Below, in pieces: positions 1 to 64,000 of a stretch of DNA of 64,000 nucleotides; positions within the stretch are counted from its first letter, which is position 1; every line of letters begins with the position of its first letter. Made by a program: the position numbers and the translations under genes. Location: contig JAHLWZ010000813.1 in the NCBI GenBank assembly GCA_020536535.1, positions 54,158 to 118,157 on the forward strand. The letters run 5' to 3'. The notes beneath the pieces were generated by a model. That model was not told where the DNA came from, ran no database searches, and saw only the letters and a list, made by a program, of their open reading frames with translations. The stretch comes from Pelomyxa schiedti (taxonomy: Eukaryota > Protista > Evosea).

Positions 1-1001
1 GTAGCAAAATGATCCAAACCAAAGGTTTCGATCAACCACTTCAGGATGAGAAACTGGCCTTTGTGTGCCGAGACCAGTAGCAAATCCCCGGTCATCAATT
101 TGTTTCCTTCATTGATTTGGAACAAGTTACTCATAATCCATTTGAAAACTTCCAAGTGTCCGTTTGAACATACTTCCTCCATAAGGTGAAACACACCCCT
201 CCTGCTCCAGAATTCCTCCACTAAGATATTTTCCTCCCGGAATACAGAACCCATAGACCGCCACTCCAGTAGTGAGGGTACCTATGTACATCCCCCACAT
301 TTAGTTGATGAATGAAACCACTTCTTGAGGATGGTTTTTTCCAAAAAAAAAAAAAAAAAAGAGGCCAGTCGCACCACAGTGCCACCACTACCAGCTTCCA
401 GAGCGCTGCTAGTGCCATAATCGAAGCTAACTGCGGTAGTTCCCCCCTTTGCTGGCCAGAATAGCCACCTCCTCGCCCTGGCCCTGTCCCCAGGCCCCTC
501 GCCCCCCTCCTCCACCCAGCACTCGCAGTTGGTCCCGACGAACCTCTGAGCGATTTCCAAGTGCCCGCCCATGCACAGCCCCGTCAGCACGGCAATCTGC
601 TCCCGGGCCCGCTTCCTCCCCTCCCTCTCCCGCTCCCAGTCCCCGTCCCCCCCTCCGCCTTCGGCCCGGCGTGCTTTCTTGCCGGCTGCGACGAGCCACG
701 CGACGCAGCGGGGGCTGGGGGCCGCCGCGGCGTCCTCGAGGGCGCGGTAGTGCGCGCTGGAGAGCCTGGCCCACTCCCACAGAGGGGGCGGGGCGACGGC
801 GCGGCAGCACAGCGCGACGAGGGGGAACGCCGCCTCCGCCGCCCGCAGCAGGCACGACGTGGCCGCCGCGGGGAGCAGCCGCACAGGGCGGACGCTGACA
901 CGGGCGGGGACCAACACCCACGGCACCAACACTTGCTCCCACAGTAGGCGCGAAAGCCAAACCACCCGCGCAGACGCCCCAGGGTCGACAGCGATGTTCA
1001 T
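1..1001 (-). CDS. Ankyrin-like repeat protein, lineage-expanded type; 3' end runs off the window
   Basis: ATG at 1001 (MNIAVDPGASARVVWLSRLLWEQ). Degenerate ankyrin motifs GLCMGGHLEIAQRF, EVCSNGHLEVFKWI and SAHKGQFLILKWLI. T-rich intron at about 282-375. Confidence 0.7.
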
Positions 1002-1059
1002 GGAATTCCCGACCGCCTCGAGGGTTCTTGGAAACAATACAATCCAAGTACAAAGGCTC

Positions 1060-4310
<3,251 letters not shown>

Positions 4311-4332
4311 AACGACCAAGTGCTTTTTTTAA

Positions 4333-7300
4333 TTACACTTTGGAACTATTTGTGGGTTTTACTGATTTGGGGGTGGTACTGCCACTACCCCACGAGTGCA
4401 AATTGTGGTGAAGGTTTTGTACAGGTTCTTCCAGCTCAGGGAATACTTTATACATAGAATCATACAGCGGTCCGACAACAAACTCGTTGAAAGCGCTCTG
4501 TGATGGAATCATTAGTGTTTTGGTGACCATAGATAATTAAATGTCTATCCATTAAGGTGGGTGTATCAACACAACCTGCATTTTTGGTACATTACAATCA
4601 TCTCTTTTCATGAAAGGGGAAACAGGAAGCCCAGCGCTTCGCTCTTTATCCCCTTGGGAGAGGAACTCTTCTACTACACAATGTGCCCACTTTTCACAGA
4701 TTGTCCAGTTTCGTGCTGAATTGGCGAGGTCGGCACATTTGATAAAAAGCTTGAGTGCCAGTAGCCTGGAAGTACTATCTGTGAATTTCAACGAATTTTC
4801 GGCTGTTGCGGTGCTAGACTTCCACATTCCAAGCAGTTCGACATGACTAGGTAACGTGAACAATAAAACCTAAAAATAAATTTTACCGAGACATATCAGT
4901 AGCCAGAACTAGATTAATAACAAGAGTGCGGAATTCGCGAAACCTAAGTTAGTTGTTACTTAGAGACCTGATTCAAATAAGGATACATTTCTTTGGAGAA
5001 CGAGGCTGTAAAATTCATGTCGGGCTGTTCGAGAAGTTGGAACGCTGTGGAGGCATGGAAATTCTCCAGGATAGAAATATCGTTATAGGTCATGCTGAGC
5101 TTAGATTTCGTGGCTGCTGGGAAGTTAAACTTGATTGGTACGGAACGGAGGAAAAAATACCAATAAGGAAGTTATTGTTAACACCTTGATAGTCGTCAGA
5201 TGTAAGGAAACATGAAAATCAAATACCAGGATGCTGTATATCATGAACAACGGCAGAAAATAATGCAGCAAAGTGTTCCATTGGAGTCAACTGCAAGACA
5301 CTGCCACATTTGGTCAGAAACCAATTCATCGCTTGTAGCACGTCACAGGCGTGATTCTGGGGTACTGATTATTTTTAGGTTTTTCCCCTTTTTATTTTCC
5401 TATCCTAACCTTATTGTGATACGGGGTAGTGATATAAGACTGATCCGCGGCATAGATGTAGTTATGTAAGTGTGTTGGTGATATTGCAAGGCTTTGAAGG
5501 ACTCCGCTTTTGTTGAACAGATAAGATGAAGCCTGGGCCAGAAGGGGGCCTAAATCGGTACTTAATGGGATGTCAATTACGCGTGTTTACCTTCTATTCC
5601 CAGTGGGCAAAAATCCCAGCTTTCAATTTGTTGTATTAAAGCCTGGTTGGGTTCCCCCTGCTGCCTGAATCAAAGGGAAGGAAGAATTAAAGAAGCAATC
5701 AATTGGACTAAAAGATTACAAGGCTAGGCTTCCTTGGACGAGAGCAGGTGTAGATAAAATAGGTACTGAGGTCTTGGTTAGAACTTGATCATAAAGGTAA
5801 TCCTTGATATCCGACTCGAGTTCTGTAAATTAATAAGTCGAAAATAAGTTGAGTGAAGGAGACTCCCCACCTGTTACATTACTATAGTCTACACTATACA
5901 TCTTGCGGGAGGTGATGATTCCTATTGCATATGCTAATGTATGGCTCTGCCGTGGGGATACATCTAATGATATTAGATCTATGTCCACTAGTTTGGGTGC
6001 TCACATTCTTTCAGTGACTCTAGGGCGCGCACAACACTTTCAGCAGGAGTACTGAGTAAGTCTCCTGGAGATACTCTTTGGCCGAGAACAGACTGCAAAT
6101 GCACGTTCTGCTCTTGAAGTTCGTCATTCACTTTAGCCATTTTTTTCTGATGGAATTGAGTTTGGTAAGAGTAAGGAAACGCAATACAAGTCTCCTGATC
6201 AGAAATAGTGCGATAGATAATAAGATGACAATGATTAACAATGACCCCAACGTTGGGGGCAGCCAATACACTAGATCGGACTTGGACTTGGTTGTACGGT
6301 ATTCTACAATAAACCCATTCCCAGCAGTTGCATAGTCAGTGATGAACACAAGCAGCACATGTTTTGAATAAATCGTCAGTGGCAGTGAACCGTAGCCATT
6401 GAGCAAACCAACAACAGCTCCATATGTCCCATTTTCGTCAGATAAGCGTACACTGAGTACATCACTCTCTTCAATGTAGAGAGAAGGAAATGTGAGAGTG
6501 ATTGCATCAAAGTCGCCCTTAGGGGATATCAACCACGAGCAGTAAACATTTGCCACATAGGTCATTGCCATCCCCTCTGGAGGGTAGTCACTCTGTATAG
6601 TGCCACTTGATTCTTCGACTACTACGTGCCCACTACAGCCTCGAGAACAGTCGTACCAAAATCTACCCAAGGCACAAACACATTCAGAGTTTACACAGTA
6701 TCCGTGTCCTTGTGACAGTCCGCATTGATTTGCCCGAGTGGACCCACAGGTAGCGTTTTCGGCCCCACAGGAAAGCCAATCTGAGTACTTTAGCACACAG
6801 TACACTAAACTTGATAGATACCTTTGACGTGCAATGCACTTTGAAGGAGGGTTAAATCTATGTTTGTTGTTTTTACTGCACGAAGAAAAACATAAGGAAG
6901 GGAAAATAAAGAAGGTAGATGCCTGTTGTGAGCACAATGTAATAATCTCCTGGAGGGAAGAATGCCGGGAGAACATGTTGCCCCTTCACATCAATGTCAC
7001 TATCAATTCTCTCGCCTACATCATGTAGTTTGGACCAAGAATATAAGTACCTTCCTTTTGGTTAGAGAACGAGTTTGATTTGCGGCTGTTAACCTCCAGT
7101 CCAGTATCCTATCCCCGTGGAAGATAGTATACCACGCCCATAGTGCGGGAAGCATAAGATCATACAAATTTGCACTGTGCAATATTTAGAAGGGTAACGC
7201 AGTTTTTTGTAGAGAGATACGGAACAAAGAAAGTCATATTGAACTGATCTTGAGGGCATATAGTCGTTTCCATTGAAAATTGTAACCCACAAGAAACTCC

Positions 7301-8094
7301 AGCCCAAGGTTCTTCACAGTCACACCAACCAAGGAGATCGTTGCACTCTCCATGGGCACTACAATAGCTTGTGCAACTTGGCTGGTAGCACTCCCAAGTA
7401 AAAATAAACTCCACACTGTGAACATTAACGCCACTGAGGCCAATCCCCTCACCAGCCAAGCTACTTGAATTGTCCGTAGCGAATGTGAAGTAGAGATTTA
7501 AACCAACAGTAGCCCGTGCAGAACAAGCAACAGTGGCAGAAAAAGTGGTTGGAGTTTTGGGTACAGTGCCACTCAATGGAAGATCCACAGAAGCTGTGAA
7601 ATCAGATACGCCCACGGTATTTGACTTGGAGGAAACAACCACACGATCAGAAAGATACTATGCTATGGTGTCAACAAATACAGCAGAAGGAGGGGCCAAA
7701 GATTACCTGATATTCTGTGCTGGTGTTGCCTGTTGACGAATCCCACCACCGAAAATAGATAGTAGGGTATGGATAGTTGAAATGAGGAGCATAGAGAGTC
7801 ACGTTTTCAGTCGAGAATTCTGGCTGGACTTGGCCACACACAACCACATCCTGGAACACTCCATCTTCCTGTTGTGTTTAGTTTAACAACCCAACAAACT
7901 AAAGGACAAGATAGGAAACTAATAGAATGAGGAGCAAAAAAGGGAAAAAAAAAAGGTCGAGTGCACTCAACTACATTTCTAATTTGCAGAGTCGGACAGG
8001 AGGCAATCACTCCCCGGTTAGTCAAGCCATTATGGGACGCGGCCGCGTGCAGCACCCACACCGCTACGAGCACGCACACGCCGAGACCAACCAT
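4333..8094 (-). CDS. Single-pass receptor-type class I cyclic nucleotide PDE: signal peptide, EGF-like, EGF-like, CUB, TM, coiled coil, PDEase_I
   Basis: Signal peptide MVGLGVCVLVAVWVLHAAA. EGF motifs CSAHGECNDLLGWCDCEEPWAGVSC and GHGYCVNSECVCALGRFWYDC. CUB SSGTIQSDYP..YVANVYCSWLI..GNGFIVEY. TM LPPTLGSLLIIVILLSIALFLI. Spliced PDE motifs YHNKNHACDV, HDIQHPGVNNNFL, ENFHAS, LATDMS, KCADLAN, EEFLSQGD. Confidence 0.85.
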
Positions 8095-8366
8095 CAAAAC
8101 TACGTGTGGCAACTTGTACGACCTCAGAAGGAACTGAGAAAAGAGCAGACAACGCAGAAGAAACTTATGCTAAATGGGAAAACTTCAAACATCCTTTCTC
8201 CAAAATAGGGAGTTCCTAGTGCTCTGGCTTGATGCAGATCATTCTGCGCGACGATCAATCCCCGAATGTCGTTTTGAACACTTCTTCCGCTTGCAGAATT
8301 TCGTGAACAAGCACTTTCTCTGCTTGTAATTTTAAGTTTGTGTGATGTAGCGGAATGTCTATCAGT

Positions 8367-11007
8367 TCAAAGCTTTTTGCCGACGGCGAACCACCTCGGA
8401 ACTTTCTTAGTCGGAGGGATCCCTGTGGGAAAGTGTAAGTAGCGTAAGAGAAAAGTGTTGTGAGTACCCGGAAGTTCTTCAACTTCATGATTAGCAATGG
8501 GCCCAACGTGAACTTGCTTGTTACATCGTGCACAGAGGTGGGCGTAGCAGCTCTCACACCAGAGGGTTGCTTCTTGGGTGGTGCAGTTCAAGCAACGCTT
8601 TACCGCCGGATCAGTGGAGGCGGTGATGCTCCTGGCAGAGGCATTCGAAGTCGATGCAGATGGTAGTGGTGTGTGTGTGGAAACAAAATGCTGAGCAACT
8701 TGCGCATCGTAGCTCCAATTTGGGGGTAGTTTCTCTCTGACATTGGACATCAAGTCCTCCCTTAGAAACGGATGTGATACCACTGATTTATAATTAGCCT
8801 TTGTCAGGAAGATGAAATCTTGCTTACAAGAAGGATTTTTCCATTTGAAATGAATCAAGGCCGATGGAACAAGGCCACGCTTTATCAAGTTACATTCTGG
8901 ATCTCCTAGTTGTTCCACAGGAGGTGAGGTAACTGAGATGTTGTGAGCTATTTCCGTTATTTCATTGACATAGCATACAGAGGATAAACGGATGTTCAGG
9001 GTGAGCTAAACAAGTCTGTACAAATTCGAATATTGATTGCACGTTGGCTCGTGGATGAAATGCCCGTTCTATTTCAATGCGATCAGGGAATCGGACACGT
9101 ATTTTGGCCTGGATGCCCATAAAAAAAAAATGCTTCAGAGTCCGAGTACCTTGTCAAACTGACTCCATTTTCTCATTTCCTCCCTTTCCCGTATCTCTCT
9201 TGTTTTGAGAACTGCACGGTCAGCTTCTGCTTCCCTGCGGGACATCAGTTCATGTTCACGAATGCTATTGAGATCTTCCGCTGTGATTTCATAGAATGCT
9301 TCAGGGATCTCCACTTTTTGTGTTCTTGTGATTAGCTTATGCATGAAAACAGGCGGTTCGGTTAGTGACAACTTACAAGCAGAAGGGTTGAATGGTGTAT
9401 CACATGGTGGGTAAACAGAAACAGTTTTGTCACCTTCAGGTAGATCAAAAACAATAGGCTCGGAAATCCCCTATCAACATAACAAATTTATAGAAGGGAA
9501 TGTCCTACAAACCGACGAGGCTGTGTCTTTTGCAGAAATTTTAGGTGCCTTTTCATGATGTTAAAAAAAAGGACAAAAGATATCGGCAGTAAGTCACCAT
9601 GCTGCCAGAATTTCTAAGAGAATTTTGCTGAGCCTCTTGAAATATGCGAAGCTGTTCGGCATCACTGTTTGGATGGTCAATGCTTCTTCAAAGTTCATAT
9701 GTGTACCGGGCAGCTTGGTCTGCAGCAAGCATCATTTCATAATCCCTTCTTTGAATTTCTAGTCGAGTTGCACGCTGCCTGGCCAGTTCAGCTTGGAAAG
9801 CCTCACTCTCAGCCTGCTTACGTCTTGCCTCACCTTCAGCTTGTTGGATCTTCATGGCTTCTTCAGCTTGTTTTCTTCTAGTTTCAGCTTCAGCCAAGGC
9901 TTTTTCTTCACGAAGACGCTTGGCCTCTTCTTCCACTTGCCTCCTAAGAGGTACCATTAGATGCAGACGTTGTTCGCATTAGCTCACCTTGTGGTTGTAT
10001 GTTGATGTTGAGTTATACAAACATTTAGGGAGCTTAATTACAAACCGAGCTGCTTCTTCCTGTGCTCTTTGCTGTTGGGCAACTTCGAGATCGTGCTTGC
10101 GCTTTTCCTCCTTCGGTTTGATTAGGATGATATGAGGAGGGAAAAAGGGTAACTAAAGCAGCTTTTTCAGCTTCAACGAGTCTTTTTTGTTCTTTTTCAA
10201 TTTCCACAACTTCTTCAAATGATTTCCCAGTCGAGCGATATGTCAATCTTCACACGCAAATATTAAAGTAAGTAAGAACAAAGGGGGAGAAGAACTCTTT
10301 CTTACCTGAGCAGGACAGAACCTGATGAAATGCCCAACTGCTGTAAAGTTGTACTCTGAAGAACTAGTATACCCCCAACCTGGATGCAAGTGAGTATCTT
10401 CTTACGCACAGAGAAGCAGGACCTCGCGATTCATAAAGTACAACACAGGCTGCAGATAAGAGCCACTCTTGTCAACCATTTTTGCCAATGAAGGTTGTGA
10501 AGGACTTGCACAAAGGTTCAAGATGTCCCACAATGTTGCCGAAGAGGGTGTCGAGACGACAACACGATCTCCCGATTCAGGCTGGATTGCCACGACCACA
10601 GGCTTCCCTTTTTCTAGTTATCAGGGAAAAAACAACTCAAGAGTGAGGGTCGAAAAACCAGCAGTAGAGCAAGGAGTCAGGTCCAGAGTTTGACCAGGGG
10701 CCAAGCCAGATATACGAAAAATCAGAGACATATCCAATGGCTTCCCGTTCTTGCTGCATCATTTTTTTTTTGGTTTGGTTTGGTTTGTTTAAACAAAACA
10801 TAACGCAACAAAAGCGCAACAGCAAACACGAATCCCAAGACAAAGAGAGCGTCCCAGATCTGAAAAACAAACGCACGACAAACAGTATCCCGCAGGCTGC
10901 AGACCAAAATTCGAGCACGCCGAGTCCCGCACCTGCGACAAACTAGTTGCGGGCGTAACTTTGACGGAGTAACGACGCCCCCCAAACACCACCGACAACG
11001 TGCTCAT
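8367..11007 (-). CDS. TUG/ASPL (ASPSCR1)-like UBX protein with a C-terminal B-box zinc finger
   Basis: N-terminal UBL1 (RRYSVKVTPATSLSQVRDSAC), second ubiquitin-like segment, coiled coil, UBX (IRVRFPDR...GLVPSALIHF), B-box CLNC..C..C...C..C...H.....H, C-terminal VPRWF. Confidence 0.78.
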
Positions 11008-11130
11008 CTTTGTCTTTGTTTTGTTGGCGGAATGAAAGATCTCTCAAATTTGTGTTTCGTCTTTTTCTCGGTGTTTGGCGGGTGATTCATCACTTCAATC
11101 AACGGGGGCGTGAGGAGGCGCAGGGGAACG

Positions 11131-12222
11131 ATGTCACTGGAGGACTTGCCCGATTTGATAGTTACACTGGTGGCGGAGCGGTGCATTCCTGCGTGGCTGG
11201 TTTCTGGGGTCCCTCCTCGTTCTATTTCTGTTTCTTACTGCGTGGACTACGCGCACCGCGGCTGGCCCCTTAGAGATGTTGTGCGTTTTGGGGCCACGTG
11301 CCGCCGGATACACTCTATTGTGGGAGCCAGTGACACGCGCCTGTTCAGGCCTCTGGCTGTTGGACTTTTCAATCTTGATGCCTCCTTAAAGGTTTTGCAT
11401 ACAATAGGGGTTTTTCCTGTAAACCTGTTTTTGTTATTTAATTCTTGCAGCCAAAGGGATTGACTTGGCTCCAAGTCTGCAAGCATTGCATTCTGAGGGA
11501 AATAAGTGGTGTATATCGTATGTGGACTATAGTCAAACAAATTAATTGGGATATAACATATGGCTGGCTGCTCAACCTTCAGACACCAGAAATTGTGAAT
11601 GTACAATAATTCGCACTCAATATCCCTTATCCCTTGACATTTAGTTAAGTGCACAGAAGAAACACCCTTGATTGGGTCTGGAAAGTTCCACAACCAAAAG
11701 TTGATGAGCCGGGACTTCGATGCAGTGTTTTCTGGTACAAGGCTACATGAGCCTGATTCCCCATTGCACTCTCTCCACCTGAACTTTGGAACCACTGCAT
11801 GCAAGTGGGTACCAAGTGATAGCACCAGCTTTATAGATGAATCCACATTCACCCCATACTTTTGCCCGAGACCTAATGAAGAAGCCGAGCTGACATGGAG
11901 ATTCCATGGAGTTTTTACCAATGATTACCATGCGCGGGATGGCATAGTTCATGGCGTAAAACTGCTCGATGACACTGTATCTGAGTGCTGTGAGCGAGTA
12001 CAAATTAAGGCCGCATACGAGTGTGAATTCCAGCCAACTGTCAGCTTCCTTGTTGGCAATGCGTACTTCCAGGTATTCTCTTCTTCTCTCATATGATTCT
12101 GATAACAAATAACTGTGGTTCAGGTGCACAATTGGTGCCTTGTGTACAATCCCGATGATCGTCTTGCTAGGTGGGTACCACACACAAATGTCTGTTTTCA
12201 AACAAACCAAGAACACCCTTGA
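11131..12222 (+). CDS. Hypothetical protein with an F-box-like N-terminus
   Basis: MSLEDLPDLIVTLVAE...LRDVVRFGATCRRIHSI resembles a split F-box. GT-AG introns link the ORF pieces. Confidence 0.5.
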
Positions 12223-12349
12223 CGTAGTTTCCTCGAATACCGGGAAAGCACACAAACAAAAAAAAAACAACCATTCCCACGTGCAACACTGGATTTTTGT
12301 TGGTTTTTGATGAATTTGAAGATCCCACTTACTTCCTTGAACAACAAAA

Positions 12350-15638
<3,289 letters not shown>

Positions 15639-15679
15639 TAAGAACAAAATACAAGTACTTTGATATTTCCCTTTCAACT

Positions 15680-17800
15680 TTACTTGCGTTGGTTCCAGCT
15701 CAGAACAGTCACAAGCGAATGGACCCAGTCCTTATCCTCGTCATCCTTGCAAACAGAGGGCACAGGATATGGACACTGTTCCACTCTCACAAAATCGGGT
15801 GTGTTGAGTTGGATTGATGGCCGGCCGTCTATGGTCGCTCGTGCAACAGGGCAGTCATCAGGTACCTTTTGTTGACACCCATGTGGGAAGAAAGGGGAGA
15901 AAATTTAGTGTACATTCTGGAATTTAAATTTTATTTTAGATTTTTTTTTCCTATGATATATTCACGTACTTAGTAGTGTAGTAAGGAGTTGTTATTCATG
16001 TGGTGGAACATACGTGAACTTCGAGAACAGAGTGTGATGGGAATATGATGGGCCGAGATGCCAGGGTATGAGGTGCCAGGAGTGTCATAGTGATTCCATT
16101 TACACTTTGGTGAAGAAGAGGCCCTCCGGCACTGAGGTTGTATGCTGTGCTTCCAGTGGGAGTACATATGATCACCCCGTCAGCTTGCACGTGAGCAAAC
16201 TCCACCTGATCACACAGGCAGGTGAGTTTGGATAGTCTCATGTGCTCGGGATGGTCAACAACCTTGATGGAAATTAGAATTAATTGGTCTGTGGAGCTTT
16301 TTGTTCTGCTTTTGATTTGGTTTGGGGGTTGGTTGTGGAAGAAAACGGTACCACTTCATTGAGGAACGAATAGGACGCCGTTGTTATTATGCCAGTCTGT
16401 AATAATCACGAGGTGAGAAAAGTGTAAGAGTCAACAAAAAATGGAATTGAACCGGTGTTGGGTGCATGACCGAGGCTATGAGTCTCGCTCGGAGAGACAT
16501 TTTCATATCCGCGTTGTTGGTGAGAATTTTTGCTGGGGTGGAACAAATTAAGTAATGTCTCACTACAACACAGTAGAATTGTACTTAGAACTGGTTCATA
16601 TTCCGTTTGCTCATGTAGAGTCAAAAACCCTAGCGTGCCTCCTCTGAAGCATACCATTGGCGGGACTCGTTTGGGAAATATTCCTTGTGCCCACAGCAAA
16701 GTCCCTATACGAGAGTCAAATGAACTGCATTTACACTTGACAAATAATTACCATCGCCACCAAGGCATACAATGAGATCTACCTGTCAGAACATGTTTCG
16801 TCAAGGGCGAAGGTGAGAAAACCTACTTACTTTTTCTGCAAGGTCTTCTCCATCAATCCATGTTCGCAGTTTTTGTCCTCCAAGTCTTGAAAGTAGTTCT
16901 TCTGATCTTGGCAGCTCCTCGCAGCACACTGCCCGTTCGACGATAACCGTAATTCCTTGAGCAAGTAAACTGGAGCATATCCCGACAAAGACTCGTACTA
17001 CTATGAAATGTGAACGGAATATTAACATAGTGGCAGCATGCTATGCCATTTTGAAACGAAATGGAATGAAATTTCAGTATTGTACATTGTTCATTGCTTG
17101 GCTTCTTGATAATCAAGATGGTTCTTGGGGAGTCACTCCATTTCCAGGTAACACTACTGCTGCTCGGCCGGCTTGGATCCGACGGGGTGTAAACAACACC
17201 CCTCGCACAGGGAAGATCGGCTATTCCGTGAATGCAGCACCTCGCGGCACACGGCGGAACGGCGCTGGTGAGAGGAAGAGAGCCCGATGAATTCGTACGC
17301 AGCGACGGGCTCGGCGAGGTCGACAGCGAGTTGAGGCCAGGAATAGTCGTCGGGGAGCCAGTGGACAACATGTCGCCGGGCAGCATGAGCGGCCCTGAGT
17401 AGGCCATCATATTGGCAGCTATCAAAGGTGACAGGCTCCCACTGGGGACACCGGAACCACTTGAAGAGCTGGCAGCCGCGCTGGTGCCAATTGTGGGAAT
17501 GCAAGCAGAAGCGGTTGAGAGTGCGGGACTGGTGGGGGTTTTGAAGCAAGAACAAGCGGTTGTATTACTACCAATCGGCACAGATTGAATGGCACATGAC
17601 GATGATGAAGAAGTTGTGGCGGCTGGAGGGAGTTGTGATGTTGTTGGTGTTTCGAAAGTAATTATGGGAGACGAACAAGATGACAATGAAGGTGACAACA
17701 CGGGGGTCACGTCTCCTCCCATAATTGTTGAGTTTGATGTGGTGTTGGGGGGAGTTGTGTTGTTCTGTGTCGGTTGCGTGTGCGACTCCGGGTTCGTCAT
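15680..17800 (-). CDS. NADK: NAD kinase with a Ser/Thr-rich N-terminal extension
   Basis: LGGDGT, GTLGFL, NE motif, ADGVIICTPTGSTAYNLSAGGP, APHTLASRPII, terminal LSWNQRK. Start at 17800 or 17722. Confidence 0.92.
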
Positions 17801-17997
17801 TTTCGTACTTAGTTATTTAATTTTTCTTGTTTTCGGTCGCGAACTGGGATCAGGCCCGCGAACCGTTTTTTTTGGTTTTGTTTGTTATTCTGGGTTTTTC
17901 AAAGGAGATGGTAGGTACAAAAATAGTGGACTTTTTTTCCAGTGCTGGTTGGTTTGAGATGGAACTTGTAATTCCATCTATAAGGGAAAAAACACTA

Positions 17998-20900
17998 TTA
18001 CCAAGGATAGTTTTCTGCCATAATGAGGAGGACAAGGGATGTCCATCCTGTGAAGGGGTGGCTGTGTTGGCCTTCTCCGGAATGAGCGTTGTACTGCTCC
18101 CACAAGAAACCAGTACTTAAAAAGCTCTTGTGTTTTTATTAGTGGGCTGGAGAAGGAACGAAGGAAATCACCTTGTGAATGTTGTCAATCAGGTTGGTAC
18201 GCAGGCTGTGATATAGTGTGTTGCATCTCTCAGAGTGCGGCCCAGGAATTTGAGCATAGTGGCGGAGTGACCCCAGAACGAGGTAATTCATGTTAATCCA
18301 TACAGGGCCCCTCCAGTAGTCTTCATAGGTTCCATAGAAGGGATCAGACTTGGACAGAGAGCAGATCCCAAATCTGAAATGTGGTAACCCTTATTGTCAG
18401 CGTTTTCAGAAAACAAGTTCACCTGGACCACAGTTGCTGGGGATCTTGAAGGATGTTCAAAATTGCGGAAAGTTGTGGGCTATCTGGTTGTACAAGGCGC
18501 ATAATAAGTGGGAAGAGAGTGATGTAGCCTGTGCCTAGTTGTCAAAATGCCTGGTGGTAGGTTATGGGTATTACCAATGTGCTTGGAAAAGGCTTTTGTC
18601 CCAGTTGCCGTGTCATATGCCTCTACATCATAATAGAGGTTGGTGTAATCATCAAAATGATAGTCTGAATGGAAATAAGAGAATGTATACAACAGGTTCT
18701 GTTACATTGCAGAGAGTTTATTAAATTCTGTTTCTCTTCTAAATAAGCAGTATAATCCAAATCCAGAGCTTTGGAAATCTTATGTAATGTTACGGAAGAA
18801 GCTCACTATCACGATGAAAACCTCTTGCAATGTGTCCTGGAATAAAATCATCCAACATAGCAAATCTAGATGCATCTCTAAATTCGATGGCGTTGATGCC
18901 CGGGGATAGTCATCAAGACCCGAGGCGAGTGTGTGATTTACAGTGCGCCCAGCCCAGCGGAATGTATGTGGCACGATACCACTCTGTGTGCTTGTGAAGA
19001 AAGAATACTGACGCTGCAGGAATGGTATGACAGTTCTCAAAAAGTCACGGACTTTCCTGTGGAAAGTTGAACTAAGAAAAAAAAAAAAAAAAGAAATAAT
19101 ACAAGATTTGGGCCAACTGACAGAGCGAGTCACTTGAACACATATTCCTGTCTACACAATTGACATAAGATATGATAAGTTAACTCTGAGAAGCTTACCT
19201 TTCTCAGCTAGAACCTTCTTTACAAGAGCTCTTATTGGAAGCAGCAGTGTCGGGGGATTGGCATGTGAAGGTGTTTGGGCGACGAATTCAGGAGGAACCT
19301 GCTACAAGTGAGTCTTTAGACAGTCTCAATAATGAGTGCAAACCCTGGACATAGCCTCAGATCCAAGAATTTGTTCTCTTGGTATCCACCCCTTGTCTGT
19401 CATTAAGTTGAACCAATAGCTCAGAACTTCCAGACTTGGGTAAGATTAAAACAAACAAGACTGTGTCCAAAGACCTACGTTATTTCAGTGTCCCAAGGTA
19501 CAACAACAAGCTGATGGAACCCTTCATCCCACAAAAACCCACGTGGGAAGAATGATCTTGATGGAACAGCAGTAAACAGAGGCTGAATATATTAGTGCAA
19601 GAATGAAGTAGGATGAACAGGGATACATGAGGTTGACCCAAGGTAAGAGTGCCGGAATCGAGGTCCTTAATTGTTGAAGAACCAAAGAAGTACCTTACCA
19701 TTCAGTAAGCTTTGTCAGTGGGTGTATTCCTTACCCCATTCCTCCCAACAAGTTAGAAAGGGCAGCCTTTGCTAGATTGATATGACTCAGAGAAAAAGCA
19801 CTTTTAAAGTCAAACGCAGCAGCGAATCTAGCATCAAATTGCACTTTTTTTGTACTTATCTCTCTTCCCAGAGTTTGTTGTCTAAGCGCATTTTCTGCTC
19901 TTATATTTTCGTCAATTTCTTCCCCCACTTAAAAGATTGCACACTTAATTTCAGCTTCTGTTTTAGCATCGTCGTCGTCATCAGTGCCAAATTGCTTGTT
20001 GAAACTGACATCCAGTTCAAATGGTATTGTCAGAGCGCATTGTACGACTATTACATTGCTCTCTTGTGCAATCGTGTTTGGGAGAACGGGGATGATAACT
20101 TCAGTGTCTTTTTTTTCTACCATCTTCTCTGCCAATTGTGTGTAGAAGCTATTTGCTGTAGGTTGTTTGAGAATTATCCTGTGCGGTTCAGAAGAAACCT
20201 ATGTGATTTTGCACAAAGTCTTTTACTTGCCATCCATCATCATCAATGTGGTAGCCAGCAAAATGGAAACGACTCAGATCCGCAGAAGACTTACTTGGGT
20301 TGGGGTGTGTCATCTTACCCTTTGTTACTGTAGAAATTATAAAAATAAGAATCTCCAATGTTGAAGTACGAAAAAAACCTTCGTGTACAATTAGATCAAA
20401 GTGGCCAGATGCCTTTGAGTTCCCAGTAATAAAAGCATCCCCGTCTATGCCCTATATTGGTTACTATGGGGATTGTTGGCACATTGAAACCTTTTTCTTA
20501 GTACCATGAAGTTGCAATGTAGACGATGCAGCAGAAGGCAAGCCAACATACAAATAGAGTAAAGCCCTTGGCGTGCCTGTTCCGCCACTGCCAGAAATTC
20601 GGAGGGACCATGAATTTTTCTCACCATCAGCTGCCAGGAACGTAGTGTTAATTTGAGCTTTTCCTAGATCAGGGTCGATTATCTGCTGTAATCCAAACGT
20701 GCTCCCATCATGTTTCGTCCACCCATACTGAAGAGGCTAAGAAGAGTACATCAAAAATGAAATCGTACAATAAGATTGTCAGAGTCTTGACATTGGTGCC
20801 TTATCTCTTTGTGGCAATGAAGTTAACCTCATGTAGAAAACGACGGTCGAGGTGCGAGCGCACAACACAGCAAACTAAATACAACAACAACGCCGCAAGA

Positions 20901-21327
20901 TCTCAAACAAGAAGTGCGCACTGGTTATTGGATACAGAGTGTCAATGTGAGGAGGCGGCTGCCTTGTCATCCTCTGCGTCTGTCCCACCGGTGACCACAT
21001 TAAACCGACAATGGGCGATCCGGGCACCCTGCTCCTCATTCCCAGGTACACCCCGGGCCTGTGTGTGCCCCACATCGGCGTCGCTGTCGCTTCGCTATCC
21101 CCGTCGTTGTGGGCGTTGTCAAGATCTTTGTCGACGTCACGCCGTGGTGCTGGCAACTTACTGTGACTCGCTCTGTTATCTCTCAGGAACTTCTCGAGTG
21201 GGAACACGTCGACACTGGCCGCTGTTGGGTCTTGGGTTTTTTGTGTTTGTGTTGGCGTTTGCCCACATGTGTACGATAGACACAGGAGCAGGGAACTAAT
21301 GACAAAGTACAACCCGACAGGTCTCAT
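17998..21327 (-). CDS. MOGS: Mannosyl-oligosaccharide glucosidase I (GH63)
   Basis: [81 protein letters not shown]. Confidence 0.93.
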
Positions 21328-21422
21328 CGATGATAGACGAAACACCGAAAGAATTAGCAGAAGGAGAAGTTCTAATGTCTATCCTAAGATCCCTGGGGGA
21401 GAGCCTGGCCAATGTGGAGTAA

Positions 21423-24036
<2,614 letters not shown>

Positions 24037-24472
24037 GCTTGGTGTCTGTAGAGCTTCTTCCACCTTCTGGCTTGGGCTGTCCGGTAGTTCTCCTTTTTCT
24101 TTTGGTTTTATTGCCACTGACCTTGCAAAAGAGGTCCCTCAAGTCAGATTTTGTGCTTCCACAAAAGACCCTGCCAATAAACTTTTCAAAAGAAAATACA
24201 CCATAAAATCGCGTGGTGTTTGAAACTCAAGTGTTTCTTTCTCTTCCGGAAGCGAATTGGGCAGAGATCGTCTGCCGACGTGACGCGATCGTCGCGTTCG
24301 CACGAACAGCCGCTTTTTAATTTCTTTTTCGTACGATACAGCCCGGTTCCGGTAGAACTAAAAATAAATAAAACGCAATAAGAACAACCAAAAAGAAAGA
24401 AATCAACCCGTTCTTCTCGAATCTAAGTTTTTAACTATCTCGGCTCTAAGCCCAGTTTAACCTTCCACAGGA

Positions 24473-25567
24473 ATGGCGTGCAGGACAGAATTGGAGGTGA
24501 CATTGGATGCTCGCTCGCAGTTCCTTGCATTTGCATGTATGGTTGTGCCCAGGTGTGGCCGCTACAGCCTGGCCAGGCTCTTGTGCCAACAGATGCCTGT
24601 GATACAGGAGATTGGCCGGAACTGGGTGGTACGGGAATGGCTGGTGGATGGATACACAGTGGGGGGCAGGGAGGATAGTGAAGACGTGTCTGGTGGGCAT
24701 TGTTTTCGCCGCTGGACAAGGGCCTCGGTCGTTGTTGGCCTGTCACTTACGCTTGGTGTTGTGTGGCACCGGTGTTTCTGGGACGAGGGTTGCAGTGCCC
24801 CAACACATTTGTGTTCTCTGGGAAGCGGCCACTTCACTGCTGTGACTCCAGCAGACGATTGGCTTGTCAGTTTCAAGATAGAATCTAGTACCGGTGGTGT
24901 GTCACAGAGTCCAGTGCTAGTTGATATTGACGGCGTTGGTAACTACAAGAATTTTCAGTCCAACAGCAAGTGGCTTGTGCTCCTCACAGAGAGATTACTA
25001 TTGCTCTGGGTGGTACAAAGTCAAAATTCAGCGGCTTCTCTAGCGGAGGTTCTCGAAGTACCCCACAACTTCAAGCTTCCCATGGATTTCGTGTTTCCCC
25101 CGTCCCACTTCGCATCAGATAAAATTGTAGTTGCCAGTGGCAATGGGGAAGTCTCTTTCATTGACCTGCAAGCAAGTGCAAACGCCCATGCTTTAGTAAA
25201 TACCTATATAGGCAAGCTCGCACGTCCCGACCCCTGCAAAATTTGGTGGGTGTCAGGGCAGCAGGGAGAAATGCAGGGGGATCTGTTGGTAGTATCCCAT
25301 AAGCCGCTGGAAATGTCCGGCCGCATAATGTCGGTCTTCGACATGTACAACAGGACGGCGCTCGACCTGCTGCCTTCTCAGCACTGGGGAGCGTTGGCAT
25401 CTCAGCCCACGCACATCTGCGCCAATTTCAAGTCGAATTGGTGCACAAAGGCCGGCCGAGACGCATCGGCCCCAGTACCAATCATCGAAGTAGCTAGTCG
25501 TAGAACTCTAGGAATTCTTAGGGTGACTGAGCCACCCACCCCGGAGGACGAGTGGATGTGGTGGTAA
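24473..25567 (+). CDS. Intronless hypothetical protein with an N-terminal 'ARSQFLAF...PRCG..S.AR' motif (lineage-expanded family)
   Basis: Uninterrupted 364-aa ORF. Helical N-terminal motif followed by a beta-rich region (NSKWLVLL). Confidence 0.65.
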   Translation: MACRTELEVTLDARSQFLAFACMVVPRCGRYSLARLLCQQMPVIQEIGRNWVVREWLVDGYTVGGREDSEDVSGGHCFRRWTRASVVVGLSLTLGVVWHRCFWDEGCSAPTHLCSLGSGHFTAVTPADDWLVSFKIESSTGGVSQSPVLVDIDGVGNYKNFQSNSKWLVLLTERLLLLWVVQSQNSAASLAEVLEVPHNFKLPMDFVFPPSHFASDKIVVASGNGEVSFIDLQASANAHALVNTYIGKLARPDPCKIWWVSGQQGEMQGDLLVVSHKPLEMSGRIMSVFDMYNRTALDLLPSQHWGALASQPTHICANFKSNWCTKAGRDASAPVPIIEVASRRTLGILRVTEPPTPEDEWMWW

Positions 25568-25848
25568 TAAAGTTTAAAAAAAAACATGTTATTGTTCCAT
25601 TGTTTTACAGGGGATTCAGGATCCAAGTTGGGTCCTTGTGGTTCTACGGAAAAAACCGTATCAGATACGGGAAAACTTTGGAACCCTTTTATCTTCTCCC
25701 CTTCATCTTTCTTTCTACCCTTTGGAGAAAACACGTACCTATCACCTGTGGGTAAAAAAAGTGTGTTTTGGTAACCAACAGACCAAAATCTTAGCTACAT
25801 AAAGGGCTTGATTGTTGTAAATAGAATGCAACATTGCGTGGTGCCTTA

Positions 25849-26659
25849 TTATTTACCATATCGTTTTTCCCTTGTGAAGTAAAGGTGATTGATGTGCTGA
25901 AAGTCAAAAAGGCAGAAGTGCTGGAGGCTCGGCTGCCAACTGTTGTTGATTATTAAATGACTTTGTATGATTTGTTTGTTGGATGGAAAAATGGTGGCTT
26001 GCACATACAACAATTCTGTGAACCTGAGGTGCCATGGGAAAAAGTCAGGTAGGCTGTGGATTGTATCAAATATGATTGCAAGCTCGGGCTCGGTCATAGT
26101 ATAATGGCCAACTGTTTTACTTGTGTGAGAAGATATATAGCCACTGGGGAAATTGGGTAGAATTGGAGAAGGTTGATAGTACTAATAGTGCTATTCGATA
26201 TGTGCTTTACTGTTATGTCACAAGCGGGAATGAGCACAAGTTTTTTTGTTGCTTGCACAATTGCACCCTTTCCATCTGATGGAGAAGTCACATGAATTAG
26301 ACAGGCCGGAGCTGGTAGTTCAGGGACAGTTGGAGACTTGGCCGCTTGTTCTCCTTCAGGGGGTGTGGCTTCTGAAGGGGGGAGGTCTAGTGGTTGTTCC
26401 GAAACTGTGCTGGTTGCACAGTTGAGTTCATAGCTCTTCCATTCAGTGTTGAACACAATCCCGTGGTTTAGTTCAGGGACACTCTGGTTTAGTTTCTCTT
26501 TTTAGATACCGGTTTTGAGAAACAGAGGAAAAAAAGAATAAATACTTGTAGTAATGGCTGGACACATTCAATCAACTTTTCAACATGTGTCTTCAACAGA
26601 CCTGTCAAGTACTGTGAGTGCATCCCCTGCTGGAAAAAACAAAACCAAAAAACACACAG

Positions 26660-26699
<40 letters not shown>

Positions 26700-26700
26700 G

Positions 26701-26738
<38 letters not shown>

Positions 26739-27292
26739 AAATACGAAAAAAAAAAAAAAACAAAAGAATATCACATGGACCAATAAACGCCAACCAAAAA
26801 ACAAACAAGTCCTTCAAACCAACCTTGCACATCCCACAGGGTCACGTTCCTCACACCCATGCCGACGGCATGCGAAACCAACTTGGCGGCGCCCGCCAGC
26901 ACCTGGTCCCTGGACCCGCCCCCCTGCTGTATTATGAACGCCACGTGGCGCAGCGTGTTCTTCGCCCCCTCCGCGCTCCCCCCGCCTGCCGCCGCCTCGG
27001 CGCGGCTCTTGGCGCTCGCCCCGGCCCCGTCTGCTGCGGCTGCGGTGTGTTGCTGCTGCTGCAGCGGGGTCGTGGTCGTGGTGGAGGGGCCCGGCGCGAG
27101 GTGCACGCGCAGGCCTGGGGCGCGGGGCCCGAGGGCGCAGAGGGTGAGGCGCCAGGCGAGGAGCGAGGCTGAGTCCCAGAGACCCACGAGGGCCGCGAGG
27201 AGTCGAAGAACGAGCACGTAGGCCGCGAACCCAGGGCCCCACCCAACGTATCCCACACCGTGCCCAAGCCCGTGCGTTTTCCCCCCGTGCAT
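25849..27292 (-). CDS. NUS1: NUS1/Nogo-B receptor, cis-prenyltransferase accessory subunit
   Basis: Hydrophobic N-terminus, LRHVAFII, GVRNVTLWDVQG, SPSDGKGAIV, EPELAIIF, DFFPWHLRFTE, C-terminal RxG motif (EKRYGK). Confidence 0.88.
26660..26760. repeat. About 100-nt near-pure poly(A) tract (poly-T on the coding strand) inside NUS1 intron 1
   Basis: Directly visible homopolymer runs with few interruptions. Confidence 0.95.
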
Positions 27293-27549
27293 TATTATTC
27301 GGTACGTCGAATCACCTGAGCGCTGGTTCCCCTTTCCCGATTGACTTGTGGGATCCCCAGAGTGCAACCCAGAGATAAATGGTGGACAAAAAAGCTCAGG
27401 AAGCACAACCCGTTGTTGAGCAGCAACTGTCTGTGTTCAATCATCACTGAACGTCCGGGATCTCAGAAGCCCGGAACAATCAAATTAATTTTTTTTGAAG
27501 ATACCAGGCGGGAAAGGGGGTGCGTGGCTTATTTGCACACAAAGGGGGA

Positions 27550-30500
27550 ATGTCGCAACAACACTCTCGCAGCAATAGTGGTAGTGGTGGTATAAACAAC
27601 GGTAGCGACGGCGGGAGCAGGGCCATCGGCGGAGATCTCGCGTCCTCGGGCGCAAATTCGGCCGCAGCGACACAGTTCAGAGATGCGGCAACGGTAGTCG
27701 TGAAGACCGTTATGCTACTGCGGGACTTATTCAACAAGGTTTCCTTCGAAACCTATTTTGAGGAGAAAAATCCATCTTGTTTCATTTGTAATCCATGTGC
27801 TAAATGCCGAATCTTTTAGGAGCCTTTACCTCTAAGTGATATCAAACTGGTGGTAAACAAAATTGAAGAGGCCAGCACTGCTTTTGCCAATGCTGCTGCT
27901 GCAGTCAACATGGAGATACTCTCACTCCCTCATCGGTTATCGAATTTTATTTCCTCTTTTTCTGTTATTGACTTAATAATAAGACCTGGTGGAGTCGAAC
28001 AACTGGAGAAATTAAATCAAATTTGCCAACAACTGAAAGAGAAAATAGATTCCATTGTTAGACTAGCACGGGTTCCTTTCCCTTCGCCGTTTTAAAGTAC
28101 CCATTCCTAAACACTAATCGTCCAGCCAGACTCTGCAGAAACCCGAGCTCCTTGAAGTTGCTGAACTAATGAAAAAAGCCTTGGAGATTGTTAGCAACTC
28201 GCTACCGCCAGCTGTGTCACCCCCACCCTCACACACCACAAGACTTTCCAATTCAACGCCTTGCCGAAATTCTGCGCAGTCACCTACACAGCAACCTCCT
28301 CCAAATACTGACACCACCCATAAACGCGAAAACTCTGTATCACAATGCATTCCTCCTATGCCCATGGCGAATTCTCCAGGATTATCAGTTTGTACTACTT
28401 TATCTGAAATTCAGTAACGAAAACAGACAGAAAAGCAAGACTCACAACAACAACAACCTGTGCCATCTGGGAATTCAATTGACTCCACACAGAATGCAAC
28501 CGTCAATCGTCAGGTAGCACTATGTAAATAAACACATCCACCTTACCCCAAAGTTAGGTAATCACTCAGGTACAAATGATTTACATACAGTAAAACGGTT
28601 CACATACATAAGGTCATTGAAGACCTAAAATCCAACAATAAAGAATTCAGCTTTATGTGGATGCAGATGAGCCCCGATCTCCAAGAAAACTTCACGAAAA
28701 CACTTTTTTCCGTTGTCAATAGTGCAATTGTACGACACCCTACTTTTTTTCCCCTGTGACTTCTGTAGGCGCAAAATTCTGCTTCTACATCCCTCACAGC
28801 TGCATCAATTCCTCGCGCCAACGTAATTTCCCCGATCACGCTTGCTGCAAATCAAGATGAAGTAGATGTTGATGACTCAACTCAGTAACACCCCACCACA
28901 CCAAAATCAAATTCTCATTTTTCAGAGACTTGGAAGCGCACCTTAGGAGCGGTCATCTTCAGAGAGTAATTACAAGGTATAACATATCTCAAGAAATTCG
29001 AAGGTACTCATATTTGAAGAAATAAACTTGGGTCACTTTCTACCAACCATCAAGGTTTCAGTAATTTGAAGGAAGAGTTAGTTAACTCAAAAACCTAGAA
29101 ACTGAGTCTCCGGGAATGGCACTCAGAGATACAATTCTCCGCATTTTGGACCTCTCAGGTTGGATTACACCAAAGCCCATGGAGAAATTAACTTCGGCAC
29201 ACCAGCAAAAATTGGAGACCTTGTGTTTGGCACAGCTATGAATGCCACAGCTTGCATTGCTGAACCACGAAATGAAGATAAAAACAATAATGTTTCTCCC
29301 GCCTTTTCGTTTGCATCTAATTCCCCTCAGTTTGAAAGCGCTGTGCAATCCTCCCGCAACACCATTATTAAAATACTAGAGTCATGTAGAATTAAAGTTA
29401 CTTCCGAGATAAAAGAAGGAGAAGGCTGTGATCTAACCGCTATACTGGAGGTTAGGAAGGAAAAAAGACTCACCCAATTAACTTTATCACAAGGTTTTTG
29501 ATAAAACGGTTAGAGACATATCGGAATCTACTGTGAAAGGAAAGCCCGATACCACTGTTGATGTTGGTCCAAATACACCTCCTCACAAGCAGCAACTCAT
29601 TGAAGGTGAGATTGAGAAACAGTGTTTCTACTATTCCAATAGAGTCAGGTTACCATTTTCGTCTGTAGGGATTTTTAACTCGATGTCTTCAGAATTCACC
29701 TCTGCCAATTCCTTAGCATCGTCAGTGCGCTATGTTTTAAAATATCAACTTCAAGTTGGCTTCTCGAGCTTTCTGCTACATCAATGAGTTTTGTAAATGC
29801 CATTACACTTCTATCCAATTGTGTTGCTACCGCTCGAGCGGTTTTAAGTCAGAGCACAGGTAAGCAAAATGTTTTTTTTTTGTTGTTGAAACAAATTTTA
29901 GAGAATCCAATGGACGCTGTATCTACCACACCCTCCGTTCCTGCTCGGCCATTACAGGAACTGATAGAATCTGCCGCAATTCCAAATGACATTCCCCTTT
30001 GGGAAGAACTCACAGCACCCCCACCCTACCAAATTTTTCCGCCGCACGAAGTCAAGGCAGCAACTCTCAATAAGCTGGTAGAGTTGGCCACATCTTGCAC
30101 ATTTCATGGTATTGTTTTTCCCGCAGACAACTATCGGAGTCTAAAAGACTTATCCACTCCAGATGCAGCCTACTTGAAAACGTTTGTGATAATGTCTTGC
30201 TCTTTCACTACACCCTCGAAGTTATTCTTAAAACTCATTCAACGGTCCGTCATTCGAACTCTTTTTATTTTAATTCCTACATTAAATCTCAAGTTACGAA
30301 GTTCCACCAGAAACTGATCCGGCATTAAAGACTCTTATACAGACGCGTGTTCTTATTTTCTTGAAGGTACTAAGCACTCAATGTTTTCTTTTCCCATTTA
30401 GCCATTTTGAGTAGTACTGGATAGACCATCAATTTGACGAAATGGATGATACGCTAATTCGAAGGTAGGGGAAGCAAGTTGAAGTGGACTTATTTCCTCA

Positions 30501-31646
30501 GGTTGTCAGAGTTCGCAGATCGACTTCTGGCAGATGGGTTGGGGGCACAGGTTTTTAAATCAGATTTAGAATCCAAGAAGAGGATGAGAATGTCGAAAAT
30601 CAAAGACCTCTTGATTCCACATGTTGATCTCGTTGTAAGTCTCTGAGAGGTGAAGCCAACAACCGACCCCTTTAGATGCCTCAGGAAAAAATATCTCCCA
30701 TCTCTTACATATTGTGTATGAGCAGTGAAGAAATTGCCAAGCAATTAACTCTCATCGACTTCGGGATTTTTCAATCCATCAAAGTGTTCTATTCTCGTTT
30801 CTCATTCATCTCTGACTCCGAACTCAGCCCAGTGAGCTTGTAGATAAAGGGTGGACCAAAGAAGGGAAGAACTACAGATCACCCCATGTTGTACAAATGA
30901 TTGAGCGCATAAATAACTTTTCACTCTGGCTGTCACAGATGATTGTGTTTGAACAAAACCAAAAGGTCAGAGCAGACATTGTCACCAAATTCATGGAAGT
31001 GTCTTGTGTATGCTGCGTAACTTGCCATTCAAAATATAAATTAAGCAAAACCCAGTACCTGAAATCAATCAACAACTTTCATACACTGATGGCGGTAATT
31101 GTTGGCCTCAATCAAGCAACAGTAACACGACTGAAGCAAACTATGGCACTTGTTCCGGAGAAGACCACAAAAAAGTGGAAGGCTGCAGAAAGTGTTATGG
31201 ATGTAAATGGAAACTTCAAAACCTACCGGAGCACATTAACTCAAGCAGCCGGGCCAATACTTCCCTACCTGTATTTCTTTCTCCCTTTTCCTTTGCACTA
31301 AATCAGCTGCAGGATTGTTTACCTGAGTGATCTCACGTTTATTGCCGATGGTACTATCCATCATCATGCATTTATCTTACCAACAACAGGTAATGCGGAC
31401 ACTGTTAATAACATGATAAATTTCGACAAGCGGTCTATGGTTCACCAAATCATTTCAAAAATCGATGAGCTGCAACATAATCCCTACAAAGGATTTGTTG
31501 TATGTGAGCCACTGAACACATTTCTTTCTGAGCTTCCGGCCCTTACCGACAACACACTCTATAACATCAGCAAACTCCGCGAACCGCCACTCCCCACAAG
31601 TTCAGCAACATCCAAAACCTCGTCAAGACGGAAATCCGCACACTAG
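27550..31646 (+). CDS. RasGEF (REM + CDC25 domains) with a long helical N-terminus
   Basis: VKAATLNKLVE, YLKTFVI, EIAKQLTLIDF, NNFHTLMAVIVGLN, GNFKTYR, PILPYLGLFLSDLTFIADGN-like segment, MINFDKR. Confidence 0.9.
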
Positions 31647-31739
31647 CATTGAAGCTATGAAACTGTGCATAGCATAAGGAAAAAACCCAAATTTTGATTT
31701 TTTTTTGTTTGTGTAGATACAAGTACAACACACAAGAGG

Positions 31740-34700
31740 TTATAGGGTGGAATGAGCAGAGAGCAAAGAGGCCAATTGAGGAACCACATTGGAAAAGCTT
31801 GGCCTGTTTTTGGGGTCTGTGGCCCAGCACTGCTGTGTCACATTTATCCATTCAGTTGGGCAGTCAGGTGGAAAAACAGGTCTCACTCCTGCAGCCACTT
31901 TGATTGGAATATCCCAGAATACACAACCATGCCATGGGTCCGACCTGGTGTGTGATGTCATTTATACATTTATATGGGCCAGTGCTGTATTGTAAAAATG
32001 CATTGTACTGTTTGGGAGGAAACCTTGTCCACAGTTCCCACAGGCAAATACCAAAACTATACACGTCTGCTTTGTGATTGTATGGCAGCCTGTCAAATAA
32101 CTCTGGGGCCTAAATGTCATTAATCTCAAGGCCGAAGTCAGGGTGCATTTTACCATGAAAGTTGGAGTTCCAACCCCTGTGGTGAAATCCATCACTTTTC
32201 CTGTAGTACGGTCATAAGAGAAGATCGAGTTCACACAGGCGTAAAACCTGCATCTTCAACATCTCTGGAGGTTCCGAAGTCTATTTTTTCTTAATACGCA
32301 AGTAACAAAAGGAGACCAATTACCTGTAAGTTTACAGCTCACAGGTGCGTGTAAGTCCAGAGAGACTAAAAGTACATTGTCACATTTCAAATCTCCTAAT
32401 AGGATATTAACGCATTTCGGAGCTACAGGAATCACAGCACTGTACAGAACGTTATTGAGGTGGAGGTACTCCATTGCCTGAGCGATATTGTATGCGAATT
32501 TGAGGTGCAAAGGATACACCATTTCTTTATCCGACTTTAGAAATCTCTTCAAACTTCCGTTTTGAATGAACTCAGAACATACGCACAGTTTATCTTGGTT
32601 TGTTGAAAAAGGGAAAAAAGTTTAGATATCCCCAACCTGGAATGCAGGAGGCACCAATGAATTTAACAATGCACGGATGATGAAGTCTATTCATTATCGA
32701 CATCTCCTTCCTGAAAGCTCGAATATCCTTTTGTTGAGTCATAATTTTTACTGCCAGTATTTGTGAACGGTATTGTCCCCTATAGACACTCCTGTTCAAT
32801 TCCAGGTAGATTGTAAGAAAACTCCAGGGAGAAAGGCAGTACCCAAAAGATCCGGATGCCAAAGGCTCAGGATCCACATTTACTTCTTCTGGGTCGAGCC
32901 ACTCAGAAATGGCACCTTCAACTTTAATTTGAATCCATGTGGAACAGCTCTTTGTACCACTTCCAAATTCAATTTTAATTGGGTGCTCAAAGTGGGTAGT
33001 ATATTTCAGCCGGAAATGAACATGCACGTGTATACTACTTCTTGAAGGAACGCAACCTTTTCCTGGAACACAGGACAGGTCAACAACTGGATTTTCTTCA
33101 GGAATATACATGCAGTAAGGCATGCAATGACTACTCGAATTCCTCAGCTCAATATCGTCAGTGACTTCCTGGCCAACAGGACACAATTCGGAACCAAGTC
33201 CGAAATCCAATTTCTCCTTATCAAGTGACAGACCTTGCAACATGCATGAATCGTCTCTAGGCATTTTAGTCTTGTCAATCTCCTCTATAGACATAATTGC
33301 TATAGTCTCTGCCCCTACTCTAAGTGAAGCCTGCGCTGCTCTTCGCCTCTGTCTCGCAAATAGAAATACTCCCACGCAACATGCACACAGGAGAAGGAGA
33401 AACAAAAGTGAAGCAATTCCAAAAATCATTCCACGCTCAGCTGGTGACAGTGGTTTCTTTCTGGCATGGAATGTGAGTGAAAATCCCCGGGCAGAATTTT
33501 GTGGAGATGTTGAGAATTCCACCAACATTCTTGGTGAATTGATTACTACTAAGCGATCTTGTATATCTGTTACAAATGACACAATAAAATCTCCATATTG
33601 GCCGTCTTCAGTAGCGTAATAAAAAGACAAGCTCTCCCCCAAAAATGCAGTAAAGTGTATGAGAACCTCCAGTTCGTCATATTTGCTGGAACTTGATGAT
33701 GCATCAACAAACCACCGGCATATAATTCCATTCAGGAAATGGATCTGAGAAAAACTCTCAGATGGGATAGAGTCATTGTAGTAAGCATCGCTATTAATGG
33801 TTCCCTCAGAAGAACCTATCACAGATGAATATGCTGAGCACCCTCTGCTGCAGTCAAACCAGTAGTGACCACCGGAACATACACACGTATTATCACCAGA
33901 ACAAACCCCGTTTCCGGTTTCTGCATGGCAGGTATTTCCAGAACCCTCTCCACAGGAGGAAGTGATGTCACCCCAACATGTGGGGTAGTCAAGAACCTCA
34001 AACTACAGGCCACATATAAGTACGATTTAGAATTGATCCTCTACTACCGTGTCAAAGTAAACCTCAGAATCTACAGAAAGAAGATAGAGGTGATAAAAGC
34101 CAGGAACGAGGAAAGGAGTGAATATCTGAGTCATTGTAATATTTTCCATTGTGAGATCTGGATCAACCCCAGTAGAAGAGGCCCATCGCCACTCAAGTAT
34201 GTCTAAAGTTCTAGATAGGGCAATAACCATAGAATTCGTCACACCAAAGTCATTAATAACCTGCCTATGGAGGTGTGAATTTCTTTGAAGAAATTATGAA
34301 TAAAGAAGACCAACGGAAGGAAGTATGACACAACGAAATCCTCACCCGGGCATAACTGCCTCGGAAACACAAAGTTTATATCACAGTTAGCCATGGCCCA
34401 GTTGTCTTCACATACACAAGCTCCCCATTGACAATATCCGTGGAGGCAGGGATCACAGTCACTAGGAAAACAACCTTCACACTCCCATCTAATAGGAAAA
34501 TGAGAGAAATGTGAAATCAATGTGAAAAAGGGAATGACCGAACCTGAGGACAAACGAGTACTCTTCAAATAGTACGTTGATCCATTCCGAGTCATTTCCC
34601 ATCATACTGCAACCAAAAGAGAACCTCAATTCCACAGCCAGTATGTAACTGTTTCCCAGATATACAGTCAGGGTCACATTTGATACCCCAGAAGGTACCT

Positions 34701-35196
34701 TCCCCCCAACAGGCATTCCCTCCACTTCCACATAAGGATACAGAGTTTTCCACACTCCAGAAAACATCTCTCTATAGTAGTTGCTCTGCTCAATAAAAAC
34801 TAGGTACGAAGCGGAACAGTTGCAAACCAGCTCTGTGCTATTAGAACCCCATAACTCCAGTGCCTGGTTTTTATCTGCCCCCCATGCCCAGTCCAGTGTT
34901 ACCTCTGGGGAATTTTGGTCAAAGTGAACCACTCTCTCATCGCTTCCAACTTCATCACTCACAAAGTCACTCTGCACAACACCACATTCCGCAACTACAG
35001 CACCAACCACCTCTTCTGTGGCTTGTGATTTCCCAGCAGTGTCAGAAGCCCTCACAGTGGCTGAAAATCCAATGCAGCTGCTACTGTTACCAACTTCAGA
35101 CTCACTTGCAGCACCAGGCACAATCAACAATAGGAACACATGCCAGAATAGACACATAGTAGACCAGAAGTTTACATTAGGGGCTGCCAGCAACAT
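31740..35196 (-). CDS. Single-pass receptor TKL kinase: signal peptide, EGF/EGF/CUB ectodomain, TM, Ig/MSP-like juxtamembrane domain, kinase
   Basis: Signal peptide MCLFWHVFLLLIVPGAAS, EGF and CUB motifs, TM MIFGIASLLFLLLLCACCVGVFLF, ASGSFG, AVK, spliced YRDLKCDN, DFG, GTPTFMAPE, DVYSFG. Start could be 35157, 35196 or 35253. Confidence 0.88.
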
Positions 35197-35383
35197 CACC
35201 TGGCGTTTTTGTTTGGTTTTTAATTGGCCTTGATAAGATCGGCTCAGAACCATTTTTAGGTGTCAATCCCGTACACGGAACACGGGAATTCGAGATTCCA
35301 GTAATGCAGTTAGTTCCTTCCAGGATAGTACTAGAAAAACTGAAAACGAGGCTTGTTTGTTGGAACACGGCACTGCATAGCAA

Positions 35384-38300
35384 ATGTCGTCATTGTCGAG
35401 AGCAGCAGCGTTTCTGCTACTGTTTTCCAGTCTCATTTTTGGCATAATTTGGGGCCAGTCAGAAGACTTTGTACAGCCGGCACCGCAACAACATAATTAT
35501 GGAACGAGGAGTGCAAGATATACTACGTCCGGGGAGTACTGCCTAAATGTGTGGACCACGGTACCAGTCTACGATGGCCAGTGGCCACCATCGATTGTAA
35601 TGACGTACGACTACCCCGTCGTGGACTGTGGCGTCGTGGGCGCGACATTTCAGGAAGATTTCAGGGGGTACCACTGTTTCCCTGATTTCCCACAACTGCA
35701 ATTCGTGTGGTGGCTGTCGCCGGTGCCTCCTGCGGGTAACGTGAGCGAGGTGCCTTCGGACGTGTACTTTGCGGAAGACGAATTGCACGTATTAAAGTTA
35801 TGGGACGCAGTAGAAGGATCACAACAGGACATCAGGCAAGTTGTTTTCTTTTTTATTTTTTGTGAAGACTTGAGTTTGTGTAACAGGCCACATTATGTAG
35901 GTCTTTTTTCACTGTCTCTGGTCTTGAGGACACATCAGTGGTACCTAGTGAAGATTACCCTGGAGAGTTTTCAATTTCAATGACCTGTATGGAAAATGCA
36001 CTTGTTGCAGCTTCTGTGGGTATCTCGTTCTCAATGCCGTCCCTGGAGCCAACTCTTCCTTCCTCCACTTTTTTCTCCGCTAAATGGAGGTGCCTGCCCC
36101 CTAAATGCACTCCGGCTTGTGAGTTGCATGGCTCTTGCATTGTTGGCACTTGCTTCTGTGATGATGGATGGCACGGTACTTCCTGTGAGATATTCATTGC
36201 TGTAAACTTGCTGTTGTGCCCAGGCGATGAAATAGTTTTCAACTATTCTATTCCGTGTGTTATTTTCGACTCCTTCTCTGTCTCACTTCCTATGCAGGAT
36301 GGAGATTGATGGTATTCCTGGTGCTGGAAACCTTCTTTCCTATGTAATTGCCTCCGAGTGGCTGATTGATCAAAGATATTTTTTGACTTGGAGCATCACA
36401 ACCCCATATCAGATAGCGCCAAATTGGAATCAAAACTACTCTGGGATTGGAATATCCCCCGCCTTCTTATCCCCAGGGGTCTATCTGATGAACTTGCTAT
36501 CTTCCAGTGGGACAGTGTTTGAAACATTGTGGTTTGAGGTTTTTGGCTGGGAGGAGTGTGGTTACTATGACGCAGTATGTGGCTCAGGTTACAGCAACGA
36601 CTGTAATCTAGACTCCAGCAGAGGGTACTGCGACTCTACTTACGGGGAGTGTAATTGCTTCTCAGGAAGTTTCTGGTACGACTGCAGTCGTGGATGCCCA
36701 GATGAGACTGTGCACCTGACAAACTCAAGTGCTGAAGTTTGGTCAGATTATCCAGTTTCTCACCTCTACAGTGATACAAGATTGGTGATTCAGAGCCATT
36801 GTTCTTGGCTCATTGAGCCAGCGAATGACTATGACGAAATCATCATTTCCTTCCCCTACTTCAAACTTGAATCAGGGACACTGACTCTCGAGACTACAGA
36901 AGGCGAGCTCATTGGATCAGTATCTGGGGACTCCCCCGCACCGTTCATTGTCGGAAAAGTAAAAGTGTTCATCCAATTGGATACTATCAGGTCAAGCTAT
37001 GGGTTTGTATTCAACTACACCACAAGACAAGTCCCTCTTTCCGCAGTTGCAAAAGCGTTCATCGGCGTGGCTTCCATCTTTGTTGGAGTCTGTATCACTG
37101 CTGGAGCCTGTGTAGTTGCTCTCTGTATCGCCAGGCACTTCAGAAAACGAGCAGAATTCTTGAACAACCTTCAAGCTGAAACCCTGGAACCTCTGTCTCC
37201 TCAACAGATTGAGGAGTTTGTGGCATCAAGCAGTTCTCTTGATCACCTTGGGATTCAGATTGACAAAACTCGCATTCGATTCGGTCTTGAGGATGGGGCC
37301 TCGTGTTCCATAGGAAGTGAATTGTATGAAGATTTGGAAATAGAGAACCGGTATCATCCTTAACATCCTGTCATGTTTAAAATTATCCCTGTGACAGGTC
37401 AGGGGGGATGATTGCTTATTCTTTGTTTGCTCCAACTCAGCAAAAGGGTTTGTCAATCAAAATAACTCCAGGCCGTGGTATCATACCCAGTCACACTGCA
37501 GTAACAATTTCTATTGAAGCAACGATGAACTTCACTACACACTTTTTCAACGTCCTCAGAATTGATGCATACAATGTATGGTCTCTTAAAGAAGCGATTT
37601 CATTGTGGAATACTCCTCGTGAGGAAAGAACAGCGATGGGGTCTGTGTGGTTACCCATCAATTTGGAGGGCTCTCTATCTGATAGAATTGACCCAGAAGA
37701 AGTTTTTTTAGAACCCACTCTTTTTGCTGGGGCAGGTTATGGGTAAACAGACTCGCAAGATTTTTTGGACTTTCTCAATACTTCAGGTCAGTATTCCGCG
37801 GGATATATAGATCACAATCAGTTGCAGTTAAAATCCCAAACCATCAAGAAGGATACGGTGAAGCAGAGATGAGGCATTTCGAGAATGAATGTGCTTTAAT
37901 GAAACACCTCAAACATCCTTGTATTATCTCATTTATTGGTGCTTCCCATGTGAGAGGTATTTACTTCTATTAGTAGTTCAAATCCATTGAGTTGTGAGAG
38001 GAAAACTTTGTATTTTGACGGAACTGGCCGAGAAGGGCACTCTTAGTGACTTCCTGGAATCTAGTGCTTCCATTTCCTACTTCCTTTTGATCAAATTTGC
38101 ACTTGATATAGCACAGGCCATGGGATTCTTGCACGAGAACAAAATCATGTTTAGTATGTTATCTAATGCAATATGAGTGTTTAACCCCAAAACAGGGGAC
38201 CTAAAATGCAGCAATGTTCTCCTTGTCTCCACATCAGAACAGTCCCCCGTGTGCTGCAAACTAACAGGTAGAATTTGGTTACTTTTATGTAGTTACTGCT

Positions 38301-39022
38301 GAAAATACCGTAAGATTTCGGCTCGGCCCGCACTGTGGAAGATACAGGTATGAAACAAACACAAGTCAAATGATGACTCACAATCATCCAGATTTTCTCA
38401 GTTCTTACACACGCGTGGGTACTTTTATTTACATGGCATGTTGTCCCCACAGTTTACCCTTCAATCACCCACCCCAAGGCCCCTGAGGTCATCACTGCAA
38501 GTCCCTACAACTCCAAAGTATGTTTTCTGTAGAAAACCACATTTCAAATACTAAAGTACAAAAAAAAAAGGCAGATACTTTCAACTTTGGTATGTTACTG
38601 TGGGAAATGTTTGCCCGAAAGAAGCCATGGCTGGGCTTGATAATTTGGGACATCGCCAAAAAGGTGCTTGTCAAACTTTACAACAACCATAAATAACAAC
38701 AAAACCAAAGGTTAGCAAAGGGGAAAGGCCAGAATTTTCAAGTCAGTTTCCAGACTGTGTAGTTAAGCTCATTCAGAAGTGCTGGGCACAAAGCCATACT
38801 GAAAGACCTACTTTTTATCAGATAATCAACACGCTTGGTGGGATCAGGGACTCCATTTCTCCCTCTGGATGTGTGTTGCCCCATGATAACTCACCCACAA
38901 CAGTACGCAGTAATAAGTTGCGTGATTGTGTTGTGGATTCATCATCCAAGGGCAAAGAAAAGAGTGACAGGAGTGACGATGAGGGGGTGGAGATGGAGGT
39001 GTTGAATACACATGGGAGGTGA
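35384..39022 (+). CDS. Single-pass receptor TKL kinase, paralogue of the divergent neighbour
   Basis: Signal peptide MSSLSRAAAFLLLFSSLIFGIIWG, EGF (CELHGSCIVGTCFCDDGWHGTSC), CUB, TM FIGVASIFVGVCITAGACVVALCI, VAVK, spliced FRDLKCSN, DFG, GTFIYMAPE. Confidence 0.88.
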
Positions 39023-39058
39023 AAGCAGGTTGTTTAAGTTTGTACTTCTAAGAAACAA

Positions 39059-40791
<1,733 letters not shown>

Positions 40792-40858
40792 TTCTCAGTG
40801 TGCTTCGCCAACACAAGAGATCTGTGATTGAGACGAAAAGAGTTCGGCTTTCTTTTTG

Positions 40859-43800
40859 ATGGGGGTGAAAGGTACACGCCACGTAGTTGTGTGGTCGTAT
40901 TTGTTGTGCAAGATACGAAAGGCGTTTCTCTCGTGTTTTTTTCCCCACTTTGCTTATTTCTGCCACTTTTAGGTCTCAAGAAGGCACTGAGCTCGTATGG
41001 CTTGTGCCAGCACATCGAGTTCACTCAGAGACCACGTGGGCAACCCCTAATGCCGTTGCTGGTGGACGGCTGTGCCATGATCAGGAAGTTCGCTCCCCCG
41101 TCGTCGAGCTGGCCGTCCTACATCCAGATAGCAAAGCGCGTGGCGCGCTTCGTGAACACGATGAGGAGATTTGGGTTCAGGCTGATTGTTGTGATCGACG
41201 GCGGCGTGGATCTGGAGAAGAGGGGAGTGTGGGAACAAAGGAGGCGCGAGGAGGCCAGGCACCTGGCCCTTTCGTATAGTCTGATAACCGGCGAAAAGCT
41301 GTGCACTGTCTCGGCAACCGGCGACGAACCGCAATTGTGGGACGAGGATTACGATGACGATGATGACGGAGAGGACAACAACAACAACAGCAACAACAGC
41401 CTGGATGATAACGACAACGACGGCGACGAGGAGGAGGAGGCGTCGCCCGACAAGGATGGAGAGTGTCGACCTGGAGAAGAGAGTCCCTGTGTGGAAATTG
41501 TAGCGGAAACTCCCCCAGAAAACCCTGCCATCGGCGATGTTGATGGTCGCCTTGAAGGTAGCGATATATATCCTGTGTGTTGCGCCGTTCCTTCTGTTCC
41601 TCTGGCTCCTTCCTTGCAGACCAGACGTATGTTTTCTTATGGATCCTACTTCGCATATTGATTGTTTCACAAAGAAGAAGAAGAGTTGCCTTCCCAACAG
41701 CAACAGCAACAGCAACTACAATTACAACCAGACACACCGCCTCTTGTGCAAATTGCAAATCAAACACCTACGGTCCAAGTGGATAAGGCTGGAACAGAAC
41801 CCATAGCCTTGATTCCAAGTTGTGATCACTTGCCAGACCCCACTCCAATTACTACGGCACCGGCACCCACCATCCAAGCAGTGGGACTACAACAAATCCA
41901 AACAAACCCACAGTATGACACACACATTTGTAGGCATTGTGCATCTCAACACAACACAGTGCTACACCTCCCTAAAAAACTGTGGGTTACCCCTGAGTCC
42001 ATAAGGGTTGCACTTTATGAAAGTTTCAAAGCTACTGGGTGCAAAGTATTTTTGACTTCTTTAAAAAAAATACATTATTAATCCACCTAAGGTCATCTTC
42101 TCTGTTGCAGGAGCAGATAGAGAGGCAGCCTCCCTATGCATTTCTGAGGGTTGTTATGGTGTCTTGTCTTGCGATACGGATTTCCTTCTATTCCCGGGTG
42201 TTGTGCGATGGTTGGACTCTTCTACATTGAGGGAGCGGAATCAATCACTTTTTGTTGACCTCTATGAACAGTAGTACTTTGCGCTCTTATAAAAGGTAAT
42301 TGATGAAATTAGATCCCAACTGTGCCAGTGCTTAGGACTTAGTGCTCACCACCTTCCTCTGTTATCCGTTTTGAAGGGAAATGACTTCTTCAGTAGCACT
42401 CAACTTCTCTTAACGATTGGTGGCAGCATTAGAAAGCTTGCCGATTTTGCCGCTTCGTGTGGGGCATATGATGTTATTCAATTTGCTTCAAGCCATCCCC
42501 TACTTGCACATTTTGGCTCTGCTATTAAGAACGCTCTTATCTTATCAATGCCTTTATCCCCTCAGGATGCACTCCAATCTACACTCTCTCCAAAAATCCC
42601 ACCATCAATGTGGGAGGCCCTTTCATCTTTTGATACTCCTCCCATGATCCGTTCAATGTGTCAAGGCTCCTACTTCAAGGGTCCTCTGTTTGAAGTACCC
42701 AATCGTCCTTCAATAAGCGAAATTACCCGCCCAATAAGACAAGCTATCTGTAATTTTGCTTTGACTGCTGGCTCTATTGTCCATGACATTACTATTTCTG
42801 TAAAGGGTACTTTTCAAGCAAGGTTTTTTCTTTTTTAATCGCACACAGAGTTGAGAGTTGTGGAAGTAGATTTAGTTTCAACTGGTGAATCTCAAAGTGC
42901 ACAATCGCTGGAGCAATTACTTTCAATTCTCTCAATTTCCCACGTTCTCCCTGTTGTTAATCGTCTGATGCTTCTTCCATGTGGGAATTGCGTTGCTGCT
43001 GTTGTCATCGCAGTTGCTTATCTTTTGAGGCGGGATCACCTGGATTTGTGTGCTGCAGTTGCCCTTATAGCTCAAGCGATTGTCACTGCGTTTCCTTCAC
43101 TACTAGAACTCACTTATACACCTGAAATTGGATCATGCCTAAAACCTAGGCCTCTGTGCCCAATGCACATGTACTCTTCAGCATTATTTCTGTACTCCCT
43201 GTCTTCATTGAAAGAGCTCAATTGGGCACTGGGAAGGCCAATTGGTCCTATTTTCACATGGAAGACTTTTGATGGGAGGCTATTTTCCAATTTAATCTGG
43301 TGGTGGCATGATTGTGAAAGTGAGGTGAGGCAAGAAGATAGAAGAGAAAATCCTGATGAGGATATTCCACAATGTTTTTCCGATGTACTGAAACTGTCAA
43401 GCAATCTATGTGTTCTTCTGAAGAAAATTTCATTAGAACCCCAAAGTGTGAATGATTGTCTGATGGAGTTGGACAAGTACTGTAACACAAGTGTTTCAGT
43501 TTACACAGAACGTTCTTCTGTCGGTTCTGAACCAAAAGTTTTCCCCCAAACCATTCATGTCACAAAAATTTTCCACAGTACAGAAACGCAATCTTACAAA
43601 TACCAACAAAGCCTGCTATCACCCGCGTTTCAAAGCAAGCAACCCCCCCAGTCCCAGTCCCAGTCGCAGTCCCAATCCCAATCCCAAGCCCAGCCTCAAA
43701 ACCCACAACCTCAATCACAGTACCGCCAAGCGCCTCAGAATCAACCACCTCAAATTACGCTTTATTCTCAAACCCAAATACCAGCACAGTTCCAATCGAC

Positions 43801-44488
43801 CCACCAACCGCGGGAACCACAGCCGCCACCGTGCCAAATCACACCGCAGCCGCAACCACCACGGTTCAAAATAACATACCAGCCACAACAGCAGGCCCAG
43901 CCACGGTTCCAACCACCCCCACCTCAGTACTTCCAAACACCACACTACCAACCACAATTACACCCTATGACACAGTCACCATCCCCGATATTGACCCAAC
44001 CAGTGCAGTTCCAGCAGTACCAACAAACCCAATTCAATTTCCAGCCGCCGCAATCGCAACCACAACCACAAACACAGACACAGCCACAACAACAATGGCA
44101 GTGTTTAGTCACACCAGCCCAATACCAAATGCACCCTCCAAACACTGCATACCCACTACAACTACAGCAACCACAGCAACAACAACACCAGAACACAGCA
44201 CGCTACCTTGCACAGAATCCCACCAACCCCAGAAGCAAAAGCCTAAACCGGAGTTGGCCTATTCCTGGTGCCCCACCACTGACCCACATCAACAAGCACA
44301 ACCCCAACCCTGTTCCACAGCATATATCCTCTTCTTCTGGCAGTGTTCCCTTCTTCCGGAACGCCCAACCACAGCCCCTCCTCACTGACCCTAGATACTA
44401 CATAACTACTCCACAACAACCACAATACCCTCCCCAGAGCAACTACAGCTGCCATTACAGCAGTTCCACTCTGCCCTACTACTACTAA
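40859..44488 (+). CDS. FAM120/Asteroid-like PIN (XPG-fold) protein with an acidic insertion and a long Q/P-rich tail
   Basis: Spliced MGVKGL start, LLVDG, LIVVIDGG...K..VW..RR, ADREAA..C....CYGVLSCDTDF, LLSVLKGNDF. About 300 aa of Q/P low complexity at the C-terminus. Confidence 0.78.
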
Positions 44489-44680
44489 AAAAACAAAAGA
44501 AAAAGGGTCTTTCGTAAATGGCGAAGCCCACCCACAGTTTTTAGGCTGTGTGGATTTATTGTGTTGTTTCTGTCTCTGATTCCAATACATAGGTAGATAC
44601 AGTGGTTATGAAGTTGAATGAGTTGTACAGTCAAGAGCATGTGTGCCCTCTCATAATAGAGCCAACATGAGTGATTATCA

Positions 44681-47600
44681 TCACTTGTCTCCATCAGTGG
44701 AAAGTGCTGCAGAGGGTGAATTTTGAGCCCGTTGCCAACTCTGTAGGTTGTTCCTCACGTTTGTCATTATGGTTTCTTCCAACTGTGGGACAACTTGCAC
44801 AAAAACTGTGGCAAACGGCATTATCACAAACTCGATAAAGGCACCCTGGCATTTCGGTACTTTCTGTGTCGGGTTATTATGGGTTAGTTTGTATGAGAAA
44901 GGGGACTAACATTTGAGGACCGGTCCATGAACGGTGAAACGGGCAAATTTCGGCGTTTTTCTTCATCGCCTTGTCTGAAGAATTCCTGTAGGGATTGGTT
45001 GTTGGTTACGGTAAATAGAGAAGTAGGAAGGACGAAGGATGGGTTACTACACACTTCCATGATTCTTTGTGCCCAAACAGATGCTGTGGACCAACAGCGG
45101 GACGGATTATTCACATCGGCGTATTTGATGAAAAGTTGTAAGGTGAGCTCTCGATCCGATTTTTTACTGTAATCCATCTTTCCCCCAGATGCGACTTTGG
45201 CTTTGAACTGTCCCAGAAGCTCAACATGTTTTGCCATATCTGGAAAAAGTGTGAGTAAAAACGGATCGAACAAAGCAGGTAATGTTGACCTGTGGAAAGT
45301 ACCAGTGTAGTCACAAGGCGGTGAAACTCTATTTGTTGGGCCTAAAGTGCATTAGACTATCAGCAAGGGTTGAGTTCTTATAGTTTACCTTATCCCAGGA
45401 AGACAAAAAATTGGTTTCGGGACTGCCAAATAAAACTTTAAAGGCTTCAGCGGCATGCATGTTTTCTAGTATAGAAATCCCGTTATATCGAAGAGCTATT
45501 CTATCGAAAGTTGTCTGAAGGAAATTGTTGTTGACCCCAGGGTGCTTGAAGTCTGTACAGTTTATCAACTTTACCTAATTTCCGTTCACCAACCATGTAT
45601 GGCACAGGCAAATATTCCTGCAAATACTTCCAGATCTGTAAAAATCCCCAAACCAAGAGACTTGATAAATATATGTAAGGCCTGAGCGACATCGGCTGCG
45701 TGCACTGCGCAATGGTATCTGCAACTGGTCAGAAACAGTAAATGTCAACAAAGTCTAGGTTACGGATTGTCAAAGTAGCCAAGGCTGATTTTCTTCAAGA
45801 AATTATCTACTTTTTCTTTATCAATGGTAAGCTTCGCAAATAGGTCATATTGCTCCAAAATTTCCATGATAACCAAACAGAAGGCTATAGCTTAATAGAA
45901 ATTAATTGGTAGAGAAATACCATGATGCCTCACCTGGAGGTTGTTGAACGCACAAAACGTTAAAATCCCAGGAATCTAATTTCAACGCCTTTCCACTTTT
46001 ATCATGTTGTTTCAATTCCTTGCTAAGTACGGTGAGGAAAAAAAAAAACGAAAATCAGGACTAACCCCAACTCCCTGCCCATTGAGCTGGAGCTCAATGA
46101 CTTAGAAAGAGAGCGTTGTTCCATTTCTCTTTCATCACTATTATATCGCAGTAGTGTGGTTGTTAGGAAGTGATCAACTTCAGTATCCAAAGCTATAATT
46201 TATTCATCAGATTCAAAGGAAAAAACATTACAGTAACATACACACAAGCCCCATCTGTTTTTTTGAGATATAATCTGCTTTGTATAGTTTATTAGAAGCC
46301 ACTAAACCAATAACTTCAGAGAGGGCAAGATGATCTTCAGCAGTGATTTCTGGGTGAAATTACAAATGCGTGCCAAAGAAACAAAGAAATACTTTTGTGC
46401 TTGTTAATGGCCATAAGCTTTTGAACAACAAGTTCGGCTGGCGTGCCCATTAAATTTTGGGATGGCGCATTAATTAGACCCATTTGTGTTTCTAAATCCT
46501 GAACCTACAAAGAGCTGTATTAGATATTTTTTCATTTTTTTTGGAAAGCACCTGTGCTCTTGTTCTAAGTAGGACACTCCAACTGACGAGAACGACGATT
46601 CCAGTTACAAAGAGAACTGGTAAAGCCACACCAATCACAACCTTCCATGTATTTTGCTTCAAAATAAAAGAGGCCTCAGGCTGAAATACCATCAGCACCC
46701 AAGGTGTGTTCGAGACTTAAATTTAGTTTGTTAGCTTCATCTGTACCTGATGTGGAGATTACTTGCCTTGTTCAACAAAAACCAAGTATGCAGTGCCACT
46801 AATCACCATTTTCCCCCAATTTGTCCCTGGAACCTTGATCCTTGTTGATATTTGCATGCGTGACATGTGATGGTACACACAATTTGATAAGAGTCAATTG
46901 TACTATTTTGCAGGTAGTAGACATCACTAGATTTATTGAATTCAGCCCCAAATAAAACCCGGAACCCTAACTGCGAGCCTCCAATAACAGCACCTTGGTT
47001 GGTGAACAACATGGCAAATTCTTTTGAAACAGTGAATTCGCAAGTCAAACTCCAAAAAATCTCACGATCTTCATCATAACTATGATCCTCAAGGGTATTC
47101 ACAGTTTCTTCAATTGTTAGACCCACATAACATCCAGCAACAAAGTGGTCTTCATAATAAGAAGGGGAACAAATAGAGACCCTGAGATCTGGGAAAAAAT
47201 TACTAACACCCAAGAGGAATGTAATGGCTTTACCATCTGTTGCTTCATTTTTTATGGGAACTGAGAAAGCTACCTCTCGGGTTGGGTTGGTACTGGGTTC
47301 GCATAAAGATGAAGACTCAGACCCACCCATAGACCAAAAGAGCTGGGGAAGGGATGCATTCATAAACGCAAATGATTTAAACCCCGAAAAAAGATATCTA
47401 AAGTTCGTTTTTACACAGTAAAAACTGTAGAAGAAAAACGAACCTGCCCCACTCAAGTTTCCCAGAGTTCCGTGTGATATATAGCGTGTCTATCTGAGAA
47501 AATACTGTGAAGACACCTGGAGCCATCCCTTCCAATAATCTTGATTCCTCAAAGCCATCTCTTATTTCACAAAAATTTACACATGGAGTGCAAACTCCTT

Positions 47601-48356
47601 GTCCTTTTCAAGCCTGAGAATCGAACACAAAGAAGATGTGTCATAACAAGGGAAAACATACCGGGGAAGGTGGCGTTACAGAACAATTCCCATTCCACAG
47701 GTGCGCACTCACACGTCTCCCCAGGTGTTATTGCTTCGGGTGAAACCAAATTAGGTTGCGCATAAAACTTTGTGGGGTCTCAGATGTTATGAACAAGTGT
47801 CTCAGCCATACCTCTGAGAGGCGATCCGAACGCAAATCAACAAGGACTCCAAAGGCATAAGGCCACGGAGTATGCGCGGCCATCTCAGCCGTTAAGTAGG
47901 TTAGTGACAACACTGAGGGGTCATTTGCCTGTGTCCATCCATTTGCGTATGCAGCCGCCACTGACTCGGCGGTGAGCTTAAGGGTCTGGTAGCACGTTTA
48001 CAACAGAGCCAGATAAGAATACGCATAACACAACACGAAACGAAAGGCGAGATTCAGTACCGTCACTACTGAGCCATAAAGATTATTCAAGGAGGAGGCA
48101 AAAAGTATTGTTTCTGTGGATGTCTGTGACACTTTGTCCCTTTTTTTTTTTTTGGAAGAAAAACCCTACTGTTAGGAAACCGAACGAACAGTGATTGTTT
48201 ATATTGTGTATTGTTTGCTGACTAGGGGATCATATGTGGTATTGTTGTGAAAAAAAAATAATACAAGTTTAATTTGGTTTCAACTGGGGATAGTAGGAAA
48301 AGCACTAGTAGTGGTAACAATATTTGTGGTCTTAGTATACGGCACGAGGTTGTCAT
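44681..48356 (-). CDS. Single-pass receptor-type class I PDE with a Cache-like ectodomain
   Basis: Signal peptide MTTSCRILRPQILLPLLVLFLLSPVET. TM VVIGVALPVLFVTGIVVLVSWSVLL. PDE motifs YHCAVHAADV, HDFKHPGVNNNFL, LENMHAA, LSTDMAKH, KYADVNNP, EEFFRQGD, KCQGAFIEFV. Confidence 0.82.
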
Positions 48357-48982
48357 GGTTATAACTTCACTCCTGCTCAACAACGAGAAAAGGGGATTTT
48401 TTCCTTTCTGTTTTGGGCTCTTGTTTGTTGTTTGAAGAACCCCCTTCTCCGTTTTGTACTCCCCCTGTGAAAAAACATGCGCTAAAAAGGCAAGTTTTCG
48501 CTGTTCACCTCCAAACCGATGCGAACTTTCTCAATAAGTAAGGGGAGTGCGTGCCCTTTCTCCCATGTAAGCTTACACAAAAAATCAACCCAAGCTCACT
48601 TGGCAAACACCAGACCGCCGATCCTGAGCGATGACAACGAAAATGACAGCGTTCCGGTCTGTTGATTATTTTATTCAGCCACTTGGTGATGGTGGGTTAG
48701 GTCCATACTTCTTATTGAGATACGTGGGGAGATCTCTGTTACGGATCCTAGTGAGTATAGCCATGCTCTTGGAACCCACAAATCTTGTAAGTGTTGGAGT
48801 TTGGTGAGGGTTCCGGAGTTCGAAAAAAAGTTGTAGTCGCTCAAGACAAAGACCACAAGAAAGATCCTCTTACCGCCACCTTCCTCTTTCCTTTCGTTGC
48901 AGCTTTCCTCGTCACTGCATTGCTTTTCACCCCTCCAGACTCGGACTTGGTTTTCCCCAAAGAGAGGAAATTAAACAAGGTG

Positions 48983-50691
48983 ATGGCCAGTAGCGCAACA
49001 GCAGCCGCCGTTTTGTCCCAACAGGCGCCGCCACTGGGCCTCGTGCAGCAGCCCCCCGCCGCCGCAGCCGCAGCCGCGACGGGCGCCGCAGCCGCGACCC
49101 CCCAGCAGCAGATACAGCAGCAGGTCCGCTGCGTGCGGGAGTGCCCCCCCTCGCGGTGCCGCTTCGCCGTGCGCGACGTGCCCGGCTGCTCCGACCGCTT
49201 CGCCGTGACCGCCGCCGTGTGCCCCGGCGCCGCCCCCGCGCCCTCGCCCTCCTCCGTGTCTTCCACGTCGCAGTCGCCCTTGTCGTCGTCGTCGTCGTCG
49301 GTTGGGGGGGCGAGTGCGGGCGCGGGCGGGAACAACGGCCCCGTGGTGTCCCTCGAGGTTGTGTACTCGATGTCGCACCCGCGGGCCCCGCCTGATGTGA
49401 TTGTGATACCAGTGAGTGATGACGATGAGCCCTTTGTCTCCTGGAACCAGGTTGGTTGGTTGTTGGTTGGTTGGTTGGTTGACGGATTGCTGCTTGGGGT
49501 TTTTTTTTTTTTCTTTTTTTTTTTCCCTCTTTTTAAATTATAGTTCTATGCCCTGAACCTTTGGGTTTTTTTTTTGTTTTTCCCTTGTGTAGGTTTCAGG
49601 CCTTGTAAAGTGGGACCCAGACAATCCAAGTGCATTGTTGGATGTTATGTTGGAACTGGTTCAAGCATATAAAGCACATCACCGGGCACTTGCTTTGTCA
49701 CTGCCTGATGAAAGGCTTCGAACTGATTTGGAAACCTACATTATTGCACAAGAGGTCTTTCCAGTCTTATTTTCGTTTTCTGCCCTCTTACTGTGTGCAG
49801 GGATCTGAGGTATTTGTGCAGTACACTGATGCTGGTCCAAAGGTTATGTGCACTGTGCCCATTCCAGTAACCCTGGCAGGAATTTGCGGTCACAGCACGC
49901 TAATTCTGGATTGCACTTACTGATGTCCACAGATAGAGGGAGGACGTTAGAAGGCAATGGAGTTGCTACCCTCAATTTAAAATACACATTGGGCGGCACT
50001 TTGTTGCGAACAGCTCCTGATGTATCGTGGGTACTACCCAGTCAAATAGAGAGCCTGTACGACAAAACATTAGTATGTTTTAGTTTCGTTTCCCTTCTGA
50101 ACTTAATTCTTCTCCAAAAGAGGATCCCTCCTTTCCCAGCACAATCACTTCTTGTTGATTACATACCTCAAGTTGTGGCAGCTCTCACAACACCATTTGA
50201 AAGCATACTCTCCCGACGGCAGTTGTTCACCGCATTGAAAGGAGTGCTTGGAAGGTTTTTTTCGCACTTAACTCGTTTCGTGAAATCACACATTCAAATT
50301 CAGTCCAGTGGAGTGGGAGAACTCTTACGCCAAGATATCATGGATGTACTATGAAGAGAAACACGAGTGGGGAGCTGTACTTACCAGTACCAAGTCATTT
50401 TCTGTTTCCTCACCTTAATCCATTCCTAGTTGCCATTCCCGACAACTACCCAGCTACTCAGCCCACACTGTCACTTGCTTCACTTGTAACTTTTAGCCAA
50501 AACAGACCTCTCACCCGTGTCTTTCATGAATACCCATACAGCCCCAGATGGCCCCCAGCAGAACTAGCCAACAGGATTTTGTAAGTCCTTTATGGTGTTT
50601 TTATGGCACTAACCATTGTAGCAACTTCCTCAAAGAGACAGCTCAAACCTTGAAAACAGGGTGGCCGAACGAGATAAAAGGAGGAAGATGA
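48983..50691 (+). CDS. BABAM2: BABAM2/BRE/BRCC45, BRISC and BRCA1-A complex subunit
   Basis: DRFAV...HPRAPPDVI, WDPDNPSALLDVMLELVQAY, LLVDYIPQV, YPATQPTL, YPYSPRW...ELANR. Confidence 0.85.
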
Positions 50692-50811
50692 AAAAACGAG
50701 AACTGTTTGATAATGTGGGAAACGAAAAAGGACTACACTTCCATTCTTTTTTTTTCCTTTTTGCTAGTAGTGTTGTAGTGTTCGAATACACACGAATCTT
50801 ATCATGTACAA

Positions 50812-51854
50812 CTAGGCTGGAATATACAGATAGTGAAGCTGAAACTTAGCCACAGGAAGGGATAAGGATGTAGACAGATAGTCATCACCCCTCTGATACC
50901 GTAGGAAAGAATCAGTACTGAGTGGTGTGACAAGAACATGAGGGCCATTGATTCTACGCAATGGGATTCCACTCCCGTGCTCCAGCTGAAACACATCCCA
51001 TGATGTTATTCTCTTCTCAGGTAACCTTAAATACAAGCCACTGTGGCGAGGCTGAGGCCGCAGAGACAGCACCTTGCCTGAGGAAATGTGCTCAAGAAAG
51101 AACACTGGGTCCCCAGTGGGATTGTTGTTGCTGTTGTTGATGAGTCTGTTTGCTGGTGTGATAGCGAAGGCTGTTGCAGCTTGGTCATGGGGATCAGCAC
51201 GGTGTAGGTCAGGGGCTCCATCTCTGGAAGCACCGGTACGACCACCGGATGAAGCTTTTTGTGTATATCCAAGCCATCCACAGCCAAGTAGCTATGTAAC
51301 TTTGAACTGGGTGTGGAGGGATGTTCATACTATCACAGGGTATTACTTAATATCAAAGATAGGTACCCTAATCTGAGCAACTCCACACCAATCATGTTTG
51401 AGAAACAGCGTAAGTGAAACTAATTTGGGTGTTCCCCTGTGGTCAAGCCTGTACTCATCAGCCGTCGAGATCGTCGCTTCATCATCGTCACTCCCACAAT
51501 CCCCGCTTCTGCCGCCGCCTCCTCCGGCAAAAGGCAGACCCCTGCACGACTGGAACCGGGAGCGGTGCCTCGACGACTGCACCATGCACTCGGCAGGATC
51601 CCGGCACATGCTGACGCCATTGCGGTCCAGCAACGACCACCACACTTCCCCAGTGAACGACAAGGGCCCGTAGCGAAATGCCATACAGACCTGTGTGCGT
51701 TGTTGACCTCAGCCATTGTGGGGTGTGTGGATTTTTGAATGATCGAGGCAAAGAGTGAACTCACTTGTGATAACAGTAACAGCTCTGCTGGGTGCAGCTC
51801 CGACGCAAAGGCGTTGGGGCAGTTTTCCAGTGCCGAAATCCACGCTACATCCAT
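50812..51854 (-). CDS. Hypothetical protein with an F-box-like N-terminus
   Basis: Spliced N-terminus ...ELHPAELLLLSQVCMAFR...VWWSLL. Exons join through canonical GT-AG introns. Confidence 0.5.
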
Positions 51855-51974
51855 TGTTCCCCTTTGTTCTTTTATGGGAATTGGAGGAGCTAATCGTTTG
51901 TTCCAAAGGAAGTTTAACTTTTTGTTTTATTCTGTGTTGATAGCAGAGCCAAAGTGGCTGCGGGTATTAGGCAG

Positions 51975-53220
51975 TTAGAACCTGTAACCGCGGATGAATT
52001 TTTGCCTTGGAGACCGGACATTTGGGGGTGGCAAGTAGGTAGTATATTGTACTTGGGGTTGCATAGTGCGGTAGTTACGCCTTGGGCTTCTCTGGAGGGG
52101 ATGGGGAGGCAAATACTGTGGAGGTTGTTGCATAGCAGGCTGGGGAGCAAAGTTGTAGGCACCTTGGTAGCCAGAAGGCAGATATTTGTATACAATAGGC
52201 ATGGGTGTTGGTACAGAAACTGGATAGACCATTCGTGGTTGGTTTTGTTGCCTTGGCTCGGGAATCTGCGTTCTCTTAGAAGAAAAAGAAAAGAACTCAG
52301 TGTACTTACAGGTGTGAAGGGAGGTTCTTCAAGATACACAACCTCATTGCCATATCGCTGGCGAGAGGAATACCTCCTGTTATTTTCGATAGCACACATG
52401 AGGTGCATTTTGGTCATTTTTAGTTTGTGATTAAATTATTAGTGTTAATGTTGAGAGTGACAGAGTATGATAGCATGGGGTGGAACATGGATAGGCAAGA
52501 AGAGAGGATGTGATATCATCAGCTCGCCCATAACCAATCACAGGAGAGGGAGGATGCGATGTGTGGTTTACAACAGACAGCTTACACGAGGGCCTGACGG
52601 CGGGGACGGCGTGCTGGACTTCTTTGTATACTGCGTGGCTAGGTACAAGTAAATACTACGGCAAGAGTAAAATGTGCTCATACAGGGATTGAAGATGCGG
52701 CAGGATCACTAACGTACACTGTGGGAGGAGGGGCATACACCACCCTGGGCTCTGGTATCCTCCTTGGCTGTACTTGAGGAACTGGTGGTGGAAGCTTCCT
52801 TTTGGTAATTCGGATCATATGCCTTCTGGGTGGTAGATTGAACACGTTGGCGGGCATTTGTTGCTGCTGTGGTTGTGGCCGAGACCTATCGCCAAGGTGT
52901 TATGCCAGAGCAAATGATAAAAAAGTTGTGCAGCACTACAAATCGCGAGCACATGAAACTCAAAGAATATACACAATGATCATAGGATGCTATACTTGAT
53001 CAATACAGTTCTCCGTCTTGTTTGAGTCACTTGCGGCTGCTGCATAGGAATCTGGGGTTGAGTTTGCAAGGGCTGCATAGTAGGTGCCAATTCTTGGTAT
53101 GGTACAACATAGCCTCTGGCAGCTCCCTGAGCCCGTATACGGGCTAAATTGGCTCGTTCTCCCGCTACTCTGCGGTTGCGGTATCGGTTATTTTGACCCA
53201 CCTGTCGAGATGAAAGTTGG
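51975..53220 (-). CDS. Hypothetical Pro/Gln/Tyr/Arg-rich low-complexity protein; boundaries uncertain, may be two genes
   Basis: Several short minus-strand ORFs of similar composition, a repeated IPEPR motif and plausible GT-AG junctions. Confidence 0.35.
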
Positions 53221-53848
53221 TTGGCATCATTGAGCGTTTCATGAGAGCCAGTTGGCCGATTGTATTTTTGTGTTTTGTTCCTTGAACGTTGTCACTATCG
53301 CGAGGATTTGTTTGCCGAGTAATGCATTAATTGCGTTTGTTGTCAATGATGTTGCGATGAGTTGTCCCAAGTTCACAGTCAACGAACCGTTTGTCTTCGT
53401 TGTGTTCGAGCCCCTCCTCTCGACGCTGTCGTCGGTGTCCCTTCATGTATAATAGTCTCTATCGATACGTGTACATTAACGTAATGCCCCGTGAAACATA
53501 AACCCAACACAAACAACCGCTTACGAGGGAAGAAAAAAAAAACATGCGTCGGTGTGTGGTGTAATACCAAGATCCTGGTTGAGCCTTGCTTCGGTACTGT
53601 TGTTGCCGGAACCGGTGGACATACGGCCAGTGTTACTTGGTTTTTGTTTCTTTTTTCTTTTGGCCTCTTCCAGTACTTTTTTTCGTTTTGATGGAGATCG
53701 CTCACAGTTGCCTCCGAAAAAAGAACCTTCATTCCAGGAGGCTTTGTTGTGTTTGCTTGTCTCTTTTTCTCATGGCACTTTCACTTTGGAGGGGAATGGG
53801 GGTTTTTTTTATTATTATACAATCAATGTTGATGGTGTGGTTTGGAGG

Positions 53849-55680
53849 TTAACTTTGACTTGGTCTTGGTTCTAACTTAAGAGAAGTCCTGTACTGTTCG
53901 TCCTCGCGAGAGGGGCTTTTGCACAGCAACACCCTGTGTACATGTTCCCTATTCACAGGATTGCAGATTCCAGGGGGTGGAATGAACCGCTGTGTTTGGT
54001 ACACCTTTAGCTCCAGGATCACAGCAGCAATTTGTCTTTGTTTGTAGAAATTTATCAGGCCGTCGTGGTATCCACAACCACCTTCTTCAATAAATGTCAG
54101 GTCGGTGAGATATAGGCCTGTTGGTTTGTTTGTTTAAAAAAACACTGGATTAGTGGAATAGCATTGCTACATATTATATACCAATATAGGGTAGTGCAGG
54201 AGGTGAAATATTATGCAGGCGTTGCCTAAGTGCGTGGTAGTTGCCTCTCGTTTCTGTGCATGCTCTAATATCTTCAAGTTTTTTAGCTGCAGTCTTGGAT
54301 ATCTTTTTTCCCTCCATTGTTATTGTTTTTATTTATTTGTGCAATAGACCTTTTCCCAAGTCCTTTTCAACCGAAACACAGATGAATTGTTCAACCCAGA
54401 TAGTACTGCCATACAAGAGCATATGTCATGGATATCCCACAGTGTTTGTGCGAGGTCAATGGCCGATTCTAGTGCTGAAACTCTTTGAGGTAGTTCTGAT
54501 TTGGAAATTATGTAGCCTGACATCCAATTGGAGATCTTAAATTATGTCACTCCTAAGTAAAAAAAGGCACAGCTTACTGTATTGAAAATACTTATCATAG
54601 CCACAATATTGGGAGAGGTTTCTGCTTTCTTGGGTTTGCTCCAGTTCATACACATAAGTTCCTTTGGAGTGATTCGCCGGAAAATATCACAGCTTAAGCA
54701 AGCCATGTGCCAGGCGCACTCTGTGGGGGTCATAATATCAAGGAGTGGTATGCTGCAAGGTTCAGCAGACGTACAAAAGCTATACGCAGCTGGAAGTTCA
54801 AGGGACTGATTTTTAGCTGGAATTCTACATCTGAAAGACAGTATTGGGAGCACGAAACTTAAATATGTAGTGCAAACAGTTTTCCTGAAATGTAGCTGGT
54901 AATGAAATTCCACATAGGGTGATGTCGAGTGGTTCCAATAAACTTCTTAAGGTCAAGATAAAACTCTGAGGAGATAGAGAGCTCATCAGTACGCCTCAGC
55001 CACAGGCAAATACTCTTCACGGTATCCATAGGAAGCAGCAATAATGTATTACCACCCAAACGGGCACGATTGTGGAAAGAGAACATAACGGATGTCGCGC
55101 AATCCCGCCACTTCATTAGGTTTTGAAGTAAATCTGGGTCATCTTGACAAAAGTTAGGCTTATCATGGAATGGGTGTTTCAGCACCTGTGATGAAGTCTG
55201 TCGGCACTAAAGACACCCACATTTGAAGGGCATGAATAATTCTAAATGAGTGTTACACTTTGCACATAACAGATACGTCATACTTGCATTGCTCTTCTTG
55301 TGCGGTAGGGGTGTGCAAGCTATCTCGTTCAATGAAACTACAATGCAGTTACAAAGGAATAGGTTCAGGGAAAATAAAAAAAACCTGTTAGTGAGGGTGT
55401 TAAATACAAAACGCTGGTTTGTAAACCCAGAGTAGGTCAAGAAGAAAGTTTTCAAAAAACCATGTGGATCTAGCAGCCTTTGTCTCTGTTCGTCTTAGAA
55501 TTGAGTTACTGGAAAACCAAAACAAAACAAGGCAAACCCACCCTCTATAAACATGAGGTTAATGAGGCCTTGTAAGTTGCCCCGTCTCGCGGCTCCATCT
55601 TCAATAATAACTGCTGGCTCCTGCTCGTAACTGTAAATGATGGGAAACAACGGAGGACGTGGGACCTCTTTCTCAGTCAT
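53849..55680 (-). CDS. RasGEF (REM + CDC25 domains)
   Basis: RGNLQGLINLM, FLKTFFLTY..F, ITPKELM..NW.K, SPNIVAMI..FN, MAVLSGLNNSSVFRLKRTW, PALPYIGLYLTDLTFIEEG, INFYK. Confidence 0.9.
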
Positions 55681-56169
55681 TTTTTTGTTTTTTATTCAAT
55701 TTGTGAAACATCTTTTATCGACTTCGTCCGCTCCTCCGGTTGAAGAGGCGTTCTCTGAAAGTCATCTTTTTCACTGAGGATGTGAAAGACCGTTCTTTTC
55801 TGGAGGCAACCTTGAACAGAATAGAATAGAAAAAAAGTTTGCACTTAAGGTGGTTGTCGATGCATCACTTCGGTTCGGCAGCTAGTCTTGAACTGCTAGA
55901 CTTCGTGGAAAAAGTGGCTTAAGTCTTGTTGTGGAGCTGTGCAGGTTTCCTAAGGGAGATATGGGTGATGTGAAATTTCCCTCACTCGCGTGCTGAGAGG
56001 ACAGGAAGCTTGCCCAGTTTTGTTGTTTCAATGAAAGGTGCAAAATTTTTTTTAGCGAAGGGACGCGTTTCGTCTCTTCGTCTTCGACTCCAAGGCACAA
56101 CAACCAACTAGAGCCACAACAACATCACCGAAAGGTCACCCCCGAACTCGAAAACAGCAGCATCAGACC

Positions 56170-59100
56170 ATGGACCCGCCGCCTTCCCCCAGTACAACAT
56201 CGACGCCAACATCAACATGCTCAACAGCAACGACAGCACCAACAGCAACACCCACGACACCAACGACCGTTGCCGAGTGGCTGTCGTCGTTGCACCCGGA
56301 CCTGGCGCCTTACGCGGCCGAGTTTGCGCGGCAGGCCGTCACCCTCGCGCTGCTCCCCACCCTCAGCGACGACGACCTCGTGGCCCTGGGCGTCGACAAG
56401 ATCGGCCACCGCCGCCGCGTCGGGCGCGAGGCCGCGAGGCTCCCGCGCCCCGGCTCGGGCTGCCCCTGCTTCTGCTCGGCGTCGCGGCACTTCGCGGCGT
56501 GCGGGTGCGCTACGTTCGGGGCGTGCCCGCGGTGCGCGGACGTGGCGACGTGGCTGCGGGGCGTGGGGCTGCCCGAGCACGCGGGGGCGTTTGAGCGCGA
56601 GGCGGTGCTGCCCGACTTGCTCGCGGAGCTCAGCGACGGCGACCTCAAGAAGCTCGGCGTAGAAAAGCTGGGCCACAGGAGGCTCATCATGATGGAGGCA
56701 AACCTTCCTAGAAAATCAGCAGTTGCTTCTGCTTCTGCTTCTTCTTCTTCTTCTGGCACTGCAACTGCAATTTCTGCTGCCATTACTGCTAATTCTAATA
56801 TCAATACCAATGCAAATGCAAGTGCTAGTGTCAATGTATCTGCTGGTGTTTCAGGGGTTTCTTGCTCAAAGAATATGAATGTGGTCAATTGTGGTAACAA
56901 CAATAACAGTAATGCCACTGTTGTGTGCTCTGGGAGCTTGTCAGAATGTGGGTGGAACTTCGGTAAGAATTCCTCATCTTCATCCACTTCATCTGCAGAA
57001 GGGTGCCTGGATCAGGGTTTGGTTATTGGATCACCTGGGCAGCTGCATGGTCACTCTCTCACTCCTCCTGGAGCACTGCTGTCTCCCACATTACAGGGCC
57101 TTATGCACTCTCCGTCGCCTCCTCCTACCATTGTTATCACTGGAACTGGTTCTACCTCTCTCTCTCCCAATGGCACTCAAAATGGGGGTCTCTCTGTTAG
57201 TGCACCTGTTCCAACTGGTCCCACAGCGTGCACATCTACCTCTGTTTCAGTTCCTTCTGGTCCAAATAGAATTACAGGGGATAGTCCACTCAAGAAGGTT
57301 TTGCTTCGTAACGTCGAGTTACAAGAAGTTGTTGGAATAGGAGGCTTTGGAGAAGTTTGGAAGGTAAATTATTTTTTTTGTTTGAATATCCTAACATATT
57401 TTCCTTGTAGGGTTTATGGGAGGGTACAGCTGTGGCAATCAAACGCCCAAAGGAAAAGGGATCCTCACTACATGAAGAAAGTCTCATTCATGAGGCGGAG
57501 GTTAAAACCCTGAAACCTCTTAAAAATTTCAAATAAAAATCTGAAAAGGTTTGGATGAAAATGAGACACCCCCATATTGTATCGTTTTATGGACTTTTCT
57601 ATAAAGATGGTGTACCTCATATAATCACGGAATTCATGCCTGAGGGCTCTCTAGACAAATTTTTGCATAATAACAAAGATCTTCCCATGTTGCAACTCTT
57701 GGGGTTTGCTAAAGACACAGTATTGGGAATGGTGTATCTGGAGAGTAACAAAATCGTGCACAGGTCACTACTTTTTTTATGTATCATTCGATCTCAGCTA
57801 GAATTACAGAGATTTAGCGGCAAGGAACTTACTGCTCAAACCTAACCTCCAAGTTTGTGTCAGTGGTGAGTGAGTCTGGCAAAATTATGGAATGGTTTCT
57901 CAAATACAACAGATTTTGGTCTGAGTAGATCTTTAATAGACTCCGATACAGTAAACCCTCAATCCGATTTAATTCCATTGCGGTGGGCAGCTCCTGAATA
58001 TATTCAATACCATGTATTCTCCTCGAAATCGGATGTCTGGAGTTTTGGTTAAATTTTTCTTTCTTTTTTTTTTTGCACTGATAGATTCTTCTGGGTTTGG
58101 TGTGAAACAGGAGTTGTACTATGGGAAATACTTACATCTGGGTCTCTACCCTATGAAGGAATTCCTTCGAGTAAAATTTTATCCCATATTCAAGCTGGGA
58201 ATCGTTTACCACCGCCTCCAAATTGCCCTAATTCGATTTATGAAATAATGTCTAATTGCTGGAATCCAGTTTGTAGTCTTGACCTATTTTTTCTTTTCTT
58301 AAACTTCTCTTTCTTGCCAGAATGCCGATAAGCGTCCCACATTCAAAGAATTGAGTTATCACTTAAAAACTCATCCACATGATGCACTATTGAATGTACA
58401 GCTCCACTACCTCTTCTGGTTCTCACATTCTACGGTTTTTCTTAGTTGTATATGTTTTATTGTGAAGAGTGCTGGAGTGGCGGAGGTATGAGCTGCAGTA
58501 ACCACAAAGCTGTACCCAGATTCGAACATGGGTGCACAATTTCGTCACTTCCCAGACCTACTCCCGACCTCACAAGGCCTATCTTGCGAACTTCCGCTGG
58601 GACCATCGCCTCCCCCGACTCTACAAACCACCCCCAACTAGTTCTTCCTTCTTATACACAAAGCACCTCTTCCAACTCTCAAAATTCATCTTCAAGCAGT
58701 TCAAGCAATAGTTGCAGCTCTCCAACAGCGATTCACAGAGTACCAGCACCATCTTATCTCCTTCAAACAGCCGATCTATCCTCCACTCCAATCGACATCT
58801 TCTGCCAGTGTGCAATTTTCTGCCAGTCTACCGAGTCCCTCGCCTCTGTTGACCTCACTTGCATCCAGTTTTCTGAACATGGAGGCAATTATACACTCGA
58901 GTTTGATGCAACCGACAGATTCTTTTATGCCAGTTATCCCTGCCAACAGCAGGATGATGCTCTATTATACAGTGTAGCACTCAATCTTCCTGGTTCCATA
59001 GTCATGCCACTTAGTGTGGAACTCCTGATAAATTTGAAAGGAAATCTGTCTCCAATGTTTCTGCAGGTTAGCAAATCTACTTTTTACTTACCACTATTAG

Positions 59101-59895
59101 ATATCTTAATGGTGCTTCATGTGATCTCTGTGAAGCCTATACCCCGTGCTTTTGGTATCATTGTACCGACCCTGCTTGCAGTAACTACGATCTATGCTCA
59201 TGGTGCTACAATGCACAAAACAAACCGGAAAGTGTGAAAGTAGACTTTGGAGCACACAATTCTACCCACAAAATGGTTCGATGTAAGATTCTACTTAAAT
59301 TTCCCCATTCTCTTCCAAATAACCCAACAAACACAAAAAAAAGCCTACAGAAACCAAGAAATATCTATTATAACAGCACTCACAGACCCAGAGAAGTGGA
59401 TTGCAGGCAACACAATGCACTCCCTATCCATCCCCCACGTTGGACAGACATGCATGGCCGTAATTGATGGCGACCCACGCATAGTATTACACTCACAAAT
59501 TACAAGTATCCCAGTTCAGCAAGGCTGGTCAGCAAAACCCAGCTACGGCACATATAATCGTAATGCCTATGGAGCAAATTGCAGTTCGGCGAATAATACA
59601 GGCAGCAACATACCCACATCATCCACAAACAGTGCACCTACATGCCAGTCTCAGTCCCACGGCGTTACATCAACATCAAGTACAGATGATTCAGCTCGGT
59701 GCAAGGTTCCTACAACAGACTGCCTTGCACTGCAATTGAAGAGAGTTCACATCACTGCAACCAAAGATACATTCAACTTCAAACTGCGGTATGTAGTTAT
59801 CTGTAGCTGCTTTTTTTGGTGAGTTGCTTATTGTTGTGTCTGACTCTTTTTGCAGGAACGCTTTTAAGCAGTTCTGTCAACAGAACAACAAATGA
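56170..59895 (+). CDS. Cytoplasmic protein tyrosine kinase with tandem SAM domains and a ZZ-type zinc finger
   Basis: Two SAM domains (VAEWL..L...Y...F....V.L..L..LSDDDL..LGV.KIGHR). Kinase GIGGFGEV, VAIK, spliced HRDLAARN, DFGLSR, IPLRWAAPE, KSDVWSFG. ZZ CDLC...YHC....C.NYDLC..C...H...H after intron 59057-59100. Confidence 0.85.
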
Positions 59896-60280
59896 TGATT
59901 GTGTTTGTAGTATTCCGTTTTATGAGTATCAGTTGAACAAGTCTTGTTTTTACTAGAACTGTAAATAACAACTTTCAACAGTACTTCTTGTCCTATGCCC
60001 CACAGTTAAACAACTGCTTTTTTTTCCCAAAATATTTGTGTGCATTGGTTATTAGGAGTGGTTGTAGAATGCAGCAGTCAAGAGGTCGCGGGTGCGGTTC
60101 AGGCCCAGAGACGTGACCAAAGGTCCGGTCGTAATCTTTAGCTCTTGTAGGATTGGACATATATTTTGGCATCAGATAAAAAGTTAAAAAAAAAAAAATA
60201 AGCTGGGGTGAGGGCAACGCAAAGCGGAAAGTTTCCGGTGTGCACACCTTTTCCCTTTTTTCGTGCAATTGTTTTACTGA

Positions 60281-61700
60281 ATGTCGTCACTCGCAGTGAT
60301 GTACAAAAGCGAGTCAATTCCAGACGATGTACTCTGGCATTTTTTCTCCATGGTGGCGGACGAAGATCAGCTCCCGACTTCAACTGCAACTTTATTGTGG
60401 GACGCCGATCGGGCTTTTCTATGCTTCAGTCGCGGGCTGACTGAAGGGAGACCCCGAAATGCTCCGCATGATCGGGGAATTCTACATGAGGGGGCAGGGA
60501 ACGGATCCAGACCCAATCAAGGGGACGCAGTACTTCCACAAGGCAGCAGACGCCGGCAGTGTGGCGGCATTATGGGACATATCTCAGTGCTACTTCACAG
60601 GCAGAGGTGTTGAGGAAGATGTCGCCAAAGGCCTTCCTTTTCTGCAGAAGGCGGCTGATGCTGGAGATTCGTATTCAATCTATGTGCTTGGAGTCTGCTT
60701 CCAAGGTGGCATTGGAGTGCCTCAAGATCTCAGAAAAGCGGCTGCTTTGATGCAGAAAGCTGCCGATCTTGGGGTTGCTACCGCATGTGTTACTCTTGGA
60801 GATCTTTACCTAAGGGGCTCAGGTGTTCCTGCCAACGCCGAAAGAGCTGCTTCGCTTTCCCAGAAGGCTATAAATGATCCAGAGATTGGATGGAAGGCTC
60901 AGCGTAATCTCAGTGAATTCTATTTGCTCGGTACACATGGAGTGAAAAAGGATGTGAAGAAGGGTGTATCACTTTCTGCAGAAGCAGTTGAGAAGGAGGA
61001 TCCAGAAGGATTGTTTAGCCTTGGCAGATGATATTTGGAGTGGAGCGAGATGTAAAAAAGGCAGTTGAGCTTTACCAGAGGTCTATGGAAGGTGGTTGTG
61101 TTAGTGCAATGTACAACCTCAGTATGCACTACGTTGATGATGTTGGCGTTCAACGTGACCCGGAACAAGCCGCTTCACTTCATCAGAAAGCTGCTGAGAA
61201 AGGTGAATCGCAAGCATTATGGAGCCTGGCCAGACGTTATGACACTGGAGAAGGAGTCAAGAAAGATGTCAAAAAGGCAATCGAGCTTTTCCAGAGGTCT
61301 GTGGAAGGTGGTTATCCAAAAGCAATGTACGAGCTCAGCAACCACTTCATGAAAGGCGAAGGCATTACATTTGACCCAGAACATTTCGCTTCTGGAGAGA
61401 GCTTCAGCCCGCAATGCGTAAACTTGCCCAATACTACCAGGATGGCCAAGGAGTTTCTGTGGATATTGACAAAGCAATTTCACTCCTGAATAATGCCGCT
61501 GATGCTGGAGATGATCAAGCAATGTTTGAACTCAGCAACCTCTACAGCACTGGAGATGGTGTTCCCATTGACATGCCTCGTGCTGTGTCACTGCAGTTGG
61601 ATGGGGTCTTTTGACTGGTGCTTATGACATGAAACGCGACGTCCATAGGGCCGTTCCCATTCTGAAGAAGGTTGCACACGAGTCATATGGTGCGTTAGCT
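60281..61700 (+). pseudogene. Sel1-like repeat gene broken by frameshifts and deletions
   Basis: Sel1 repeats (YMRGQG...KAADAG) are split across ORFs 60281, 60459, 61028, 61414 and 61611. Frame breaks at about 60448, 61030, 61385-61410 and 61600, with no intron-sized GT-AG gaps. Confidence 0.75.
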
Positions 61701-61940
61701 GTTGCTTGTGTTGCTGGTTTGTCTTTTTGTGTTTCTAAGCGAAGGGCACGAATTGTTGATGCTGGGAGTACTCCAATTCTTCTCAATATTATGTTGTCCT
61801 TCCACCCTGAAAGAACTAACATACAAAACACTCCTCGCCGAGGGAAACAGAAGACAGATCTCTCAAACACAGATGGCCCATTTTTGGGTCTCAGTCCATT
61901 CGGCACAAAAAGACAATCAGCTTCCAGCAAAGAGTTCTTA

Positions 61941-62185
61941 TCCTTGTTGTCACCAAGCATTGTTGTCGTCGCTCGGTCCACTGAAGCACCGGCAGTGATT
62001 CCCAATCCCTCACTTGTTTTCTCAATGCTGTTTGGAGCTGGCCCACTTATTTGGGTTAGTTTGTGTGCAGCTTGGTGCAAGTCATAATGCGAATTAGGTA
62101 ATGACACACCAAGTGAGGGATCGGGAATCACTGCCGGTGCTTCAGCGGACCGAGCGACAACAACAATGCTTGGTGACAACAAGGA
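61941..62185. repeat. Inverted repeat: 76-bp arms (61941-62016 and 62110-62185), 3 mismatches, 93-bp spacer
   Basis: tccttgttgtcaccaagcattg...ccctcacttg matches the reverse complement of caagtgaggg...gacaacaagga. Confidence 0.95.
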
Positions 62186-62919
62186 GAGGTTCGCACAAGT
62201 ATTTTGATATCAGATTAACCGTAAGAAAGCAGGGGAAACAGCAGTGAGGTGTTGTCAGCCGACATAGCCGACAACTGGAGAAAGACAGCAAATTCTCATA
62301 CAGTCTCAAAAATTGAGATTCTTTGGACTTTGGTACACAGAAATCTATTCGGAAAGGAATTTTCTTCAATAGCAGAACCTGGGGATCCAGTTTCGTTGTG
62401 CTGTTGCAAAAGGGGATCATGTGACTGGGCCACCACCACTGCCGTGTGTCATCTGAAGCATTACGACAGCAGAAAAATCGAGTTTGTCGTGAGGATGGCA
62501 GAGGTCTTCCATCCATGGGGACTGCAAAGCATGATGAATTCTGACTGACTGTGTGATTTAGGGTTCCACCATCATTCATCATCTCATAACCACCACCAAA
62601 GCCAAGCAAGCCCATAGTGTCACTCCACTCACAGAGGCCAAACAACAACAAGTTCAAGCAACAACAAACAAACTCTCCTCTTTTGTTGGGGGATGGTCTA
62701 CACTATTATTTTTATACCCCCACCGAAAAGCGGTACATAAAATGTACCGCTTTTCGGTGGTTTCCTTGTTTGTTGGTAATGGAGGGCTGCATGCATCTCT
62801 GTGTGAGATTCCCAACAACTAAGACAACATTCTGCTTGTTAGTTGCACAGATCTGGGAGTTATGATCCATGGTTGTACTCTTATCAAACAATATCTTCCA
62901 GGCGATGGTTGACAGCAAA

Positions 62920-63920
62920 CGTGATCCCAAAATGCTCCGCAGGGAATTCTACATGAGGGGGCAGGGAACAGATCCAGACCCTTCTCTGGTGAAGCAAGAC
63001 CATACATTTTATGCATCAACTCAGAAAATAAACTCTGCTCTTCAGTGACGAAACAACAACTTTTTTTCAGCTGTTTTCAGCTGGTCATATGACCAAAGAG
63101 CAGCTACCTTGAGCACACCTTCAGTTAATTCGTGCACAATCTTCAATCTTCTCTTTCTGAGTTGATGCATAAAATGTATGGTCTTGCTTCACCAGAGAAG
63201 AGATTACCCCTTGTGGAATTCCAATTTTCAGAAAGAAGCCTTGGTGGAAGAGGATTTGGGGTGTCAAAGGTGTCAAAATGTGAAGCCAATGTCATATTTT
63301 GGGACAATGGTGACTGTGGATATGTGTTAGACCTCGAAACCATCATGCCACAACTTCTTATGCACTACCACATACCACAACAGTTTGCCCATAATCAAAC
63401 AGGTTTTTTGACAATCAATTTAGGAGAATGATACAATCTGGTCCGGGTGCCAGAAAATTGTACTTTTTTTTTCTGGCACCTGTCTGGTTACCACCACTTT
63501 TTGGGTTTCCTCAGTCCCAGTGCCTCCTTTTTCACTGGGAACCAAGGGAAACACTGCTCACAGCTCTGTACTACCTTCTCCTCCTGGTTCAACACGATTT
63601 TGACACCATCCAGACCAGATCCAGAATTTTCTTGTGTTTTTTGGGTAGAGTTGGTTTGACCCCCAATATTGTGCAAAAACCATGCTGGCAATTGTGTTAT
63701 GAATGTGGCTTGGGTGTGGACAAAGACATGAACAAGGCCAACACCCTTTTCCAGGAAGTCAATTGATGTGAGATTCACAGATGCTATCTTCACAGTTGGG
63801 GGATACTTGGAATTTGGTGCTTCATGTGCACAGAAGGATATTGGCAAGGCATATCAACTTTACACGAGGGTTGCTTGCACTGGACATCAAGGGGCTCAGA
63901 AAAAGCTTGGGTTACTGTTG
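62920..63920 (+). pseudogene. Second fragmented Sel1-repeat copy: 5' piece at 62920-62981, 3' piece at about 63690-63920
   Basis: 62931-62981 is nearly identical to 60458-60514 (aatgctccgca..gggaattctacatgagggggcagggaac.gatccagaccc). 63690-63920 encodes frameshifted CYECGLGVDKDMNKA...KDIGKAYQLY..A..GH.GAQ. Confidence 0.65.
62981..63200. repeat. Perfect inverted repeat: 47-bp arms (62981-63027 and 63154-63200), 126-bp spacer
   Basis: cttctctggtgaagcaagaccatacattttatgcatcaactcagaaa and its exact reverse complement. Confidence 0.95.
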
Positions 63921-64000
63921 GGGTTACTTGACGTTTGTGGAGCTTTGAAGTTCAACGCGCCAAGTGATTCCAACAAAAGGAGACTCTCGAAAACAAACCA

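Follow-up and report, generated by a model that had tools for sequence, protein, structure and literature searches.

Receptor enzymes of the textbook kind make second messengers, or add or remove phosphate. Among single-pass receptor enzymes, the receptor tyrosine kinases and the receptor tyrosine phosphatases differ in output, and the natriuretic-peptide receptor family (guanylyl-cyclase receptors and the clearance receptor) carries one type of ectodomain on different cytoplasmic parts. Dictyostelium Pde4 is an amoebozoan membrane-bound class I phosphodiesterase (PDE) with an outward catalytic domain that degrades extracellular cAMP. We know of no described single-pass receptor with a cyclic-nucleotide phosphodiesterase as its output, and a single-pass receptor destroying cAMP or cGMP was not found in the literature searched. 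In the choanoflagellate Rh-PDE, a membrane sensor is fused via a linker to a class I PDE (PMC7644710).

The window analysed here, the whole stretch of 64,000 nucleotides from a Pelomyxa schiedti contig (C813), contains one receptor-type class I PDE gene and two TKL-like receptor kinase genes, all three supported as real by Pfam domains (PDE) or NCBI models (kinases). Their features are as follows.

8094-4333, minus strand: receptor-type class I PDE gene, 18 exons, 2865 nt, 954 codons plus stop
8094-8011, 7868-7707, 7657-7221, 7174-7094, 7050-6923, 6875-6822, minus strand: PDE exons 1-6
6780-6188, 6146-6005, 5963-5871, 5822-5720, 5664-5591, 5549-5410, minus strand: PDE exons 7-12
5356-5227, 5184-5161, 5113-4987, 4943-4887, 4846-4576, 4497-4333, minus strand: PDE exons 13-18
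7707..7868, minus strand: PDE exon 2, first half of the WIF-like N-terminal domain, 48% identity to the exon of the paralogue on contig C828
7221..7657, minus strand: PDE exon 3, second half of the WIF-like domain and EGF1; the 3' end supplies bases 1-2 of a Pro codon
7220-7175, minus strand: PDE intron 3, 46 nt, GT-AG, phase 2, in the Pro codon after EGF1
6822..7174, minus strand: PDE exons 4-6, inter-EGF beta domain, frames kept in the C828 paralogue
6188..6780, minus strand: PDE exon 7, EGF2, CUB and single membrane helix (about 6250-6190; hydrophobic peak)
6187-6147, minus strand: PDE phase-0 intron directly after exon 7
5410..6146, minus strand: PDE exons 8-12, juxtamembrane helix and conserved linker into the catalytic domain
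4333..5356, minus strand: PDE exons 13-18, remainder of the PDEase_I catalytic domain, with metal-binding His/Asp motifs
31740..35253, minus strand: receptor kinase 1, NCBI model P0063 (without the true N-terminus), 3' end approximate
35253-34544, 34488-34315, 34264-34048, minus strand: kinase 1 ectodomain exons
34314-34265, minus strand: 50-nt phase-2 intron (GT-AG) of kinase 1 at the equivalent Pro codon; P0063 splices there
34002 to about 32600, minus strand: kinase 1 exon with EGF2, CUB, membrane helix (33417-33355), cytoplasmic Ig-like domain and start of the kinase domain
35384..39022, plus strand: receptor kinase 2, NCBI model P0066, 3' end approximate
36255-36297, plus strand: 43-nt phase-2 intron (GT-AG) of kinase 2 at the equivalent Pro codon; P0066 splices there
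to about 37060, plus strand: kinase 2 ectodomain, with the membrane helix at 37067-37129

The exon cores of the PDE gene were set from conservation with the C828 paralogue, and splice sites were picked by frame and by length match to Mastigella and Mastigamoeba proteins, giving a comparative splice model that is least certain at exon 1 and at the junctions around 5720/5664 and 5161/5113. Domain scores for this gene come from searches with single exons, not joined. Its inter-EGF beta domain is split by introns 7093-7051 and 6922-6876, the latter with a GC donor. In all three genes, hydrophobic peaks lie at the N-terminus and, as a single peak, after the CUB domain, and basic residues directly follow the membrane helix; each gene is accordingly predicted to encode a type I single-pass receptor enzyme.

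The ectodomains of the PDE and both kinases are homologous over their whole length, beyond the EGF and CUB cysteines, as judged from sequence comparison, and share one domain order from signal peptide to membrane helix: a WIF-like beta-sandwich, EGF, a small beta domain, EGF and CUB. Exon-by-exon comparison gave E values of 1e-26 (PDE versus kinase 2) and 3e-17 (PDE versus kinase 1) for the EGF2-CUB exon, and 1e-12 and 1e-8 for the EGF1 exon against the kinases. The EGF2-CUB junction carries a family-specific, almost invariant signature. The N-terminal PDE exon had no match in single-sequence comparison with the kinases. A profile built from kinase-linked paralogues only matched PDE exon 3, before and with EGF1, at 4e-37 and, searched against 7329 ORFs, found exon 2 at E 0.0056 where colinearity places it in the profile. 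The inter-EGF segment, profiled from kinase members alone, matched the exon 5 frame at E 9e-4 and the paralogue exon at 1e-3. The N-terminal and inter-EGF likeness is weak between single sequences and becomes convincing only via profiles, colinearity and structure. These E values and profile matches bear out the preliminary description, which had proposed that the three ectodomains are colinear and homologous and had taken a similarity limited to generic EGF/CUB cysteines as the result that would speak against this; such a limited similarity is contradicted by the kinase-only matches to the N-terminal and inter-EGF exons. The PDE CUB domain scored 34.5 bits to Pfam PF00431 (cut-off 21.4, single exon), and the CUB domain in a model of the Mastigella orthologue resembled those of TSG-6, neuropilin and C1r (TM 0.75-0.79), so that the window PDE has a CUB domain by profile and, going by the orthologue model, a predicted CUB fold.

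The N-terminal domain, modelled with a pLDDT of 92.6, is predicted to fold over its entire length like the Wnt-binding WIF domain of animals, an assignment that is new here. The best six Foldseek matches were all WIF domains (E about 2e-5), a search independent of Foldseek returned WIF at Z 10.4, 10.2 and 10.1 over 127-130 residues with the next fold at 8.6, and the top four clusters in the ESM Atlas were all WIF families (TM 0.63-0.69). At the sequence level, the Pfam WIF gathering score (PF02019, 25 bits) was not reached, with sub-threshold matches in 6 of 19 family members (best E 7.8e-5). The first family member scored 16.9 bits to Pfam WIF, PDE exon 3 had EGF-type Pfam matches and a weak WIF match (E 0.0077), and the family profile searched against PDB sequences placed WIF-1 on top with an E of only 0.054. 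Because these matches lie below the gathering score, the domain is named WIF-like and is not filed as a WIF member. If the homology were true, RYK-like receptors of WIF, helix and kinase would predate animals, with the same sensor also placed on a PDE, and kinase and PDE paralogues whose ectodomains match closely might respond to a common ligand, perhaps a lipid-modified one, either side by side or as kinase-PDE dimers, so that phosphorylation and a drop in cAMP/cGMP would be linked; we treat this extended reading as speculative and rather unlikely.

One exon of the window PDE alone scored 83.9 bits to PDEase_I (PF00233, cut-off 24.8), and further exons matched in the genome scan. Exons 12, 13 and 16 and their junctions carry the His and His-Asp motifs for metal binding together with the conserved pocket Asp, and all catalytic motifs are kept in the C828 paralogue. 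By profile and motifs the product is thus a class I cyclic-nucleotide phosphodiesterase, with predicted hydrolytic activity; the solved structures closest to the related Mastigamoeba balamuthi protein P0146 are PDE4D (cAMP) and PDE9A (cGMP), with equal scores. The two kinases scored 191 and 169 bits to PK_Tyr_Ser-Thr, retain the catalytic Lys, the catalytic Asp and DFG in P0063 and P0066, and find their best solved matches in CTR1, DLK, TNNI3K, LRRK2, ZAK and TAK1, which places them in the TKL group by profile, motifs and nearest structures rather than by formal kinome classification.

The three phase-2 introns listed above each split the Pro codon after its second base, and the exon downstream of PDE intron 3 restores the segment conserved across the ectodomain family. 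The four sequencing runs that contain this DNA are genomic and show no splice joints. A common phase-2 intron in this codon had been claimed for the three genes, and it is present at exactly the coordinates given then. As a special link among the three it does not hold, since the GT donor after base 2 of the Pro codon was found in 26/26 testable family copies (25 copies and kinase 1); in tested copies a downstream acceptor restores the conserved frame, the NCBI models of three family members splice there, and in an environmental relative this position holds an intron of 39 nt. The intron is, on this comparison, an ancestral mark of the entire ectodomain family.

Building an ectodomain profile and tabulating the cytoplasmic partners, the check proposed earlier, gave 34 genomic matches in Pelomyxa schiedti, corresponding to about 29 genes. 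Kinase predominates, with about 26-27 genes against two PDE genes, and one or two copies are cut off or unclear; in most members the ectodomain is followed by a membrane helix and then, in the cytoplasm, by an Ig-like domain and a protein kinase of TKL type. The second PDE gene is the C828 paralogue, which keeps every exon frame of the window PDE. Non-synonymous difference between the two is 0.30 in the ectodomain and 0.17 in the cytoplasmic part, and synonymous difference is about 0.77 and saturated; judged from these substitution estimates, long-term purifying selection on the PDE genes is shown. In ectodomain trees, the nearest relatives of the PDE are kinases on contigs C1151 and C863 and a Mastigella kinase, and not the two window kinases. 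A Mastigella eilhardi transcript (P0053) encodes the ectodomain, membrane helix and PDE-type linker, and PDE exons 8-12 are conserved with it as well as with the paralogue. The full design is present in P0146, in which EGF, CUB and PDEase_I (E 1.6e-73) lie in a single protein of 969 residues. The fusion of ectodomain and PDE therefore appears old, being present in Mastigella with a similar fusion in Mastigamoeba.

The unit of membrane helix, linker and catalytic domain recurs behind other sensors (dCache, solute-binding). It is found with other ectodomains on contigs C291 and C721 (the latter with an NMT1-type binding domain) and in dCache and OpuAC architectures, and the window's second PDE (P0160) has the same cassette and linker with another ectodomain. 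Module swapping is well supported because the PDE cassette recurs with other sensors, and one ectodomain type on two outputs likewise implies a swap. Of the earlier proposal that the ectodomain was swapped between a TKL kinase and a PDE, the swap itself therefore stands, whereas the two window kinases are not the nearest kin of the PDE and the fusion is old. The best overall explanation, which we consider probable, is that the genes belong to one lineage-specific type I single-pass receptor family of free-living Archamoebae in which a kinase ectodomain was moved onto a PDE cassette. Recombination near the membrane helix would have placed the ectodomain of the kinase family onto a pre-existing receptor-PDE cassette. 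The phase-0 intron of the PDE gene now lies exactly at the boundary between ectodomain and cassette. Binding of an outside ligand by the ectodomain would change cyclic-nucleotide breakdown, probably by a change in dimer geometry passed along the juxtamembrane helix, and the kinase paralogues would answer related ligands through phosphorylation. With the same sensor on kinases and PDEs, related outside signals could drive two inside responses.

A generic EGF/CUB cysteine pattern, acquired independently by the PDE and the kinases and joined by a chance intron match, would fit the failure of the N-terminal exon in single-sequence comparison and the higher scores of metazoan multi-CUB proteins over family members in a wide search. 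This explanation is hardly credible given that kinase-only profiles match the PDE exons outside EGF and CUB at colinear positions, that the junction signature is almost invariant and the domain order identical, and that all 26 tested copies have the Pro-codon intron in the same phase and codon. Nor is it at all probable that the PDE gene results from a chimeric assembly, joins two neighbouring genes or is decaying into a pseudogene, even though protein searches recovered no annotated full-length protein for this EGF/CUB PDE, the splice model is comparative and one GC donor is needed: each of four genomic DNA runs holds the entire gene in one contig, the 18 exons add up to a length divisible by three and are stop-free in the frames read, the C828 copy retains all frames with amino-acid change far under the saturated synonymous change, and the same fusion is carried by the Mastigella transcript and the Mastigamoeba gene model.

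A more serious alternative, somewhat short of an even chance, is that the fusion arose more than once by recurrent shuffling of the two modules, with one event in the line of Pelomyxa and Mastigella and another in Mastigamoeba. The Mastigamoeba PDE ectodomain groups apart from those of Pelomyxa and Mastigella in both ectodomain trees, and the P0146 catalytic domain is not the top Mastigamoeba match of the window PDE exons; the trees are poorly resolved, however, with weak support for the relevant branches and a long Mastigamoeba branch, and grouping all four PDE ectodomains in one clade was compatible with the data under an AU test (p 0.22). It is also conceivable, if doubtful, that the PDE-linked copies are not signal receptors and that their ectodomain serves only in adhesion or membrane placement of a constitutive PDE. 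EGF and CUB domains frequently mediate adhesion or matrix contacts; as indirect evidence against this, the same cassette lies behind dCache and solute-binding domains, which are small-molecule sensors, and the juxtamembrane helix and linker are kept across receptor PDEs, as expected for a signal-transmitting element.

With one ectodomain placed on a kinase or on a PDE, both in a single genome and in three different genera, the family is a natural experiment. It makes testable how a signal crosses one helix to two unrelated enzymes, whether outputs can be exchanged by design, and whether anaerobic amoebae couple phosphorylation to the removal of second messengers. The WIF-like domain raises a question on the source of the animal Wnt-binding module.

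Other receptor PDEs of Pelomyxa schiedti and Mastigamoeba balamuthi share with the window PDE the single-pass topology, juxtamembrane linker and catalytic cassette, and combine bacterial-type small-molecule sensors (dCache, OpuAC, NMT1/THI5 or Venus-flytrap) with one membrane helix and a class I PDE; the window PDE, unlike these, has a cysteine-rich WIF-like/EGF/CUB sensor common to a large kinase family. In the likeness to Rh-PDE, the fusion of sensor, linker and PDE suggests that an outside stimulus would act directly on cyclic-nucleotide breakdown. Rh-PDE has a multi-pass light-sensing rhodopsin, whereas the window PDE combines a single membrane helix with a large extracellular domain of the protein-interaction type; it falls outside the Rh-PDE group, as no rhodopsin domain was detected by Pfam or hydrophobicity. 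The family ectodomain resembles WIF-1 in that the WIF fold is followed directly by EGF, and the kinase members are laid out as WIF, membrane helix and kinase, as in RYK/Derailed/Dnt. RYK is a pseudokinase of the tyrosine-kinase group, whereas the family kinases are TKL-like with intact catalytic residues, and the family ectodomain differs from RYK/Derailed/Dnt and WIF-1 in its additional beta, EGF and CUB domains and in a WIF sequence below the Pfam cut-off. To our knowledge, Wnt is absent from amoebae. The catalytic domain of Pde4 lies outside the cell, whereas that of the window PDE is predicted to be cytoplasmic from its signal peptide, its cysteine-rich ectodomain and the basic residues that follow the helix. 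The outputs of natriuretic-peptide receptors, receptor tyrosine kinases and receptor phosphatases are a cyclase, a kinase and a phosphatase; that of the window PDE would be a phosphodiesterase.

The genes considered here, and two introns of the receptor-type class I phosphodiesterase (PDE), lie as follows (window positions).

8094-4333, minus strand: PDE gene, encoding a signal peptide, a cysteine-rich ectodomain, one hydrophobic helix and a class I phosphodiesterase domain
6922-6876, minus strand: PDE intron, GC-AG, 47 nt; the sole frame-preserving junction of exons 5 and 6 needs the GC donor
6187-6147, minus strand: PDE intron, phase 0, directly after the membrane helix
35253 to ~31740, minus strand: kinase 1, annotated by NCBI as P0063
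35384 to ~39022, plus strand: kinase 2, annotated by NCBI as P0066
44681-48356, minus strand: second receptor-type PDE (P0160, 871 residues), with one membrane helix and a differing ectodomain

PDE exons were delimited by conservation with the second copy of the gene on contig C828, and junctions were chosen that kept the frame and gave lengths agreeing with the Mastigella and Mastigamoeba proteins. The resulting model has 18 exons; their combined length, 2865 nt, is divisible by three and encodes 954 residues. The assignment of exon 1 is tentative. Introns at this locus are tiny, mostly 40-55 nt. Exons were searched singly, not as a spliced PDE protein, and membrane helices were located from hydrophobicity. 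The CUB domain of the ectodomain scores above the Pfam cut-off, and the class I phosphodiesterase domain is far over it. Two word-indexed searches, using the ectodomain (L021) and the Mastigella orthologue as queries, found no annotated window PDE protein, and a query with the Mastigamoeba cytoplasmic part retrieved the window's other PDE (P0160), not the EGF/CUB PDE. Four sequencing runs containing this region, all of genomic DNA and showing no splice joints, each hold the PDE gene whole in one contig. One of the four (X4) differs from the assembly across the gene by three substitutions, two of them exonic, and three short deletions (window 6752, 6978, 8017, 5389, 7945 and 8123), which may stem from a different cell or strain or from errors of sequencing.

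The preliminary description had proposed that the PDE and both kinases share a homologous ectodomain, and the likeness was found to extend beyond generic EGF and CUB cysteine patterns. In exon-wise BLASTP the EGF2-CUB exon of the PDE matched kinase 2 at E 1e-26 and kinase 1 at 3e-17; for its EGF1 exon the two E values were 1e-12 and 1e-8. Using profiles built from kinase-linked paralogues only, the PDE exon preceding and including EGF1 was matched at 4e-37, and the inter-EGF segment was matched in PDE exon 5 at 9e-4 and in the corresponding exon of its paralogue at 1e-3. The small N-terminal PDE exon was matched at 0.0056 in a database of 7,329 open reading frames (ORFs), at the position that colinearity predicts; as few ORFs could hold the upstream exon, the effective significance of this match is much higher. 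Sixteen full ectodomains from database proteins align colinearly from the N-terminal domain through the membrane helix. Since the likeness reaches the N-terminal and inter-EGF exons, the ectodomain observation stands.

Structure models were made of the Mastigella PDE orthologue, not of the window's own protein, using a 16-row alignment. The modelled ectodomain (mean pLDDT 87.6) is a string of all-beta domains in which the CUB fold was confirmed, and the region previously described as the N-domain forms, with the stretch up to EGF1, one domain (pLDDT 92.6). WIF domains rank first for this domain in three independent libraries: Foldseek against the PDB gave six WIF entries (E about 2e-5) followed by a gap; a search independent of Foldseek gave WIF at Z 10.4, 10.2 and 10.1 over 127-130 residues, with the next fold at 8.6; and the ESM Atlas gave four WIF families, RYK-type kinases and WIF-1 among them. 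Support at the level of sequence is weak but consistent, with sub-threshold Pfam WIF matches in 6 of 19 family members, and WIF-1 as the best PDB match of the family profile, spanning WIF and EGF1 (E 0.054). The N-terminal domain is here called WIF-like.

A phase-2 intron within a Pro codon after EGF1 had been noted in the PDE and both kinases, and all three copies (7175-7220 and 34265-34314 on the minus strand, 36255-36297 on the plus strand) are GT-AG introns that split the codon after its second base. A pattern scan showed GT directly after the second base of the Pro codon in 25 of 25 distinct family copies, with an acceptor 39-94 nt downstream that brings back the conserved segment; kinase 1 raises the number with the intron to 26. 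The sole paralogue with an ORF running through the site has an in-frame 51-nt intron that is excised there by the NCBI model, P0063 and P0066 also splice at the Pro codon, and two Mastigella transcripts are continuous across the junction. An environmental relative, on a contig of a public run, carries a 39-nt GT-AG intron within the same Pro codon. This Logan contig (L029; run ERR12015700, 3001-5079), of 39% G+C, codes for the family's ectodomain, helix and cytoplasmic Ig-like domain, followed by kinase fragments, and prokaryote-style gene calling ran through its in-frame intron. The intron, being family-wide, thus goes back to the ancestor of the ectodomain gene family. Its presence argues for common descent of the PDE ectodomain exons and indicates no special tie among the three window genes, 26 copies having it.

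The cytoplasmic partners of the ectodomain were tabulated as the preliminary description had proposed. A profile of the EGF2-CUB exon gave 34 matches, representing ~29 genes, in the 52-Mb Pelomyxa schiedti assembly, of which the window is bases 54158-118157 of contig C813. An exon-spanning ORF of one paralogue matches an NCBI protein of P. schiedti at 97%. Among 27 loci fetched, kinase exons lie downstream wherever flanking DNA sufficed, with two kinds of exception: C828, which like the window has PDE exons (55-80% identical to those of the window PDE), and one or two truncated or unclear loci. Neither a cyclase nor a phosphatase was seen as a partner among the fetched loci. Between the window and C828 PDEs, non-synonymous divergence is 0.30 in the ectodomain and 0.17 in the cytoplasmic part, and synonymous divergence is ~0.77 (saturated); the two copies are old duplicates maintained by selection. 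Receptor kinases of the family often stand in tandem or divergent arrays in this genome, with four consecutively at C747:11900-27100 and pairs at C805:81800-86300, C193:42400-47400 and C300:5900-10200.

Both window kinases gave strong kinase-domain matches with the catalytic Lys, Asp and DFG intact, and their nearest solved relatives (CTR1, DLK, TNNI3K, LRRK2, ZAK and TAK1) are TKL-type. They are arranged head to head with start codons ~130 bases apart (35253-35384), so a bidirectional promoter may be common to both. A cytoplasmic Ig-like domain of ASH/PapD/HYDIN type, with weak Pfam CFAP65 and HYDIN matches, lies between membrane helix and kinase domain (~32700-33300 and 37400-37750) here and in most paralogues; PDE members are without it. 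The NCBI model P0066 appears to omit ~37408-37746 of kinase 2, which comprises the end of this domain and the glycine-rich loop and is open in frame and alignable to kinase 1, and P0063 begins only halfway into the N-terminal domain of kinase 1, past the signal peptide. Positions 1-2000 of the window have a much higher G+C, 0.58 versus about 0.44 elsewhere, and both strands there carry long open frames that overlap.

A wide profile search ranked animal multi-CUB proteins first; family members were confined to its matches covering the full profile in one stretch, most of them P. schiedti kinases. Outside Pelomyxa, Mastigamoeba balamuthi P0146 (969 residues) has EGF, CUB and PDEase_I (E 1.6e-73); Mastigella eilhardi transcript P0053 has the ectodomain, the helix and a linker like that of the window PDE, which it matches, and ends before the catalytic domain; and Mastigella P0002 is a kinase with the same ectodomain. 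The EGF2-CUB tree placed the two Pelomyxa PDE copies together (support 100/97), and grouped them with the PDE and the kinase of Mastigella and the C1151 and C863 kinases of Pelomyxa (91/87); the window kinases fell outside this group, and the Mastigamoeba PDE fell elsewhere on a long branch. The tree of the region up to and including EGF1 was similar and weak. A single fusion of ectodomain and PDE in a Pelomyxa/Mastigella ancestor is well supported, and Mastigamoeba may share it. For all four PDE ectodomains, a single clade was not rejected by the AU test (p 0.22) at the low resolution of the two ectodomain trees, which gave no direction for the fusion, and exon-wise comparison of the catalytic domain did not single out P0146 as the match of the window PDE.

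The Mastigella linker matches three sites in the genome: the two PDEs of CUB type, and C291, whose PDE combines a membrane helix with a differing ectodomain of no recognised type. The C721 PDE shares the cytoplasmic region and has a helix plus an NMT1-type binding domain, dCache_1 and OpuAC precede related P. schiedti PDEs in precomputed Pfam lists, and the juxtamembrane linker of P0160 is that of the CUB-type PDE. Pfam gave no matches on the tested ORFs of the C291, C318 and C812 receptor PDEs or of the window's second PDE. The NCBI model of the NMT1-sensor PDE (P0171; L030, C721:38500-44500) has 1,655 residues and many unrelated Pfam families, and looks like an annotation fusion of neighbouring genes. 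The helix-linker-PDE cassette is joined to many sensors, as the C291, C721, dCache_1/OpuAC and P0160 PDEs illustrate, and the WIF-like/EGF/CUB sensor to many kinases; the CUB-type PDE is their intersection. The phase-0 intron right after the helix (6187-6147) would suit exon shuffling.

The PDE likely works as a receptor enzyme. Ligand would bind the ectodomain outside the cell, and the resulting change would travel through the single helix, then the conserved juxtamembrane helix and linker, altering PDE activity inside; the kinase paralogues would respond to related ligands via phosphorylation. Kinase-PDE heterodimers, raised in the preliminary description, are speculation. Against solved structures P0146 scores alike with PDE4D and PDE9A, a similarity that gives no substrate preference for the PDE. 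In the literature searched, no single-pass receptor PDE is described and nothing relevant on WIF domains outside animals appeared, and the Mastigamoeba genome paper mentions only guanylate cyclase and PDE expansion (PMC8136499). This analysis adds the PDE's connection to a family of kinases, an intron found family-wide and a fold that is WIF-like; among sensor-PDE fusions already described, rhodopsin-PDE (PMC7644710) is the nearest.

What the first reader, a model, noticed from the sequence alone, without database searches (positions are those of the whole stretch)
4333..8094. Receptor phosphodiesterase: an EGF/CUB ectodomain joined through one TM helix to an intact class I PDE
Seen: signal peptide, Cys-rich N-domain, two EGF-like repeats, CUB, one TM helix, a short coiled coil (KKMAKVNDELQEQNVHLQSVL), a PDE8-like helix (TPAESVVRAL), then a PDE domain with all metal-binding motifs (YHN..H..DV, HD..HPG, E..H, TDM, DLAN) and the invariant Gln. 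Known: characterised eukaryotic class I PDEs are regulated by cytosolic GAF, PAS, REC or CaM-binding modules, or by rhodopsin in choanoflagellate Rh-PDE. Single-pass receptors with ligand-binding ectodomains normally output through kinases, phosphatases or guanylyl cyclases. Inference: this is a ligand-gated cAMP/cGMP eraser, the mirror image of a receptor cyclase. I do not know this receptor class as characterised.
Basis: partly seen in the sequence, partly recalled or inferred. Interest (0 to 1): 0.88.

Follow-up and report, generated by a model that had tools for sequence, protein, structure and literature searches.

The report
Single-pass receptor phosphodiesterase in an amoeba
The anaerobic amoeba Pelomyxa schiedti has a real gene that joins an outside-facing, ligand-binding-type domain set through one membrane helix to an intact enzyme that destroys cAMP or cGMP. 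It belongs to a family of at least 20 such genes found so far only in this amoeba group, and I found no paper that describes such receptors.

Summary
Window 4333-8094 (minus strand) is one gene of 18 exons and 967 aa.

Evidence for a single gene:
- A 61%-identical paralog has all 17 introns at the same positions. Exons are conserved and introns are not.
- GenBank's model of the paralog uses the same splice sites.
- Mastigamoeba balamuthi has colinear full-length homologs.
- Mastigella eilhardi has complete assembled transcripts of sister receptors (sensor, TM, module, PDE).

The gene is not unique. P. schiedti has at least 20 loci with the module next to PDE exons. Family members carry WIF/EGF/CUB, OpuAC, Peripla_BP_6, NMT1-like, Laminin_G/Ig or Cache-like ectodomains. 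About 30 loci in this genome carry the same CUB exon, and most of those I read run into a receptor-kinase domain.

Ligand control of the PDE is inferred, not shown. No RNA read crosses the TM junction of this gene. I found no published description; the records are named only "cAMP phosphodiesterase". The scan had already flagged the paralog and a second receptor PDE in this window. I class it as a new variant of a known kind, interest 0.68.

The parts
4333..8094 (-). Whole coding region, 18 exons, 967 aa. Exons (high to low coordinate): 8094-7975, 7868-7707, 7657-7221, 7174-7094, 7050-6923, 6875-6822, 6780-6188, 6146-6005, 5963-5871, 5822-5720, 5664-5591, 5549-5410, 5356-5227, 5184-5161, 5116-4987, 4943-4887, 4846-4576, 4497-4333
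   Evidence: The model was built from coordinates. All 17 intron positions are shared with the paralog on G000:C828. They also match GenBank's model of that paralog.
8038..8094 (-). Signal-peptide-like hydrophobic N-terminus (aa 1-19)
   Evidence: Kyte-Doolittle window score 2.28. The paralog's N-terminus is at the homologous position.
7400..7868 (-). WIF-like beta-sandwich domain (aa ~41-180; exon 2 and first part of exon 3)
   Evidence: Pfam WIF is weak: E 0.008 here, 3e-5 in the paralog and 9e-4 in the M. balamuthi homolog. The paralog model matches human WIF-1 WIF-EGF, 2ygo, at E 1.7e-6.
7289..7393 (-). EGF-like repeat 1 (aa 183-217)
   Evidence: EGF_2 and EGF_TEN match weakly here. In the paralog they are above cut-off: EGF_Teneurin 29.4 bits against 24.3.
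6822..7264 (-). Middle beta domain (aa ~226-327) on exons 3 (end), 4, 5 and 6.
   Evidence: The stretch first taken as a 378-nt intron was 52% identical to the paralog. It resolves into three conserved in-frame exons. The AF2 model has low confidence here.
6921..6922 (-). GC donor of intron 5, the only non-GT donor; the paralog has GT here
   Evidence: GC-AG introns make up 1.59% of P. schiedti introns (PMC8887013).
6644..6780 (-). EGF-like repeat 2 (aa 328-373)
   Evidence: EGF_2 matches weakly. The Cys columns are nearly invariant across the ectodomain family.
6299..6637 (-). CUB domain (aa ~375-488)
   Evidence: Pfam CUB E 2.9e-8, 34.4 bits against cut-off 21.4. The paralog model matches neuropilin, MASP, PCPE-1 and TSG-6 CUB domains at TM 0.75-0.78.
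6197..6253 (-). Single transmembrane helix (aa 504-522), followed by five Lys/Arg in the next eight residues
6147..6187 (-). 41-nt phase-0 GT-AG intron between the TM exon and the juxtamembrane exon, the critical junction
   Evidence: The paralog has an intron of the same length and position. The intron is 41% identical, against 59% and 73% for the flanking exons.
5720..6146 (-). Juxtamembrane/pre-catalytic helical module (aa 526-637; exons 8-10). It consists of a short heptad-like helix and then conserved helices carrying the TPAE, S-(N/R)-K-L/M-Y and D-x-D-x-x-Y-L motifs.
   Evidence: The module is conserved in 21 aligned family members (alignment A3). It has no Pfam or PDB sequence match. 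Exon 8 is 79% identical to the paralog. It is helical in the AF2 model of the paralog.
4432..5664 (-). Class I PDE catalytic domain (aa ~640-935; exons 11-18) with the Tyr-His-Asn acid/metal motif, His-Asp, Glu..His, Thr-Asp-Met, Asp-Leu-Ala-Asn and the invariant Gln (aa 913)
   Evidence: Pfam PDEase_I. The catalytic columns are nearly invariant. The paralog gives E 1e-51 to human PDE4A and a fold TM of 0.9 to PDE4D/9A.

Best explanation
This is one expressed-type gene of Pelomyxa schiedti. It encodes a type I single-pass membrane protein.

Shown:
- Outside the cell lie a WIF-like domain, EGF, an unassigned beta domain, a second EGF and a CUB domain.
- One TM helix follows.
- Inside lie a conserved helical juxtamembrane module of about 110 aa and a catalytically intact class I cyclic-nucleotide phosphodiesterase.
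- The gene belongs to a family that I found only in Archamoebae and in two environmental sequences of unknown origin. The TM-module-PDE cassette stays constant and the ectodomain is exchanged.

Inferred mechanism:
- The protein works as a dimer, as class I PDEs do.
- Binding of an extracellular ligand (a protein, glycan or lipid-modified partner for the WIF/EGF/CUB type; small molecules for the PBP/Cache types) changes the register or spacing of the TM helices.
- In the model the TM helix runs on unbroken into the juxtamembrane helix. The change is passed through the conserved module to the catalytic domains and alters cAMP/cGMP hydrolysis under the membrane.
- The receptor would then set local cyclic-nucleotide levels against the roughly 35-40 cyclase loci of the same genome.

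My probabilities: about 0.92 for a single gene with this topology, and about 0.55-0.6 that the ectodomain truly regulates activity. Substrate and sign of regulation are unknown.
For: Gene structure:
- The model gives an uninterrupted 967-aa ORF through 17 short introns.
- In the paralog on C828 the exons are 54-82% identical in DNA (exon 1 is only 30%) and the introns 33-49%. Exon lengths are conserved and all intron positions are identical.
- Non-synonymous difference is 0.12-0.36 in every domain, while synonymous sites are saturated at 0.75-0.84.
- GenBank's KAH3756279.1 uses the same 17 introns. It aligns to my model 1-960 in one HSP at 61.5% identity.

Homologs and transcripts:
- Two full-length colinear homologs exist in M. 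balamuthi: 938 aa, and 969 aa with Pfam EGF + CUB + PDE and a TM helix.
- Mastigella eilhardi Trinity transcripts with complete ORFs encode signal peptide, OpuAC, TM, module and PDE.
- A spliced transcript contig of the paralog covers exons 8-18.

Topology:
- The ectodomain has 20 Cys.
- EGF and CUB are extracellular-type folds.
- Five Lys/Arg follow directly after the TM helix.

Family:
- 34 of 37 proteins with a strong module match have a TM helix 5-28 aa before it.
- 20 P. schiedti loci have the module next to PDE exons.
- Sensor-type ectodomains occur in the family: Peripla_BP_6, OpuAC, NMT1-like, Cache-like and Laminin_G.

Enzyme and linker:
- Catalytic residues are intact.
- The fold is canonical, and the TM helix continues as a 35-residue helix in the AF2 model of the paralog.
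- The juxtamembrane exon is as conserved as the catalytic domain (79%), against 54% for the ectodomain.
Against: - No RNA evidence exists for this gene itself. The only runs found hold it as DNA.
- The paralog's transcript contig starts after the TM exon.
- One intron needs a GC donor.
- There are no biochemical data on activity, substrate, dimerisation or ligand.
- The structure models were made on the paralog (61% identical overall, 74% in the cytosolic part), not on this protein. They are monomers.
- The module also matches non-receptor PDEs of other eukaryotes weakly. It may be a general pre-catalytic element rather than a dedicated transducer.
- The heptad pattern after the TM helix is short, about 4 heptads, and imperfect.
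Confidence: 0.6

Rival explanations
1. It is a constitutively active, membrane-tethered PDE. The ectodomain serves adhesion, sorting or clustering, for example placing cNMP breakdown at contact sites or phagocytic cups. It does not control catalysis allosterically.
For: - Mammalian PDE3 and apicomplexan PDEs use membrane segments mainly as anchors (established knowledge).
- CUB, EGF and WIF domains are common in adhesion and matrix proteins.
- The module also matches non-receptor PDEs weakly.
- No regulation data exist.
Against: - Many family members carry dedicated small-molecule sensor folds (OpuAC, Peripla_BP_6, NMT1-like, Cache-like). These make little sense as mere anchors.
- The TM-to-module spacing is constrained to 5-28 aa in 34 of 37 proteins.
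- The juxtamembrane exon is as conserved as the catalytic core.
Confidence: 0.27
2. It is a gene-model artefact. A secreted or membrane CUB/EGF protein gene and a separate PDE gene lie head to tail and were joined by my model.
For: - No RNA read across the junction in this gene.
- An ATG lies three codons into exon 8.
- GenBank's paralog model is itself over-extended at its 3' end.
Against: - Only 41 nt separate the TM exon from exon 8. That stretch is a phase-preserving GT-AG intron of the same length in a paralog whose synonymous sites are saturated.
- The same colinear architecture occurs in M. balamuthi proteins and in complete Mastigella transcripts.
- 34 of 37 module-bearing proteins have the TM helix just upstream.
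Confidence: 0.04
3. It is an ecto-PDE. The catalytic domain faces outward and clears extracellular cAMP, as modelled for Dictyostelium PDE4.
For: Amoebozoa do have a membrane class I PDE modelled with an extracellular catalytic domain (PMC11988041).
Against: - With an N-terminal signal peptide and a single TM helix, the disulfide-rich EGF/CUB part and the PDE must lie on opposite sides.
- EGF and CUB are extracellular folds.
- Positive charges follow the TM helix on the PDE side.
- The PDE part has 7 Cys, an odd number that cannot all pair, and no excess of N-glycosylation sequons.
Confidence: 0.03
4. It is a decaying or silent copy whose function is carried by the paralog on C828.
For: - A GC donor in intron 5 where the paralog has GT.
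- No transcript-derived fragment of this gene was found.
Against: - The ORF is intact over 18 exons with all catalytic residues, and non-synonymous change is far below synonymous change.
- GC-AG introns are normal in this genome at 1.59%.
- In a variant contig of one run, all three indels fall in introns or upstream of the ATG.
Confidence: 0.05

Closest known systems
Receptor guanylyl/adenylyl cyclases (animal NPR-A/GC-C, Dictyostelium ACG, trypanosome receptor adenylate cyclases)
   Same: They are single-pass, with a ligand-binding ectodomain, a helical juxtamembrane or linker segment and a dimeric cytosolic cyclic-nucleotide enzyme. Some family members here even use the same ectodomain fold class (periplasmic-binding-protein type).
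   Different: The output degrades the messenger instead of making it. There is no kinase-homology domain. The linker is a different, unassigned helical module.
Rhodopsin-phosphodiesterase (Rh-PDE) of choanoflagellates
   Same: A membrane sensor at the N-terminus is joined by a helical linker to a cytosolic class I PDE in one polypeptide (bioRxiv 10.1101/2020.04.14.040642, listed).
   Different: In Rh-PDE the sensor is an 8-TM light-absorbing rhodopsin. Here there is one TM helix and a 480-aa ectodomain. The lineage is also different (Amoebozoa).
Dictyostelium PDE4 (DdPDE4)
   Same: It is an amoebozoan membrane-bound class I PDE (PMC11988041).
   Different: DdPDE4 is modelled with two TM helices and an extracellular catalytic domain, and has no sensor ectodomain. 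Here the catalytic domain is predicted to be cytosolic.
Bacterial sensor c-di-GMP phosphodiesterases (periplasmic Cache/PBP sensor, TM, HAMP or S-helix, EAL or HD-GYP)
   Same: The logic is the same: an extracellular sensor linked through the membrane to a second-messenger-degrading domain. The Cache and PBP sensor folds are shared with family members (PMC1592074).
   Different: The catalytic family and the messenger differ. These sensors usually have two TM helices, and they are prokaryotic.
Receptor protein kinases of P. schiedti with the same CUB/EGF ectodomain (and, by analogy, animal RYK with a WIF ectodomain)
   Same: About 30 genomic loci match the EGF2-CUB-TM exon at 29-57% identity. 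Most of the ten I read run on into a Gly-rich kinase start. One of them was confirmed as a kinase by Pfam.
   Different: The output is a protein kinase. Only this gene and its C828 paralog pair this ectodomain with a PDE in P. schiedti.
Human PDE4, PDE9, PDE3 catalytic domains
   Same: The catalytic fold and all metal and substrate residues are the same. For the paralog: E 1e-51, about 30% identity, TM 0.9. PDE9-like proteins are the best named relatives of the sister Mastigella protein.
   Different: It is no closer to any one human family than to the others. None of their regulatory modules (UCR, GAF, PAS, REC, CaM-binding) was found.

Membership tests
Class I cyclic-nucleotide phosphodiesterase (Pfam PDEase_I, PF00233) | Profile match above the curated threshold | tested here: met
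   Three exon pieces score 46.3, 41.7 and 83.9 bits against cut-off 24.8.
Class I cyclic-nucleotide phosphodiesterase (Pfam PDEase_I, PF00233) | Metal-binding His/Asp residues, general-acid His and invariant purine-binding Gln | tested here: met
   All are present in the 967-aa model. The same columns are at least 90% conserved in 40 relatives. The paralog aligns residue by residue to PDE4A.
Class I cyclic-nucleotide phosphodiesterase (Pfam PDEase_I, PF00233) | All-helical PDE catalytic fold | tested here: met
   Tested on the paralog (79% identical in this domain), not on this protein. AF2 pLDDT is above 90 over the domain. TM is 0.9 and rmsd about 2 A to PDE4D, PDE9A and PDE3A.
Class I cyclic-nucleotide phosphodiesterase (Pfam PDEase_I, PF00233) | Hydrolysis of cAMP and/or cGMP | not testable with these tools
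   This needs an enzyme assay. Substrate preference cannot be read from the sequence with confidence.
CUB domain (PF00431) | Profile match above threshold and CUB beta-sandwich fold | tested here: met
   34.4 bits against 21.4. The paralog model scores TM 0.75-0.78 to neuropilin, C1r, TSG-6 and MASP CUB domains.
WIF domain (PF02019) | Profile match above threshold; WIF fold | tested here: inconclusive
   16.4 bits here and 24.2 bits in the paralog against cut-off 25. Foldseek to WIF-1 2ygo gives E 1.7e-6 and TM 0.52 over WIF+EGF. I call it WIF-like only.
Single-pass (type I) receptor enzymes | Signal peptide, ectodomain, exactly one TM helix and a cytosolic catalytic domain in one reading frame | tested here: met
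   Hydrophobicity was scanned with a simple window; SignalP and DeepTMHMM were not available.
Single-pass (type I) receptor enzymes | One mRNA spanning the ectodomain and the catalytic domain | tested here: inconclusive
   No RNA run was found for this locus. The paralog's transcript contig covers only exons 8-18. Complete transcripts exist for Mastigella family members.
Single-pass (type I) receptor enzymes | Ligand binding changes catalytic output | not testable with these tools
   This is inferred from the architecture and from sensor-type ectodomains in the family.
Rhodopsin-PDE (enzyme rhodopsin) | Multi-pass microbial rhodopsin domain N-terminal to the PDE | tested here: not met
   Only one TM helix lies between the signal peptide and the PDE. 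There is no rhodopsin match in Pfam.
Ecto-PDE of the DdPDE4 type | Catalytic domain on the extracellular side | tested here: not met
   The topology inferred from signal peptide, single TM helix, charge distribution and Cys content places the PDE in the cytosol. This is a prediction, not an experiment.

The most novel reading that the evidence does not exclude
Archamoebae have evolved a whole class of ligand-regulated, single-pass receptor phosphodiesterases, at least 20 per genome. A constant TM-module-PDE cassette is plugged onto interchangeable sensors. These include bacterial-type PBP and Cache domains for small molecules, and WIF/EGF/CUB or Laminin-G/Ig sets shared with receptor kinases for macromolecules. 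Together with the expanded cyclases, this gives these amoebae a push-pull transmembrane cyclic-nucleotide sensing system without G proteins. The 85-aa 'TPAE...SNKLY' module would be a new transmembrane signal transducer for PDEs.
Probability: 0.45. Interest if true: 0.82.

Novelty: new variant of a known kind. Interest (0 to 1): 0.68.

Why it matters
Textbook cyclic-nucleotide signalling puts receptors on the synthesis side, as receptor cyclases or GPCR-coupled cyclases. PDEs are treated as cytosolic enzymes regulated from inside the cell. The only known sensor-PDE fusion in eukaryotes is the light-gated Rh-PDE.

A large family in which chemical-sensor ectodomains are wired directly to a class I PDE would show that a cell can read an outside signal by erasing the messenger. 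It would also offer:
- a natural set of ligand-switchable PDEs for synthetic biology, as chemogenetic counterparts of Rh-PDE;
- a new juxtamembrane module in which to study how a single TM helix controls a PDE dimer.

In addition, it is a clean example of ectodomain shuffling between receptor kinases and another receptor-enzyme class in a protist. The idea can be tested directly because some family members have PBP-type sensors whose ligand classes can be guessed.

Tried and rejected
- **First gene model.** It had 15 exons and a 378-nt 'intron'. I rejected it because that stretch was 52% identical to the paralog with few gaps. It holds three more exons.
- I rebuilt the model from coordinates only.
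- **RNA evidence.** The look-up of sequencing runs gave four runs of one sample, all holding the locus as unspliced DNA. Read laying showed no joints.
- **Word-index protein searches.** The M. balamuthi ectodomain found only itself. Exon 7 found nothing in its length range. Neither blank says anything about absence.
- **Joined model.** Remote searches used single exons by reference or the public paralog and homologs as proxies. The joined model was used only inside local scripts, against sequences already fetched. An exact look-up of this gene's own GenBank protein was therefore left out.
- **Juxtamembrane module.** It has no Pfam family and no PDB sequence relative.
- **CUB-cyclase fusions.** I looked for them and found none. 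The cyclase and CUB matches that share a contig (C476, C171) are too far apart or in the wrong order.
- **Paper searches.** Searches for receptor, transmembrane or receptor-type phosphodiesterase returned only bacterial c-di-GMP enzymes, ENPP1 and PDE6.
- **Catalytic-domain tree.** This is the quick version only; the careful search did not finish. It does not group the Pelomyxa and Mastigamoeba WIF/CUB-type PDEs. I do not draw a donor or an order of events from it.
Full report
**What is there.** The window is eukaryotic DNA with very short introns. Stop-free pieces on the minus strand between 8094 and 4333 carry CUB at 34.4 bits and PDEase_I at 46.3, 41.7 and 83.9 bits, all above Pfam's cut-offs. 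EGF matches are weak. The convergent neighbour at 3369-4143 (+) is an AAA ATPase. A separate B-box-like gene lies upstream at 8367-8918 (-).

**Organism.** Near-identical and paralogous proteins are GenBank entries of Pelomyxa schiedti. Earlier notes of this scan name the same species. The genome handle has 52 Mb in 5337 contigs and the window is C813:54158-118157. The genome paper reports 7.4 introns per gene, 98.4% GT-AG and 1.59% GC-AG introns, and gene models refined with transcriptome data. It does not mention phosphodiesterases (PMC8887013).

**Gene model.**
- A first model had 15 exons. I tested it against the closest paralog on contig C828, fetched as L043.
- In a global DNA alignment the exons are 54-82% identical (exon 1 only 30%) and free of frame-breaking gaps. 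The introns are 33-49% identical, with length differences that are not multiples of three.
- The exception was one 378-nt 'intron' at 52% identity. It resolves into three further conserved exons. One of the new introns has a GC donor here and GT in the paralog.
- The final model has 18 exons, 17 introns of 40-106 nt and 967 aa.
- Mapped onto the paralog, nearly every boundary lands on GT or AG with the same exon length.
- GenBank's independent model of the paralog (KAH3756279.1) uses exactly these 17 introns up to residue 944. It aligns to my model 1-960 in a single 61.5% HSP.

**The critical junction.** The TM helix ends exon 7 at 6188. Exon 8 starts at 6146 after a 41-nt phase-0 GT-AG intron. 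The paralog has a 41-nt intron at the same place. Exon 8 is 79% identical in protein. That leaves no room for a terminator and a promoter between two genes.

**Selection.** Between this gene and the paralog, synonymous differences are saturated (0.75-0.84). Non-synonymous differences are 0.30 in the ectodomain and 0.15 in the cytosolic part. The juxtamembrane exon (0.13) is as constrained as the catalytic domain (0.12). Both halves are therefore under long-term purifying selection. In one run's variant contig, the three indels all fall in introns or upstream of the ATG.

**RNA evidence.**
- For this locus I found none. The four runs are one DNA sample and show no splice joints. No transcript-derived fragment of exon 7 turned up.
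- For the paralog, a 1235-nt Logan contig (SRR23919876, L044) is a spliced transcript covering part of exon 8 through exon 18. It ends at the TGA that my model predicts.
- That contig confirms ten of the introns. It also suggests that GenBank's 1925-aa model runs on into a neighbouring gene. It does not reach the TM exon.
- Single-mRNA evidence for the architecture comes from Mastigella eilhardi. There, Trinity transcripts with complete ORFs encode signal peptide, OpuAC domain, TM helix, module and PDE.

**Architecture and topology.**
- Hydrophobicity finds only the N-terminal signal-like segment and one helix at aa 504-522.
- The 484-aa ectodomain has 20 Cys. Five Lys/Arg follow the helix.
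- Pfam on the paralog's ectodomain gives WIF (24.2 bits, just under cut-off), EGF (above cut-off) and CUB (above cut-off).
- An AF2 model of the paralog's ectodomain has mean pLDDT 72, and above 90 in the CUB domain. It matches neuropilin, MASP, PCPE-1 and TSG-6 CUB domains, and the WIF-EGF unit of human WIF-1.
- The middle beta domain remains unassigned.

**Cytosolic part.**
- The paralog's cytosolic half matches human PDE4A at E 1e-51, with all catalytic residues aligned.
- Its AF2 model has mean pLDDT 86. It shows the TM helix running on as one 35-residue helix, then four or five shorter helices, a disordered loop and a canonical PDE fold (TM 0.9 to PDE4D, PDE9A and PDE3A).
- These models are of the paralog and are monomers.

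**A family, not a single fusion.**
- A HMMER scan of 1.84 billion representatives with the 90-aa exon 17 gave 4777 matches. Among the best 150, the long proteins closest to this gene nearly all have a signal-like N-terminus and one strong TM helix 200-300 aa before the PDE.
- The look-ups name them as Pelomyxa schiedti, Mastigamoeba balamuthi and Mastigella eilhardi, plus a few environmental sequences.
- Two M. balamuthi proteins (938 and 969 aa) are colinear with this gene from ectodomain to C-terminus. One has Pfam EGF, CUB and PDE.
- Other members carry OpuAC, Peripla_BP_6, NMT1/THI5-like, Laminin_G_3 with bacterial Ig/cadherin-like, or Cache-like ectodomains.
- All share an ~85-aa helical module directly after the TM helix (alignments A1 and A3). 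It has no Pfam family and no PDB sequence relative.
- 34 of 37 proteins with a strong module match have a TM helix 5-28 residues before it.
- In the P. schiedti genome, 20 loci have the module 0.5-1.4 kb upstream of PDE exons on the same strand. One is a second gene in this window.
- Weaker matches of the module occur in non-receptor PDEs of other eukaryotes. So the module may be an older pre-catalytic element recruited as a transducer.
- Named proteins outside Archamoebae found with the Mastigella cytosolic part are PDE9-like, PDE4-like and chytrid GAF-PDEs. None is single-pass.
- In a quick tree the archamoebal receptor PDE catalytic domains form one clade (aLRT 97). This gene and its paralog sit with Mastigella sequences rather than with the M. 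balamuthi WIF/CUB-type proteins. Support there is modest and the careful search did not finish.

**Shared ectodomain with kinases.** The EGF2-CUB-TM exon has about 30 relatives in the genome at 29-57% identity. Most of the ten I read run on into a Gly-rich kinase start, and one was confirmed as a kinase by Pfam. Two lie in this window. So the same ectodomain type feeds kinases in what appear to be most cases, and a PDE in two genes.

**Context.** The genome has 145 PDEase_I exon matches and 62 cyclase-domain exon matches on roughly 35-40 loci. [quoted passage not shown]

**Literature.** Searches for receptor, receptor-type, receptor-like or transmembrane phosphodiesterase, for PDE domain architecture in protists, and around Rh-PDE found no description of a eukaryotic single-pass receptor PDE. 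The signalling-helix survey, the Physarum genome paper and the 2025 Dictyostelium PDE review do not describe one either. The nearest amoebozoan case, DdPDE4, is modelled with two TM helices and an outward-facing catalytic domain.

**Mechanism.**
- Shown: the architecture, the predicted topology, intact catalytic residues, and conservation of the TM-module-PDE cassette with exchangeable sensor ectodomains.
- Inferred: a dimeric receptor in which ligand binding outside shifts the TM and juxtamembrane helices, so that the module changes access to or geometry of the catalytic sites. The analogies are GAF-PDE linker helices, receptor cyclases and Rh-PDE (established knowledge of those families).
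- Substrate (cAMP or cGMP), sign of regulation and ligand are unknown.

- The joined 967-aa model was assembled only inside local scripts from window coordinates. It was never typed or sent to a search or folding tool. Remote steps used exon references or the public paralog and homologs.
No step had to be referred.
- The scan had already noted the paralog on other DNA (s1-396694, s1-386941) and the second receptor PDE of this window (s1-626559).

**Verdict.** I rate it a new variant of a known kind, interest 0.68.

Noticed in passing
window 44684-48300 (-): A second receptor-type PDE gene. It has a different ectodomain with no Pfam match on a 228-aa piece. It then has a TM helix, the same juxtamembrane module and PDE exons. 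It resembles GenBank KAH3767345.1.
   Followed up: partly
window 32259-35262 (-) and 35381-37743 (+): Two divergently arranged genes with the same CUB/EGF-type ectodomain. Their open frames run into protein-kinase motifs, so they are receptor kinases sharing this gene's ectodomain family.
   Followed up: partly
L043 (G000:C828:41500-49500), gene on minus strand; L044: GenBank's paralog model KAH3756279.1 (1925 aa) reads past a TGA by splicing into downstream exons. The spliced transcript contig L044 ends at that TGA, so the GenBank model probably fuses two genes.
   Followed up: partly
L044:610-760 versus L043 sense 5316-5517: The paralog's transcript contig uses an acceptor 7 nt inside exon 15, which shifts the frame. 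This is either an unproductive splice isoform or an assembly error.
   Followed up: no
window 6921-6922 (-): A GC-AG intron in this gene where the paralog has GT-AG. It is the only in-frame solution that keeps the conserved residues.
   Followed up: yes
window 5389, 7945, 8123; 6752, 6978, 8017, 8131, 8135: One of the four DNA runs carries a variant contig. Its three indels all lie in introns or upstream of the ATG. It has five SNPs. One, at 8017, would change Asn26 to Lys just after the signal peptide. This looks like allelic or strain variation.
   Followed up: no
G000 whole genome: The cyclic-nucleotide toolkit is very large for a 52-Mb protist genome. It has 145 PDEase_I exon matches and 62 class III cyclase exon matches on roughly 35-40 loci.
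   Followed up: partly
window 3369-4143 (+) and 8367-8918 (-): The neighbours are a convergent AAA+ ATPase gene (VCP/SPATA5-like motifs) and an upstream gene with a B-box-like Cys/His zinc-finger motif. Neither is part of the PDE gene.
   Followed up: no
P0002, P0004 (Mastigamoeba balamuthi proteins): Some family members carry two PDE domains. P0002 has NMT1-like, PDE, TM, module and a second PDE. This would place one PDE domain on each side of the membrane, or else reflects a fused gene model.
   Followed up: no
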